Below are positions 1 to 64,000 of a stretch of DNA of 64,000 nt, piece after piece. The stretch spans positions 10,731,257-10,795,256 of the forward strand of contig JAHRHZ010000055.1 of assembly GCA_024137785.1 (NCBI GenBank), in the 5' to 3' direction. The stretch comes from Ginglymostoma cirratum. Taxonomy: Eukaryota. A program made the position numbers and the translations under genes. Every line of letters starts with the position of its first letter. Positions within the stretch are counted from its first letter, which is position 1. The notes under the pieces are model-generated. The model was not told the DNA's origin. It made no database searches and was given only the letters and a program-made list of their open reading frames with translations.

Positions 1-564
1 AATGAAATCATGAATGACATGCTGAACCTTGGGCTGAATTTTGCATCATTAGTAAAGCAATAGTACTCATCCCTGACATCAAAGGAAGATGTCAACAAAG
101 ATCTAACGGAGTATTTCCCTTTCCCGACAAAAATTCAAACCTTGCAGCATATCCCTCACTCAACCATCATCATGAAGCCGGGGGATGAACCCTGATTCAA
201 TGGAGATTGCAGGATGGCATGCTAGGAGCAGCATCAGGCATACCTGAAGTTGAGGTGTCAACTTGGTGAAGCCACCAAACAGGACTATTTGCTTGCCAAA
301 CTGCATAAGCAGCAAGTGGTAGATAGAGCTAAGTGGTCCCACACCATCTGATCAGATCTAAGCTGTGCACTCCTGCTACATCAGCCATGAATGATGCTGG
401 ACAATTACACAGCATCTGAAGAAGCCAGCGCCATTGTGGACCCCATCAAAGCCACCTTCCTACTGAACAGCTCTCTTTAGAAGGTAAGTATAAGTGAAAA
501 CTTTTAAAAAACTAAGAAAAGAAGAAGGGGATAAATGAAAAGAGAAGAAGAAGCAAGAAGAAAA

Positions 565-1255
565 TGTGCCAAGGATTAGCAGATGGAGTTTAATTTAGAT
601 AAATGGTTAAGTTAATGGTAGGGCCCTGGGGAGTGTTGCCGAACAGAAAGACCGAGGGGTTCAGGTACACAGCTCTTTGAAAATGGAGTCACAGGTAGAC
701 AGGATAGTGAAGAAGGTGTCTGACTCGCTTGTCTTCATTGGTCAGAACACTGAGTATAGGAGTTGGGATGTCATGTTGCGGCTGTACAAGACATTGTTCT
801 TAAACCGGAAAGGCTGCAGAAAAGGTTTAAAAGGCTGTTCCTGAGACTCATCTGAGGAGAGGCTGGATAGGCTGGGACTTTTTTCCTGGAGCATAGGATG
901 CTGAGAGGTGACCTTATAGAGGTTTATAAGGTCTTTTCCCAAGGGTAGGGCAATCCAAAACTGGAGGACATAGATTTAAAGCACGAGAGTAAAGTTTTAA
1001 AAGGGACCTGAGGAAAAACTTCTTCACGCAGAGATTGTGCATGTATGGAACGAACTGCCAGAGGAAGTGGTAGAGGAAGGTACAACTATAAATATTTAAA
1101 AGACATTTGACAGGAACATGAATAGGAAAGGTTTAGATGGAAATGGGCCAAATGCATGCAAATCGGGCTAGTTCAATTTAAGAAACTTGGGCCGCCTGGA
1201 CAAGTTAGACCCAATGGTCTGTTTCCATGCTGTATGATTTTATGACTCTATGACT
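565..1255 (+). mobile_element. CR1 LINE 3' fragment
   Basis: gcagatggagtttaat RT C-terminal remnant, typical CR1 3' region (ttcttcacgcagag...tggaacgaactgccagaggaagtgg) and tandem tail tatgactctatgact. Confidence 0.8.
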
Positions 1256-1445
1256 GTAACCTGCTCAGTGGTACCCAGTTTGGGTTCTGCCAGGGCCACT
1301 CAGCTCCGGACCTCATTATAGCCTTGACTCAAACATGGACAAAAGAGCTGTATTCCAGAGGCAATGACAGAGTGACAGCCCTTCACATCAAGGCCACATG
1401 AAACCAAGCCTGGCATCAAAGCGCCCTAACAAAACTGGAATCAAA

Positions 1446-2148
1446 ATCTACTAATGTGGTATACTGCATCCGCTGTACCCGTTGTGGCCTCCTCTACATC
1501 GGGGAAACCAAGCGGAGGCTTGGGGACCACTTTGCAGAACACTTACGCTGGGTTCACAATCAACAACTGTGCCTCCCTGTCACGAACCATTTCAACTCCC
1601 CCTCCCATTCCTCAGACGACATGTCCATCCTGGGCCTCCTGCAGTGCCACAACGATGCCACCCGAAGGCTGCAGGAACAGCAAATCATATTCAGCCTGGG
1701 AACCCTGCAGCCCAATGGCATCAATGTGGATTTCACAAGTTTCAAAATCTCCCCTCCCCCAACCGCATCCCAAAACCAGCCCAGCTCATCTCCACCTCCC
1801 TAACCTGTTTTTCCTCTCACCTCAAGCCACACCCCCATCTCCTATCTACTAACATCATCCCGCCCCCTTGACCTGTCCGTCCTCCCTGGACTGACCTATC
1901 TCCTCCCTACCCCCCTACCTACACTCACCTTTACTGGTTCCATCCCCGCCTCTTCGACTTGTCTGCCTCCTCTCCACCTATCCTCTCCTCTATCCATTCT
2001 CTATCCGCCTCCCCCTCTCTCCCTATTTATTTCAGAACCCTCTTCCCCTCCCCCATTTCTGATGAAGGGTTTAGGCCCGAAACGTCAAGTTTTCCTGCTC
2101 CTATGATGCTGCTTGACCTGCTGTGTTCATCCAGCCCCATGCTTGTTA
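1446..2148 (+). mobile_element. 5'-truncated Penelope-like element, family A: GIY-YIG endonuclease C-terminus plus pLTR
   Basis: ORF 1456-1803 VYCIRCTRCGLLYIGETKRRLGDHFAEHL...GIN has the PLE GIY-YIG signature (VY..CxxC..YIGET). It is followed by a pyrimidine-rich 3' region and a hammerhead-bearing terminus. Confidence 0.9.
2055..2090 (+). ncRNA. Minimal type-I hammerhead ribozyme motif (family A pLTR)
   Basis: CTGATGA (2059-2065), A, stem II GGGT-TTAG-GCCC, GAAAC, GTC cleavage triplet. The core is intact, with the palindromic ACGT helix III typical of PLE hammerheads. Confidence 0.8.
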
Positions 2149-3059
2149 CCAGGAAATGATGATCTCCAATAAGAGATAATCTAATCTCCACGCCTTGCCA
2201 TGCACTAGTGTTACCATCACCGAATCTCTACTGAATATCCTTGGGATTACCACTGACCAGAAATTCAACTGAACTTGCCACATAAACACAATGGCTGCAA
2301 GAGCAGGTAGGAATGCTGCAGCGATTAACTCACCTCTTGACCCCGTAGCCTAGATGGATGCAGCTCCGGCAAAACTCAAGAAGCTTGACACACTCCGGGA
2401 CAAAGCAGCCCGTTTGACTGGCACCAGGTCCACGAGCATCCACTCCCTCCACCACTGACGCTCAGTAGCAGCAGTCTGTACAATCTGCAAGATGCACTGC
2501 AGAAACTCACCAAAGATCCTGAGACAGTACCTTTCAAACCCTGAACACTTCAATGTAGAAGGGCAAGAATAGCAGATACATGGGGAACAGCACCACCTGG
2601 AAGTTCCCCTGCAAGCCACTCATGAACTTGACTTGGAAATGCACTACTATTCCTTCACAGTCACTGGGTCAAAATATTGGAATTCACTCCCTATTAGGGC
2701 ATTGTGAGTCAACCTACAGCACGTGGACATAGTAATTCCAAAGGTCAACTCACCACCACCTTCTCAGGGGCAAATACGGATGGCTAATAAATGCAGGCCA
2801 ACCAGCAATGCCCACATCCCATAAGTGAATTAAAAAATGTGCAGCAGCACCGTTGTCAACAGAGTAAGCAGCCAACAGTGCTGAAGTATTCTCATAGAAC
2901 CTAATCCAGGAACATTGAATCCCATAACTTTGACTTGTAATTTTTTTTGACATAAAGTATATTGAAACAAGCGATTAAGACATGCACATGGGACTAAAAT
3001 AGAAGATAAAATGTAAAACAAAATTAAAACATGTGGAATTTCTTGTCATGGTGGTGAAA

Positions 3060-3200
3060 TTTCATAGAATTATGGAAGGGTTACAGCACAGAAGGAAGGC
3101 ATCCATCCCATTAAACCTGTGGTAGTTTGCTGCAAAAGCAACGTAGCTAGATCCACTCCCCTGCACTTTCCCTAAGCAAACTTTTATGCTTTGACTCTTT
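3060..3200 (-). mobile_element. CR1 3' tail fragment
   Basis: catagaat...ttacagcacagaagga...ggc is the reverse complement of the CR1 3' tail seen in other copies. Confidence 0.55.
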
Positions 3201-3207
3201 TTTTGGA

Positions 3208-3286
3208 AGGTCTGCTAGGTGGTTCAATCTTTGTTGTGAGTCCTTCGCTAATATTTGTAATGGTATGTCTGGTAGGGAAACAACAG
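3208..3286 (-). mobile_element. Short diverged Penelope RT N-terminal fragment
   Basis: Its reverse complement (cctgttgtttccctaccagacataccattacaaatattagcgaaggactcacaacaaagattgaaccacctagcag) aligns to ~4543-4620 with many substitutions. Confidence 0.7.
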
Positions 3287-3289
3287 GTA

Positions 3290-3920
3290 GAGTTTAGGGA
3301 TTTTATAGTGAGAGAAACAGATGGGCATTTCTATGTCTGCAGACATGAATTCAGGATAACAATGTGTTGCCTCCATGGTGCTGGGGTTGTGGATGCCACT
3401 GTATGACTGCCACACTCACTGAAGAAAGAGAGTGAACAGCTATTTGTTACAGTCCATATTGTCATCAATAATATAGGAAGAAGGAAGAACAAAGCTCAGT
3501 TTAGAGAATTTAGGGAGTTGTCAAATAGAACATGAAAGGTAGCAAGAAAATAACATCTAGAAATACTCAGTGGCTCTGCAGCATGTTGAATGCATACACA
3601 TCTGCTAAATTCCAGCATTTTGTGTTTTTATTTAAGTTTTCCAGCATTCTCAGTATTTTGGTCAATGATTGTTCCCTCCAGATTGCTCTGGATGCCATGT
3701 CCTAGCAAGTTTAGAACTGGGAGGATACAGCGTATGAGCGTGTAATTAGAGGGAAAGGCTTCAGATTCCTGGAACATTGGGACAGGTTGCTGAGGAGGTC
3801 AGACCTGTAACCTGGATGTGTTACCCACAACAAGACAGCACCAATGCCTGTGCCAGACAGTATGCTGATGGGGAGGGTGTATACCAACTTGACAGAGAGT
3901 TAGGAACCAGAATATAATGT
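3290..3920 (+). mobile_element. Degenerate CR1 ORF1 (SGNH esterase-type) fragment, duplicated inside the inverted repeat
   Basis: gggattttatagtgagagaaacagatgggcatttc...tgtgttgcctccatggtgctggggtt is a decayed GDSIVR.TD..FC...VCCLPGA motif. A degenerate pLTR hairpin is inserted at ~3545-3665. Confidence 0.6.
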
Positions 3921-3989
3921 TTTGGCAAAGATCTGTAGCTCAGGTTGTGAATGAGGTTGTTGACTTGCTCGCCGAGCTGGCTTGTTTTT

Positions 3990-4044
3990 GTTCAGATGTT
4001 TCATCACCGTGCTAGATGACATCATCAGTAGAGCCTCCGATGAA
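3990..4044 (-). ncRNA. Hammerhead ribozyme motif, inverted copy of the family D pLTR
   Basis: Reverse complement reads CTGATGA-tgtcatc-tagcac-ggtgat-GAAAC-ATC. Confidence 0.6.
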
Positions 4045-4602
4045 GCGATGTTATTCTACACCACTTAGAATTTATACTGTCCAGTCCGTTATGGTGAGTA
4101 TGTCATTTCCGGTTTTGATCTGTATGGGTTTGTATATTGGTTCCATGCTATCCGTTTGTTGATTGAAGTATGGGTGGAGAACCATGCCTCTAGGAATTCC
4201 CGTGTGTGTCTATGTTTGGCTTGGGCTACTATGGTTACCTTGTCCCAGTTAAATTGATGACCTTCATTGTCTGAATGTACTGATATTAAGGAGAGTTCAT
4301 CCTGCCATTTTGCTGCCAGCTGACGTTAATGTATTCTGATGGCTAGTTTCCTTCCTGTCTGTCCTGTTTGTGGCAGTCGTTGCAAGGTATTTAGTAAACC
4401 ACATTTGTTCTGAATGTTGTGGGAATGGGGTCTTTAATCCTTGTAATTGGATTCTAAACCAGATCCCGCTAAACCAGAAGACAGAAACACCCCTCAGTTC
4501 TATGGGCTGCCTAAAGTACATAAACCAGACATCCCTCTCAGACCTATTGTTTCCCTACCAGACACACCATCACACAAATTGGCCAAGGACCTACAATAGA
4601 GA

Positions 4603-5295
4603 TTGAAACACCTAGTAGAGGGATCACCCCATTCTATCCACTCAACCCAAAATTTCCTTGATACCCTCAAGAACATAAAAATCAGCGACAACAAGACTAT
4701 GGTATCCTTTGACACCACAGCCTTATTCAACTCAGTCGACATCCTACTAGCCAAAGAAATAGTGGCCACATTACTAGAGGAAACAGCGACACAAACCAGT
4801 AGCTCCATCAGCAAGGACAACATACTTAAAATACTAGACCTCTGCCTCACCACACACTTCACCTTTAATGGTCCGATGTACAAGCAGATCAACAGTACAC
4901 CAATGGGGTCACCCATCTCAGGAGTCATCTCAGAAGTAGTCATGCAAAGACTAGAACACACCATTCTCCGCATTCAACCTAAACTGTGGATCCGGTACAT
5001 AGATGACACATTTGTCATTATTAAACGCAACAAATTAGAAACCTACCACCTCATCAACGGCGTATTCACAGGGATTAAATTCACAAGGGAAGAAAAAAAC
5101 AACAATCAACTTCCGTTTCTGGATGTTAAAGTCGAGCAATTAACAAACGGGGAGTTCCAAACCTCAGTGTACAGAAAAGCAATACACACCAGTCAAATCC
5201 TCAATTTCCACAACAACTACCCCAACGACAACAAACAAAGCTGCATTAGGACCGTATTTAAATGGGCCAGGATACACTGCAACACTCCAGAATGA
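4603..5295 (+). pseudogene. PLE reverse transcriptase core (remnant ORF, 230 aa)
   Basis: RT motifs as above. An in-frame stop upstream and frameshifts downstream show the polyprotein is broken. Confidence 0.85.
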
Positions 5296-5611
5296 TGCAG
5301 GGAAGAGGAAGAACACTTGTACAAGATCCTCGCTTTAAAAGAGTTATACCTGCAACTTCATCCACCGATGCCTACAAAACAGACAACAGGAGGACACAGT
5401 ATGACCTAACACACTGGCCACACCGTCCGACATCTCGAGATATCAGAACAGATGACAAGATTCCAAAGACCACTAGGAATCATGGTGGCCCAACAGCCCA
5501 CAGCCATTCTACCACAAGCACTTACAAGGATGAAAGATCCCATTCCCATAACATGCAGAATGAACGTGGTTTACAAAATACCATGCAACGACTGCCATGA
5601 ACATTACATCA

Positions 5612-6688
5612 GACAGACAGGAAGGAAACTAGCCATCAGAATACATTAACGTCAGCTGGCAGCAAAATGGCAGGATGAACTCTCCGTAATATCAGTACAT
5701 TCAGACAATGAAGGCCATCAATTTAACTGGGACAAGGTAACCATAGTAGCCCAAGCCAAACATAGACACACACGGGAATTCCTAGAGGCATGGTTCTCCA
5801 CCCATACTTCAATCAACAAACGGATAGCATGGAACCAATATACAAACCCATACAGATCAAAACCGGAAATGACATACTCACCATAACGGACTGGACAGTA
5901 TAAATTCTAAGTGGTGTAGAATAACATCGCTTCATCGGAGGCTCTACTGATGATGTCATCTAGCACGGTGACGAAACATCTGAACAAAAACAAGCCAGCT
6001 CAGCGAGCAAGTCAACAACCTCATCCACAACCTGAGCTACAGATCTTTGCCAAAACATTATACTCTGGTTCCTAACTCTCTGTCAAGTTGGTATACACCC
6101 TCCCCATCAGCATACTGTCTGGCACAGGCATTGGTGCTGTCTTGTTGTGGGTAACACATCCAGGTTACAGGTCTGACCTCCTCAGCAACCTGTCCCAATG
6201 TTCCAGGAATCTGAAGCCTTTCCCTCTAATTACACGCTCATACGCTGTATCCTCCCAGTTCTAAACTTGCTAGGACATGGCATCCAGAGCAATCTGGAGG
6301 GGACAATCATTGACCAAAATACTGAGAATGCTGGAAAACTTAAATAAAAACACAAAATGCTGGAATTTAGCAGATGTGTATGCATTCAACATGCTGCAGA
6401 GCCACTGAGTATTTCTAGATGTTATTTTCTTGCTACCTTTCATGTTCTATTTGACAACTCCCTAAATTCTCTAAACTGAGCTTTGTTCTTCCTTCTTCCT
6501 ATATTATTGATGACAATATGGACTGTAACAAATAGCTGTTTACTCTCTTTCTTCAGTGAGTGTGGCAGTCATACAGTGGCATCCACAACCCCAGCACCAT
6601 GGAGGCAACACATTGTTATCCTGAATTCATGTCTGCAGACATAGAAATGCCCATCTGTTTCCCTCACTATAAAATCCCTAAACTCTAC
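5612..6688 (+). repeat. Right arm of the 1077-bp inverted repeat: PLE 3' end plus ~640 bp of flank
   Basis: See left arm. The CR1-ORF1-like flank appears to continue past 6688 on this side only. Confidence 0.95.
5931..5985 (+). ncRNA. Hammerhead ribozyme motif in the family D pLTR
   Basis: CTGATGA 5947-5953, stem II gtcatc/ggtgac, GAAAC 5973-5977, triplet ATC. Helix I is short and irregular. Confidence 0.65.
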
Positions 6689-6917
6689 TGTGCTCCCCAT
6701 CCTCTTGCCTTAGATTTGGCTCTGGCTGCACTCCCTTGATTAACCATTATGTTTACTCATATTCAGAGGTGAATACTGATTTGTGAATGAGCACTCCTTC
6801 ACCCCCCGCCTGACCCTCCTTTGTGGTCTGAAAGTCACCTGTCCACTCTCTCCTGCAACCCATTAGGCTGTGGGGTGAAGACCCCTAGAAATGGGGTGTC
6901 ATGTCACATTGCAACTC

Positions 6918-7247
6918 ACCAGCACAGTGGCTGAGTGGTCAGTACTGCTGCCTCACAGAACCAGGTGACTGTCTGTGTGGAGTTTGCACATTCACCCCAT
7001 GTCTGCATGAGCTTTTCCAGGTGCTCTGGTTTCCTTCCACAGTCCAACAAAGTTAGGTGGATTGGCCATGCTAAATTGTCCATAGTATCCAGGGATGTAA
7101 AGGCTAGGTGGATTAGCCATGGGATATGTAGGGTTATGGAGATAGGATAAGGGGGTGGATTTGGGTGGGATGATCTTCAAATGGTCAGTGTAGACTTCAT
7201 GGGTCAAATGGTGTGCTTCCACACTGCAGGGATTTTATGATTCTATC
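6918..7247 (+). mobile_element. HE1-like V-SINE (tRNA-derived head, CR1-type tail)
   Basis: gcacagtggctgagtggtcagtactgctgcctcacag head; tgtgtggagtttgcacatt and gttaggtggattggccatgctaaattg central domain; gggattttatgattct tail. Confidence 0.8.
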
Positions 7248-8354
7248 TCTTGTGCTTCTGTGCCAAGAGCAGACAATGAATGCTTATAGTTGCACCTTTA
7301 TTATTACCACAAAGCTGAGCAATTCATGCCGCCACCTTTAAATGTGCAAATAAAGTGTTATTTTCAAAACAAGGGCATGCAGGGCCTGTATGTATTGGAA
7401 GAAAACAAATTAAGATGGATCTCACTGTAAAATTAGAACAAAATTTGAACACAGATAAGAAGGGGAAAGTGGGTGCTTGGACCCATCGAACTTTTCCTTT
7501 CATTGCAAAGACAACATTTTCTGTATTTTTGTTTGGTTCCCATGTACTATAATGGAAAAGGACTATTTTAAAGCCAAGGACAGTAAATAAATTGCTGCAC
7601 TTTTAAAAACAAATCACTGAAACTCATTCTGCTTGATGTTTACACTGCTGCTTTTTTCCAGGGAAAGGGTTTATGGGTGGTATGGCACCAGGGTGCAAGT
7701 GCAGAGTGAGATTTGACCAGCAAAAAGTGGCTGATTGCTTTGTGTAATTGTGACCAGTCAAGGATGTCAAAGCTCATTAGCCTGATGCTGAGTCTGACTG
7801 ATTCCTGAGCAGCTGAACAGTTTGCACATGTGCACAATATTGGGGGAAGTCTTCAGACTGAAAGAAGGGCAGGTTGTGTGTGTCTCTGATTATCTGCAAG
7901 AAAAATATCCAAAAGTGAAGAAAGCCAGTTGTTTTCTCCCACCAGTTGCTGTAAGTAGCTAGACTACCAATTACCCTGTGCTTCCTTGAAGAGGTGAAAG
8001 ACCTAGAGAAAGGAGATTGAAGAACAAAAAATCCTGGCAAGCCAAAAATAAACATCTCAGTGAGCCTGTTGATAATGCTACTATTTCTTGAACCACATTT
8101 CCCAATTCTTACTTCCTCTCCGCTCTTAGAACTATTGGTTTTGGTTGTCTGTGCCTTTTCTGTATATGTATGTACTCTGCTATCCCTATAAAAAGCCACC
8201 TGATTCCTACAGCCAGGCAATGACAGCCCTCAACATAGCTGCTGCTTGCCTTTTCTGCTGGTGCCTCACAGGCAGTTCCTGTTAATTGAGAACATTCAGC
8301 ATAAGTTTATCTCCTGACCTATAAGGCTATCCGAATTCTAAATAAAAACCTTGA

Positions 8355-8455
8355 AAGGATAAGTCACCAGACCCACAACGTTAACTCTGATTTTTTTCTT
8401 CACAGATACTGCCAGACCTGCTGAGCTTTTCCAACAACTTCTGTTTTTATATCTG
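8355..8455 (+). mobile_element. PLE pLTR fragment, family B (degenerate hammerhead half)
   Basis: gtcaccagacccacaacgttaactctg...cacagatactgccagacctgctgagc matches the arms of 55533-55767. Confidence 0.7.
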
Positions 8456-9737
8456 GATTATAAAACAGCTTCAGTTTGGAAGAGGGGAGATGCATATTAA
8501 TCTGGATATCATGTTCTTGATGTTGCTTTGAAATTTCAGTCTCTGATTCTCAGAAAACTTGATGGATGAGTTGAGATTTTTGCAGGGGTGAACATGTTTG
8601 TGGGTAGATTTGTGATTTTTTTTTGAGAGTCCTTCATAAAATTTTTGTTTTATGTGCAGAAAATGTACTAAAGAAGAGAAGGGAATGTTTGAGCATGAAG
8701 ATGATTTATTTTTGTAATGCAGTTGAACAGAATTATTTTTGATGTAATGAAATTGTTGAGAATACCATAATTGGAGAATGGCTTTTGCAATATATTTGAT
8801 CTATGTCAACCAGTTTAAAACAGCCAATTAGACAGGAGAAAGACAAAGATTTAACTAATAAACAAAACAGAGATGCTTTCTCACATAAAATATGTTAGCA
8901 AAATAGCCAGTGGGGAAAGTCTGAAATTGTGAATTTATTCCAATTGTTAAGGATACTTTCATAAGTCTGTCATGTTGTCTATCATAAGTTATTAGGTTTC
9001 CTACACAATTTTCATTGCATCTCTTCTGCTTATTTCTTATGCAGCATACAGAATAAACACTGAATACAATAAATAATAGAAATGATTCACAAACGCATGC
9101 ACACAAGTTGATTATGGATCAACCCCCTGCTACACAGTTGCTAAATCAATCAGGAATTCATAATTCAGCTAAAGTCTCGACTGCTCAAGTCCCTCTTAGC
9201 TCTTGATCCACCAAACTCAAGCTGATTACCACTGGTGCAACAGGAGAAAATTCAAATTCTGCTTTTATCCCGAAAAATTAAATCACCACAGTGACTTATT
9301 CTCCATCCTGGTTGCTTCAGTGTCTCTAGAAACTAACTTGTATCATTACCCTTCTGCAGCAGTTTGAATTAAATGGAATACTGCTTTTAAGAACTTGATA
9401 GCCTCCTCATAATACCATATTAGGATTACAATGAATGCAAAACCGGCTGTGAAATGGAGCACTGTGCAGGAGAGGGGAAACTCAACGAACTGAAAAAAAC
9501 AATATCCGTCTCAGTTTCTAATCTCACAAAGAGCCTTTCAAACCTTGTACTGTTCAGTTCCTGGTTATAAACAGGATCTCAATAATGTAAGGCAGTTCCA
9601 TTCTTTCACAAAGGATAGTGGGGATTGTATTCAAGGCACACTAAGAGTAGAGAAAAAGGATTAAAGTACTTCTTGGCATTAAAAATCCTTCCTATTTCTG
9701 GATGAATTTACTTATTCCTTTCTTCTATTTTAAGACA

Positions 9738-10050
9738 GCAACAACAACTTGTATTGATACAGCACCCCTTATGTAGTAAAAATCACAAGGCATTTAACAG
9801 GGGAATTGTCAATTAAAATTTGACATTGAGCAATACAATGTGATATTGAGGCATACAGTTAAAAGTTTGTGAAAAAGATTTTAGAGAAGAGTCTTAAAAG
9901 GATGAAAGAGTTTCAAGAACCAAAGGTCTTTGAAAGCTGAAGACACAGTCATCAACGGCACAGCAACTAAAATCAGGGATGATCACAACAGGAAAATTGG
10001 AGGAGAACTGTCATCTGAAAGTTGCAGTGCAGGAAATGATCACAAAAGGG
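9738..10050 (-). mobile_element. Old L2-type 3' fragment
   Basis: aacaacaacttgtattgatacagcacc resembles the reverse complement of the L2/DeuSINE 3' terminus. Confidence 0.5.
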
Positions 10051-10204
10051 AGTTTAGGGCCACCAGAATGACAGCGTCCTAGCTCTGGGTGAATGTGGAT
10101 GAACAGAGAACACTGGCTCAATGCCATTTTGAACTTGCGGAAGTATTTCTTATCATTTCCTCCCAAGTGCCCCAATTACACACAAAGAACAATTTCTTAT
10201 GAAT

Positions 10205-11815
10205 ACAGATATATGCTGGAGAAACTCAGCAGGTCTGACACCACATGTGGAGAAGGGAAAAACCAGAGGTAACATTTTGGGTCATGTGAGCCTTCATCAG
10301 AATGAAAACAGTTGAGAAATGGCGAAACTTATACTGATATCATCGTTTCCCAGCTGCCTTCAGTTCTGACAAAGGGTCCATAAGATGATAAAATATAGGA
10401 GCAGAATTAAGCCATACAGTCCATCAGGTCTGCTCTGACAATCAATCATGGCTGATCTGTTTCTCAACTCTATTCTCCTTCCTTCTCCCTGTAAACCTTG
10501 ATCCCCTTACCAAAAAAGAACCTATCCACTTCTGTCTTAAATGCTCTCGATGACTTGGCCTTCATGGCCTTCTGTGGTAATGAGTTCTGCAAAAACACCA
10601 CCCTCTGGCTTAAGAAATTCCTGATCTCAGTTCTAAAAGGTCTTCCCTTCACTTTGAAGCTGTGCCCACGGGTCCTAGTCTCTCCTACTCATGGAAACAT
10701 GTTCTCCACATTCACTCTGTCCAGGCCTCTCAGTATTCTGTAAGTTCCAATCAGATCCCCCACATCCTTCTAAACTCCATGCAGTACAGATCCAAAATTC
10801 TCAACTGCACCTCTTATGACAAGCCCTTCAGCCCCAGGGTCATTCTTGTAAACCTCCTCTGGACCCCGTCCAACACATCATTCCTTAGATATGGGTCACA
10901 AAAGTGCTCACAATACTCCAAATGCAGTCTTACCAGAACCTTATACAGCCTGCCTTAGCAGCACATCTCTGCTCTTACATTCCAGCCCTCTTGAAATGAA
11001 TGCTAGCATTATCTTTGACTTGCTGTTCATCAAATGAAGCTACATGTTAACCTTAAGAGAATCCTGACCTGACTCCAAGTCGCTTTATGCTTCAGATTTC
11101 CGAATCCTTTCCCCATTTAGAAAATAGTCTACACTTCTATTCTTCCTACCAAAGTGCATAACCTCATACCGTCCGACATTATATTGCATCTGCTGCTTCT
11201 TTGCTCACTTGCCTAGCATGTCCAAGTCCTTCTGCAGCCTCCCCACTTCCTCAACACAATCCATCCCTCACCTAGCTTGGTGTCATCCGCAAACGTCCAG
11301 ATTGGTAATGTATTACGTGAATAGTTGTGGTCCCAAAACTAACCCCTGCAGAACTCCACTAGTCATTGGCTGCCATCCTGAAAGAAAAATACTTCATCCC
11401 TAACCAGTCCTCCATCCGGACCAGCACCTTACCCCTCACACCATGGGCTCTTATTCAGCAGCCTCCTGTACAGCACCTTGTCAAACGTCTTTTGGACATC
11501 CGAATAGATCATGCCTACTGGGTCTCCTTCATCTAACTTTCTCATTACGTCCTCAAAGAATTCTAACAGATTTGTCAAGTACAACCTCCCCTTGATGAGG
11601 ATGTGCTGACTCTGCCCTACTTAACAATGTACTTCCGAGTACTCCACAATCTCATCCTTCGTAATACATTCCAAAATCTTACCAGCGACTGGTCACTAGA
11701 CTCAAAACATTAACTATTTTTTGCCCCGCCACAGATGCTGCCAGGCCAGCTGAGCTTCTCCGGCACTTCCTGTTTTTGTTTCAGATTCCCAGCAACCACA
11801 TTTTTCCATTTTTTT
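10205..11815. mobile_element. Family B fold-back pLTR element (10205-10378 plus 11691-11815) split by a CR1 insertion
   Basis: The left arm gctggagaaactcagcaggtctg...ccttcatcagaa and the right arm ttctgacaaagggtc / ggtcactagactcaaaacattaact...cagatgctgccagg are mutually inverted. Confidence 0.7.
10379..11690 (-). mobile_element. CR1 LINE, RT to 3' end
   Basis: Tail cataagat..aaaatataggagcagaatta. Minus ORF 10470-10652 KGRPFRTEIRNFLSQRVV. tgtcatccgcaaac is FADD on the minus strand. Confidence 0.85.
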
Positions 11816-11914
11816 ATGGAACACTTGTTCAATGAATCTCAACAAATAGCCTTTCTCATTTTAAATGGATGAACAAAAACCTTGAACATTTTTTAAAAAT
11901 CATCATGGGGATGA

Positions 11915-13010
11915 AAGAGTCATTAGTCAGGCCAACACCTATTGCCCATTCCTAATTACCCTTAAGAAGGTGGTAGTGAGTCAACTTCATAAACAGCAAG
12001 AGTCCATGGAATTTTTTTTATTCATTAACAGGATGAGGGTATCACTGGCAGCATTTATTGCCCATTCCTAATTGCTCAGAGGGCAGTTCACAGTCAACCA
12101 CATTGCTGTGAGACCGGAGCCAGATGTAGGCCAGACAGGTAAGGAAGGGAGTTTCCTTCGCTAGAGAACATTAGTGAACCAGATGGGTTTTTCCAACAAT
12201 CAATTCATAGACATCATTAGATTCTTAATTCCAGATATTTTTAATTGAATTCAAACTCCACCATCTGCTGTGGCAGGATTCAAACCCAGCTCCCCAGAAT
12301 ATCATCTGGGTCTCTGGATTAACAGTCCAGTGATCATACCACTAGGCCATCGCCTCCCCAGATATAGGTATATCCATAGTGCTGTTAAGCGGAAATTCTG
12401 GAATTTGACCTAATGACAGTGAAGAAAAGGCGATTTAGTTCCAAATCAGTGAGTTAGGTGATTTCAGAAAACAAAACGTATGTGGTATTGTTCCCCGGAT
12501 ATGCTGTCCTTGTCCTTCAAGGGGGTAGAGACTGTGAATTTATAAGTCACTACTGGAGGAGCCATGGCAGATTACTAAAGTATGTGATATATACTGCTGC
12601 CTCCAAGGATGGAATGAATGCTTAATATAGCATATATGGTGCCAATCAAATGGGTTCCTGTGCCCAGATGGTATTGAGCTTCTTCAATGGTGCTCATGCT
12701 GCATCATTCATCAAGGCAAGTGGAGAATATTTCACCACACTCTTGACTTGTGCTGTGAATGGTGACCAGGTTTTGGGAAGACACGAGATGAGTTAGGCAT
12801 GCCAGATCTCTCAGTTTTTGACCTGCTTTTGAAGACATAGGCTGTTTCTAAGTCAACTAAGTTTCTAATTAATGGTCACTTCCGAGGATGTTGATGTGAG
12901 GGAGTCAGCAATGGTAATAGTCTGCTATGCTAAGGGGATATGATTAGCTTCTTCCTTCTCGGAGATGGTCATTGCCTGGCTCTTTGTGTGCCATGAATAT
13001 CATTTGGCCA
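11915..13010 (-). mobile_element. L2-type LINE 3' part with a nested SINE
   Basis: cccttaagaaggtggtagtgag and ttgagcttcttcaatggtg are reverse complements of the L2 3' region in 24015-25895. Confidence 0.7.
12012..12360 (-). mobile_element. tRNA-derived SINE with L2-type tail
   Basis: Reverse complement begins ggggaggcgatggcctagtggtatgatcactggactgttaatccagagaccc. Same family as 25033-25372. Confidence 0.75.
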
Positions 13011-13249
13011 CAATTAAACTGCATGCTTGTCACGTTTTGCTAAAATCATTGACGGGAGACTGAGGCATTTTTATAAAACTTAAATCTATTAACCATATTG
13101 ACCTCTTTTCAAAATAAAGAAAATAGCAAGTTTTTTTGTCTGTATTTAAAGCATTATTGTACAACAGGAAAGAATTATCTAATAATTTTGCAATAACGGA
13201 GACTGTAGGCAAGAGTGATCACAAAATGCGATTTTATTTTGAGTTAAGA

Positions 13250-14720
13250 AGTGATTTAGTTAAGTAGTAATAGTGAACAAAGCAAAAATACATAGATACG
13301 AGGGGGCCTAATGATTAGGGTAGATTGGAAAATTACATTTGGAATTAAGAAGATGGATATGCAATTGCAAAAAAATTAAGAATTAAATTGCAGGAAATAA
13401 ACAATTCCTTGCAACAAAGAACTATTCCCAAAGGAATAGAATTCCCATGGGAAGCACAGTCTAGTTAACTTCTCTTGTAGCACTGTTGGAGTAAAGAAAG
13501 AGGATTTAATTTTGCTAAAATGATTGCTAATATATAAATGATAGTTACAATGATGTCAGAATTCAACAAGCATGAAGAAATTGAAAGAGAAAGAGACTAA
13601 ATAACAAAGCATATAAAATAAAGCAAATGTGTCTGTTATTGCGCAAAAAGGTAGAGATTATCAAAACTCAGCGTGGGTCCTATACAGACAATTAAAATTA
13701 TAATTGAGAATTTAATGCAAAGACACTAAATTAATACTTGTATCATACTAAGGCCCCAGTGAGAATGGAGACCTTGAAGAAACTAGTATTAAAAAAGAAA
13801 TAGACTTTGAAAATTAAATAGAACTGGAATCCAACAATCTCTCAGGCCTAATGTTTTTGTTGTGATTTTAGAATTTATAAAATTTATAAAACATAATTTT
13901 AGAATGTTCCCATGGACTCAAGACAGCAAACATAAACCTCAAGACGAGACAGAGCATGAAAACTCTTGAGACTATAGGCCAGTTAGCCTAAAGCCAGTGG
14001 TAGGGAAGGGCTAGAATCCATAATTAGGGACACAGCAACAGTGCACTTGAAAATCATGTACGATAAGGCAGAGCCAGCAAGGATTTATAGAGCACAAAAT
14101 CAGATTTGCCACATCTGTCAGAATTTGTTTGAGGTCATGATCAAAAGGGCAGGAAAGGGGAATGCACTCGCACTTTCATTAAGCATTGGATTGGAATGTA
14201 CTCAGATTATTATGCAAGACTGTCCCTCACTCCCTGAGATCGAATATACTAAAATGGATTGAGAATTGGTTTATGAACAGAAACCTGACAGTAGGAACAA
14301 AACTGGTCATTTTCAGGTTTGTGGGCTATAATCAGTGGTGTACCATTAAGTAGTATGTTAGCCTCAACTATTTACATTCTATATCAATGAGTCAGATGAA
14401 GCAGTAAAGTGTAACACATCCAAGTTTACCAATGATACAAAGTTAGATCAAGACGAAGACATAAAGAGGCAGAAAAGTGATACAAACAAGTTAACTGAGT
14501 GGGCAAGAACTCTAATGACGGAATATGATTTGGAGAAATATGGAGTTCTCCATTTTGGAAAGAATACCAGAAAACAGAATATTTTAAAGAAATGGTGTGA
14601 GTTTTTGAAATGCTACTATTGAGAGGGGTATGAAATCTAGCATGCAATATGCAGGCACAGCAACCTAATAAGGAAGCAAACAATGTGAAGGGATTGGAGC
14701 ATAGTATAAATCTTACTATA
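13250..14720 (+). mobile_element. Highly degenerate CR1 ORF2
   Basis: actataggccagttagccta...gtggtagggaag is YRPVSL..VVGK. aagtttaccaatgatacaaag is a decayed KFADDTK. Confidence 0.65.
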
Positions 14721-14731
14721 ACTATATTAGG

Positions 14732-15335
14732 TAACGAAAAGCAGAATACTGCAGATGCTGAAAATCTGAAATACAAATAAGAAGGGTGGCACAGTGCCTC
14801 AATGGTTAGCACTGCTGCCTCATAGTGTCAAGGACCCAGGTTCAATTCCACCCTCGGGTGACTGTCTATGTGGACTTTGCAGATTCTCCGTGTGTCTGCG
14901 TGGGTTTTCTGCCACAGTTCAAAGACGTGCAGGTTAAGTGGATTGTCCATAGTGTCCAGGTATGTGAAGGTTAGTTGGATTATCCAAGCAATATGCAGGG
15001 TTACAGGGATAGGGTAAGGAGGTGGGTCTGGGTGGGATGCTCTTTGGAAGGTCAGTGTAGACTCAATGGACTGAACAGCCTGCTTCCATGCTATAGGGAT
15101 TCTATGCTGGGGTACCTCAACTGGTCTGGCAGCATCTGTGGAAAGAAATCAGTTAACATTTCGGGTCCAGTGACACATCTTCAGGTTGAAGAAGACACAT
15201 ATTAGACTTGAAATGCTAACTCAGTTCTTCTCTCTGCAGATGCTGCCAGACCAGTTGAGTTTCCCTAACGATTTCTGTTTTGGTTTTTGTTTCTGATTTC
15301 CAGCGTCTGCAGTTCTTTTGGATTTTTTGTTTATT
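14732..15335. mobile_element. Family B fold-back pLTR element with an HE1-like SINE in its left arm
   Basis: Arms ctgcagatgctgaaaatctg...ctggtctggcagcatctg and cagatgctgccagaccag...ttccagcgtctgcag are inverted about cttcaggttgaag (~15184). Confidence 0.7.
14784..15106 (+). mobile_element. HE1-like V-SINE
   Basis: gggtggcacagtgcctcaatggttagcactgctgcctca (A box), ggttcaattcc (B box), tail tagggattctatg. Confidence 0.85.
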
Positions 15336-16139
15336 GAAAATTATCTGTTATTTTTGTTATAATTCTTTCACATACATGCAACACAATGATGCATTTCAAT
15401 GTAATTTGTTTGTTATTCAACCAACAGTTCGCTGAGTATAAAGAAAAACAAAGTTACCAGATGCATTTTTCCCCATTAAAAAACATGGTAGTGGAAGTCA
15501 TTATTGGCTTCAGTTGAAAAAACTAGCTGAATATAAGTGCCTTAGTATTTCTGGCTTATCCAGTATGTTCAAATGGTGAGGCCAGAGAATGCAGCCTTTC
15601 TGAACACAGAATATTTTGTTTCCAACAAATTGTGAGATTTACTATTTGGGAGTGGTGTGGCAAAGGAAATACCAGGGATACAACCCTCTGGCTAAACTGA
15701 CATCAAGTAAATCAAACTAAATAATCAAACGCACCCTAACTTTGAAACCACAGTCTTCTGCTTCAAAGGCAGACGGGTGTTAACGATGAGCCACGCCTAA
15801 CACCAGCAAATGGTAATGTGTTGCAAACACTGTTGGCAAAACTTGGAGGAGGCAAGACTAAGTGAGGTAAGGACTTCTGATGTTTCGAAATGGTTGGGAG
15901 CAGAATATGCGGCTGAGGATTTTAAATGTAACAATTTACGTAAAAAAACAACAGCCGAAAAAGTGTTGAAGACAAGGTCTTTTCAGAATACTATACCTTC
16001 AACTGATAAGAGAGATGATTGAAACATTAACCACAATAGTATTGGCGCAGACAGTGAGACATTAAAGATAATACTGCAGGGAAACAGCAGGGAGAAAGGA
16101 TCAGGCAATAAGCTTTTCCTTATGACATCAAAGACCATA

Positions 16140-16262
16140 CTTACCAACCTCTTCCCTCACCTGAGGCATGGTGACCCTCAGGTTAAACCTGCGCCAGTCA
16201 ACTCTCTCTAACGTAAAAGCAGGCCTTTGATCCAGTAGGTCTATGGTGGTTTTACCTTTACA
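16140..16262 (+). mobile_element. SINE 3' fragment (same family as 35300-35510)
   Basis: cctcacctgaggcatggtgaccctcaggttaaacc...ctatggtggttttacctt matches 35410-35510. Confidence 0.55.
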
Positions 16263-16384
16263 AGCTATCTCCTGTTGCAGAGCAAAGGTGTTAATGGGAG
16301 GCATGTATTACATTGGACAACAAATGGGAGTTCCATTGCAGGCTAAAAGGTGCAGCCAGATTGAAAAATGAGTGGATGCAAGCA

Positions 16385-16520
16385 CAGAATCAAGGAAGTG
16401 TTACAGCACAGAAGGAGGCTGTTCGGCCCATCGTACCTGCACTGACTCGTTAAATGAGCATCGTTACCTGGTGCCAACCTCCTGCTTTTCCCCCATACCT
16501 TTGCACATTATTTTTATCTA
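16385..16520 (-). mobile_element. CR1 3' tail fragment
   Basis: ttacagcacagaaggaggctgttcggcccatcg is the reverse complement of a CR1 tail. Confidence 0.6.
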
Positions 16521-17624
16521 ATACAAGGACGAGATCAAGTACATTAGTCACTTATTGTACTGTCGACAGAATAATTAAAAACATACAGTGTGAAAGAGAT
16601 TTTACAGATGTAAGTGCCCTGAGATTGTGATAATTTCATATATTAATGTAGGTTCTTTCTTGCAATTACATCATTTATGACAAATTCAAAATATAGCTGA
16701 AGAAATATCTGTAAGTTTCTGTCTAAGAAAGGCTTTGACAACATTGCCAACAATCTGACAAAACATTCCTATAATGTTTGACATCATATTACATGAAATT
16801 GGACATTTGAGAAAGGTGCTGTGTTCAGTATATGGCTGTACAAAATAGGAAGCTAATTATTTTCATGCTCCCACACATCAGTTGGAATGACATACATACC
16901 ACACAAAAATCTGTCATTATTATGCACACTACCTCATTATCTAACGGCAAGAATTCTATTTCATCATCTGGTCAGTTCACTCATATCTAAAACAGCAGCC
17001 ACAAACAATTCCAGTTGTAAAGTTAACAAGCTTTCAAACAGTGCATTTTTTAATTGTTGAATTATTATTTATAGGTTCTCAAATGCAAATATGAATTAGA
17101 ACAAAAGGGCAGCTTTATCTCCAAGTTTAAATATTTCTATTAAAGTCCTTCAGTAGTCTACTGTCACACTGTCACGATGCTGACATGAACTCTTGAAAAC
17201 AAGAAGAAGGGCACAGCGTCCTTCACTTTCACTGCCTCAAGATCAGAAGGACATAACGCACAGATTTCAGCTGACATTACCTCCCTCACCTTTGGCATTT
17301 CTCAGTTTGCCAGTGTCCAGAATTGCAGCTGCTATAAACAGTAAGCATTAACCACAACATTCAGGCTACTTTGTCACATTTTCAGGAACCACAGATTATG
17401 TTACAATGATCTCATGGTGTTGTTGCACAAGTACAGAAAACCCAAGAACTGAAAAAAATCTTGCCTTTACAAAAAATAATATCCTTGATTCAGATAACAT
17501 TCGTAATCCCACATTGAAAATCCTTAGAAATGCAGAGAAAAAGCTTCTGAAAATTTAAGAAGGCAACTAAATACAACATGCTTTTTTAAAATGTGAATGG
17601 GGACATTTTATTCAAAAGTAATAT

Positions 17625-19640
17625 GTGCAGAATTTTCCCATTTGTGGTTAAAGTGTTTTGGTGAGTGAGATTCATATCATCCAATCTGCCACAGCTCAAA
17701 GCGAATTTTCCCACACAGTCTTTTGCTCTTCACCTCAGTAATTAAGCAACCAGGCTCCTGAGAGCCCCTTTCATACAATAGAATGGCAGGTCAGCATTCA
17801 CTCCTGCAAGAACCTTCCAGTACTCACACCACTGGCACCATGTTTAATGTCCAACTGCACATCATTTCAGCTACTGCAAGCCAGGTCCTTGCACTGCAAC
17901 GCTCAACCATTACCACCGAGGATACAGCCCAAAAACCAAAGCTTGCTCCTGGCTTCACAGATGGACAGTGCAACTAGATGGGTTGGTGCAGAGAAGGGCA
18001 GGTTTTCTTCCTGCTGACCGTCAAATGAGGCCACGTCAGAGCTAGATAGGGCCCTGGTCAGTGCCTTGTGCCAGAAGTGCAGAAAGAAGGTCAAAGATCT
18101 TCTGTGTTCCTCACAAGTAAGTGCCACTATCTCATCCCTGTTACCTGGTGCTCACACTTACAGTGCCACTGGATGTGCATCTGACGAAGGCTCATGGACT
18201 ACAACTCTCACAATTGCATACATCATTTCCACTCAACGACTCTCACTCACCACATACTGCTTCACTCCTAACCCTTCATACCCTCTGAGCTTCTCACTTG
18301 TGGGGACACCTCACCTCCTCTCCTGCTTCTGCATCACAATTAATAGCTGTTGCATTCCCTTCCATCATACTCAATTCCTCCTTTTGTTTCATTGCAGGGA
18401 AAATTGCCCAGCTGCTTGATGTCTCAACAGAACCAATGACTGACCTACCTGTAATCCCAACACTGCATGCACTTCACCTGCATGCACTGACCTTCACCTA
18501 ATCCCTGGGCTTCAAACATATGGACCCCTGATCTCCAACAGGCAATAGCCACTGACTGACCATGACTCCCAGACTGGAACTGACTGTATTCTTGTCTGAC
18601 TACGGTGATATTCCTGACTCACTGTAGTCCCCTTGACCCCATTCAGGATTCCTCCACTTTGACTTTCAAACATGACTATTTGCTTGAAATACAAGCACTT
18701 GTTGTGGTGTAATCCACTGGCTCACGAAGGTATAGCATTGACATGGCCTGTGTCACTATGTCCACCCCTCTGACTGCTTAGTGCTCCGCACCATAACAAA
18801 TTGCCTGCCTCTCCCTCGGTGTTAAAAAGCAATGCGAGCCATCAAAGCTGACAACCTCCAAGCAAGCACAAAGTGAGCAGGAAAAGATAAGGACCATAAG
18901 GTAATGTTCTGTGTAGGTGCATGATTTAGATTTAGATTGAGACTTTATTGTCACATGTACTGAAGTACAAAGTGAAAAGTGTGCAATATCGCCACACACG
19001 CCACCATCTTGGGTACAAGTACCGAGGTACAAAATCATAAGATTAGATAAAAAGAAATGAATAACATATAAAGTTAAAAGTTAAACATTATAGCCATTCT
19101 TAGCCTAGCTCAAAAAAAAGAACTAAGTTAAAAGTTAAACATGATAGACCTTCCTCGTATTAGTAGAAAAAATAAAGAAAATAAAGCTAAAAGTTTAATC
19201 ATTCCTGCTGTGGGAACCGACCTGGCATGATGATATGGTGAGGCTGGTAGTTTGACAATCCCTCTTTATGTGAATGAAGAACTGAGGAAAATGCTGGCCG
19301 TGGAGCATGCAAGGATATTGTAGCAAAGATAGTGTCGGATGAAGGCTAGGGCAAGCATGTGACAAATTACTGCTGCCAGATACACGCTCTGACTCTCATG
19401 CCGAGAATTGGCACCGTCTGGTTTCTTGGGGATGGAGAGAATTGGAAGTGGTAAAAATTAGATGACATGGGCTAATAATGAGATGCAAAGGGAGTTACCA
19501 CACAACAGTCGTCACCATTTAAAGCTTAAGGTGAAAATCAAGACTTTCTTTTCTGTATATCGCAATTCTGATTTTTTTCCATCCACGCCATATTTTCCCA
19601 CCATTTCTCACAAGACTCAAGGGTGGGGAAAATTCCACCC
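17625..19640 (+). mobile_element. Degenerate PIF/Harbinger DNA transposon carrying a Myb/SANT-like gene remnant
   Basis: Imperfect TIRs gtgcagaattttccca (17625) and ggggaaaattccaccc (19625-19640). The QKCRKKVKDLL motif (~18072-18104) is followed by a gtaagt donor and a later ttcattgcag acceptor. Confidence 0.6.
18922..19035 (-). mobile_element. Short element with a Rex1/Babar-type 3' tail
   Basis: Reverse complement: aagatggtggcg...cttttcactttgtacttcagtacatgtgacaataaag plus an (aatcta)n tail. The tail is shared with the Rex1 copy at 54705-55115. Confidence 0.6.
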
Positions 19641-20169
19641 GTAATTGCTGATGTATTATACAGAGATGAACATCTACAGAAAAAAATTGATACATTTTGA
19701 GGACAAGGAATGTCCATAAGACAGAAATCTAGACAACACCAAAAAATGAGAATAAGGATATTAGAGGAAAAAAAGCCATACACATGAACCAAGAGTAACT
19801 TTCACAGCTGCTGTGAAATGGTGAAATTCAACATACAATAGGAACTGCTTGTGAACATGGAACTGCCTATTATGTTATTCATATTGACTCTGCTACGACC
19901 TATTTTAAAATCATATTTTGAGTTTTAAAAAGTCACCTTATCATCACTGTACAAAGAAAATTTGAATAACTGAAAAGCTCAAAGAGAAGTAGTCAAAAAG
20001 CTACCATTTTTTTAGAATGTGCCTGGACATAGGCTGAATAAGATGGGGTGGGTTGGATCCACCTGATACATTATTTAGGAATTTTTGCTCTGTGACTAAC
20101 ACTTGAAAGCTGGCATCGATGGTCATCATGCTGTGCCATCTGCAGGGCTCCAACCAAAAATCATTTAAA

Positions 20170-20690
20170 TATAGAGACATATGACACAGAAGGAATCATT
20201 CCACCTACTCTCCCTGTGCTGACTGCAAAACAGCCTGATCTAACCTTCAAGGACTTTGTCTTTGGCCCTTAATATGTACCTTCAGTGCATTTCCGTGTTT
20301 TTTTTCAAAATGTAACAAGGGGTTTCTGCCTCTACCACACTTTCCGACAGTGGGGTTCAAATACTCATCACCCTCTGGGTGAAAGAAAATACTCAACTCC
20401 CCTCTAACATTCTTACCAATTCCTATTATCTATATTTCCTATTGATCCTTCTGCTAATAGAATTTCATACTCCCTATCCACATTATCAGGGATCTGTGTA
20501 ATGTTACAGACCTCATGTAAATCTCCCACCAACTTCTTCTGTTGCAAAAAAGAAAACTCCCATCCCTCCAATATTTCCTCATAGCTAAAATTCAACATTT
20601 CTCAGTAAATCATCATCAGTCTCCTCCGTACTTTCCAAAAATATCATATCCTTCCGATAATGCGGTGACCGAAACTGTTTAGATTGCTAC
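20170..20690 (-). mobile_element. CR1 3' fragment (old)
   Basis: ctgcctctaccac...caccctctgggtgaaa are reverse-complement CR1 3' motifs. Confidence 0.6.
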
Positions 20691-21034
20691 ATTTCTCACA
20701 AGGATCACAAATAAGCAGCTCAAAATCGGCATCAATGAGACTGCAAGGTAAAGTTACCGATCGTTGCCTCATTCAAAGACAGCATGCCTGTGAGGAAATG
20801 GGCTGTTCTGACCAGCTTTCTCGTTCATTTGGTCCCAACAGTGAAACAGTAAACACCCAGTGAATTTAATCTGCTACTGGCGATGTGGGAAATGAAAATA
20901 TTCACTCTAGTTCCATAGTCTCGTGAGACTGAGATTAAATTTCATTTTCTGAAATAGTTAGAAGCATTACCAAGCTAGCTGAAGCCAAACAACGTGAACA
21001 TGTTGATGCTAAGTGCATTAAAAAAAGCAAACAA

Positions 21035-21400
21035 GTCCATAAGGCCATAAGAAATAGGAACAGGGGTAGATTCTTTTGTCCCTCGAGTCTGCACTGCCAA
21101 TCAATAGGATCATGGCTAATCTGACATTCCTTATGTCCACTTCCCAGCACTTCCACCATAACCCTTGATTCTCCAACAGACCAAGAAACTATCTCAGCCT
21201 TAAATATACACAAAGACTCAACCTCCACAGCTCCCTGTGACAAACAGTTCCAAAGACTCACAACTTTCTAAGAGAAGAAACTCTTCGTCATCTCAATCTT
21301 AAATTAGCACCTGTTTAATCTGAGATTATGCCCTCAGGTCTTAGACTTTCCCACGAGGACAAACATTATTTCAGCATCTTCCCTGTCAAGTCCCTTAAGA
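21035..21400 (-). mobile_element. CR1 3' fragment
   Basis: cataaggccataagaaataggaacagg tail. Minus ORF LWNCLSQGAVEVESLCIFKAEI is the CR1 ORF2 C-terminus. Confidence 0.8.
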
Positions 21401-21409
21401 AGCCTGCAT

Positions 21410-21750
21410 CTATACAGCACTTCTGATATCTTCACATTTCCTTGTGGCACTTTCCAGCCAACTTACACTCTTAAAATTCAGTCATATTGCTATATTGGAA
21501 ACCCAGCAAACAAGTTTATCCACAACTTTGCTCTAAAAGCATTTAAGTAAATTGGACAGAAACTCTTTGTTTGCATTAGCTAAGGGACAAAAATTAGCCA
21601 AAACAACAGTACGACTTTCTGCTTTACTTTGAACAGCACCACAACTTTGACATGGATTTGGTGTAACATTTCATTTGAAAGATGCCAACTCTGATATACG
21701 GCCATCCACTCATCTTGGGGCTTGACTAAAAGTTTCTTGCTTACAGGTAT
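21410..21750 (-). mobile_element. Degenerate DeuSINE-like SINE
   Basis: taacatttcatttgaaagatgccaactctga is a decayed reverse complement of the Deu-domain seen at 29880 and 33410. Confidence 0.45.
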
Positions 21751-22484
21751 AAGCATCAAACCAACACTTACAAGATGGGAAAATACAGTAACCTTTGCTT
21801 AAGTACCAATCAATTTTATAAGCATGTAACTGAAAGGGTACTAAATCCAAACTTCAAGTTTATCTGAATCTGAATTTGCGATTTAGGTTCTAAATCACAT
21901 TAAACCACTTCATCTCAAGTTCAACTCCACGTCTACGGAAGTTTAAAATAAAACCTTTACTTAGTATTCTGTAAAAGACTCAAGGAGACAGCTGAATTCA
22001 ATGGAAACTAAAATAGGGAGAAATGAAAAGCAGAATGCCAACATATTATTACCCTTTTTACATTGTTAAAAAGTCAAGAAGATTATTTACTCAACATTAA
22101 TACTGTGATGCTACCTGGGACGATATATTGTTAAAATTCTACAATTATTACTTCTGCTTTTTTAACCTCCTACAAATCTGATAGAAATTGATTTCATGAC
22201 ATATTGTTAAAAAGTTAAAAGCTGTTTTGCAAGCAATACACTATATTTCATTGTGCCTTAGCAGTGAATGAACCTTTGCAACATTTCCTGGTACTTGAAT
22301 GGAAATGAAGCAAAAGGAAGTATCTCCCATTCCTGCTCCATTTGTTCACAATATATACATCATTGAAAAGAGCAGGCTCAGATGCTCCAAGCTCCTGCCT
22401 GTTTATTCAGAGCATAACATTGAGCCCAGCATACTGGTAACCTTTCCTTCAAAGAATGTGCAATCAATATGCAACAGGATATAG

Positions 22485-23000
22485 CTCATAAGATGTAGGA
22501 GCTGAAGCAAGCCATACAGCCCATTGAGTGTGACCTGCTATTCTTTCATCACAGCTGATCTAATAATGCTCACCTCCATTTTGCTGCCTTATCCCTGTAA
22601 CTCATGATTCACTTACTGAAAATATCTCAGCCTTGAATGTACTTAATGGACCAGCCTCAACAGCCCTCTACAGTAAACAATTCCACAGATTCACAACCCT
22701 CAGAGAAGAAATTCCTCCTCATCTTTGTCTTAAATATCTAGCTCCGTACTCTGAGATTACGCCCTCTGGTCCTAGACTCACCCACAAAGCGAAACAACTT
22801 TTTGACATTTACCCTGTGATGTCCCCTAAGAATCTTGTATGTTTCAATTAATCATCTTTTATTCTACTATATACCAATGTGTACAGGCCCAATCTCCTCA
22901 ACCTCTCCTCATAAGACAGTCCTCCACACTCAGGAGTGAATCTTCTCTGGATTGTCTCCAAGCCATGTATTTCTTTCCCTCGATAACAGGATCAAACTGG
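22485..23000 (-). mobile_element. CR1 3' fragment
   Basis: cataagatgtaggagctgaag tail; ttccacagattcacaaccctcagagaagaaattcctcctcatct. Confidence 0.8.
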
Positions 23001-23131
23001 TGACATTACTTCCAGCATTTGCAGAAAATTTCAAAACCAAAAATAAAACTCTGAAATTTAGAAAGTCCTTCAGAGGAGTGAAAAGCTTGTCGCTACTTTT
23101 TGCAAGTCACCACAGAACCCTGGATATTCGA

Positions 23132-23248
23132 GTGCAAAATTCTGCAGATGCTGGAAATCTGAAACAAAAACAGAAAATGCTGAAAATACTCAGCTGATCT
23201 GGCAGCATCCGTGGAGAAGGAAACAGAGTTAACATTTCAGTTTGAACG
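23132..23248 (-). mobile_element. PLE pLTR fragment, family B
   Basis: ctgcagatgctggaaatctgaaacaaaaacagaaaatgctg...tggcagcatccgtggag...agagttaacatttc. Confidence 0.75.
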
Positions 23249-23399
23249 TTCGCATGTGTTCATGAATTGGGAAAAAAACAAACTACATTTAATCAGTTCC
23301 AACTTATTTAGGGTTGATCTTAGTAGATCCACATAAAAGACAGAATGAGGTGTAGCCAGAGAAGCCCTTATTCAAAAAGATCACATCTGAACTTCTACG

Positions 23400-23910
23400 T
23401 CAACTCTACTTTCTCACCAGATCTACAAATAACTTGATTCCCTTTGAGCCCAAAGATTTATTGATTTCAGTCTTAAATATACTCATTGAGCATCTACAGC
23501 CTTTAAGGCTAAAGAATTCACAACTAAGTGAAGTAAAAACCTCCTCACCTCAGTCTTAAAATGATCCCTTATTATGAAAGACTATAAATTGAGAGCTAGA
23601 CTCAGCAGCAAGGAAAGATAATTTTCAGCATCTATCTTGTCGATTCCTCAAAGAATTATATAGATATATTGCAATATCATCTCTCATTCTTTGAAACACC
23701 CGGAAATATAGACCTATACTACTCAAGCTCTCCTCTTAGGCTACTCCTCTCATCCCAGGAATCAATTTGACTTTGCTTCAGCCCCCTTTAGAAGGTAGGT
23801 ACATTCTCCTGGTGGAACAAAGTCACAAATGTGAACTGTACTTCGAGTGCAGTCCCACAGCTTTTGTGTAATTGCAGTAAAGTTTCCTTACTCTTAAAGT
23901 CCAACCTTTT
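23400..23910 (-). mobile_element. Old CR1 3' fragment
   Basis: cctcctcacctcagtcttaaa; catcccaggaatcaat; agtttccttactctt, all similar to other minus-strand CR1 copies. Confidence 0.55.
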
Positions 23911-24014
23911 TTCTTCCTGGAATGCGTGATCCCTTTAAACATTTATATCTGGCTGCGTATGTTTAGCAACTTAAAAAGGTTGATGTATGTGCGCTTGCAC
24001 AAGATCATCTGAGA

Positions 24015-25895
24015 CATAGATGCCAGTTTTCAGGCAATTCGACTCACTCCACATAAGGTCAAGAAACGTTGGAGGCTCTGGATACTGCAAAGTCTCTGGG
24101 CCCTGACAATATTCAGGAAAAGCACTTATGCTCCAGAACCTGCCACTCTCCTAGCGAAGTTCTTCCAGTATATTACAACATTGTTATCTACAAGGCAATG
24201 TGGAAAATTGCACAGGTATGTCTTGCACCCGAAAAGCAGGACAAATCCAACTCGGCCAATTCCCACCACATCAGCCTACTCTCGGTCATCAGATGGAAGG
24301 TATCAACAACAGTGCTATCAAGCAGCACCTGCTCAGCAATAACCTGCTCACTGTTGTCCGGTTTGGGTTCCACTGGGGCCACTCAGTTTCTGACCTCGTT
24401 ACAGCCTAGGTTCAAACATGGACAAAAGAACTGAATTCCAGAGGTGAGGTCAGAGTGATAGCCCTTGATATCAAGGCTGCATTAGACCGAGTGTGGCAAA
24501 AAGGAGCCCTAGCAAAACTGGAATCAATGGGTATCAGGGGCAAACTCTATGCTGGTTCGAGTCATACCTGGCACATAGGAAGATGGTTGTGATTTCTGGA
24601 GATCAGTCATCTGAGCTCAGGACATCTCTGAAGGAGTTCCTCAGGATAGTGTCCTAGGCCCAAACTTCATCAGCTGCTTCATCAGTGACCTTCACTCCAA
24701 CAAAAGGTCGGAAGTGGGATGTTTGCCGATGATTACAGAACATTCAACACCATTCACGACTCCTCAGACACTGAAGCAGTCAATGTTCAAATGCAACAAG
24801 ATCTCGACAATATCCAGGCTTTGGCCGACAACTGGCAAGGAACAGTTGCACACATAAATGCCGGTCAATGGCCATCTCCGTTAAAAGACAAATCTACTCA
24901 CTGCACCTTGAAACTCAATGGTGTTACTGTCCCTGAATCCCCCACTTTCAACATCCTGGGGGGTTACCATTGACCAGAAACTCAACTGAACTTTCCATAT
25001 AAACTCAGTGGCTGCAAGAGCAGGTAACAGGTGAGTGGTATTATCGCTGGACTGCTAATCCAGAGACCCAGATAATGTTCTGGGGACCCGGGTTTGAATC
25101 CTGCCACGGCAGATGGTGGGATTTGTATTCAATAAAATATCTGGAAAGAAGAATCTAATGATGGCCATGAATCCATTGTCAATTGTTGGAAAAACCCATC
25201 TGGTTCACTGATGTCCTTTATGGAAGGAAACTGCTATCCTCACCTGGTCTGACCTACATGTAACTCCACACCCACAGCAATGTGGTTACTCTCAACTGCC
25301 CTCTGGGCAATTAGGGATGAGCAATAAATGCTGCCTAACCAGCGACACCCTCACTCTGTTAATGAATAAAATATATACTACGGTCCTGATACCTCCTGAC
25401 TCCCCAGACCCTGCGCAGCATCTACAAGGCACAAGTCATGAATGTGAGAGAAACCTACCAATTGCCTGGATGGGTGCAGCTCCTGCAACACTCAAGAAGC
25501 TCGACACCATCCAGGACAATGCAACCCGCTTGATTTGCACCACATCCATGAAGATCTTCTCCCTGCACCACCGACACTCAGTAGTAGCAGTGTGTAATAT
25601 CTACAAGATGCACTGCAGAAATTCACCAAAGATCCTTAGACAGCAATTTCCAAACCCACAACTATTTTCATCTAGAAGGACGAGAACAGCAGATAGTTGG
25701 GAACACCACCACATGCAAGGTCCCCTCGAAGCCACTTGCTATTCTGATTTAGAAATATAGCGCTGTTCCATCAGTGCTGTTGGATTTCCCTCCCTAACGG
25801 CATTGTGCCTGTATCTACTGTACATGGACTGCAGCGGTTCAAGAAAGCAGTTCACCACCACCTTCTCAAGGGCAACAAGTGAATAAAGAACAAAC
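24015..25895 (+). mobile_element. L2-type LINE, RT to 3' end, with a nested SINE
   Basis: Decayed RT motifs: MWKIAQV, ALDIKAA.DRVW, GVPQDSVLGP and MFADD (24719), then C-terminal LKKLDTIQD and a 3' UTR. Confidence 0.85.
25033..25372 (+). mobile_element. tRNA-derived SINE with L2-type tail
   Basis: agtggtattatcgctggactgctaatccagagaccc head, gggtttgaatcc B box, tail gggcaattagggatgagcaataaatgctg...aatgaataaaa. Confidence 0.8.
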
Positions 25896-26099
25896 ATGGT
25901 TTAGACTGAATGTTAACTCCAGCCATTGCTTATTGTACATATATTTTAATGTCCTGTGATTTCTGAACAAAGATGCTGAATTCTTTTGAATGCCAATATT
26001 GAAGAGTTTCTCACATCTAAAAGTACATTCTGCCCTCCTATTCTTCCAAGCATAATCTCAACTACCCCACATTATACTGTACCTGTCACTTTCTTTTAG

Positions 26100-26345
26100 A
26101 ATTTTTAGAATCCCTACAGTGTGGAAACAGGCCCTTCGGCCCAACAAGTCCACACCGAACCTTGGAGTATCCCAACTACACCCGTCCCCTTGTGACCCAC
26201 CTAATCTACACATCCCTGAACACTACCGGCAATTTAACATGGCCAATCCACCTAACCTGCACATCTTTGGATTGTGGGAGGAAACCAGAGCACCCGGAGG
26301 AAACCCACGCAGACACAGGGAGAATGTGCAAACTCCACAAAGACA
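26100..26345 (-). mobile_element. HE1-like V-SINE (3' two-thirds)
   Basis: tagaatccctacagtgtggaaacaggccc tail; ggccaatccacctaacctgcacatctttgg; gagaatgtgcaaactccaca. Confidence 0.85.
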
Positions 26346-26369
26346 CAGGAAAACGGAGTTAAAGCCACA

Positions 26370-26577
26370 AGGTGTAGAGCTGGATGAACACAGCAGGCCA
26401 AGCAGCATCAGAGGAGCAGAAAAGCTGACGTTTCGAGTCTGGACCCTTCTTCTGAAGAAGGGTCCAGACCCGAAATGTCAGCTTTTCTGTTCCTCTGATG
26501 CTGCCTGGCTTGCTGTATTCATCCAGCTGTACGCCTTGTTATCTCAGATTCTCCAGCATCGGCAGTTCCTACTATCT
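26370..26577. mobile_element. Family A fold-back pLTR/hammerhead mini-element with a 16-bp TSD
   Basis: TSD cggagttaaagccaca at 26354-26369 and 26578-26593. Near-perfect palindrome centred on 26453. Plus-strand core CTGAAGA-A-GGGTC-CA-GACCC-GAAAT-GTC. Confidence 0.92.
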
Positions 26578-26599
26578 CGGAGTTAAAGCCACAGTCCGA

Positions 26600-27400
26600 T
26601 CATAAGAACATAAGAACTAGGAACAACGGTAGGCTATTAAGTTCCTTGAGCCTACTCCACCATTTGATATGATCATGGCTGATCTCATCTCAGCCTCAGC
26701 TCCACTTTCCTACCAAATCTCCATAACCCTTCAAACCATTACTAATTAAAGATCAGTCCATCACCTCGTTAAATCTACTCAATGTCTCAGCATCCGACAC
26801 ACTCTGGGCCATTGAATTCCACAGATTCCTCACCCTTTCAGAGAGGTAATTTTTCCCCATCTCTATTTTTAATCTGCTACCCCTTACCATGAAACCACAC
26901 CTCTCATTCTAGATCAGTCAGTAAATGGAAACAGGCCTGAGGAGTGAACAACCTACCCTGCTCTTCTTTCATGTGATCTCATGATTCACAAACAGATTTG
27001 TCAAACATAATTTTCTCTTCATAAATCTGTGTTGACTCTGCCTAGTTAAGCTATTTAAGCACCATTATCATATCCTTAACAGCAAGTCTCAGCTATTACT
27101 GAAGTCAAGCTAAACAACCTGCAGTCCCCTACTTTCTCTCTCCTTTCATCATTGTACAGGAAGGTTACATTTGCTATTTTCCAATTTATAGGGACTGTTC
27201 TAAAGGTTCGGCACTTCTGGAAGATCTACAGCAATGCATCACAATCTGTGCAGCGACCTCTATTAGAACCTTATGATGCAGGTCATTAGGTCCAGCAGAT
27301 CTGGCAGCTTTTAGTTGCATTAATTTCTATAGTGGGTTTTCTTTACTAATATTAATTAATTTAAGTTCCCTCACTCTCTGAGGTACACACAATCATTGGT
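26600..27400 (-). mobile_element. CR1 fragments (3' end ~26600-26935; internal RT ~26990-27400)
   Basis: cataagaacataagaactagga tail; gatttgtcaaacataattttctcttcataaatc and gaagtcaagctaaac RT remnants. Confidence 0.7.
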
Positions 27401-28164
27401 AACTTGTTTGTCACTTGTGAAAAGAGACACAAAATATTTTTCTTACTTCTCTTTCATTTCCCTATTCTTTGCTATAATTTCTCTCATCCCCACTCCAAAA
27501 GGCCTATCTTCATTTACATCAAGACATTCAGGAAACTGTCACCTACAAAAGTAGTCAAAGTGCCAACCAGTATGATACAAATTGGACATGGGTTTCATCA
27601 TAGGTGTCAGCACTTTATGTCTATTACAACTATTACACTTTCAGTCATAGAATTATGACAGGAAACATCTAAATCATCGGACCAATGCTAAACAGTAAAG
27701 AAAGCAAACATACAGGCTGTATTATTAACATGAAAATTCCATCACTTCCTACACCACTTTATAGTTTTCCATTGATCCACATTTTTTCAATGGCTTCACC
27801 TGTAGGAGTGTAAATACTTAATAATCACAAATAACCACTGGACAAAACACATTGTCCTCCAGCACCAAGACAAATCTTAACTCTATTTACACTTTATTTA
27901 TCTACTTCACACCGACGCTATACATTCATGTCCTCTCACTGAACACTCAGCAACTTAAGAGTTGACACTAAATTAAATGTTCTCGGTAAAATATGGCACA
28001 ATAATTACTTTGCAAGCCTGCAATTGCTCAGTGATAGTTAAACTTAGGCTGCTTTCAAAATGTATCTATTTTGGTCAGTCTGAAGTCTAGCATCACAGTG
28101 CCTCAGAATCAAATCAACTGAGAGATGGTGGGCAACTTTGCCTTATTGCTCCTGTTCCCTTTAC

Positions 28165-28380
28165 ACAGCATCATAGAACTGTGCTAGCACAGATGAAAGC
28201 CAGTCTGCCCATAGTGCCTGTCCCAGCTCCTTCCAAGAGCAACTCAATGCCTTCCTTTCTTCATCAGCTGGTAAATATTTCCTCTTCAAATAATGATCCA
28301 GCCTTCTTTTGAAAGCCACAATTAAATCTGCCTCCATTTGAAAGTCTAACCACCTTAATATGGCAAAGTTCACATGCTAG
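28165..28380 (-). mobile_element. CR1 3' tail (old)
   Basis: catcatagaactgtgctagcacaga tail; minus ORF EADLIVAFKRRLDHYL. Confidence 0.6.
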
Positions 28381-29214
28381 ATACAATCCAAAATTTAGCC
28401 TGATGTACTCCATAGTTTTCACTTTCTTCACAAGATCCTGTGAGGCATTAAGTCAAAAGTATTTTTAAAAATTGATGTAAGCAATGCATATATTCTTCCT
28501 AACCTTTGCACTAATCTCCACTAGTGGAAATGCACTAGTCTCATAAAATCCCAACTTGCCTTCCGTCTTCCTTTCAGGCAGAAAAGCAATTTGTTCCTGT
28601 CTAATTACTCTGTAGGCCATTAGAGAATCTAAATGCATGTTGTGACATCCTGAGAGACCACTTTAAAAGCCATGGATATCAATAAGATTTCCTGGCAGTT
28701 TACAGCTTCAGTATGTCATCTCCCAGGCTATGGATAGAAGCCACTATTGCATCACTCGAAAGAGACTCACATTCAATATTTCTAAAGCACAACCTCAAAA
28801 TGACTCCCTGGTTTCGCCATTTTACTCCTCTCCTTCCCACTCTTTTACCGTCTTACCTCATGAATTTGGCAGTTAAATAAGGTATTCAAAATTAACAAAT
28901 GTTCTATGTCTCTCATCATTTTGTTTAATCTTTACTAACTAATTTCCTGAGACGTACAGTAGAAGGACATTACATCCTTTTCTTCAAAGTATTAACAGTG
29001 CAGAAGCAAGTCATTTGGATGAACGCGTAGTCAAATGTTCATGCTTTTTCCTCACCTCCTCCAACCTCAATGTATATCCTTCTCTTCCTTTCTCCGTTAT
29101 ACTCTGTTAGTTTCATCTTAAATGCTTCAATGTTATTTGTCTCATTCATGCTCTGAAGTAGTTCCACATCGTCACCACACTCTGCGTCCTGTTGCTGAAT
29201 TCCCCAAAGGACTT

Positions 29215-29525
29215 ACTTATAAAAGTGTTGAAAGACCTAAGCAGAGGATAGAGAGAGAACCAGTTCCCACTAAATAAAGGATTGTGAACCAAGGGAAGTG
29301 ATTAGTAAAGAAACTAAAGGCAATATGAGGAAATACTTTTGCATATTGTGAGACCCATTTACTGCCTGACAATATGGTGGAGGCCAGTTTACTTGAGGCT
29401 TTGAAATGGAAATTGGATAAATATGTGAAAAGAAAAATTTACATGGCCACAGGGATGCACCTGTAGGGAGCCAGCTGAATGGGCTGTATGGCTACTTTTT
29501 GTGGCGCAACCACTCTATAATTCTA
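29215..29525 (+). mobile_element. CR1 3' fragment (old)
   Basis: atgaggaaatacttt...ggtggaggcc...ttgaggcttt...ttggataaatat; tail ctctataattcta. Confidence 0.55.
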
Positions 29526-29799
29526 CAGTCTCCAGCCCATTATGTAAGCATAAGGATGATGCACAGTATGAGAAAAACAAGAATGCAATTCCTATCAATA
29601 AGAAAAAAGTAGACGGAGAAGAATTTCTTTTCCCCTTGACAATTAAAGTACCAGTGAAAAAACATTCAAACACGTGATTTCTAAAAATGTGATTTTATTT
29701 GAAAACTGAACATTCTTCCTTTCCTTCCACACTCTAAGGCACATGCACATACCCCGGCACTACAATTAAAGCAACACACTGCTGGGAAAAGAGTGAAAT

Positions 29800-30195
29800 T
29801 GGGGTTCAGTTGGTAGCATTGATGGCTCTGAATATGCATGTTGTAGGTTCAATTCCAACCTGAGTGCAGTAGAGGGAGTGCTGCACTGTCAGAGGTGCTA
29901 TCTTTTGAATGAAACATTAAACTGAAGCTTTGTCACTTACATAGTTGTGAAAGATCTCATGATTCTATTTTTAAAGAAGAATAGATCATGAATCCCTGGT
30001 GCCCTGTCCAATACTTATCCCACAATTATCACCAAAGCAGTCATCATTGATTTTGGAAACCTGCTAAAGTGGCATTTCCTATACCACAATACAACAATGA
30101 TTGCACTTCCAAAGTAATCTATCAGCTATAAAATGCTTTGGGATGACTTGAGGTTACAAAACAGCATTAGGTAAATGCAATTCTTCCCTTTCTGT
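29800..30195 (+). mobile_element. DeuSINE (SacSINE1/AmnSINE1-like Deu domain)
   Basis: gagggagtgctgcactgtcagaggtgctatcttttgaatgaaacattaaactga Deu-domain; L2-type tail gctttgggatgacttgaggt...taaatgcaa. Confidence 0.75.
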
Positions 30196-31789
30196 TTGAA
30201 CTGGCAGAACAGGGTGATTGAATGCATAGGTTTGACTGATGAAATCACTTTTGGGGGACTTGTCCATCTGGTTAGTGTGTTAAGAGGCTAAATGCTGCTG
30301 CATATTTTTTGGTAAAATTACCAAATCAATTTGTTGCGAAGTGCATAAAACAAAAAAGAATTTACCAGGTTTAAATGTACAATTTCAGAATTTTCAAATG
30401 GGATTTCATGATAGAATGCGACATCAATATAGACTTCCCTTTTAAGCTGGCATGTACTTACCTTTCCCTTTCTCTTCCAATACATGTTGAGAATGTTGAG
30501 TGTACCAGAGCTAAAGATGCTCATGAAACTGTTGATTTACATCATAGCCATAAAAATTGAGATTATTCTTGAGGTGTCATTTTTCTGGGCTTTTGCCAAC
30601 TTTCCCAAAACTGTGCCACTTTCAAAGTTGACTGGTATGTATATATTGGGTTGAGGAGGGGTTCCATCCGTTTCTAGGCACCCTGCCAAAGCTTCAAAAT
30701 AATGGAATATTCATCCCTAATGCTTCAATGTCATTTAATATGTTCCACATTTTCTGTTTAATTCTGGTGTAGAAACGAACAGCAGGGCTCATGAATGATG
30801 CCTGAAATCACATCATTTTGAGGTGCTTTAATTAGAGAAAATATCCATATAATAGAAACCACTAGAATAAAACAGTACGTACATTAGTGAAACAGTGACA
30901 AGTTTGGAGCCCATTATAAGGAAGCCAAGGAAATCACCAACTATTGAGGAGTGTAATCTACAATATATGGTTTGTAGCAACTTATAGTTATCGGGTGGCA
31001 TCAACTGAAATTCAATACCGTGTGCGCAAATTGATACTTGTGTTCAGTCATTAGGACAGAGTTCAGCAGCAATGCCTGCATACACATTATTTAACAGTCA
31101 ACTCATGCACTGCAGGTTACTTAACTGAGGATTCACACAATACCCAGTACATGAGAGAACCCACACAGTGCACCGACATGAGTTCAATATTGAACAATCA
31201 GAAATGCATGAGCCTAGCCATTGCATAACAGACCCTAATGCCTGCCTCTTTAAAAGTGACAACCTTTCTTCTATGTCTGAATACCCATCAAATCACGTGT
31301 TGGTTCAAAATCAAAGAACACTTCTGCCATCTCAATGAAAAGTTTCTTAGAATAGTTTCAAGTAAATTTCATTCTGTTGCTAAGCAGCATTGAGCTCCAT
31401 TCCATCCAGCCTCTAGAACTGGAGATCACTGCAGTTCACAGTAGGGAAGCAAAAAGTAGATGTTTGCTATGTTCTAAAACAAGAGCACAAGCTAAAATTT
31501 AACAATCTCTTTAGGGTAGGCCTTTTCAGTTATGAGACAGGATTACTTATTTTGCAACTAAATATAATTAGATAAGTCCCTTTTGTCTAGCGCCTGTACA
31601 AATACCTTTTGAATGACTTTATTGTCATGTGTATTTTTACAGTGAGAAATACAGTAAAATAAAGTGAAAAGCTTTCATCCATTGCCACGACCCGGGCCCA
31701 CAAAAATACTTCTGTGGAACTTTCAAAGTCATTATTGCAATAATTTCCAATGGTTAAGACTAACACAGAGAGATGATTCATTGAAACAC

Positions 31790-32150
31790 ACAAGATTATG
31801 AGACAGAGCAGTTGGTTTTCCTGGCTGAGGAATCTAGGGCACTAGGGTATATAGTCACAGCATAAAGGTGTCAATCATTTAGGACTGAGATGACGAAAAA
31901 TTTCTTCACTCACAGGATTGTGAATCTTTGGAGTTCTCTACTCCAGAAGGTGGTAGGTGCTATATAATTGAATACATTAAAGTTTGAGACAGATGGATAT
32001 TTGGTCTCTCAGGAAATTAAGGGACCTCAGGAGCAGGTGTGAAAGTGGATTTAAGGCAGAAGATGAGGCATGATCATAGAGTACGACAGAACAGGCTACA
32101 GGAGAAATTTTGTCTACTCGTGCTGACATTTCTTAAGATCACAAATGTAA
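31790..32150 (+). mobile_element. CR1 3' fragment
   Basis: tttaggactgagatgacgaaaaatttcttcactcacaggattgtgaatctttggagttctcta; tail tttcttaagatc. Confidence 0.75.
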
Positions 32151-32669
32151 CAGGAAAATATTGTGCAATTTGTCATTCAAACACAATTCATGCAAAATTT
32201 TCTTCTCTGCAACGAGGAGGGAATCAACAACCTGTTTAAAATAAAGACGTTAATGACTTCTTTAGAACAACAATAATGTATCCCCTACAAATGCTGGTAA
32301 TCTTCACCTAAATGTTAGCTGATAGATTGCAGGGTGAGCTAGAAATTAAATGGGTAAAGCATTATAATCTGCTGACTGCACATCATCACTGTCAATATAG
32401 CAAAATCTCAATTATCACTTCAGCAGAGGGGACCCCACAGCTACTGGAAATTGTGGATTGTCAATTCCAATTCGAAGTAGATACAAAGGATTATATGTAA
32501 AAATGACCAGCAATTCCAGCAGCGGCCTCCAATAAGATGAATACCCCAACTAGATCAGACAAGTACAATATATTCTACTTTTAGTTCTCAACTCTGTAAC
32601 TTTGTTGGATCTCTTTAACTGAAGTTAAAAAAGAGGGAGAAGTGTATACTAAAGGTAGAATGTATTGTA

Positions 32670-32886
32670 CAGGAGTCCCCAATTTGTGAATGCCTGTCTT
32701 ACAGAAGCCCATACTTACAAACACAATCTCATACAGGGGTACACTTTTAAAGACCCAACGTACAAACATTTCCTGAACTTATGAACAGTTTCTTTATATT
32801 GTCGTGCATTGTGTTCCGACTTGCATGCAAACGGAGCTGTGGACAGACTCCAGTGCAGAACCTGCTCACAACCTGGGGATTGCCTG
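32670..32886. mobile_element. Tigger/pogo-type (Tc1-mariner superfamily) MITE
   Basis: TA|caggagtcccc ... ggggattgcctg|TA: imperfect TIRs starting CAG with a TA duplication; non-coding, 217 bp. Confidence 0.75.
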
Positions 32887-33309
32887 TACTCAGTCACTCA
32901 GTAATTGATACAATTGCTATGTTGTCACTATCAACAATTTTGCCACTGTTTCACTACCATTGTCACTAATATGGGGTAAGAACAACAGGGCTGAAAGAAT
33001 TGTCTCAAAATTACTGTGCATTTTTGTCTTGTATCACATGGGCTCTCTTTGCTTCCTATATAATAATCAGTTTCTGATCCAGTGCCATTTTCTACCTTGG
33101 ATTCCCGTGACTTTAATTAGTCTTTAATGCTACTCTGATAAATGTCCCACTGGCCCTGAGAAACTAATTTTATATTCATGGATTTTTTTTTCAAAACTTT
33201 ACTCATGGTATTTCAATTCCTATCATAATCCCAAGTGTATGTCCCAATCATTTATTTTGTTTTACAGAAAATTTTAATCAGGAATGTTCAGTAGATTTTG
33301 CTTCCTTGC

Positions 33310-33760
33310 CATGGCTGAGATGGTAGCACTCTCACCTCTGAACTCACAAGACTCTGAGTAAGTTCCACTCTTAACAATTAAGACTGCCAATCTAGTGCAG
33401 TGCTGAGGTAATGCTGCACCATCTGAAGTGCCATTTTTCAGATGAGGCACTAAACAAAGGCCCTATTGCCAATTTAGGGAGATGAAAAAGCTCTGTGGCA
33501 CTATTTTAAAAATTAGGGGAGTTATTCCCTTTTGTCAAATGTCATAAACTAAGGATACAGTTATCCAGTAGTCATCCTACAAACAATATCATAAAAACAG
33601 ATTATCTGGTTATTACCGCATTGCTGCCGATGGAAGTTTGTTGTGTATAAATGCCACATTTTCTCTATTACACCAAAGATTACTCTATTGGCTGCAAAGC
33701 ACTTGGGGATATTCTGTGATCATGAAAAGCACTATATCAATGTAAGTTTTTCTTTCTTCT
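33310..33760 (+). mobile_element. DeuSINE (SacSINE1-like)
   Basis: catggctgagatggtagcactctcacctctga head; gtgcagtgctgaggtaatgctgcaccatctgaagtgccatttttcagatgag Deu domain; aagcactatatcaatgtaagt tail. Confidence 0.8.
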
Positions 33761-34001
33761 GGTTTCCTACCTGTGAGTATACTCTGATGTGATTTGCTGT
33801 TCCTTTGCTTGATGATGTCTCTGCGGCTGGTTGCCGAGAGGTCTCCAAGACCTGTCATCAACTTCACACTGGCATCAGGAAAGTGACAATCCATGCCACA
33901 AGAGATCACTAGATCTTTTGGGACAGCATTTTTTGAGGTCAGCCACAAGTACTGTCTGCCCACAAATTCAGGGCAAAATTTCTCAAACCCACAGCTGAAT
34001 T

Positions 34002-34284
34002 GGGTGGCACAGTGGCTGAGTGGTTAGCACTGCTGCCTCAGAGTGCCAAGGATGTGGGTTTGATTCCAGCCTTGGGTGACTGTCTGTGTAGAGTCTGCAC
34101 ATTCTCCCCGTGCCTGTGCAGGTTTCCTCTGGATGCTCTGGTTTTCTCCCACAGTCCAAAGATGTGCAGGTTGGGGGGATTTGCAGGGATAGGGCTGGGT
34201 GTGGGTGGGATGCTCTTCAGAAGGTCAGTATGGACTTGGTGGGCCAAATGGCATGCTTCCACAATGTAGGGATTCTATGATTCT
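34002..34284 (+). mobile_element. HE1-like V-SINE
   Basis: gggtggcacagtggctgagtggttagcactgctgcctca head through tagggattctatgattc tail. Confidence 0.85.
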
Positions 34285-35152
34285 TAAATGTTAATAAGGA
34301 AAAGAGTATCAAATGAATTTACCAAGAAACAAATGCATGGAAAAGCCCAGGAGATATTTCTATTGAAGTTGAAATATTATTGGCAGTGATATGCTGGTTA
34401 CTTCGGGACATATAAGAGTGCTACCAAGAGGGGTTTTGCACCAAGAAAACCACATTGGACTGTTGGAGGAGAACGGAGTTGTCAACTGGCTTAAATACTG
34501 TAAGATGGTTATGAAGAACAAGGAGGTGAATTATGCAAACTGCAGCTTACAGCTATCTAGCCTACAAAGGTTGATCACACATTTTCCATTAGTGCTTATA
34601 TTATGTATGTCACAGGTTCACTCATTTAAATTGTGCGTGCTTCGCATTTTAAAAAGGTCATTCCTCAACACTGTTTCCTCATTGGTGTATCACACTATCA
34701 CATCAGGGAGAATGGGAAGGCAGGACAGGGTTAAGGAGAGCAGAGCCAGTGTATCAGGGAAAGTTGAGACAGCACAGCAATTTTACAGTAAGAAATATTG
34801 ATAACTGGTATCGTAAAGAATGGTAGATAATTCTCCTAAATGCAAATCTGTGTGCCATCAGCCTTAAGATAGGAAAGAGCGATGTGGTAAGTGACAGCCA
34901 TCTCTCCTAAATTACTGAAGGTTACAGGGAAAAAGAGTGCATCTTCATTTCACAATATTTTGAGCAGTTTTTTTTCAAGTGCTTAAAATGCACAAGCACA
35001 AGCTCATTAATTACCAGAACTATAACTGTAACTAATTTGATGGTATTCAATTTCCTGAAGAAAATTTCAAAATTTATTAAATAAATTCAAGCTTTAGATG
35101 TTATTAAGCTATAGTGAAAGGATGTGGTGATATGTGTGTAATGTTTTAAACT

Positions 35153-35299
35153 NNNNNNNNNNNNNNNNNNNNNNNNNNNNNNNNNNNNNNNNNNNNNNNN
35201 NNNNNNNNNNNNNNNNNNNNNNNNNNNNNNNNNNNNNNNNNNNNNNNNNNNNNNNNNNNNNNNNNNNNNNNNNNNNNNNNNNNNNNNNNNNNNNNNNNN
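35153..35299. other. Assembly gap (147 N)
   Basis: Run of N. Confidence 1.
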
Positions 35300-35510
35300 T
35301 GCTGGTTAGCACAGTTGGCTGATTTGCAATACAGAATGATGCCAATAGAGTGGGTTCAATTCCCATACCAGCGGACATTATCATGAATGCCCTACATCCT
35401 CAAGCTTGTCCCCTACCTGTGATGGGCTGATCCTTAGGTTAAACGCATCAACAGTCATCTTCCTCTGATGAGAGAGCAGCCCTGAAGGACTATGGTGATC
35501 TTAACCTTAA
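35300..35510 (+). mobile_element. tRNA-derived SINE (further family)
   Basis: gttagcacagttgg A-box-like, gggttcaattcc B box, 3' part homologous to 16140-16262. Confidence 0.65.
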
Positions 35511-35642
35511 CAGTCACAACCAAACATTTCTCAGGTAAAGTGGTGGCAGAAAGCAGGGAGAGGTATCCCAGGTGCGCATGTTCTACATTTCAAAGTACAC
35601 ATTTTTTCTTTAATTTCATACTTTGTTCTTACATATGGCTGT

Positions 35643-35938
35643 TAACTAGAGGGTGTAGGTTTAAGGTGAGAAGGGAAAGATTTAAAAGGGACCGAAGGAA
35701 CAACCTTTTCACACAGAAGGTGGTGCGTGTATTGAACAAGCTGCCAGAGGAAGTGATGGAGGCTGGTACAATTACAACATTTAAAAGGCATCTGGATGGG
35801 TATATGAATAGGAAGAGTTGAGAGAGATATGGGCTAAAGGCCGGCAAATGGGACCAGATTAATTTAGGATATCTGGTTGACTTGGATGAGTTGGACTGAA
35901 GGGTCTGTTTCCATGCTGTACAGCTCTCTGATTCTATG
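35643..35938 (+). mobile_element. CR1 3' end
   Basis: TRGCRFKVRRERFKRDRRNNLFTQKVVRVLNKLPEEVMEAG ORF2 C-terminus; tail ctctctgattctatg. Confidence 0.85.
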
Positions 35939-36855
35939 AACACAGTAGTTTCACACAGGCTAACTAGGAAAGCAGAACTGACGTACCGTAGTACCAGCAT
36001 GAGCAGGAGAATCTACATACAGAGTGTTGTTTTCATATAGATTTTATTAGAAACATGAGTTTAATAAAAACAATTTTAAAAACTGGATGCACGCATAGAC
36101 CAAATATTTTAATGTACTGTAAGTATACAAATTGGCTTTAGTTTTTGATTAGCTTCAAGTAATAACATGGTAAATAGGAAAGTGAGAAAGAAACAATGAA
36201 GTAAAAACAAATCGGACTAAAAGTTAACAAATTAATGAGTGCCTAGATAGCAATGGTTTATAATTTGATGGCAGAATTTGATAAAAAGTCTGACCAAATC
36301 CGAAGGAATCCTTTTCACATCAGCGTGAAAGTATCCCATTCAACTAGATTTTGAATGAGCAAAGTTGTGAATGGGAGTGAGCATGCAGGTCTTTAATATT
36401 CTGTCAAGTTATTTCTGGCAATGACTCTCAAGCAGGACTTTTACTGGATACCAAATTTATGTGATTTATAGAAAAAGATAAGCCAGAATTCTAGATTTTA
36501 CACTAATAGTGCCAACAAATAAGAGGGTGAGTGGTTGGGATGTAGAATTAGGTGTACCTTGTTGATTGACAGGAATCAGAGAACACTCCCATCTGATTTT
36601 GTATTGAAGCAATTCACTAAGTGTGTATTTGGAAGTATATTCCTTCAGGGTAATCAAAATTACGCACTCCACAGCTGAACTGAGTGAAAGTTTTGACATT
36701 TTTACATGTTATATGCTTCATTAAACACTTGTTCATGGTTACACAAGCTTTATTTCTTTTCAATCCTGCAATCACAGCTGCATTATCTGTAATGAGCATT
36801 TCAAAAAATCTGTGTTAGTGCTGCTTTGTCCAATGGTCAAACATAAAGAAGGCAG

Positions 36856-37030
36856 GGATAGTAGGAACTGCAGATGCTGGAGAATCCGAGGTAACAAGGT
36901 GTAGAGTTGGATGAACACAGCAGGCCAAGCAGCATCAGAGGAGCAGGAAAGCTTGACGTTTCGGGCCTAGTCCCTTCATCAGAAATGGGGGAGGGCTTGG
37001 CCTGCTGTGTTCATCCAGCTCTACACCTCT
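36856..37030 (-). mobile_element. Family A pLTR with a hammerhead core plus a short inverted pLTR piece; 13-bp TSD
   Basis: TSD ataaagaaggcag at 36843-36855 and 37031-37043. Minus strand CTGATGA-A-GGGACTAGGCCC-GAAAC-GTC. Inverted piece gcttggcctgctgtgttcatccagctctacacct. Confidence 0.9.
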
Positions 37031-37210
37031 ATAAAGAAGGCAGTTTTTTTTTCATTTTAAAACAAGGAAAAAATATATTGTCCCAGTTGTAAGGACAGTT
37101 CAGTGGAACTAAACATGCACCACATTGGACTCAGCCTCATAATGATTCAGCAAGATGTTTCACTTTATCCATTAATGCCATTTTATTTAGGAATATTGGG
37201 TATGGTACTT

Positions 37211-37405
37211 AACAAAAACCGAAAGAACTGTGGATGGTGTGAATCAGGAACAAAGACAAGGCTGTTTGGCCTGCTGTGTTCATCCAGCTCTACACCTTGT
37301 TATAACAAAGACAAAGTTGCTGGAAAATCTCAGCAGGTCTGGCAGCATCTGTGAAGAAAAAAAGATTTAATGTTTCGGGTCCGGTGACCCTTCCTCAGAA
37401 CTGAA
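37211..37405 (-). mobile_element. Family B pLTR with hammerhead, containing a 44-bp family A insert
   Basis: Minus strand CTGAGGA-A-GGGTC-ACCG-GACCC-GAAAC-ATT at ~37366-37398. Insert 37260-37303 is flanked by aacaaagacaa at 37249-37259 and 37304-37314. Confidence 0.85.
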
Positions 37406-37559
37406 CACTTGGTGCTTAACACTATTTTACAAGACTGTGAATAGATACCATATATATGAGCATTGTTAATGCTGTTCAGTCACACCTTAAAAACCATTTC
37501 AGTTTCAAACTTTGGATTATCAATATTTATGGGGTAGAATGGCATTAAGAATTGACATG

Positions 37560-37745
37560 ATTGAGTCTTAAATGTCCTCTGAAGTCAACCAGTAAATCAT
37601 TTCAAACCAATTTCAAAGAACAGAAAAACAGAATGAGATACCATTTGACAGTACCTAGGCATCAGAAGGCACATCAAGCTCAGTTAAACCTGCAAATTCC
37701 TTCCTAAAACCTCTGTAAGTTGGGACAGCTGTCTCACATAGAGTG
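37560..37745 (+). mobile_element. Probable L2-type LINE 5'/ORF-start fragment
   Basis: ctcagttaaacctgcaaattccttcctaa...ttgggacagctgtctcacatag resembles, from my recall of the family, the start of the L2 endonuclease region. Confidence 0.4.
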
Positions 37746-38899
37746 GAATGTTACAGGAGTCAAAGTGACATTGGCTATGGTGAGATTTATGGCAGAATCG
37801 AATGAGAACTCCAGCGAGGCTGATTTTGATGTCAGGAAGATTTTGCTCCATCTTTTATGCTTTGCTCCCTGGTGGCGCAGCAAGTTTCTTGTCCAGCAGT
37901 GGCGAGTTGCCAGTTAAAGGGGATTGTTCCTTGATAAACACCTTGCTAATATTAATAATATTCACCTTTCTATCTTAAACTCACAAAGCAAGCTAGATGG
38001 TGAGAAATTTAAATGTGAAAACCTGAGCTGGTACGTGGTGGATTCAGCTCGTCACTTGCTCCAAGCAAATTCCATGTTGGACATCGGGCACCAATGGCAC
38101 ACTGACCATATACACCCCATGTCTGTGGACAATGGCATTCAACATGTGCAAGCCTTGAACAACCCTATGGCCCATCTTTGATCCAATGACAGGACAATTC
38201 CATGTGTCATTGCTGCAGTTCAGGCTGCACCAGTAACTGTTATTGTAGTACTGCTGCAAGGATGCTATGCACTCAGGGATACACACCCAGCTCATTGACT
38301 GGACGAGGCTGTGTCTCTATGTTCTTAACTCAGTGTCATTGCACTCCCTCAATCTGAGCCTACCTCAGTACTGGCAACATCCCTGCTTTGCATTGCCTTG
38401 TCTCGCTGCACATTGTCCCTTCAGCCAAAGGCTCATATTGCTTCTACCTTGCCATTAGCACAACAAAAAAAAAGCAAGAAGCTGGTCACGGCTGTCTGCA
38501 GCCCTCAGTCAAGCCAAAGGGGGCAGCTCAGGGAGTGCAAGCTTGGCCACAGTCAGTCAGAGTCAGGATCCTGTCCTCATAAAGTGGTGAGGAGCTGAGT
38601 ATCAGGCAGCCCATCACTGCCTTGACTCTTCCTGTGCTATTGTGGGCTGGTTTCCTCCTGGAATGAGAGAAAAGCAGGTATTAAGGAGTTAATAGTGGGT
38701 AGCACAGCTGTTAGTTTTCATGCAGTTGAGGAGGTGTCCCCAGCAAGTGATTAGGCAATGCTGAGGGGATGCAAGGTTAGTGCTGTAGGGGGTAGGGGCT
38801 GAATGACAGTGAGCGAATAAAGGTGCTGCAGACAATAGTGAGAATGGCACAGCATGAACCTTGGTGGGACATTTGGTAAACTAACGGAAATACAGTGAG

Positions 38900-39130
38900 C
38901 ACCAGAATGATGTCAGTGGCAATTATGGTGACAGGATGGAGAAAGTCAATGACCTTTATCCTACAGTGCTGGGCATTCTTCCAGTTGGCTGAGACTGCTT
39001 TAACGCAGGTGGTAACCTTGGACAAGGTTGGCATGGTCTGGTCTTGAGGGATGAGGAAGTCCTGCCTCTGCACTACCTTACTGAGGGCCGCAAATCCTTG
39101 CCCACACACTAGAGTGCCAGTTTTGCTTCA
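38900..39130 (-). pseudogene. Harbinger Myb/SANT-like (trihelix-type) DNA-binding gene remnant
   Basis: Minus ORF ...VVQRQDFLIPQD...VKAVSANWKNAQHCRIKVIDFL is a decayed VSAVS...RT..QCRKK.NDL motif, homologous to ~18000-18110. Confidence 0.6.
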
Positions 39131-39404
39131 TCTGCCACACCCAGGGGAAATGTCAGGACCAGGACGGCTCTAGTCAGACAGTGTTTGTACAGATGCACCA
39201 TGAGCTTTTAAAGACAGCATAGATGGAAGGGAATGCCAATAAATTCTGATATATTCATTGAGTGGTGAATTGTTCTGTGAGCAACATGTGGTAAGGTGGA
39301 ATCAGAATTGGATGGGAGAGATGCCATGGGGCAGGATGCGTAGTTAATGGGGTGAGATTGGTAAGATACAGCCAGATCTGAAAGTAGAAATCCTTCCAAA
39401 AAAC

Positions 39405-41030
39405 ATGACACAGAGTGTCATACAGCCATGCAGCACAGGCAAGGACCAATAGTCCATCAAGTCTGTGCTGAACAATCTACACTAATTCCACTTTACAGCA
39501 CTTGGCTTAAAACCTTGAATGTCATGACACTTCAGGTGCTCATCCAATTATTTTTTAAAGGTGTGAGGTTTCTCACCTCTACTACCCTCCGAAGCATTTG
39601 AGATTCCTACCACCCTCTGGGACAAAAAAGTTTTGCTTCAAATCCTCTGTAAACCTCCTGCCTTTCACCTTAAAATTATGCCCCTCATTACTGACCCTTC
39701 AACTAAGGGGTATAGCTGCTTCTTGTCCATGCCCCTCAATCTTATACACTTCAATCAGGAGCCATCTCAGCCTTCTCTGCTCTAAAGAAAATAACCCGAG
39801 TCTATCTAGTCTCTCTTCATGGCTCAAAAACCCCAAATCAGGCAACATCCTGGTCAATCTCCTCTGCACCCCCTCCAGTGCAATCACATCCTCTGAGAGA
39901 GTATTGTAACCAGAATTGCACACAGTATTTCAGTTGTGGCCTAACCAAAATTTTGTATAGCTCCAACATAACCTCCCTGCTCTTTTAATCCATGTTAATC
40001 AATAGATAAGGGCAGATGTCCCATATACCTTCTTAACCTTCCTATTAAACTGTCCTGCCACCTTCAGGTTACTCCAAGATGTCTCTGTCCCTTTGAGCTT
40101 CCCAGTGTTCTGCTATTCATAGAGTACTGTCTTGTCTTGTTCCTTCTTCCAAAGAACATACCTCACATTTTTCAGGGTCAAATTCCATCTTCCACCGATC
40201 TGACCAATCCATCTATATCCTTCTGTAACCTAACACCCTGCCCCTCACTGTCAGCCACCCAACTAATCTTTGTGTCATCTGCAAACTTACTTATCATGCC
40301 CCCCACATTCTCAGCCATGTCATTTTTTATAGATATCACCAACAAAAAGGGTCCCCGCACTGATCCTTGTGGTATGCCACTTGACACCAGGCTCTGGTCA
40401 CACAAACAGCCTTCTACCACCTCAACCATTAAGCTAACTTTGGATCCAACTTGCCAAGTTGCCCTAGATCCTATGTGCTTTTACCTTCTTTATCAATCTC
40501 CTGTGTGGGACATTGTCAAAGACTTTGCTGAATTCCATATAAACTACATCAACTGCACTACTCTCATCTACACACTCGGTCGCCTAAAATCCAATCAAAT
40601 TCGTTAGGCATGATGTACCACTGACACATCCATGGTGACTATCCCTGATTAAACCTTGCCTCGCCAAGAGGAAATTAATTCTCTCCTTCAGAATTTTCTC
40701 CAATACTTTCCCTAGCATTGATGTGTCTGTTTCCCTGGTTTATCTCTAACACCCTTCTTGAAGAGTGGAACCACATTAGCTATCCTCTAGTAACTCCTCA
40801 AAGCCAACGAGGAATTAAATGCTCAGGTCACAGCTCTTGAAATTTCATCCCATGCCTTCAACAGCAGTCTGGGATACAACTCCTCTGGACCTAGGGATTT
40901 GTCCACTTTTAAGCCCACCAAACCTTCAATACCTCCTCGTTCCTTATGTCAATCTGCTCAAGAACCTCACCGTTCCTCTCCCAAATTCTGTACCTACATC
41001 CTCGTCCTCCCAATTCAGATACAACTCGGA
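39405..41030 (-). mobile_element. CR1 LINE, RT to 3' end, nested between Harbinger remnants
   Basis: Minus ORFs VSSGIPQGSVRGPFL...ISKFADDTKI (40178-40429) and DVIALEGVQRRLTRMLP...ERLDRLGLFSLEQRRLR (39699-39923). Confidence 0.9.
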
Positions 41031-41129
41031 CTTGGCCAACAAAATATGTAAGTTTCAGCCCATTGTAACAGTATGACACAGGATAATTCTTTTACGTATT
41101 ACTATCATCCAATGGCCAACACTCCTGGT

Positions 41130-41580
41130 CTCTCAAACGGACCAGGTACTTGAGAATGCTCCAGGGTAAGCAGCTGCCAGGGTAGCAAGCACACACCTCT
41201 GGCATGTGAACACAGACCACTTGCACATTAAAATGAATGGAACCCATTCCTGTTGATGAATTGCCCAGAATTGTGAGACAGCCCTCTCAGTACTATGCAT
41301 GTGCGTTCAATGGCACACTGCGCTGGGAAGGACCCAACTATGTTCCTGAATCTTACAGTTGACCCAGTCATGGAGGAGCAAAATGAACTGGTGTGACCTT
41401 GCACAGATGGCATCGGTCACCATCCTGATGTATTTGTGGGTGCACGATTCAGAGATCTGCCAATCGCACAGAGAGGTTCAAAATGGCTGTCTGTTTCATT
41501 ACCATCACGATAGGTTGGCCTCCTACTCCAATATCCAACAAAGTTCAGTCACAGCATTCCCTGGAGCAACTCGCTCATCC
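41130..41580 (-). pseudogene. PIF/Harbinger DDE transposase remnant
   Basis: Minus-strand KYIRMVTDAICAR, AQCAIERTCIVLR...FINRNGFHSF, then NVQVVC...VCA.YPGSC. These are decayed GAIDCTH / NRKGFHSLNVQ / YPGSCHD motifs of the DDE_Tnp_4 (HARBI1-like) family. Confidence 0.8.
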
Positions 41581-42183
41581 CCAATAAATGGAGTATGGGC
41601 TCTGGGCCTTCTGTACACCAAACACAACTTGAAGGGCCCTGAGCTCTCATGCAGCTTGCTAGACACCAGCCTGCTGCTGCTCCTTAGCTTGCTATTGGCC
41701 CTGGTCCTCCTGTGTCTATTTTCCCTTTCTTAGGAAGGCAGCACAGCGACCAACATCCCACCAGCGACAGCCTGAGCTTCTGGATTACTCATCCAGTAAT
41801 ATTATCACTACACCAACATCTTACCCAAGAGTTATTTTGTGTGTTAGTGTCAGAGTGGTATTGATGATGACTGTTTTCTATGGACAGTTAGTATCTGAGA
41901 AATTAATGTATTGTTAACTAAAGACAATATATCAATGAAAAATTGTGTTGCTGAGTAACTTTGGTTAAAATACTCCATCGGTGTTGGCTATACTGCCAAA
42001 ATTTCCTTCCTAAACCTCTCTCCAAATGCATTGGAAAATATCCCTTCTCATTATTTGTTCTAATTAAGATTTCCTTACCTGGTTAACATTTTGTTTGACA
42101 ATGCTGCTGTGAAACACTTTACAACAAAAGGCTCCTCAAGAATTCAATTCTTATTGGTGTTCTTGCTGTTGAGGTCAATGGAG

Positions 42184-42380
42184 GCCATGATACGGAGGTG
42201 CCAGAGTTGGACTGGGGCGGACCAAGTCAAAAATCACATGACACCAGGTTATAGTCCAACAGGTTTACTTGAAGACATAAGCTTTCGGACTCTCACTCCT
42301 TCTTTGGGTGTCAAACTTGAAGAAGGAGCAAGACTCCGAAAACTTGCGTCTTCAAATAAACCTGTTGGACAATAACCTGA
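42184..42380. mobile_element. Family C fold-back pLTR/hammerhead mini-element with TSD
   Basis: TSD gtcaatggag at 42174-42183 and 42382-42391. Arms caggttatagtccaacaggttta...gctttcgga..ctccttc and gaaggagcaagactccgaaaac...taaacctgttggacaataacctg are inverted. Cores are degenerate. Confidence 0.82.
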
Positions 42381-43069
42381 AGTCAATGGAGATCAGGACT
42401 GAAGGGAACCTACTTTGGATGAAGTCAGAATTTGCACAAAAGGAAACTGATTAATGCTGTCGGAGGTTCCCATTCACAATACCCCGAAATGAAGCAGCCC
42501 ATCTCTGCTTGCAATAAGTCCCTGACAACATCTATACTTGGGCTGCTCAGTGACAAGTACCATTTGCACCGTAGACGTGTCAAAAATGAACATCTGCAGC
42601 AAGTGAGCAGAACCATATCCCTTTGATAATGTGATTGCCATCACTATCAAATTTAACACCATTGACCAGAATCCACACTGGGCCATTCACACAAATACCA
42701 TACCTCTCATCGCAGATTAGGAACAAAGTATTGTATTGCCAGTGTCTTATCACTTGGTTCCTGGTAGAGGTAGACAATCAAGTAAAATGTAGACCACACT
42801 CCCCAGAAAATCATCAGAAAAGCTGGTGGTAAGTATGTGATTATATATTATTATTCTCGCGTGAGGAATTAGAGTGTAATAACAACCCTTGTTAGTTTTG
42901 TGTGTTGGCATATGATCAGATAAAAGCTATCCCAAGCTACCTATTATCTATTTGCATGTAGGCTCACTTTCCTGACATTAAAGATCAAGCTTTATAATCA
43001 CCGTGTCAGTGATTGACAAAGTCAATCTCACCCCTTTAGATCAGGCAAACAAAATTTGAGAGCAGGGGA

Positions 43070-43438
43070 AAGAATAAAAGTTATTGCGGGAAGATCATTT
43101 GGCCCACTCATACTCACACCCTACCTTATCCCTGCAACCCCCATGGCTAATCCATCTAACCTACACATCCCCAGGCATTATGGGCAATTTAGCATGGCCA
43201 ATCCACCTAACCTGCACATCTTTGGGCTGTGGGATGAAAATAGAGCATGTGAAGGAAACCTACACAGGCAGAATGAGCCAGCTGAGGCTGGAATTGAACC
43301 CAGGTCCCTGGTCCTGTAGGCCCGAAATGTCAAGCTTTCCTGCTCCTATGATGCTGCTTGGCCTGCTGTGTTCATCCAGCTCCACATCTTGTTATCCCTG
43401 GTCCTGTAAGGTAGCAGTGCTAACCACTATGCCACCCC
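43070..43438 (-). mobile_element. HE1-like V-SINE with a nested 76-bp family A pLTR piece
   Basis: SINE head gcagtgctaaccactatgccaccc. Insert 43319-43394 is flanked by the 14-bp TSD tccctggtcctgta (43305-43318, 43395-43408). Confidence 0.85.
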
Positions 43439-44989
43439 TTTTACTGAGCATTTTACAGAGATTTTTCTAGGATGTTGCTGCTACAGTATCTGAATTGGAA
43501 GCCCAGAATTTGTGAAGCATTTCTCCAAGAAAATCCTTTTACACCAGCAAAATTAAGTCATGTTATTCCCGGTTCCACAATTAGAGAATCAAATTCGATG
43601 AATGCTGCAAGGTTAAAGTCAGTGAAATTTCAATGGGAAATGGAAGAATTTGAATTTCAGCCGGAGGACGATCAGAAGTGGAAAACCGGTTTGACACGAG
43701 TTTTCCAATTTACAAGCTTCACAGACAGTAACACAGTTACAAATATTTAGGTTCCAGAAGGAGGTTGTGTCATTGAAATTTTGGCTTGAGATAAATCGGC
43801 AATTGCACAGGAGAATGAAGCAAACAGGTGAACCAGCACCAGCTTCCCACAATTTAATTTCAACCCAGCAAATCAGAAGTTGCACAATTTGCGATCTTAG
43901 GGATGCAGTAATCTAGCTTTTAAAGTGATGCAGTTTTCATAAAGTATATCCTCCAACAGGCAAAATGCTCGGAGGCAAGAAATCAAGGCAAGCGAAAAAA
44001 TTCCTTGGAGGACCTGATCATTGAAAGGATGCCGTATTCTGAATGGGAGAGGGCGGCCTCTCCATTTATGCAGTTTTGTACTTTATTGTACTCGACTGAA
44101 CTAGTAAACTCTCATCTGATTCTTTGTTCCTGATAATAGGCAACAAATATTCAGTTCTGTCCTTGAAAAATATTTGAGAAGGATTAGTGCAACTAGAATG
44201 AGGAAAGATATTTGCAAATCTTTTCACAGCATGCATAAGGGAGAAATATTGCGCAGACCTCTCCAAGTTAAGCAGAGGTGGTTTCTATTCCCCGCCTTAA
44301 TATCTCTGAATCTTCCACAGATTCGCCTTCTCTTAAAGTGTTTTAGAGGAAGGTTTAAGAAGTGGGAAGTTGAAGGCCATGACCTCAGCCCAGCACAGCC
44401 TAATGCCCTCTATAACTGTTTCAAAAATTCCACTTCTTTTGCAGTTGCAAGCTGTTCATAGGCTAAGTAAAACAATAAACCAGTTTTCTCTTCACTAGGG
44501 CTGATAAGAGCAGGAGGTCAACATGCAATAGAGAAGCTTGGTTTGAGTTCTGACAGTTCTGACAGATGAGTTTGACTCCTATGGCTCTTTGTGCCTGTAA
44601 GGACGTTTTGCCAAGCAGCAGGCAGACATAGTGTTGGAATGCTTAGTAGGTTCTGAGAAATTCTGAAGGCCCAATTGAATAGGAGTTAAATTTAGCTTCT
44701 TAAAATGGAGGGTTCATGGCACCTTCAGCTTCAGCTTCAGAGCTGAATAGCACAAACCATTTTGCTCCTACATAGAAGGTCTGAATAATGAGTTAATCAG
44801 ACATTTAACCTTGTCAGAACATTGTTAATTTTATCGCATGGAAGTACACTACAATCCATGTCTGGATTTTTGCTATCTTAGTGAAGCTTGTGCCAACAGG
44901 GTGGATTTATAAAATTTCCTCTTGTATGTTATTGTTGCTAATTCTAGAGAAACCAGATCAGCAATCACATTTGCTTCATCTTGACTGTG

Positions 44990-45330
44990 ACTTATGTGCA
45001 CTGCAGCAACTCACAAAGGTTCTTTCAAGAACACATTCCAAACCTGAGACCTCTACCACTGAGAGGGACAAAAGAAGCATACTTATGAGAGTACCACCAC
45101 CTACACATTCTGCTCCAAGCCACACATCATCCTGACCTGCAACCACGTTGCCCTTCCTTCACTATCACTGGGTCAAAGCACTGGAACTCCCTTCATAAAA
45201 ACACTGAGTCTACCTACATAAGATAGGTTGCAGCGGTTCCAGAAGACATCTCACAACCACCTTCTCAAGAGCAACCGGGGATGGGTAGAAGATGCTGGTA
45301 TGGCCATCCCATAAATTATTGAAGAAATAA
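44990..45330 (+). mobile_element. L2-type LINE 3' fragment
   Basis: tgcactgcagcaactcacaaagg...gcagcggttccagaagacatctcacaaccaccttctcaag matches the L2 3' end at 25610-25880. Confidence 0.7.
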
Positions 45331-46299
45331 GGACCACCTCCATGATATTAAGCCTGCAGACAACAGATTAGAAAACAAATAAGAAACAGGGTCCAACTAG
45401 CTCAGTTGTTCAACTGTTAGATTGATTTTCACCATTGTTTTCTAAATCCAAATGTTCCCACTATTCTGGAATGATCATGAATAATAAAGGAAGGCCCCAA
45501 ATGCCAGCATAAGCTCCTCATTCAATTAAAAAAGAGACCAGCTGCACTTTATTCCTAAGGGATGGGAGATACCAGCACCAGCAGCTGCTTTCCTTCTTTA
45601 CCGAATAGATTTTAAATGTTGAAGGTGAACATTTATCAAGCAGCAATGACAACTGGCATGACCTGTTGTTACTGATAGAACCCTTAGCTAATCAGTACTC
45701 ATGAATTAAGGTGCCATGAGGTTTAGGACTTGGGATTCTATCCTAAACTGCAGAGAGACTACTTCCTCAGACTTTACCATCTCCAGTTTCAGTCTGCTGT
45801 TTCTTGGTCTTTGCCTTACTTAAGAGGTAATATTGTCTAACTCCCAAGAGTTCAGGCAAACTATTTTAATTGCATACTATTATTCATAATACTGATCTCT
45901 GTAATAGAGCTCCTCACTTCCGATTATTCCACCCTTTCTTCTCAGAGTTCCAATAGCATGTGATTGCTGAGCATGAAAGACAAGCTACTAAAAATTAGTC
46001 AATTGAACTTTGATGGTTTGGAAAATTCTGGATGCAATAACTTGAATAAAAGTAATAGCCATATGGACAAATTGTGGGTTAATTAAAGGGAGCCTGCACA
46101 GATTTATTAAAGGAAACTCACTTTCTACTAACTTATTGAAGTTTCTTCCAAGGGGTATCAAAGGATTGTTCAAAGAAACGCAATTTATATTGTATATATT
46201 GACATCCAGAATACATAAAAGAAGGAATAGTAAAAAGCAAAAACGTAGTCAGGATAATCAAGGGTTAGGTGCAAATAGGGCAAGAGTACAAAATAAAAG

Positions 46300-49200
46300 T
46301 TAGGATGATTAAAAATGCAAAAATGCAAGCCTAAGGGCTTTGCATCTTAATACACAAAGCATTCAGAATAAGGTAGATGAACCAATGGTAAATGGATATG
46401 ATCTTGTAGCCATGATAGAGATAAGGTTACAAGGAAACCAGGACTGGGAATTTAACATTAGGGATATGCAACCTTTCAGAAAGACGGGAAGGAAGGAAAG
46501 GGTGGTGGGGTTGTACTGTTAATAACAGATGAAATGAGGATGGTTATGAGAGATGATCTGGGCTTAGATGACGTACAGTCCGGGTGGAGGTACATAACAG
46601 CAAGTGAAAGAAGGCATTGATAGGAGTTGTGTAAAGACTCAAACAGTAGCCATACTGAAGGAAAGGATATAAATCTACAAATAATATCAGCACGCAAATT
46701 GAATACAGAGCAATAGTCATTTGTGACTTTAATCTTCATGGTTGTTGGGTCGATCGAGTTGAGAAAGGTTGCTACGATGACAAGTTCATGAAAAGCATTT
46801 GAGATAGTTTCCTAGAACAATACTTCATGGAGCTGACCGGGGACCAGGCTATCCTGGATCTAGTAATATATAATAAGGCACGTTTAATAAATGACCTCAA
46901 AGTAAAAGATCACGTAGGAAGGAGTGATCAGTACATGATAGAATTTAATATTCAGTCTGAGTGCGAGAAACTTAGGTCAAACTTTAATAAAGGGAATTAC
47001 AATGAAATGAGGATAGAGTTAGTTCATATGGACTGGGCAGACAGATTAGCAGGAAAGGCAGTAAGTAAGCAGTAGTAGACATTTAAGGAGGCAATTCATG
47101 ACTCTCAGCAAAAAATGTATTCAAGTGAGGAGGAAAGATTCTATAAGAAGGATAACCGTGGAGGTTAAGGAGAATATAAAGTTGAAGGAAAAATCATATA
47201 GGAGGACAAAAGTCAGTGATAGCCCTGAAGACTGGGATAATTTCAGAATCCAGCAAAGGAGGATGAAAAGGATAATAAAAAGTAAGAAAATAAATTACAA
47301 GGACAAACGATCAAAGAATATACAAACTGACAATAAGAGGTTCCTTAAATATATAAAAAGGAAAAGTGAAGTTGAAGTGAATGCAGTCCCCTTAGAAAAT
47401 GAATATGGGAAGATTGTTATGGGGAACAAGGAAATGACAGAGGAGTTAAATAAATATTTTGCATCAGTGGAAAATACTTTGAACATCCCATTAATACTAA
47501 AGAAAACCAAGGAGGATTTAAGTACCATCACTCCCACTAAAGAAGTAGTATTAAACAAACCAACAGAACTAAAGGCAGATAAATACCCTCGTCCTGATGG
47601 CTTGTATCCTCAGATCCTAAAATAAATAGCTACAGAGATAGTGGCTGCAATGGTCGTAATTTTCCAAATATCCTTGGATTCTGGAGAGGTCCTGGAGGAT
47701 TAGAAAACCTAATGTGACACCCCTATTTAAAAAAAGAGGTAACTACAGATTAGCCCAATATTATTTTATTGGAAAAATGTTGGAATCAATTATTAAGGAA
47801 GTAATAGCACCTCATATGGACAATCATAGTCTAATCAAGCAGAGTCAGCATGGCTTCGTGAAAGGGAAACTTTGTCTAATTTTTTAACATTTTTCAACAA
47901 GTCACAACCAGAGTGGATAGAGGGGAAGCAGTAAACATGTTGTGTTTGTCCTTCCAAAAGGCACTCGACAAGGTACCTCACAAAAAGGTTAAATCATAAG
48001 ATAGGAGCCAACAGTGTTGGAGGTACCACCTTGGCATAGATAGAGAACTGGCTAATGGGCAGGAGTGGTGATGGCATCTGGAAATTGGCAGTTGTTGGTA
48101 TTAAGTAATGAGTCTGTTCCAGTGATGCTGTCATCATGGGAGATGCGGGTGTAGAGTGCCGAAAAACACACAATTTGTAGACACAGTCAGTCAATGGGGC
48201 ATTCCTGATTTGGAAATAAACCAGTATCACTCCAAGTTAAAACACAGCTTCTAAACAAGGCCTCACACCTAAAATGCATTGTCTGACCTGAGATGTCACC
48301 TCCGGTATACACTGATAAAACCTTTACTTATCTCAGGGCAGTGACCTGAAAGAAATTCTTGGATTTGCATTTTAATCAATTGAACTTGCATCTCCTTTCT
48401 AACTGATCAAAGATTTAACAGGAGTGAGTCAACCAGCCATTTTAGGTTTATTCAATACATTTGCATCAGTCGTATGATCTGTAGATCTTTTACTTATAAA
48501 TTATGAGTCTTGATGCCTCTTTCACTACACCTGAGGAAGGAGCAATGCTTAGAAAGCCAGTGTTTTCAAATAAACCTGTTGGACTATAACGTAGTGTCAT
48601 GTATTTTTGACTTTAATGGGCAGGAAACAGTGAGTAAGGATAAAAGGTTCCTTTTTGGGTAGGTAACCCATGATAAGCAGGGTTCTAAAGGAATCAGAGC
48701 TGAGACTGCAACTGTTTACAATATATATTAATGACTTGAAGGAAGGAAGCAAATGTCCTGTAACCACATTTGCAGATGACACAAAAATAGGTGGAAAGGC
48801 TACTTGCAAGGGGCATACAAACAGTATACAGAGAGATATAGATAGGGTAAGATAGTGGACAAAAAGTTGGCACATGAAATATAATTTGGGAAAATGTGCA
48901 GTTGTTCATTTTGGAAGGGAGCACAAATGTCCAGGCCATTACTTAAGAGGAGAAAAACTGCAAAAAGCTGCCACACAAAGGGAATTGGGGATACTTGTTG
49001 TTCATGCCGTATGAAAACTGACACAGCAGGTAATTAGGAAGGCTAATGGACTATTGGCCCTTTTCCAAGGGGGTTGAAACAGAACTGACACTCAGTTGCA
49101 ACTGTTCTCCTCGGAGAAGAGAAGGTCTGGTAGAAGTATTCAAAATCATGAGAATTCTGGTCAGGGTAAGTAGGAAGAAAATGTTCCCACTCATGAAAAG

Positions 49201-49440
49201 ATCGAGAATGAGAGGACACAGCTTTAAAGTAAAAAAAAAGAAACAATAATGTGGAGAAAAGCGTTTTCACACAATGAGTGGTTCAGGTCTGGAAAGCACT
49301 GCCTAAGAGTGTTGGTAGAGGCAGGTTCATTTGAGGCATTCAAAAGGAAATTCAACAGTTGCTGAAAATCTGCTAATGAAGAAAGAGCAGGGTTATGGGG
49401 AGGAGAGTGGGACTGAGCCAGATGCTCATTTGGAGAGCCG
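46300..49440 (+). mobile_element. Near full-length but disrupted CR1 ORF2 (APE endonuclease + RT + 3' end)
   Basis: HLNTQSIQNKVDE (APE start), AILDLV...GRSDQYMIEF, EELNKYFASV, PRPDGLYPQILK, LFTIYINDL...FADDTKIGG, RMRGHSFKV; many stops. Confidence 0.92.
48065..48613 (+). mobile_element. Family C PLE 3' end/pLTR inserted in the CR1 RT with a 12-bp TSD
   Basis: TSD taatgggcagga at 48053-48064 and 48614-48625. Degenerate hammerhead CTGAGGA-A-GGAGC-AAT-GCTTA-GAAAGC at 48531-48557, then aataaacctgttggactataac as in 42184-42380. Confidence 0.85.
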
Positions 49441-49861
49441 ACGCAATTGGCATGATTACCCCCTCGCTAGAGGCACTGAGGAAGGTGACAAGAAGAACAA
49501 ATAATTGTCCCAGCGAGACACTCATCCTCTTCTCACTACCTCAGCTCTTAAGTGTAGGGTGGAAAGGTCTATAGGTGACCAGCACAATTCATCACCAACT
49601 GATGCTCTTAACTGGTCAATTAACAGCCTCTCAAGGACCTCAACTTGCCACTGACCTGACTTTCTGCCTTCCAGTTCCTGACAGGGAAACCAGGAAGGCC
49701 TGCCTAATGGATTTGGGGATCAGTGTCTCTACTTGGTCTGATCTCATACTCAGTCATTGCCAGCCTCTGTTTGACCAGTAGCTTCCTGCACAGTGGAATT
49801 TCAATATTAAGACTCATAATTCACCAACAAGCTCAACAGTGAGCTCTTAAGTGGAACAAGC

Positions 49862-50100
49862 ATGGAGACACCCTGCAGGTCTGTCAGTATCTGTGGAGAT
49901 TGATACAGAGTTAAAGTTGAGTCCAAAGACTTTTCTTCAGAACTGAAGTTTAGAACAGAACAGTTCTGTAAAAGAGTCATATTGGACTTCAAACATTAAC
50001 TCTGCTTGTCTCACCACAGATGCTGCCAGACCTGCTGAGCTGCTCCAGCATTACCTGTGCCTGTTTCAGATTTTCCATATCTGATGTATTTTGCTTTTAT
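49862..50100. mobile_element. Old family B fold-back pLTR element
   Basis: gcaggtctgtcagtatctgtggag...gagttaa...cttcagaactg and cagttctgtaaaagagtc...ttaactctg...cacagatgctgccagacctgc are inverted arms. Confidence 0.7.
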
Positions 50101-50417
50101 TCAAGCTCTGGAATGGAATTGTTGCACTGTTGGACAGGGTGAGGAGTCAGACACAGCTGAAGCTTCTCAGCCAATCACGAGCCTCAATCCTGACGTCCTG
50201 CCCTGCCAAACATCGCTGACCAATCAAAGACCAGAAGATTCTGGGTCTTAGAATCATTGCTTGAGTGGTTTAAGGCCGAAACGGCAAAAGGTTAAGTGCT
50301 TTTCTTTCAAGTCCTATGAGGTCAGCAGTCACAGGGAAAGGGGGAACATGGCACTCTGAGGCAAAGATAGGCCCCATCTCTGTCTACAACTGGACTCTGA
50401 TTGGGGCAAATTGGGCC

Positions 50418-50537
50418 TCCCCCCCACCCCCGCCCCCCCCCCCCCCCGACCCCGTGCCTCCCCACCTCCGCCCCCCCCACCCCCCGACCCCGTGCCTCCC
50501 CACCGCCGCCTCCCCCACCCACCGACCCCGTGCCTCC
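50418..50537 (+). repeat. C-rich minisatellite, ~37-39 bp unit, running into a gap
   Basis: ccgaccccgtgcctcc recurs at ~50446, ~50483 and ~50522, separated by C-runs. Confidence 0.8.
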
Positions 50538-50937
50538 NNNNNNNNNNNNNNNNNNNNNNNNNNNNNNNNNNNNNNNNNNNNNNNNNNNNNNNNNNNNNNN
50601 NNNNNNNNNNNNNNNNNNNNNNNNNNNNNNNNNNNNNNNNNNNNNNNNNNNNNNNNNNNNNNNNNNNNNNNNNNNNNNNNNNNNNNNNNNNNNNNNNNNN
50701 NNNNNNNNNNNNNNNNNNNNNNNNNNNNNNNNNNNNNNNNNNNNNNNNNNNNNNNNNNNNNNNNNNNNNNNNNNNNNNNNNNNNNNNNNNNNNNNNNNNN
50801 NNNNNNNNNNNNNNNNNNNNNNNNNNNNNNNNNNNNNNNNNNNNNNNNNNNNNNNNNNNNNNNNNNNNNNNNNNNNNNNNNNNNNNNNNNNNNNNNNNNN
50901 NNNNNNNNNNNNNNNNNNNNNNNNNNNNNNNNNNNNN
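50538..50937. other. Assembly gap (400 N)
   Basis: Run of N. Confidence 1.
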
Positions 50938-51027
50938 GAAGAAGGGTCCAGACCCAAAACAACAGCTTTCCTGCTCCTCTGATGCTGCTTGGCCTGCTGT
51001 GTTCATCCAGCTCTACGCCTTGTTATA
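50938..51027 (+). mobile_element. Family A pLTR 3' part, starting inside the hammerhead core at the gap edge
   Basis: gaagaagggtccagacccaaaacaacagctttcctgctcctctgatgctgcttggcctgctgtgttcatccagctctacgccttgttat. Confidence 0.85.
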
Positions 51028-51034
51028 TCATAAT

Positions 51035-51985
51035 CTGTCCAATCTCTCTTCATAACTGAAACTCTGCAGCCCAGGCAACATCCTGACAGATATCCTCTAC
51101 GATGCTATCACATCCCTCCTATAATGTGGATTCCAGACTACGCACTAGCTGTGGCCTGACCAATATTTTACATGGTTTCAGTCTAAACCTCTTGCTCTTA
51201 AACTCTACGTTTTGAGGAATAAAGGTAAGTATCCCGCATGCATTCTTTACCAGTTTATATATCTGTCTGATAACTTAAGGAACTGGTGTACATGCACACC
51301 AAGATCCTCTGATCCTTGGTGCTTCCCAGACTTTGAGAATTCATCATGTACTCGCTTGCCTTGTTTTGTCCTGCCCAAGTGCATCACTGTGCATTTATTC
51401 AGATTTTGTTTGCCACTGACTAGCCCATCTGACCAGTCCATCTATATCCCTTTGTAGTCTAAGGCAATCCTCCTCACTATTTGCAACCCCAAAAATTTTT
51501 GTATTGAGTGTGAATTTACCGACCAACCTTCCTCACATTCAAATCACAATTATTTATATAAACAACAAACAGCAGAGGCCCCAGTACTGACCAATGTGGG
51601 ACCCCACTGGACATAGGCTTCCAGTCGGAAAAATATCCCTCAGCCATCACTCGCGGTTTCCTGCCACTCAGCCAATTATGTATCTAATTTGCTGAATTTC
51701 CTTTGATCTCATGGACTCTTATCTTGGTTATAAGTCTCCCATGCAGGAGTATATCAAAGGCCTTTGATGTAGTCCACTTGGGCTTTAGTAAAGCATTGCC
51801 CTCATCTACACACCTGGTCACCTCTTATGTTGGTCAAACATGACCTCCCCTTAACAAAACCATGCTGACTGTTCTTGATTTATCCCTGCTTTTTTCCAAA
51901 TGCAGGTTAATTCTATCCCTCAGAACTGCTTCCAATTGTTTCCCCACCACCAATGTTAGACCAACCAGCCTGTAACTGCCATTTG
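51035..51985 (-). mobile_element. CR1 RT fragment
   Basis: Minus ORF NLNKCTVMHLGR...DLGVHVHQFLK; cccagtactgaccaatgtgggacc is a decayed GVPQGSVLG on the minus strand. Confidence 0.8.
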
Positions 51986-52474
51986 GTTGATGGTTTCTCC
52001 CATGGTGATCATAGCACGTGACTGAACTGCAAAATCTTCCTTCACAGCCAGTAACTTAAATTTGCTGCTAAAAACAAGGATCAAAAGCCAGCACTGTCAA
52101 AAATCATCCAGTTGGCTTTTATCATCGGTTCAAAACATTGACACAGCACTATTAGAAATGAAGAGTTTATACATTATGAAACGCTCCTTCATGCTATTAC
52201 CCCCTGTGACTCAAATGATACTTTATTTTCCACTGAAATGGCAATTATAAATATACAACATATTACTTTGTTGCTAAAAGGTAGATGTACTTAATGTAAA
52301 AGCGTCTCCAGAGTGCAGTTGCCTTAAAAAGACAATTGGGAGGTAAATTAGAGCTGAAAGCATTGTTTCAAGGTTGACAGGTGTATAAAAACTACAGACA
52401 TCAGATGAGAAGTAACCATCAAAAAAAAAATTTCTTAAATCACTTTACAGTTTGAGTGCCAGTAAATTCTATAA

Positions 52475-52690
52475 AATCATAGAATTATACTCAGGGAAGG
52501 AGGCCCTTTGGTCCATCATATCTGTGCCAGCTCTTTGACAAAGCTAGTAAACTAGTTCCAATTCCCACCTCCTTCTCATGAGCTTTCTTTTCGTCTTCAA
52601 GCATCTATCCATTTGTTTTTTAAAAGTTGTGACTTAAACAGCATCTACCACCCTTTCAGAAAGTGCATTTCAAATCATAGCAACAGGTAT
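52475..52690 (-). mobile_element. CR1 3' tail (old)
   Basis: aatcatagaatt...ggaggccctttggtccatc tail. Confidence 0.55.
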
Positions 52691-53530
52691 ATAAGTAAAT
52701 TATTTCAGATCTGACAGTTTATGACCTCGCTTCTTCCCTGACATATACATAGGTATTGGTAATGACTAAAATAAAATGAAATGTCAATATTTCTTCTTTA
52801 GTTACAGAATGACTCATTACAGACCTTCCAATGAGATAAACAAATTGCAATTAGTAAACTAAACTTTACCAAGTCCAAATATTTTGGCACAATTTTTCTT
52901 GTTAAACATTTATTCTTAAAGGCCAGACGATAGTCTGTACATTTCAGATTAATGGATTTACTGGTGAACATGAAGGGCTATTGGAGTCAGTGATTCAAAT
53001 GTGTTCTAATGTTTTAGTGAAGATTTTCTAACACACGAGCAGTAAATGCACATGGTCTGTTCAACCACAAGTAACTGTTTGTTTGATCTGCTAGAATGCA
53101 TTTCAGAGAGAGATGGTGCTGTTCTCTTGAAGGCTAAGAGTGTTTATCTCAGAGAGCAGCTGAACTAGAGAGAACAGGACAATCTAGGATCCAGTGTTCA
53201 ATCTGTAGAGAGTGAGCTGAGCTCAGCCAAAAAGGCACGAGGGAATTTACAGTCGGTATAACTGCCCTGTGGTTACAGAAGGCAGGGGTGAGTCCAGCAC
53301 TTCTGCTCCGATCACAGTCACCCCAGCTGGATGTCAAAGATAGACAGATTCAGGCTGAGCTTTGATGTCCCCTGTGATCAGTAGCTTGTCAGATAATTCC
53401 ACAGTTGGCATGCTGATAGCTTGCAAGTACCAAAGAAGGACTCATTGAATCATTCCACATTAAGGAATCAATGCCTTCTGGGGGGGTGATGGAAAATTGA
53501 AATCTGACAAAAGAAAAATTAAGTCACTTG

Positions 53531-54050
53531 GAGATAGGAAGAACTGCAGACACTGGACTCAGAGTCAATACAGCATGGAGCTGGAGGAACACAGCAGGCC
53601 AAGCAGCATCAGAGGAGCAGGAAAGTCGACATTTCAGACCTGGACCCTTCATCAGGACTGGGGAGGGGAAAGGAAGCAGAGAAATAAATAGAGGGAGGAG
53701 GGGTGGGGCTGGGGGAAGGTAGGTGGGATGGCGATAGGTGGATGCAGGTAGGGGGTAGTGGGGATTGGTCAGTGGGAAGGGTAGAGTGGATAGGTGGGGG
53801 AGAAGATAGGCAAGTTGTGTCAGGTCAAGGAGGCAGGGATGAGAGCGAGGGTTGGACATGGAATGAGGCCAGGAGGTGGGGAGATACTGAAACTGGTGAA
53901 TTTTATGTTTATGCCATCCAGCTGTAGGCTCCCGAGGCGGAATATGAGGTGTTGTTCCTCCAGCTTGCATGTGGCATCATTGTGGCACTGGAGGAGGCCC
54001 AGGATGGACATGTCACCAAGGGAGTGGGAGGGGGAGTTAAAATGGTCAGA
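53531..54050 (-). mobile_element. Family A Penelope fragment (GIY-YIG C-terminus + pLTR, degenerate hammerhead)
   Basis: Minus ORF 53820-54011 MSILGLLQCHNDATCKLEEQHLIFRLGSLQLDGIN is homologous to 1456-1803. Minus-strand CTGATGA-A-GGGTCCAGGTCT-GAAAT-GTC at ~53625-53657. Confidence 0.9.
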
Positions 54051-54589
54051 GGGCTAGGCAGTATCTATACATTCAGAAATGAAGTCAACATTTCGGGTCA
54101 ATTACCTTTTTGATAATAACAGTTATCAATCTAACACATTGGACTGAATATTGTCATCATGGGCAGGGGACCTAACAACAGATCAGGAAGCCAGGGATGA
54201 CACAGCCTCGACCTTTGCAGGATTCCATAGCACATCTTTGCAGGTCAAGCAACTAATTAGTTGCCATCTAGGGTGCTATCCCTTTAATAGAGGGCTACAC
54301 CCACCCAACAGCCTGAGTAGCACCATCTGGAGAAATGGCCAATGCTGGGAATACGTGAGGAATAAGACAAGAAAGAAACACACTGCATGCTGGGCTTTCT
54401 ACTAAGTGGAGTGGCGGAAAATAGGAGTGGTGTTGCTGCAGTGGCCATTATTCCCTCTGGGAGACCCTCTGTGGCGATTGTATACTCAAATGAGCTCCAC
54501 CAGAGCTCACAGGGAGCCTGCCAAGGTTAACCGTATGGCAGTGAGTCCACTAAATGCTGATAAGATGCCATGGGAGAAACTCTTAATGA

Positions 54590-54700
54590 CTAGAATTAGA
54601 ATTAGAATTAGCTTTATTGTCACATGTACTCACATGAGTACAGTGAAAAGTTTACAAGTCGACACTTATGGAGCCATCTTAGACACAAATGTACCTAAAT
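54590..54700 (-). mobile_element. Short element with a Rex1/Babar-type tail
   Basis: Reverse complement aagatggctcc...cttttcactgtactcatgtgagtacatgtgacaataaag plus (ctaatt)n. Confidence 0.65.
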
Positions 54701-54704
54701 TGGT

Positions 54705-55115
54705 TGATTGGCTGATTTATTGTTGTCACGTTTATTGAGATACAGTGAAAAGTGTTGTTTTGCGTGCTATACAGACAGATCATACCATACAAAGTGCATC
54801 AGGGTAGCAGAACAGAGTGCAGATACAGTGTTACAGCCACAAAGCAGGTGCAGGGAGAGAGAGATCAACATTAACATTTGAGAGGTCTGTTCAAAAGTCT
54901 GATAATAGCAAGGATGAAGCTGTTCTTCAAGCTATTCATACGTGTATTCCAACATTTATATCTTCCGCCTGACGGAAGAGGGTGGAAGAGAATATAACTG
55001 GGGTGGGAGGGATCTTTGATTACGTTGGTCATTTTTCTGAGGCAGTGAGAAGTATAGATGGAGTCAATGGCTGGAAGGTTGGTTTGAATGATGGACTGGG
55101 CCGTGTTCATGATTC
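54705..55115 (-). mobile_element. Rex1/Babar LINE 3' fragment
   Basis: Minus ORF TAQSII...LPAIDSIYTSHCLRK...IKDPSHPSYILFHPLPSGGRY...NSF..AIIRLLN is the Rex1/Babar RT C-terminal domain. Confidence 0.8.
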
Positions 55116-55399
55116 TTAAATACTTAAGTAGTTCAGTTGACCTCTGAGTAGGTGAGTCATTCTCCACCTCCCCCAACATTGGTAAAATAGCACGGAGTCA
55201 GGAAACTGACGGTACCCAACTTCCCTCATCATTTCACAGGCGCACTCCCAAGCCCCCACCCTCTCAACCCATCCCCACCATTCATCTCCAAATGCATTCA
55301 ACCCATTTACTCTGCTTCTCTTTCCTGGATGCTGCTTGACTAGCCACATATTTTCAGCATTTTCTGTAATTAAATAATTACTCCACTTGGCAGCTCAGT

Positions 55400-55487
55400 A
55401 CAATATACAATTTATTGTCACGTACTCCATTGTAGGAGTACAGTGAAAGACTTTTACAATGTCTGCCTTCTTATGGCGACATCCATG
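55400..55487 (-). mobile_element. Short element with a Rex1/Babar-type tail
   Basis: Reverse complement gatgtcgccataag...ctttcactgtactcctacaatggagtacgtgacaataaa. Confidence 0.55.
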
Positions 55488-55532
55488 CATTTTAAAATTA
55501 CTTATTTATTGCCTGACCAAATTATGCACGAA

Positions 55533-55767
55533 CAAAAACAGAAGCTGCTGGTAAAGCTCAGCAGGTCTGACAGCATCTGTGAAGAAAAAAATCAGAGTTA
55601 ATGTTTCAGGTCTGGTGACCCTTCCTCAGAACTGTTCTGAGGAAGGGTCACAGGACCCGCAATGTTAACTCTGATTTTCTCTTCACAGATACTGCCAGAC
55701 CCACTGAGCTTTACCAGCAACTTCTGTCTTTGTTCCTGATGTACAGCATCCACAGTTCTTTTGGTTT
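55533..55767. mobile_element. Family B fold-back double-hammerhead mini-element with a 14-bp TSD
   Basis: TSD aaattatgca(c/t)gaa at 55519-55532 and 55768-55781. Palindrome centred on 55633. CTGAGGA-A-GGGTC-N4-GACCY on both strands. Confidence 0.92.
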
Positions 55768-56534
55768 AAATTATGCATGAATGACTTTAAGACTCTAGCC
55801 CTGTGAAGAAGGGGTTTATTCTCAACAAATTGGTTTCGGAGGGAGACTAATTATTAAACAATGCTTCCTGAGTTCCACATGTTTCATTTGGAGACTTGGC
55901 CATTTGAGAGCCATCTGTTTTTTCTCCCCATGTGAGATGCAGTTTTAAAAACATTAGATCATTGAAGTTTTTTTTTCAAGCTCCCTAATTTCAGAAAATT
56001 TCTAGAAGAACTCTGCAATTCAGTGCTTACAGCTATGAAAAGGCAACTAATAAGCAGTTAGCTAGATTGCTGATTGCAGACAAAGTTTGATGTGGAAAAT
56101 GTCTGAGAGAAAGAGAATAGAATTGTAGGATTGTGGCATTTTGTTTAAACGAATCAATCATACGCTCTTCCTCAAGATGGCCAGACTGATAACACAGCAA
56201 TCAAAACCTTCATGTCCAAACCACATTCAGTGATACCCTAGGCCTAAATCTCTAGTTTAAAAGATGACAATGCAACAAATGTGTGAGACAGTTCAGTTGG
56301 ATAATTTTTGAACTGCTCCCTCACCATTCTGTATTTTACAATATCTCATTTCAATGTAACCTTGAACTTTTTGCATGTGTCACATGCCAGTGTATGGTAT
56401 GTTAAGTCAATGATAATATTGATCAAAAGAAGTATCTTATTTCGTATTGAAACAAGCGTATGTACTGCAAATGCTAGGAAACTCATATATGAACAGAAAT
56501 TACTGGGAATATTCGGGACTTTCTGAAATGTATA

Positions 56535-56685
56535 TGGAGAAAGAAAGAGAACTAACATTTCAGGCCATTGAGCTTTTGTCAGAAACGTCCCCAGACTTGC
56601 CAATTTGAAGCATTACCTCTGTTTCTCACTCTATATATGCTACCAGACCCGGTGAGCATTCTGGCACTTTTTTGTTTCAATTAAC
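56535..56685. mobile_element. Very degenerate family B fold-back remnant
   Basis: gagaactaacatttcagg...ttgtcagaa followed by ttacctctgtttctc...atgctaccagacccggtgagcatt. Confidence 0.5.
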
Positions 56686-57444
56686 AGCCATGCATAGGTA
56701 GCATTTCAAATGATAATCACTTCCATTACTCAAACAACAGGTACTAAACGTTGTATTTTGATCAAAAATATGTCTATTCCTGGTTGTTTTTAAAAGGAAG
56801 ACAAAAAAGATAAAACTAAAAAAAACTATGAATTAGCCATTCAATCCTTTGATCTGTCTCAAATTTACTCATCCTGATCAAGTGACAGTCCCTTCTGACA
56901 GCTAGCTGCTAGATCCTCAAAGAAGTTAGTTTGGACAATCTCAAAGCACAACATAAAACTATTTTACTGATTTGCCAATCAAACTGTGGGACTATTGGAA
57001 GGATAATGGTTTAATAATGACTGTATCCTTTATATAAGGAATAATGCCTGTTCTAGGGACAGTATAGAAAACAAGTTACTCTGTATTTGGTCCTGCTGCA
57101 CTGTATGTACCTTGAAGAGAAAGAATTAAAGTCAACATTATCTCCCCGAAATAGAAAAGAATTCAGATTCCTGGTACAGTGCTGCCATCCCTCAGTTCAA
57201 GCTTCAATTTTAAAAAGTACTGTTTAATCTTGAAAACCACAGCCACTAATCTGGCATCCAACATGACAAATTCTGAAGCCACAATTATTTGTACAATTGT
57301 TTATTATCAGTTGAAGGCTATTTTATGGAAATACATAACTTCTTTACACTGTGTTGCTCTCACAGCCTTTTACGATGTAGGCAATGATATCACCTCCAGC
57401 AGGTCCTTCTTAAAAGAACACCGGTGTCGTTGCCATGAAGTCAA

Positions 57445-57541
57445 GGTAGTTTTTAACCAACCTGCTCAGAGACGTTATTTAACACCTCAAGAGCAGGTGG
57501 GACTTGAATCCAGGACCACTACCACCGTACCACAAGAGCCC
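57445..57541 (-). mobile_element. tRNA-derived SINE head
   Basis: Reverse complement gggctcttgtggtacggtggtagtgg...ggattcaagtcccacc (A and B boxes). Confidence 0.55.
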
Positions 57542-58187
57542 CTCCAATGAAGTCAGTAGTTTGACTCCTTATTAGCACCGGACTTGATGAGTTACTGTTC
57601 ATTTTGCAACGAGCACCTGCTATAAGCAGCGAAGCTACAAACACCTTTCAATGGGACACATTACCCCCTTACCTACATCCGGATAGCTAAAGTAACTCCT
57701 TCACATCGGGAGTGCACAGCCTCGGTAAAACAGGGCACTCAAACCTGTAACCCAGGTTTTTGTACCATTTAATAAGGCACCTGCCGGCGGTAGGACCCAG
57801 AAGAATTCGCTGTCAATGTTTTAGGACGTTGAGTGGTCAGGAAGGGGTTCGAGTGGTCAGCTACTGAGGCCTTGAAATAACCTGAATTCAGAAAATTATT
57901 TTTCCCCAGATGCATTTATAAAGCGTCTCCGTTTCCACTGATCAAGAAACGGGAAATAAATAAAAGCATGGCTGAGTGTTAAAAGCATTCACTTCTACAT
58001 GTGAATACGCCCTTTAACATCACAGCTTCTCAATAGTCAATTACTTGCAGTGATCAAGATGTCAGGGAACATTTAATGAGGAAATACTAAAACCAGAGAT
58101 CACGGATCCGTATTCATACCACACAAGGAGAGTCACATCTTGACTGCAGTTTGTATATAGAAATGCAATTACACCCGCGCCTGTTAC

Positions 58188-58700
58188 CTTTTACAATTGT
58201 GCAAATTTTTTTGGGGGGGGGAAAAGTTGCAAGCAGATGGTCCACGATGTAAAACAGATCCTACCTTGTGTTTTTTTTTCGCGCAAAAGCCTCCCTTTTG
58301 CTTCAGTGTATCTTCTAGAGTGGCGTGTTGGTTCCCCAGCGGAACAGAGCTGCTGACAGTTCGGTCTCATCCACTGACTCTTAAAGTGGCAACGCTCCTC
58401 TCGCTGCTGTGGAAGCTTCAAACCTTGCGGCGGCTTTCGTTCTTTCCTGGTTAACACACTCTCCTATTCCATCCCCCCCAAACAGCTACTGGAGTAATGT
58501 TTCATTTGCCCAGGTCCCAGCACGGCTCGAGAGAAGCCAGTTAGTTACAACATTCTGGTTTATATAAATCACTGCCCTGGGTTCAGTTAGAATGAGGTCA
58601 CATCTAGTTGACAGAATATTATTCGGTTCGAGGGATTTTGTCCAACAACACTCGTCATCAGGCCCTGACACTTCCTGATTCAGGAGAGTGGAGTTTTATT
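58188..58700 (-). promoter_or_regulatory. Candidate Pol II promoter and first exon of an unidentified minus-strand gene
   Basis: Apparently non-repetitive and locally CpG-enriched. TTTATATAAA at 58559-58568, with TGAGGTCA and ACTTCC motifs upstream on the minus strand. Downstream donors CAAG|GTAGGA (58265) and AAAG|GTAACA (58188). Confidence 0.4.
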
Positions 58701-60149
58701 TATTTCTTTGCTGTCTGTCATAATCTGGGCCATCTCACGATTCATTTCAGTGTTGGTATAAAGCGTCAGTCACACAATACAAAATTATTTTCCCAAACCT
58801 TGCGTTATGTCAGAATAGTAGAACAAATTAAACATTGCGCAACTCTCCCATTCACCAGGTTTTGTGAAGAACATGGGATGTTTGATGTTGGCTTATTGCT
58901 ATTTGATGGCAAATGATGAATTGCGTTTCCATCTTATTCCTTGCATTATATGGGGACACTGTCCACATGACGTTTTGGATTCCCTGCCTCAAATTTTGCG
59001 TGGCTTTCAGTGAATATCCCCATAATGAAGATGTATCACTTTCTTCCCTAGAAGAAAGAAGCCAAAGGAAAACTCCAAAACAAAGAGGTGAAAGGACTCT
59101 CAAAGCACATCGAAAGCAGATTATAAGACTGTGTACCAATCTAACATCCCTTGTTCATTAACCTATCACTTTGCAAAGATACTTCCTTCCTGTGTACTCA
59201 TTGCCAGGTGAAGCGTAATCTATCAAGAGGTCTGTGTCAGCACTGTGTAGCTGGCGATGGCATCCTGCTGGTTGCCAACCTATTCTGCTACTCTTGAAAT
59301 GGCAGACTGCCAAGTGAATGGGAACAGCGAAAGTGCTGAACTATACCTGCTTCCAAAATACCATTATAATGATTGCAGGTTCTGTAAATAGGATCTTGAC
59401 TCCAAAATCAAATCTAACATTTCTCTAGTCCGCTAAGATGAAGATGGCTACAGGGAATTGTTTTAGCATCCTTTGCTTTGCCATTCTACTTCACACACAT
59501 TGTATATCAAAGCTATAATGCATCCTACAGGAAATCATTATACTTCTGCATCGCACCATTGAGGAAACCTACCATTTCACGTCTGGCAAATGTCTTGCAA
59601 CATACATAGTTAGTTTCACCCATTCGTTCCATCAAAAGTATCTTCACTGACAATGAAATTTAGCTTTCTTTCCATTGCCAATTGCTATTTGGAACTATGA
59701 ATCATATAGTAACCAGTCCTGTTGCATACTCAGACCAACCATGAATGATGGAACATTTCCTTTTGTTGCTTTCTATCGGGTATCAAAGTAAAATAAGTTA
59801 GTGCAATTCCAATTAATTATACTGGGTCAGCAGTACCAAACTACCTGTCATTTGGCAAAAGAATGAAGTAGTAGGAGTTGCTGCACTGAGAGAGCAGTTA
59901 AAGTCCATAATTATGGCAGAACAGAAAAAAAATTATTCCAACTATTAATACAACAAAGCAAATGTGTCTTTTTTACAATTAAATGTATGCTTATTTTCAA
60001 TCCAAATACTATATACTTAAAGTAAGACTTAGCCACAAAATTTGAAGCAGTTCTGTTGTCAAATATAAATAGAACTACTCCTGTGGAAGTACTGAGCTCC
60101 TCTGTTTAACCTCGTCACCTGAATGCACTTTTGCTACATCTTTGAATGT

Positions 60150-60910
60150 GACCCCAAATAACATTTGCACCACACAAATGCCAATCAATGACCATCTCTA
60201 GTCAAAGACAATCTAACCACTCCCCTTGACTTTCAATAGTGTTATCATCACTGACTACCCCACTATCAACTTCCTTGGGGGTTACCATTCATGAGAAACT
60301 CAACTGAACTCACCACCTAAACACAGTGGCGACAAGAGCAGGTCAGAGGCTAGGAATGCTGTGACAAGAAACTCACCTCCTGACTCCCCAAAGCCTGTCC
60401 ATTATCCACAAGGCACAAGTTAGGAGTGTGATGGAATACTCTCCACTTGCCTGGTCTGGTGCAGCTCCAACAACACTCAAGAAGCTTGACACCATCCAGG
60501 ACAAAGCAGCCTGCTTGATTGGCATCACTCAATACTTTGTATCAGCAATGTGTCCTGTGTAAAAGATGTACTGCAGAAATTCAACAAAGATCCTCAGACA
60601 GCACCTTCCAAACCCACAAACACTTCCATCTAGAACGGCAAGGGCATCAGATATATAGAAACACCACCAACTGCAAGTTCCCCTCCAAACCACTGACTAT
60701 GCTACGTTGGGAATATATTGGTGTTCCTTCACTGCTGTGAGGTCAAAATCCCGTAATTCCCTCCCTAAGGGCATTGTGGGTCTACCTACGGCACATGGAC
60801 TGAAGTGGTTCAAGAAGGCAGCTCACCAACATCTTCTCAAGTGCAACTAGGAATGGGCGTAAATTTTGGACCGATTCGTGATACCCATGTCCCACGAATG
60901 AATAAAAAAA
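60150..60910 (+). mobile_element. L2-type LINE 3' fragment
   Basis: aaggcacaagttaggagtgtgatggaatactctccacttgcctgg...aagaagcttgacaccatccagg; ends cccacgaatgaataaaaaaa. Confidence 0.85.
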
Positions 60911-61099
60911 GGAGGTAAAATGGTAGGGATAAAGATCACCTCAGTATCCTAGCTTGATCTCATCTTCCCTCCATTCACCTGTTGGTCAACCCTTCTTGTT
61001 ACTTTCAGGTTTGTCCAGCCTAATGGATTCCTCTGCAGCCTTGCATCTTTCACCTTCCATAAACCTGACTTCAGTCAGACTTATGCTGCTTGTATATGA

Positions 61100-61530
61100 A
61101 CATACACTTAATCCTGTCGCATATCTGTCTCATGCTTGCTGGTTTACATTTGCTGCTGTTCTTCAGTTTAAAAAAAATCATTGTTTCACAACTCAGCATG
61201 CCTCCCTTCTCTGTAGGCTCAGCCAGCGGTACAGCCTACTGAGGTCTCTGTATTGCTGCAATTCTTGCCTCCAGTATATTCCTGACTTTAATCACTCCAC
61301 TATTGGTCACTGTGTCGTCTGTTGCCTGATTCCCAAGTTCTAGAATTCCCTCTTTTCTGCTTTCTACTCCTCTAAGATGCTTCTTCAAATCTTGCTGTTT
61401 GACTATGCTTTTAGTCGTCTGTCAAAATATCTCTTTATTAGCTCTTTGTCACCTTTTGTTTGATAGCACACCTATGGAGTACCTTAAGAGATTTCACAAT
61501 GTTAAAGGCTCTGCATAAGTGGAAGCTGCT
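61100..61530 (+). mobile_element. Old L2-type 3' fragment (second family)
   Basis: cctgactttaatcactccactattgg...tagaattccctc...aatgttaaaggctctgcataagtggaag resembles an L2 terminus. Confidence 0.5.
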
Positions 61531-62008
61531 CTCAGGTAAATGGCAAGTTTCCATTTGCAACATAATATGAAAATGTAGGAGCGAGAAGAAAATCAGTTTA
61601 TTTCTGTTTCAACAGAAGACATAATTAAGCAAAATACTCAGAAATTCCCAATAAAATCTTGTACAGTTGATTTGATGCATTTCTATCTTCTGTAGTGAAG
61701 ATTTACCCCGATAAGGTACTGAAAACGTTAGGTGATTGTGAAAGAAATATGTTGTATTGCAAATGAGGTTCTTGAGATTGGAATGCCTCCACATCAGACT
61801 TTAATTCATTAGCATAAATTTTAATCTACATAAAATTAGAAAACAGGACCAAAATCAGAACTAAATTCAATATCTCTGTGACCCCAATTAAACAAATATA
61901 GGAAATATTTTTGTGCAAGTTCGTGTTCAAGTTGGTCTACTGTGTCTCCTTCAAAAACAAGCAGGCCAAGCATCCAAAAAGTTAGCACTCAACTCATATA
62001 CACCTTTA

Positions 62009-62095
62009 TAACAAGCATGGGGCTGGATGAACACAGCAGGTCAAGCAGCATCATAGGAGCAGGAAAACTTGACGTTTCGGGCCTAAACCCTTCAT
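62009..62095 (-). mobile_element. 87-bp family A pLTR fragment, identical to 2062-2148
   Basis: Exact reverse complement of 2062-2148; truncated inside the CTGATGA box. Confidence 0.92.
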
Positions 62096-64000
62096 TTTGT
62101 TTACCAACATGTTAGTGGCTGTGGTTGTAACTACAGAGGTATTTTTCCTTTAATAAACAAGTTAACACTTTAATGAAGAAGACAACAGATTTCAATTTCT
62201 GACTGGCTAAGGGTGGAGTAATGTTGGATCATGCATATTTACTGTCCTTTTACATAAGGGAAGAATGATTCTCTAGTGGTGTATAATCCTTGCGTGCAAG
62301 CTGTATGGGACAGAAATACAATCATGCTCTCTCACAGTGATGGAAACTTCACACATTTGTCACACCTTGGCTCCTCAGAGTCAATTGCATGGACAATTCC
62401 ATCTTTGATATTTGAGGAGATTTAATTTTGTACCCTCATCTACTCCCCCCCTGGAAATGGAATATTCCTCCTTTTGGTAGCAATGGCAACTCTAATGATA
62501 CTTGTGAATGATTAACATAGGCTTAATGATTCTCTCGACCCTGCATGGGTATGTCATTGTAATTTATAACAATTACAAATTAAGTGAGTGGAACGTAATT
62601 GCACCATAACTTGTAATTATTGATTGTTCTGTAGGCTGCTTCCATAGCATTACTGGAATTTATCATTTCCTAAAATATTGATGGCATTGACAGGCAGATT
62701 CAGATGACTAAACTACCTTGTGCTTCCTGGCATACTGGACTGAGAATCTGACGTCCAAATATTATTTTCTATGTGATTAAAATCACTATCCTACTTTTCA
62801 TCTTACTTTATAAAACGGAGTCTATCAATAACCAAGAGAAGCAGCACAATCCAGATGCCAATCATTACAGCATACAGCAGCTTCTTTTCAAGATAATCCA
62901 AAGTGATTGCTAACAATCATAGTTCATTATTTCAAAAGGATATCATCCTTATGAAAAAAGATGTAAAACGAAGATATAACAAGCTCAAGGTATGACATTG
63001 AAAATTTCATCAAAATGTATTACTTATGCATATTATTTGGAGGGGGAGGGGCATTACAGATTCAAACTGGCATACTCCCTGTGTCCCCAACATAAAAAGC
63101 AACGTCTCAAAGAATTTATTTAATCTAAATATCTGGGTAGTATCCTTTTAAGATGAAAGAGCTATAATTTACATAGAAGGACATGTTATGGAATTATATA
63201 CCAGAGGACGTGTTTAGCTATATAACAAATTTCAGTACCTCCAGATTCCCATCATCAGCGGTACATTGAAAATCAATTTATTAATAAAGAAGTAGCTATC
63301 TTAGATATCATGTCTTCCTATTTCCGTTAATTTATTTAATATTTCCATCATGTATTTAATATGCTTACTGATGACATCAGGGAAAACTGGCTTATGAAAA
63401 CTGGCTTAGAAATCCACTGAGCTTGACAATATCATGAACTGAATTAATATCAGCAGATACTTTCCTCAGCCCTGTATGTTCACTCAGTTCCTTTATGCAA
63501 TCACATCAACCTCACTGCTTAATTACATTCAAATTTCACACTTTGTCGCAAATGTACACAATACTTCATCACACGCCTCACTTGTGCCCTATTGAAGGGG
63601 CACGGCCCTTGGAAGAGTAGGTAATGATTTACTCACCAGAGAATTTGTAGCTTCTAACCTACAATTAGCTACGTTATTTACATCACTGGTTGAGTTTCTG
63701 CTGAACGGTAACCCGCAGGATATTAATGGCAGTTATCAAATAATGGATCAGAATTATCACACAGATATTACTTCAAAGCATGCTAATGAATTGAGAACAA
63801 AAGTAGCAGCGGTTTGAAAGAAGGCTGTGGCCGGATAAAGCATGATCAGTTGAGTGGGAGTGATCCATCAACAACAACTGGGGCTTGCCATCTCCCTAAC
63901 CTCGCTCACTCCCTATTTCTCCATGACTTTTTGGTCAACAGTGTAGCTGTGACCAGCTGGTCTAGCAGATAAGAATTGCTGCATTGGGGTCGTTGCCGCA

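Follow-up and report, generated by a model that had tools for sequence, protein, structure and literature searches.

Truncated and fold-back ends of Penelope-like elements with hammerhead motifs in a 64,000-nt window of a shark genome

As an element class, the short stubs of Penelope-like elements (PLEs) found in a stretch of Ginglymostoma cirratum DNA appear to be ordinary PLE insertion debris, with one curious feature: most of them stop at the edge of the hammerhead and none at its cleavage site. The sequence examined (GCA_024137785.1 JAHRHZ010000055.1:10731257-10795256, 64,000 nt) is hereafter called the window. We consider it probable that autonomous PLEs made the stubs in independent, dead-on-arrival insertions, which were completed as single arms or as hairpins and then left to neutral decay.

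PLE copies and their parent elements

Profiles of families A, B and C were built from the window copies and used in nhmmer searches, and the long element D was found by blastn. Results showed 19 solid insertions of PLE 3' ends in four families (8 of A, 8 of B, 2 of C and the single D), together with 3 weak family B fragments (best E 3e-4, 0.014 and 0.093), in agreement with the more than 15 terminal copies from four families announced by the original prediction. In the reversed window, used as a control, families A and B gave 0 matches and family C gave 2 weak ones (E 0.094 and 0.71). Among the 18 short insertions, 8 are fold-backs and 10 are single arms. All six fold-backs named earlier proved real and two more were added, at 36857 and 56460; the ~200-bp hairpin had nonetheless been overstated as the usual product. 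The assembly of the window is of draft quality, with two N gaps, and a 1077-bp inverted duplication in the window shows 9 mismatches between its copies. The insertions are as follows (positions are those of the window; fold-backs are given without a strand).

1444..2150, plus strand: family A, 5'-truncated 3' end of a probable Neptune-type PLE, untailed; holds the GIY-YIG reading frame (1402-1803), the 3' UTR and an intact minimal hammerhead (C3 at 2059)
3899..6076, plus strand: family D, long element, probably of Penelope/Poseidon type, with a broken RT-EN frame (4450-5886), a hammerhead at 5947 and an inverted 5' arm (3899-4449) with a second hammerhead at 4028
8356..8451, plus strand: family B single arm, starting within the hammerhead, untailed
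10202..11805: family B fold-back (originally placed at 10205 and larger than first described), left arm 10202-10333, right arm 10334-10380 and 11691-11805, interrupted by a 1.3-kb LINE-like insert; right-arm C3 at 10366; it turns ~33 nt upstream of C3 and lacks a significant TSD
14742..15330: family B fold-back (originally placed at 14732), centre 15185, tail on both arms, left arm containing a 324-bp SINE-like repeat (14784-15107); no significant TSD
23135..23240, minus strand: family B single arm, tailed, 5' start in stem II
26370..26577: family A fold-back with its centre (26453) in the hammerhead core, untailed left arm and tailed right arm; 16-bp TSD (26354-26369 / 26578-26593)
36856..37030: family A asymmetric fold-back, newly added, with a tailed minus-strand arm bearing an intact hammerhead (C3 36982) and a 35-bp inverted untailed piece; 13-bp TSD
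37215..37409, minus strand: tailed single arm of family B with hammerhead C3 at 37398; 12-bp TSD
37260..37303, plus strand: 44-bp family A stub that lacks a hammerhead and lies within the preceding copy; 11-bp TSD
42184..42377: family C fold-back, centre ~42312, tailed left arm and short right arm; 14-bp TSD (1 mismatch)
43317..43396, plus strand: family A single arm within a SINE-like repeat, 5' start in stem II; 14-bp TSD
48526..48613, plus strand: family C single arm, hammerhead C3 48531, 5' boundary approximate
49862..50098: family B fold-back, centre ~49953, short left arm and tailed right arm; no significant TSD
50938..51029, plus strand: untailed single arm of family A whose 5' end falls in an N gap; could be half of a fold-back
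53531..54046, minus strand: family A 516-bp 3' end, tailed, with a partial endonuclease frame and hammerhead C3 53655
55533..55767: family B fold-back, centre 55633, untailed left arm and tailed right arm; 14-bp TSD (1 mismatch)
56462..56680: old family B fold-back, newly added, centre ~56580
62006..62095, minus strand: untailed single arm of family A, beginning 3 nt inside the hammerhead core

The arms of the old fold-back at 56462 matched a B profile built without them (E 1.8e-7 and 7.8e-10); its folding was not significant, being no better than that of 22 of 200 shuffles.

The family A 3' end is continuous with an open 133-aa frame (1402-1803), whose Pfam GIY-YIG match (E 2.9e-4, 21.5 bits) lies just under the curated cut-off of 22.6; in two copies a PLE endonuclease frame is continuous with this end. 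The closest relatives, which carry RT, Cys-rich linker and EN in one ORF, are proteins of the whale shark (90%) and the zebra shark (83%); the Zn-finger-like linker was seen in the 90%-identical relative, the window copy being truncated just downstream of it. According to PMC8557442, a Cys-rich linker between RT and EN marks Neptune/Nematis, and we infer Neptune rather than Nematis from the vertebrate host, not from a tree. Families A and B are homologous (the A profile matches B arms with E 1.5e-9 to 2e-3), and by this homology the parent of family B would also be Neptune-type. Family D has an RVT_1 match (E 1.9e-7), an RT with 26% identity to the Neptune-type RT, translations showing no Cys-rich linker motif, and EN pieces that were recognised by eye and gave no GIY-YIG match in Pfam; judged from its sequence, it is of Penelope/Poseidon type. 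Families B and C have no ORF-bearing copy within the window, and family C is assigned to the PLEs, as a candidate, from its hammerhead, tail, TSD and fold-back. We also looked for a host gene: 82 stop-free frames (80 of the 118 found plus 2 others) gave only two weak Pfam matches, and one candidate host exon had no match in PDB or Atlas.

The hammerhead motif

A minimal type-I descriptor gave 12 matches in the window, 8 of them with a perfect core, and perfect-core matches numbered 0 in each of 10 dinucleotide shuffles; a stricter pattern without the extra base after A9 retrieved only 2 motifs. As in the minimal type-I hammerheads of PLEs described by Cervera and De la Pena (2014, PMC4209133), the window copies have the CUGANGA/GAAA core, the extra base after A9, G10.1-C11.1 and a palindromic, loop-less helix III, and fall into covarying families. 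The helix III palindrome is ACGT in families A and B and AGCT in family C; of the 18 A, B and D arms, 5 retain ACGT and 11 have CpG-decay forms. Helix II measures 3-6 bp, its first pair being GC in 10 and GU in 3 of 14 motifs, and family B has two stem II variants.

Covariation was assessed on 14 hand-picked motifs, the best preserved of the 25 located. Two-sided changes were found at 9 of 11 helix pairs, and covariation reached 0.49 against 0.22 in shuffled sets and 0.02-0.12 in slid controls; none of 500 shuffles scored as high, a count that is not a probability since the sequences are related. The minimal type-I hammerhead put forward by the original prediction is thus real as judged by motif and covariation, with self-cleavage, which in this type usually takes a dimer, only predicted. 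An Rfam scan with E up to 10 returned no hammerhead family; its 5 matches, all below gathering scores, were to miRNA, 23S-methyl and tRNA models, the miRNA models being the best matches of the hairpins. In energy-based dimer cofolding the minimum-energy structures had stem II and the core flanks paired, and the catalytic dimer fold was absent in 3 of 3 copies, a result that is informative neither way.

Fold-back junctions, insertion ends and target sites

All eight fold-back junctions are different. The C3-to-C3 distances are -2 for family A, 8, 2, 26, 66 and about -5 for family B and 10 for family C, with -14/+52 in the asymmetric hairpin, and 6 of the 7 symmetric fold-backs turn within 13 nt of C3. 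One tailed (long) arm faces one untailed (short) arm in 7 of 8 fold-backs, the exception being 14742. The 3' ends of family A are bimodal, lying at +84 to +92 from C3 in 7 of 10 arms and at +124 to +126 in 3 of 10, and both family A fold-backs have one end of each length class.

The hairpins have decayed. Partner arms are 49-91% identical, and the partner is the closest sequence for no more than 2 of the 14 arms of families A and B, which rules out homogenised or selected hairpins; two hairpins (10202 and 14742) hold secondary insertions. Variants private to the two arms of one hairpin were not significant (1 of 118 sites in A, p 0.27; 3 of 490 in B, p 0.22), and therefore snap-back and two-template models are not separated by this test. 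The hairpin at 26370 has a predicted fold of -149 kcal/mol (z -19.7), in support of the suggestion that a transcript could form a long dsRNA hairpin. In the three symmetric hairpins tested, stem II pairing probability was 0.000 (4 of 4 strands), and the hairpin is predicted to mask its own ribozyme by pairing with the antisense.

The original prediction had left two options, recurrent abortive insertion, which fits these data, and a self-propagating, retrozyme-like class, which does not. In the latter, PLE proteins acting in trans would copy the transcripts of a few master hairpins, so that junctions stay fixed within a family. Hairpins are indeed frequent, at 8 of the 18 short insertions, and spread over three families; they turn near one landmark and keep the pLTR, which PMC3846280 reports as mobilisable in trans, and non-autonomous pLTR-derived elements exist (bioRxiv 10.64898/2026.07.22.740005, and PMC8557442). 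On the contrary, family B junctions differ in 5 of 5 cases and no two hairpins have both ends in common; 36857 lacks the middle of one arm, which 5' truncation of a symmetric master cannot produce; the short arms end at the same place as single-arm copies; and, besides the tailed/untailed asymmetry, the ribozyme is masked and there are no same-family tandem hammerheads from which circles could be made. The uniqueness of 8 of 8 junctions speaks against a self-propagating family as proposed, and it is weak by itself against one master per subfamily, because the hairpins all differ from one another in age class or subfamily. Altogether we hold such a class to be very doubtful, and a new class of element is not supported in the one window examined.

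TSDs of 11-16 bp (scores 9-16) were found in 7 of the 18 PLE insertions tested, the same number as first reported; 50938, with its 5' end in an N gap, was left out. In 600 random pairs a score of at least 9 occurred six times and never exceeded 10. A TSD was detectable in 4 of 8 fold-backs, and in 3 of the 6 first reported. TSDs were 59% AT, the same as the window, so that no AT-rich target preference was seen. The lack of a detectable TSD in 4 of 8 fold-backs and in 11 of 18 insertions counts against our main explanation.

MITEs are short, ORF-less elements with equal terminal inverted repeats, a fixed short TSD and uniform copies. The window hairpins resemble them in being short (~200 bp) and ORF-less, with inverted repeats and TSDs, and could be DNA-transposon MITEs that happen to look like PLE ends. 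However, their outer ends are unequal, with a one-sided tail, their TSDs are long and variable, their centres are unique, and 10 of 18 short copies are single arms. The same sequence runs into a PLE endonuclease frame in two copies, which largely refutes this highly improbable reading. The ORF link, the unequal ends and the varying TSD support retrotransposition rather than DNA transposition, as originally suggested. Even less credible is an artefact of assembly or amplification producing fold-back chimeras: the draft quality, the N gaps and the inverted duplication would favor it, but the arms of the short hairpins differ by 9-51%, four hairpins have TSDs and two carry a secondary insertion in one arm.

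Regarding 5' ends, of 17 ends or turning points 11 fall no more than 15 nt from the hammerhead start (the turning point of 10202, at about -33, is outside the cluster), and 0 of 17 lie at +25 to +33, around the cleavage site, which rules out cleavage-defined 5' ends and is in line with uncleaved RNA as template. A scan statistic gave p from 0.06 to <0.0001 depending on the null, and 0.057 under the steepest truncation null; an interval chosen after seeing the data gave stronger values, up to 4e-5. Plain 5' truncation also operates, as is evident from the copies of 516 and 707 bp and from stubs that start at +14, +20 and +49. This bears on an unlikely alternative, in which an inverted pLTR-pLTR-ORF-pLTR structure loses its ORF by recombination between direct pLTRs, and single arms are solo pLTRs. 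The expected outcome is again a tailed/untailed hairpin that keeps the original TSD; PMC3846280 describes such a precursor, tailed on one arm and flanked by a TSD of 9-10 bp, and reports solo pLTRs, for which recombination or deletion is suggested. Besides the plain truncation, a 5' direct pLTR is found in 0 of 19 window elements, and repeats of only ~100-130 bp would probably be a poor recombination substrate.

Proposed mechanism and known systems

Starting from what is seen in the window (anatomy, TSDs, two classes of 3' end, unique junctions and decay), independent insertion by autonomous PLEs would proceed as follows. The RT-GIY-YIG protein of a parent, Neptune-type for A (and B) and Poseidon-type for D, would make a staggered cut, giving the 11-16 bp TSD, and reverse transcription would start inside the pLTR at two sites ~35 nt apart, giving tailed and untailed 3' ends. 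The cDNA would usually stop at 80-150 nt, in most cases where the uncleaved hammerhead has its 5' edge. It would then either be joined as a single arm or be completed by a second, oppositely oriented copy, made when the cDNA snaps back at a short palindrome or when synthesis is primed from the other DNA strand. The result would be a head-to-head hairpin, tailed on one arm and untailed on the other, in which the ribozyme, paired with its own antisense, could not fold, and copies would then decay neutrally. In vitro, anole Poseidon uses two internal initiation sites, cuts and extends both strands and has an uncleaved template RNA (PMC11167929); the window 3' end classes agree with the 30-40 bp tail and two RT start sites given there, and the tailed/untailed arms agree with the tail on one of the inverted pLTRs described in PMC3846280.

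Our best guess is that cDNAs end at the hammerhead because the pLTR-promoted RNA begins there; alternatively, RT may stall at the ribozyme fold or at the adjacent pyrimidine tract. That the hammerhead 5' edge is a defined cDNA stop or RNA 5' end, without re-mobilisation, is a tentative idea to which we give less than an even chance. We find it quite improbable that this edge is a programmed stop-and-turn site, with ORF-less hairpins of ~200 bp as a defined product, some re-mobilised in trans as a class of MITE-like retroelements and seeding dsRNA loci against the parent.

PLE integration is poorly understood, in particular the origin of the inverted pLTR and the role of the hammerhead. If the pile-up before the hammerhead were confirmed genome-wide, sharks would offer an extensive fossil record to test snap-back against two-strand priming, and their copies would also map where the template RNA has its 5' end; a defined stop, if true, would be a genome-scale handle on inverted pLTR formation. 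In addition, the hairpins mimic MITEs and, as their best, sub-threshold Rfam matches indicate, miRNA precursors, and may be mis-annotated.

Hammerhead pairs on opposite strands have already been published, as have solo pLTRs and pLTRs placed head-to-head. In excerpts of PMC8557442, PMC3846280 and PMC8969392, EN+ PLE insertions (Neptune, Penelope/Poseidon) share with the window heavy 5' truncation, an inverted head-to-head copy at the 5' end with a palindrome at the junction (here the 8 short fold-backs plus D), a 30-40 bp one-sided tail, variable TSDs and solo pLTRs. The cases in those excerpts are ORF-bearing insertions or unpaired solo pLTRs, whereas the window inserts are often two pLTR stubs turning at the hammerhead. 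PMC4209133, whose main text has 0 mentions of sharks, likewise reports mostly dispersed single motifs from truncated PLEs; its opposite-strand pairs in Schistosoma are about 100-700 bp apart, in contrast to 0-66 nt in the window, where overlap, or loss of stem I at the junction, is frequent.

Non-LTR retrozymes (PMC7229834; bioRxiv 10.64898/2026.07.22.740005), with one chondrichthyan report and dispersed monomers described, are also ORF-less, pLTR-related and found alongside PLEs, with a type-I hammerhead. They are direct tandem repeats (~150-450 bp, a hammerhead in each unit) expressed as linear and circular RNA, whereas the window holds inverted pairs or single stubs. Tandem Repeats Finder detected no tandem hammerhead repeats in the window, and the sole same-strand pair within 900 bp (416 bp apart) joins two different families with separate TSDs; therefore these are not retrozymes. 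Finally, inverted repeats of rearranged Penelope copies in transgenic Drosophila can form dsRNA, and siRNAs map there (PMC3681739); the window hairpins are comparable, their dsRNA being predicted only.

Penelope-like families and their neighbours in the window

The window is eukaryotic DNA of 41% GC, rich in repeats and interrupted by two N gaps:

35153-35299, N gap
50538-50937, N gap

The original prediction of more than 15 copies of Penelope-like element (PLE) terminal sequence from four families was borne out. Profiles made from window copies and searched against the window gave eight insertions of family A, eight of family B and two of family C, and the long element D was located by blastn instead of a profile, the combined PLE spans amounting to ~10% of the window. 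Three more fragments of family B were weak (E 3e-4, 0.014 and 0.093), one of them occurring twice via a recent duplication. In the reversed-window control, A and B had no match and C had two, both weak. Families A and B are homologous, as B arms were matched by the A profile (E 1.5e-9 to 2e-3). A common 300-bp repeat that we take to be SINE-like also recurs within the window, together with pieces that are presumably LINE-like; a Pfam search of a 1.3-kb insert did not confirm a LINE identity.

We also looked at coding sequence linked to these 3' ends. An open GIY-YIG frame (1402-1803) is continuous with a family A 3' end. For one encoded fragment, the most similar named proteins are those of zebra shark (83%) and, closer still, whale shark (90%), skates being more distant, which makes a shark the most likely host. 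The nearest relative of family A has one ORF with reverse transcriptase (RT), Cys-rich linker and endonuclease, an arrangement described as the mark of Neptune/Nematis (PMC8557442). Family D possesses an RT (RVT_1, E 1.9e-7) with 26% identity to the Neptune-type RT, and its translations lack the Cys-rich linker; on these grounds we placed it in Penelope/Poseidon. Families B and C showed no linked ORF within the window.

Several neighbouring features were observed. Positions 3287-4363 and 5612-6688 are inverted duplicates of 1077 bp, with 9 mismatches between them, and take in ~610 bp of non-PLE flank. Similarity then drops sharply, to 13 mismatches over the 86 bp of 4364-4449, and 3211-3288 is an inverted RT piece (83%). 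Either an old inverted arm has recently undergone conversion or repair, or the assembly is at fault here. The family A copies at 62009-62095 and 2062-2148, 60 kb from each other, share 87 nt without a difference, against 80-93% identity among other A copies; a very young subfamily, conversion and mis-assembly are the alternatives. An A stub (37260-37303) interrupts a B copy close to the point where the B short end meets the tail, and within 53490-54106 the 516-bp A copy has a weak B fragment on one side and sequence resembling the B tail on the other; such PLE-in-PLE nesting may reflect an endonuclease preference for PLE terminal repeats (pLTRs). A C-rich 38-bp tandem repeat (50419-50537) runs into an assembly gap with a family A copy on its far side. 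A weak tRNA-like match (25029-25083, E 3.1) heads a repeat inserted in LINE-like sequence, which we presume to be a tRNA-derived SINE. Finally, 33771-33951 (-) may be a host exon, with AG...GT borders, a single open frame and no match in Pfam, PDB or Atlas; were it genuine, many of the hairpins would sit in introns.

Hammerhead motifs and fold-backs

The Rfam scan of the window gave no hammerhead match, and a minimal type-I descriptor found 12, eight of them with a perfect core, compared to no perfect core in 10 shuffles. The motifs show the traits described for minimal type-I hammerheads (PMC4209133): A9 is followed by an additional base, stem II begins with a G-C pair, and helix III is palindromic and lacks a loop. 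Among 14 motifs hand-picked out of 25 located, two-sided changes were present in 9 of 11 pairs, and the covariation score (0.49) exceeded 500/500 shuffles and all slid controls, although kinship among sequences inflates such counts. The covariation supports the earlier call of a putative ribozyme. It stems from selection that acted on the parent elements and not on the window copies, as the helix III palindrome ACGT is intact in just 5 of the 18 arms examined, with CpG-decay forms in 11. A perfect core, an exact palindrome and at least 3 stem I pairs occur together in just two motifs, 2059 and 36982, both outside symmetric hairpins.

All six fold-backs named earlier, each made of two head-to-head arms, are real, and the follow-up brings two more:

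10205, 14732, 26370, 42184, 49862, 55533, fold-backs named earlier
36857, fold-back of family A, asymmetric
56460, fold-back of family B, old

The predicted fold of 26370 reaches -149 kcal/mol (z -19.7); the decayed 56460 folds no better than chance and its call depends on profile matches. Single arms make up 10 of the 18 short or medium insertions, one of the ten being gap-cut. Seven insertions with target-site duplications (TSDs) had been claimed, and seven were found in the 18 tested, four of them fold-backs, beating a null of 600 random pairs; the lengths are 11-16 bp and not 10-16 bp. Rfam miRNA precursor models match hairpins at 42267-42357 and 26398-26508 below gathering threshold (mir-3914 E 1.5e-6, mir-2131 E 0.005), posing a risk of mis-annotation.

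Hairpin junctions and 5' boundaries

We asked whether the hairpins form a self-propagating family. The distance between hammerhead starts is -2 in the family A hairpin, 8, 2, 26, 66 and about -5 in family B and 10 in family C, and the eighth fold-back joins -14 to +52 (offsets from C3, the hammerhead start), so that no two of the eight junctions are identical; the small sample, in which each hairpin differs in age or subfamily, limits this comparison. The self-propagating class raised as a possibility finds no evidence within the window. Arm identity is 49-91%, and of 14 arms in families A and B two have their partner as the nearest sequence, so homogenisation is not evident. Variants confined to the two arms of a single hairpin were not enriched, which fits either one or two templates. 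Predicted stem II probability was 0.000 in all four strands tested from symmetric hairpins, and in isolated arms 0.17-0.72 in three and 0.006 in a fourth.

Family A 3' ends fall into two classes ~35 nt apart (+84..+92 in 7/10, +124..+126 in 3/10), and seven of the eight fold-backs pair a long, tailed arm with a short, untailed one, 14732 having two long arms. For anole Poseidon, reverse transcription is described as beginning at a pair of internal sites, one at either end of the tail, with cutting and extension of both DNA strands and uncleaved RNA as main template (PMC11167929).

Of 19 events, 17 had a usable, hand-assigned 5' boundary; of the other two, one is truncated by a gap and one has an uncertain boundary. 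Eleven of the 17 boundaries or turning points fall in the interval from -14 to +14 relative to C3, and the interval from +25 to +33, in which a cleaved RNA would end, contains none. The scan statistic gave p 0.057, 0.015 and 0.0009 under exponential truncation (means of 40, 60 and 100 nt), 0.003 under a mixture and 0/20000 with longer means or log-uniform lengths; a real excess is suggested but not settled. We favour run-off at the 5' terminus of a transcript initiated within the pLTR, a repeat reported to hold an internal promoter (PMC2377424; PMC6765202), since internal initiation in an upstream pLTR would yield exactly such short cDNA. Stalling at the ribozyme, or at the pyrimidine tract preceding it, is another candidate, as is fold-back at short palindromes where the core starts, which are visible at several fold-back centres. 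Immediately 5' of the hammerheads 53655 (-) and 10366 (+) lies a pyrimidine tract resembling a splice acceptor, its final CAG two bases away from the core; in D. virilis Penelope an intron is described as ending at helix I (PMC4209133). The clustering of ends at the hammerhead edge merits a genome-wide count.

Comparison with described elements

Neither ORF-less hairpins turning at the hammerhead nor 5' ends clustering there were found described in a literature search that covered article listings and main texts, few of them from subscription journals. A MITE identity was rejected, the copies reading as short PLE insertion products. A retrozyme identity was ruled out, as retrozymes are tandem (PMC7229834) and the window holds no tandem units; a pLTR origin is reported for retrozymes, including those of one chondrichthyan (bioRxiv 10.64898/2026.07.22.740005). 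Inverted Penelope copies are described as siRNA sources in flies (PMC3681739). Inverted 5'-truncated copies and tails are described as standard in PLEs (PMC8557442; PMC8969392), head-to-head pLTRs with palindromic junctions, one tailed arm and 8-10 bp TSDs have been reported, as have solo pLTRs and self-priming (PMC3846280), and truncated PLEs account for thousands of dispersed minimal hammerheads, with opposite-strand pairs spaced 100-700 bp (PMC4209133). In conclusion, the window copies are known biology: they are short products of PLE insertion, and the inverted copy, tail, TSD and minimal hammerhead that they show are all usual for such elements.

Follow-up and report, generated by a model that had tools for sequence, protein, structure and literature searches.

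How can a Penelope-like element (PLE) come to lie within a near-perfect inverted repeat whose arms reach far into DNA that is not part of the element, and does the near-identity of these arms mean that the repeat is young? The question is raised by the window analysed here, a stretch of 64,000 nucleotides from Ginglymostoma cirratum, in which the left arm (3287-4363) is the reverse complement of the right arm (5612-6688) over 1077 nt, with 9 substitutions and no gaps, the two being separated by a spacer of 1248 nt. The initial annotation had given these coordinates, both lengths and about 9 substitutions, and all of them were exact on recomputation. Among the 73 inverted pairs in the window, the 1077-nt pair is the longest, followed by one of 175 nt at 79% identity, and other, short fold-back pairs in the window have 80-90% identity. 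The best explanation overall, which we consider probable, is an old inverted duplication beside a Poseidon-type PLE, with the near-identity of the arms owed to recurrent arm-to-arm conversion.

PLE homology within the arms stops at 6060 on the right and at 3915 on the left, which leaves 449 bp of PLE and 628 bp of flank in each arm, close to the approximately 445 and 640 bp estimated before. In the right arm (forward strand), 5612-6060 is the 3’ end of the main PLE, and 6061-6688 is the flank that follows it. The left arm (reverse strand), probably the derived copy, comprises a PLE part (3915-4363) made up of endonuclease end, pLTR and tail, plus 628 bp of copied flank (3287-3914). Four of the arm-to-arm substitutions fall into the flank part and five into the PLE part; transitions make up 8 of the 9, where one third would be expected (p 0.001).

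The main PLE (4462-6060, forward strand), delimited by an RVT_1 match, tblastn tiling and translation, is 5’-truncated and decayed, its translation being interrupted by stops at 4597, 5293 and 5647 as well as by frameshifts. It is arranged in the order reverse transcriptase (RT), GIY-YIG-type endonuclease region, and pLTR plus tail. The RT had been placed in the spacer, and it is there that we obtained the match to Pfam RVT_1 (E 1.9e-7). This domain has 188 relatives among 943 candidates, the best single-domain matches being 57-62% identical and having the same precomputed Pfam set; the best named ones are the shark PLE-type proteins P0002-P0004 (60-62% identity), which tile the RT and endonuclease regions of the main PLE in tblastn. 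The broken endonuclease pieces themselves gave no match to the GIY-YIG profile, but they align collinearly with the C-terminal part of P0003, P0004 and P0007, the last of which matches GIY-YIG at E 1.8e-4, just under the cut-off. Judged from these similarities, the element is a PLE with a C-terminal GIY-YIG endonuclease, and by domain order and protein similarity, rather than by a tree, we assign it to the Penelope/Poseidon type, with Poseidon as a putative placement relative to Neptune and Naiad. The position of the endonuclease after the RT excludes Naiad; a Cys-rich linker was not apparent in the translation of the main PLE. A motif scan detected a hammerhead-like core with a 6-bp stem II in the pLTR (5947-5980, forward strand) and its mirror, likewise with a 6-bp stem II, at 3995-4028 (reverse strand). 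Rfam returned no hammerhead over 2500-7500, where its single match was at chance level (E 3.5), and the folding of the two cores (z -0.83 and 0.16) was not better than that of shuffles. The pLTR end and tail at 3915-4028 match the N-terminus of P0002 weakly (E 0.035).

The rest of the arm had been described as old CR1-ORF1-like DNA, and the esterase-type protein matches agree with this description. The PLE insertion site is a decayed CR1-type ORF1 of the SGNH/GDSL esterase-like kind (6061-6709, reverse strand; phmmer and tblastn), a relic interrupted by a short repeat at 6315-6365 according to a repeat match. Its phmmer matches (P0121-P0131) include 10 esterase-type LINE proteins out of 11, with P0123 being unrelated; Lipase_GDSL_2 was found in 6 of the 8 matches scanned, and among 9 longer relatives of these proteins, 8 carry an RT, 5 have an esterase listed, and endonuclease domains occur as well. 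By its protein similarity the flank is a relic of ORF1 of a CR1-type LINE, in a sense that covers both CR1 and L2, with CR1 as the presumptive name. Past the outer ends of the arms, the scores for CR1 protein homology were reached in 47 of 300 shuffles on the right and in 133 of 300 on the left (13 upstream linkers); a continuation of the CR1 relic on the right only, as suggested in the initial annotation, was not confirmed by these scores. A motif at 3062-3070 (reverse strand), which occurs 5 times in the window where 0.9 occurrences are expected and which we take to be a typical CR1 3’ end, is oriented like the right-hand ORF1 relic. A metagenome search for the CR1 DNA yielded 1 distant locus among 98 candidates, at 27% identity.

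Three features of the left side were absent from the initial annotation, namely homology that continues inward past a 7-bp deletion, a 78-bp RT piece and a 10-nt duplication. Inward of the arms, homology resumes beyond the 7-bp deletion at 4363/4364 in an inner remnant of the left copy (4364-4449, reverse strand) that is about 15% diverged and not homogenised, differing from 5519-5604 at 13 of its 86 nt. Identity falls from 99% to 85% exactly at the deletion (9/1077 in the arm versus 14/90 in the inner remnant, p 5e-11), and the base adjoining it is ancestral in the left copy and derived in the right (G in P0004). The remnant is followed by the head-to-head joint of two 5’-truncated copies (4450-4478, defined from the sequence), where a 10-mer is duplicated (4454-4463 and 4469-4478), a duplication of the kind that end-joining would leave. 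An inverted 5’-truncated copy is the usual layout of PLE insertions (PMC8557442).

At its outer end, the left arm is adjoined by the 78-bp piece of PLE RT (3211-3288, reverse strand), which has the same orientation as the left copy and differs from 4542-4619 at 13 positions (83% identity); the two are joined at a 2-bp GT microhomology (3287-3288). The RT piece and the CR1 relic are thus both cut at one point on the left, whereas the right outer end showed no new element that we could recognise, which makes the left arm the likelier copy. That the left arm is derived, as the initial annotation had proposed, gains in likelihood from this cut through the RT piece at a 2-bp microhomology. Its claim that non-PLE host DNA was duplicated in inverted orientation beside the PLE is borne out by the 628 bp of flank in the left arm; the arms thereby extend 628 bp beyond the tail, where the repeat of a canonical PLE insertion with an inverted pLTR would end, such insertions being framed by target DNA and often by a target-site duplication. 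Three comparisons of the outer ends revealed neither a target-site duplication nor a shared 6-mer. At the end of the flank copy, we found neither poly(A) nor a target-site duplication as signs of retrotransposon 3’ transduction; the copy ends at the 2-bp microhomology within the RT piece, not at an RNA 3’ end, and a short duplication could have been erased through age.

Whether the repeat is young was approached by comparison with Logan contigs from 4 of the 24 listed runs, three of them samples of organism A (X1, X4 and X5, all one species) and one of organism B (X15). The contigs were aligned to 2600-5611, a stretch that contains one arm and the left outer junction, and alignment details are from 40 of 212 difference rows and 32 pieces. 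X15 has no cover over 3206-3609, and the junction comparison rests on organism A. The organism A runs, the best of those listed, share 0.19 of the words of the window, as expected of a relative that is about 5% diverged. In X1 and X4, a 560-bp contig (2805-3364; 0 gaps, 28 differences) bridges the left outer junction at 3287, and in X5 two overlapping contigs do so (2805-3283 and 3256-3364). Position 3291 lies under two contigs in all three samples. According to the bin depths, the second contig starts at 3287-3288 and ends at 3364, and the depths predicted for the next bin in X1/X4/X5 (33.7/32.3/22.1) were those observed (33.8/32.3/22.1); we infer that this second contig is the right-arm orthologue, in its identity, orientation and distance. 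A single organism A contig (3335-3944, 610 bp) then covers the region in which the two copies merge. Its depth is 23.8, 22.7 and 18.2 in X1, X4 and X5 versus 14.8+14.0, 10.7+16.9 and 9+6.5 for the separate contigs, corresponding to ratios of merged to summed depth of 0.83 (X1), 0.82 (X4) and 0.81-1.17 (X5, two baselines). A contig at single-copy depth crosses the 4363/4364 deletion with 0 gaps in all three samples. It is probably the organism A orthologue, a paralogue with the same 7-bp deletion being possible. One X4 contig fits 4309-4444 and continues with 93 unlike letters, and the head-to-head joint in organism A may differ from that of the window. Since the junction is bridged and two copies with the same boundary are present in organism A, the comparison places the duplication of the flank before the split of the two species. 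A reading of the 99% identity as a sign of recent copying is contradicted by the same junction and two copies in a relative about 5% diverged.

How, then, can arms of such age be so similar? Over 3335-3944, the window and organism A differ at 26-27 positions, whereas the two arms of the window differ at 3 of 610. Without exchange between arms, those of organism A would be expected to have about 51 differences in 610 sites (at least 27), and the ratio of merged to summed depth would be 0.54-0.62, with an upper bound of 0.67, versus the 0.81-1.17 observed. The latter values fit about 8 or fewer arm differences in organism A (approximately 1.3%, an indirect estimate from depth). Bubbles can be popped in Logan contigs, which represent simplified graphs, and the merged contig therefore bounds, rather than measures, the divergence of the organism A arms. 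Even at 27 arm differences, a single contig still arises in 46% of simulations that used the bubble limit we presume to apply, so that at this level of divergence the argument rests on the depth ratio.

The individual sites point in the same direction. Among the listed difference rows, 9 sites fall into the flank part, and the two arms of the window have the same letter at all 9. Polarized by CR1 homologues, 3 of these are derived in the window, 2 (3371 and 3439) look derived in organism A, and 4 remain unpolarized. The window-derived changes, present in both arms, are at 3291 (V in 7/8 homologues), 3483 (K in 6/9, R in 0/9) and 3495 (V/I in 9/9). At 3291, which is 5 bp from the outer boundary, both resolved contigs carry the other letter in 3/3 organism A runs. 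Divergence between species is the same in the arm (27/610, 4.4%) as in the flank contig (28/560, 5.0%; p 0.68), which argues against sequence conservation as the cause of arm likeness. Instead, arms that are alike within a species and diverged between species, with a shared left boundary and an arm-to-arm divergence far below that between species, indicate concerted evolution, here most likely in the form of arm-to-arm gene conversion. That the inverted repeat is old and has been homogenized we regard as very likely, and the 7-bp deletion appears to act as a barrier to this homogenization. With conversion keeping the arms alike, their identity neither dates the duplication nor shows that the PLE made it, and no function is needed to account for the likeness. 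Stops and one frameshift are common to both arms; we had taken them to mean that duplication followed decay, a reading dropped because conversion spreads such changes from arm to arm. For the epaulette shark, a different species, the reported mutation rate is 7e-10 per site and generation (PMC10587355). At this borrowed rate, and as a rough estimate, an erasure rate of about 1.7e-7 per site per generation suffices, and arm differences would persist for about 6e6 generations within lineages of about 3e7 generations each.

The order of the elements implies that a CR1-type element was already in place when a PLE inserted into it, head to head with an inverted 5’-truncated copy. For the subsequent duplication of the flank we propose that the left copy suffered a break, for whose repair the right copy served as template, that repair synthesis passed the pLTR and continued 628 bp into the host flank, and that the new end was rejoined to the left end at the 2-bp microhomology inside the RT piece. 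Such repair would be of the type of one-sided invasion or template switching, followed by end-joining. The RT piece may be a leftover of a left copy that was once longer and partially tandem; its orientation and similar age would then be accounted for. After the split from organism A, new mutations would have been copied from arm to arm to within 5 bp of the outer boundary, whereas inward homogenization would reach the 7-bp deletion and stop there; maintenance would most simply be intrachromatid gene conversion between the close inverted arms, as in palindromes of the Y chromosome (PMC3723533). Given an old and homogenized repeat, we lean towards such an origin by DNA repair, a preference drawn entirely from the anatomy of the junctions. 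Of the two origins that the initial annotation had offered, repair or template switching is thus favoured as the better fit, while reverse transcription of a read-through RNA fares less well in the light of in vitro data on Poseidon (PMC11167929).

The latter route would likewise entail an old and homogenized repeat, the flank having been copied beside its source by the PLE’s own RT from a read-through RNA, with a template jump from 78 nt of RT to 1170 nt running from the flank inward. In line with it, the two pieces on the left are in antisense to the main copy, which is the sole polarity that a sense RNA template can give, yet this argument is worth only about 2-fold. Both pieces are also 15-17% diverged from the main copy and hence old, maybe dating from the active time of the family. 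Host DNA captured by PLEs has been reported from between the ORF and the pLTR, as have host genes that are moved between pLTRs, and self-priming of read-through transcripts has been proposed for these elements (PMC3846280); moreover, the Poseidon protein can nick either strand and extend it (PMC11167929). In the same in vitro work, however, the RT started mainly at internal sites of the tail, and when 3’ sequence was added, the product primed from it was no more than a weak band (PMC11167929). The route further needs off-site priming, a jump and an insertion exactly at the 5’ end of the source, and the outer ends show none of the target-site duplications or shared 6-mers looked for. We therefore consider it unlikely.

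Selection on an RNA hairpin might also keep the arms complementary, be it as dsRNA, an editing substrate or a substrate for back-splicing in a host transcript, and a 1.08-kb stem would indeed be expected to form if the region were transcribed. However, conversion is the simpler explanation for some 24 compensatory pairs in 610 bp that diverge at a neutral rate, and among the ORFs, taken as stop-to-stop frames and thus blind to an intron, no host gene was recognised; we give this idea very little credence. A single recent duplication or conversion at less than 1% divergence, without ongoing homogenization, would account for 9 differences, the lack of indels and the stops and frameshift common to both arms, but in view of the outer junction and two copies shared with organism A and of window-derived changes in both arms it would require two independent events with the same breakpoint, which is highly improbable. 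An assembly artefact, with one haplotype placed twice or arms equalized by the assembler, might be suspected from two N gaps elsewhere in the window (35153-35299 and 50538-50937), from the trouble that PLE inverted structures cause in assemblies (PMC8557442) and from our use of reads of relatives rather than of the window’s own species, but this concern, already voiced in the initial annotation, is very unlikely to apply, as the left junction and two-copy depth recur in independent read-derived contigs of another species in three samples, 8/9 arm differences are transitions (p 0.001 versus random) and ancestral states occur on both arms.

A repeat of 99% identity that seems young would thus be old, which bears on the dating of PLE insertions and small duplications by arm identity. 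Arm-to-arm homogenization has been best studied in large, gene-bearing palindromes of sex chromosomes. The present locus would be a small, gene-free, PLE-seeded version of this palindrome-type process, known in itself but met in a new setting, and it suggests that, at a slow mutation rate, homogenization is able to keep 1-kb arms of junk DNA alike. This is one locus, in which neither a gene nor a function was found, but it comes with a built-in control in that a homogenized arm lies beside an unconverted remnant with one 7-bp deletion between them, making it a clean place for measuring tract ends and indel barriers. One may speculate, with considerable doubt, that wherever shark genomes mutate slowly, PLEs routinely seed kilobase palindromes through the inverted layout of their insertions, and that these palindromes grow outward into host DNA and are kept by conversion over tens of millions of generations. 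If so, PLEs would be a general source of gene-free palindromes, and the identity of inverted pLTRs would be a misleading clock. Outward growth might in that case proceed through read-through RNA that the RT of the PLE copies next to its source.

Among titles and the opening lines of abstracts, in a library with few subscription journals, we found no report of a PLE inverted arm that extends into host flank or is homogenized across species. The nearest relatives of the locus are systems that share parts of it. With canonical PLE insertions and their tails of 30-40 bp (PMC8557442, PMC3846280) it has in common the head-to-head 5’-truncated copies, the order of RT and endonuclease and, putatively, a pLTR with a hammerhead-like core and a tail leading into the ORF start. 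It differs in that the inverted arm continues into host DNA for 628 bp after the tail, up to an RT piece, that no target-site duplication was found, and that arm identity derives from later conversion rather than from the time of insertion. Host DNA also joins PLE structures in Adineta vaga, where part of one internal insert is additionally found inverted upstream of the 5’ pLTR (PMC3846280). In the cases described there, however, the host DNA lies between pLTRs or within the ORF and moves with a target-site duplication, whereas here it lies outside the pLTR and remains at its own locus. Repair that copies past the end of the partner repeat has been proposed for the extension of Galileo TIRs in Drosophila mojavensis (PMC3573991), with the difference that a DNA transposon there recruits internal sequence, while a retroelement repeat here grows into its flank. 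Non-allelic gene conversion between LTRs (PMC4921805) provides an example of retroelement repeats of 0.3-1.6 kb that exchange sequence and thereby distort dating, although LTRs are direct repeats made at insertion, and their donors are often elsewhere in the genome. Between inverted repeats of larger size, recurrent inversions have been described (PMC3961182). Among palindromes of sex chromosomes homogenized by conversion from arm to arm, P6 of the human Y chromosome (PMC3723533) shares with our locus inverted arms around a spacer, boundaries common to species, an approximately 2-fold depth over the arms of a relative and a likeness that is greater within than between species; shared boundaries and doubled depth were used in that study in the same way as here. 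Compared with P6, the arms are 1.1 kb rather than about 100 kb long and 99.2% rather than >99.9% identical, they consist of dead retroelements in which no gene was found, and divergence between species is not lower in the arm than in the flank.

To the left of the inverted repeat, positions 3062-3210 are what we take to be a CR1-type 3' end, in an orientation matching that of the decayed ORF1 relic (minus strand) at 6061-6709 on the right; if the two belonged to one element, then about 3 kb of ORF2 would be missing from the locus. Just beyond the right arm, 6686-6720 aligns weakly to the CR1 linker segment of P0128, a protein of that type, a segment whose usual place is about 10 codons further upstream. 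This alignment hints at a small deletion close to the right outer end.

The piece of reverse transcriptase sequence adjoining the left arm (3211-3288) differs from organism A, a relative about 95% identical to the window, at 10 positions in 78 bp (among the differences listed), compared with 18 differences in the remaining 482 bp of the same organism A contig (p 0.0025). At 7 of the 10 positions, the organism A letter equals that of the window's main copy of the Penelope-like element (PLE). The pattern reflects either raised mutation next to the junction, on the branch leading to the window, or a conversion of the piece in organism A. At the head-to-head joint, where two inverted PLE copies meet, a single organism A contig (sample X4) fits window positions 4309-4444 and then continues with 93 letters that do not match. 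The window's lineage may have lost the middle of the joint, in the region 4445-4478.

A distant second PLE relic at 1441-2150 matches GIY-YIG (E 2.9e-4); it also has a hammerhead-like core, at position 2059. Two members of its pLTR family, 2062-2148 (plus strand) and 62009-62095 (minus strand), are inverted relative to each other and 100% identical over 87 nt across 60 kb, compared with 82-93% identity for six other copies (matches of at least 72 nt). Long-range conversion or local copying could possibly account for this perfect identity.

The assembly has gaps at 35153-35299 (147 N) and, adjoining a C-rich repeat, at 50538-50937 (400 N). Short fold-back pairs occur at 42239-42385 (80% identity), 26367-26539 (90%, 1-nt spacer) and 55527-55738 (85%). 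The latter two, each with a hammerhead-like core, look like head-to-head pLTRs from other PLE families.
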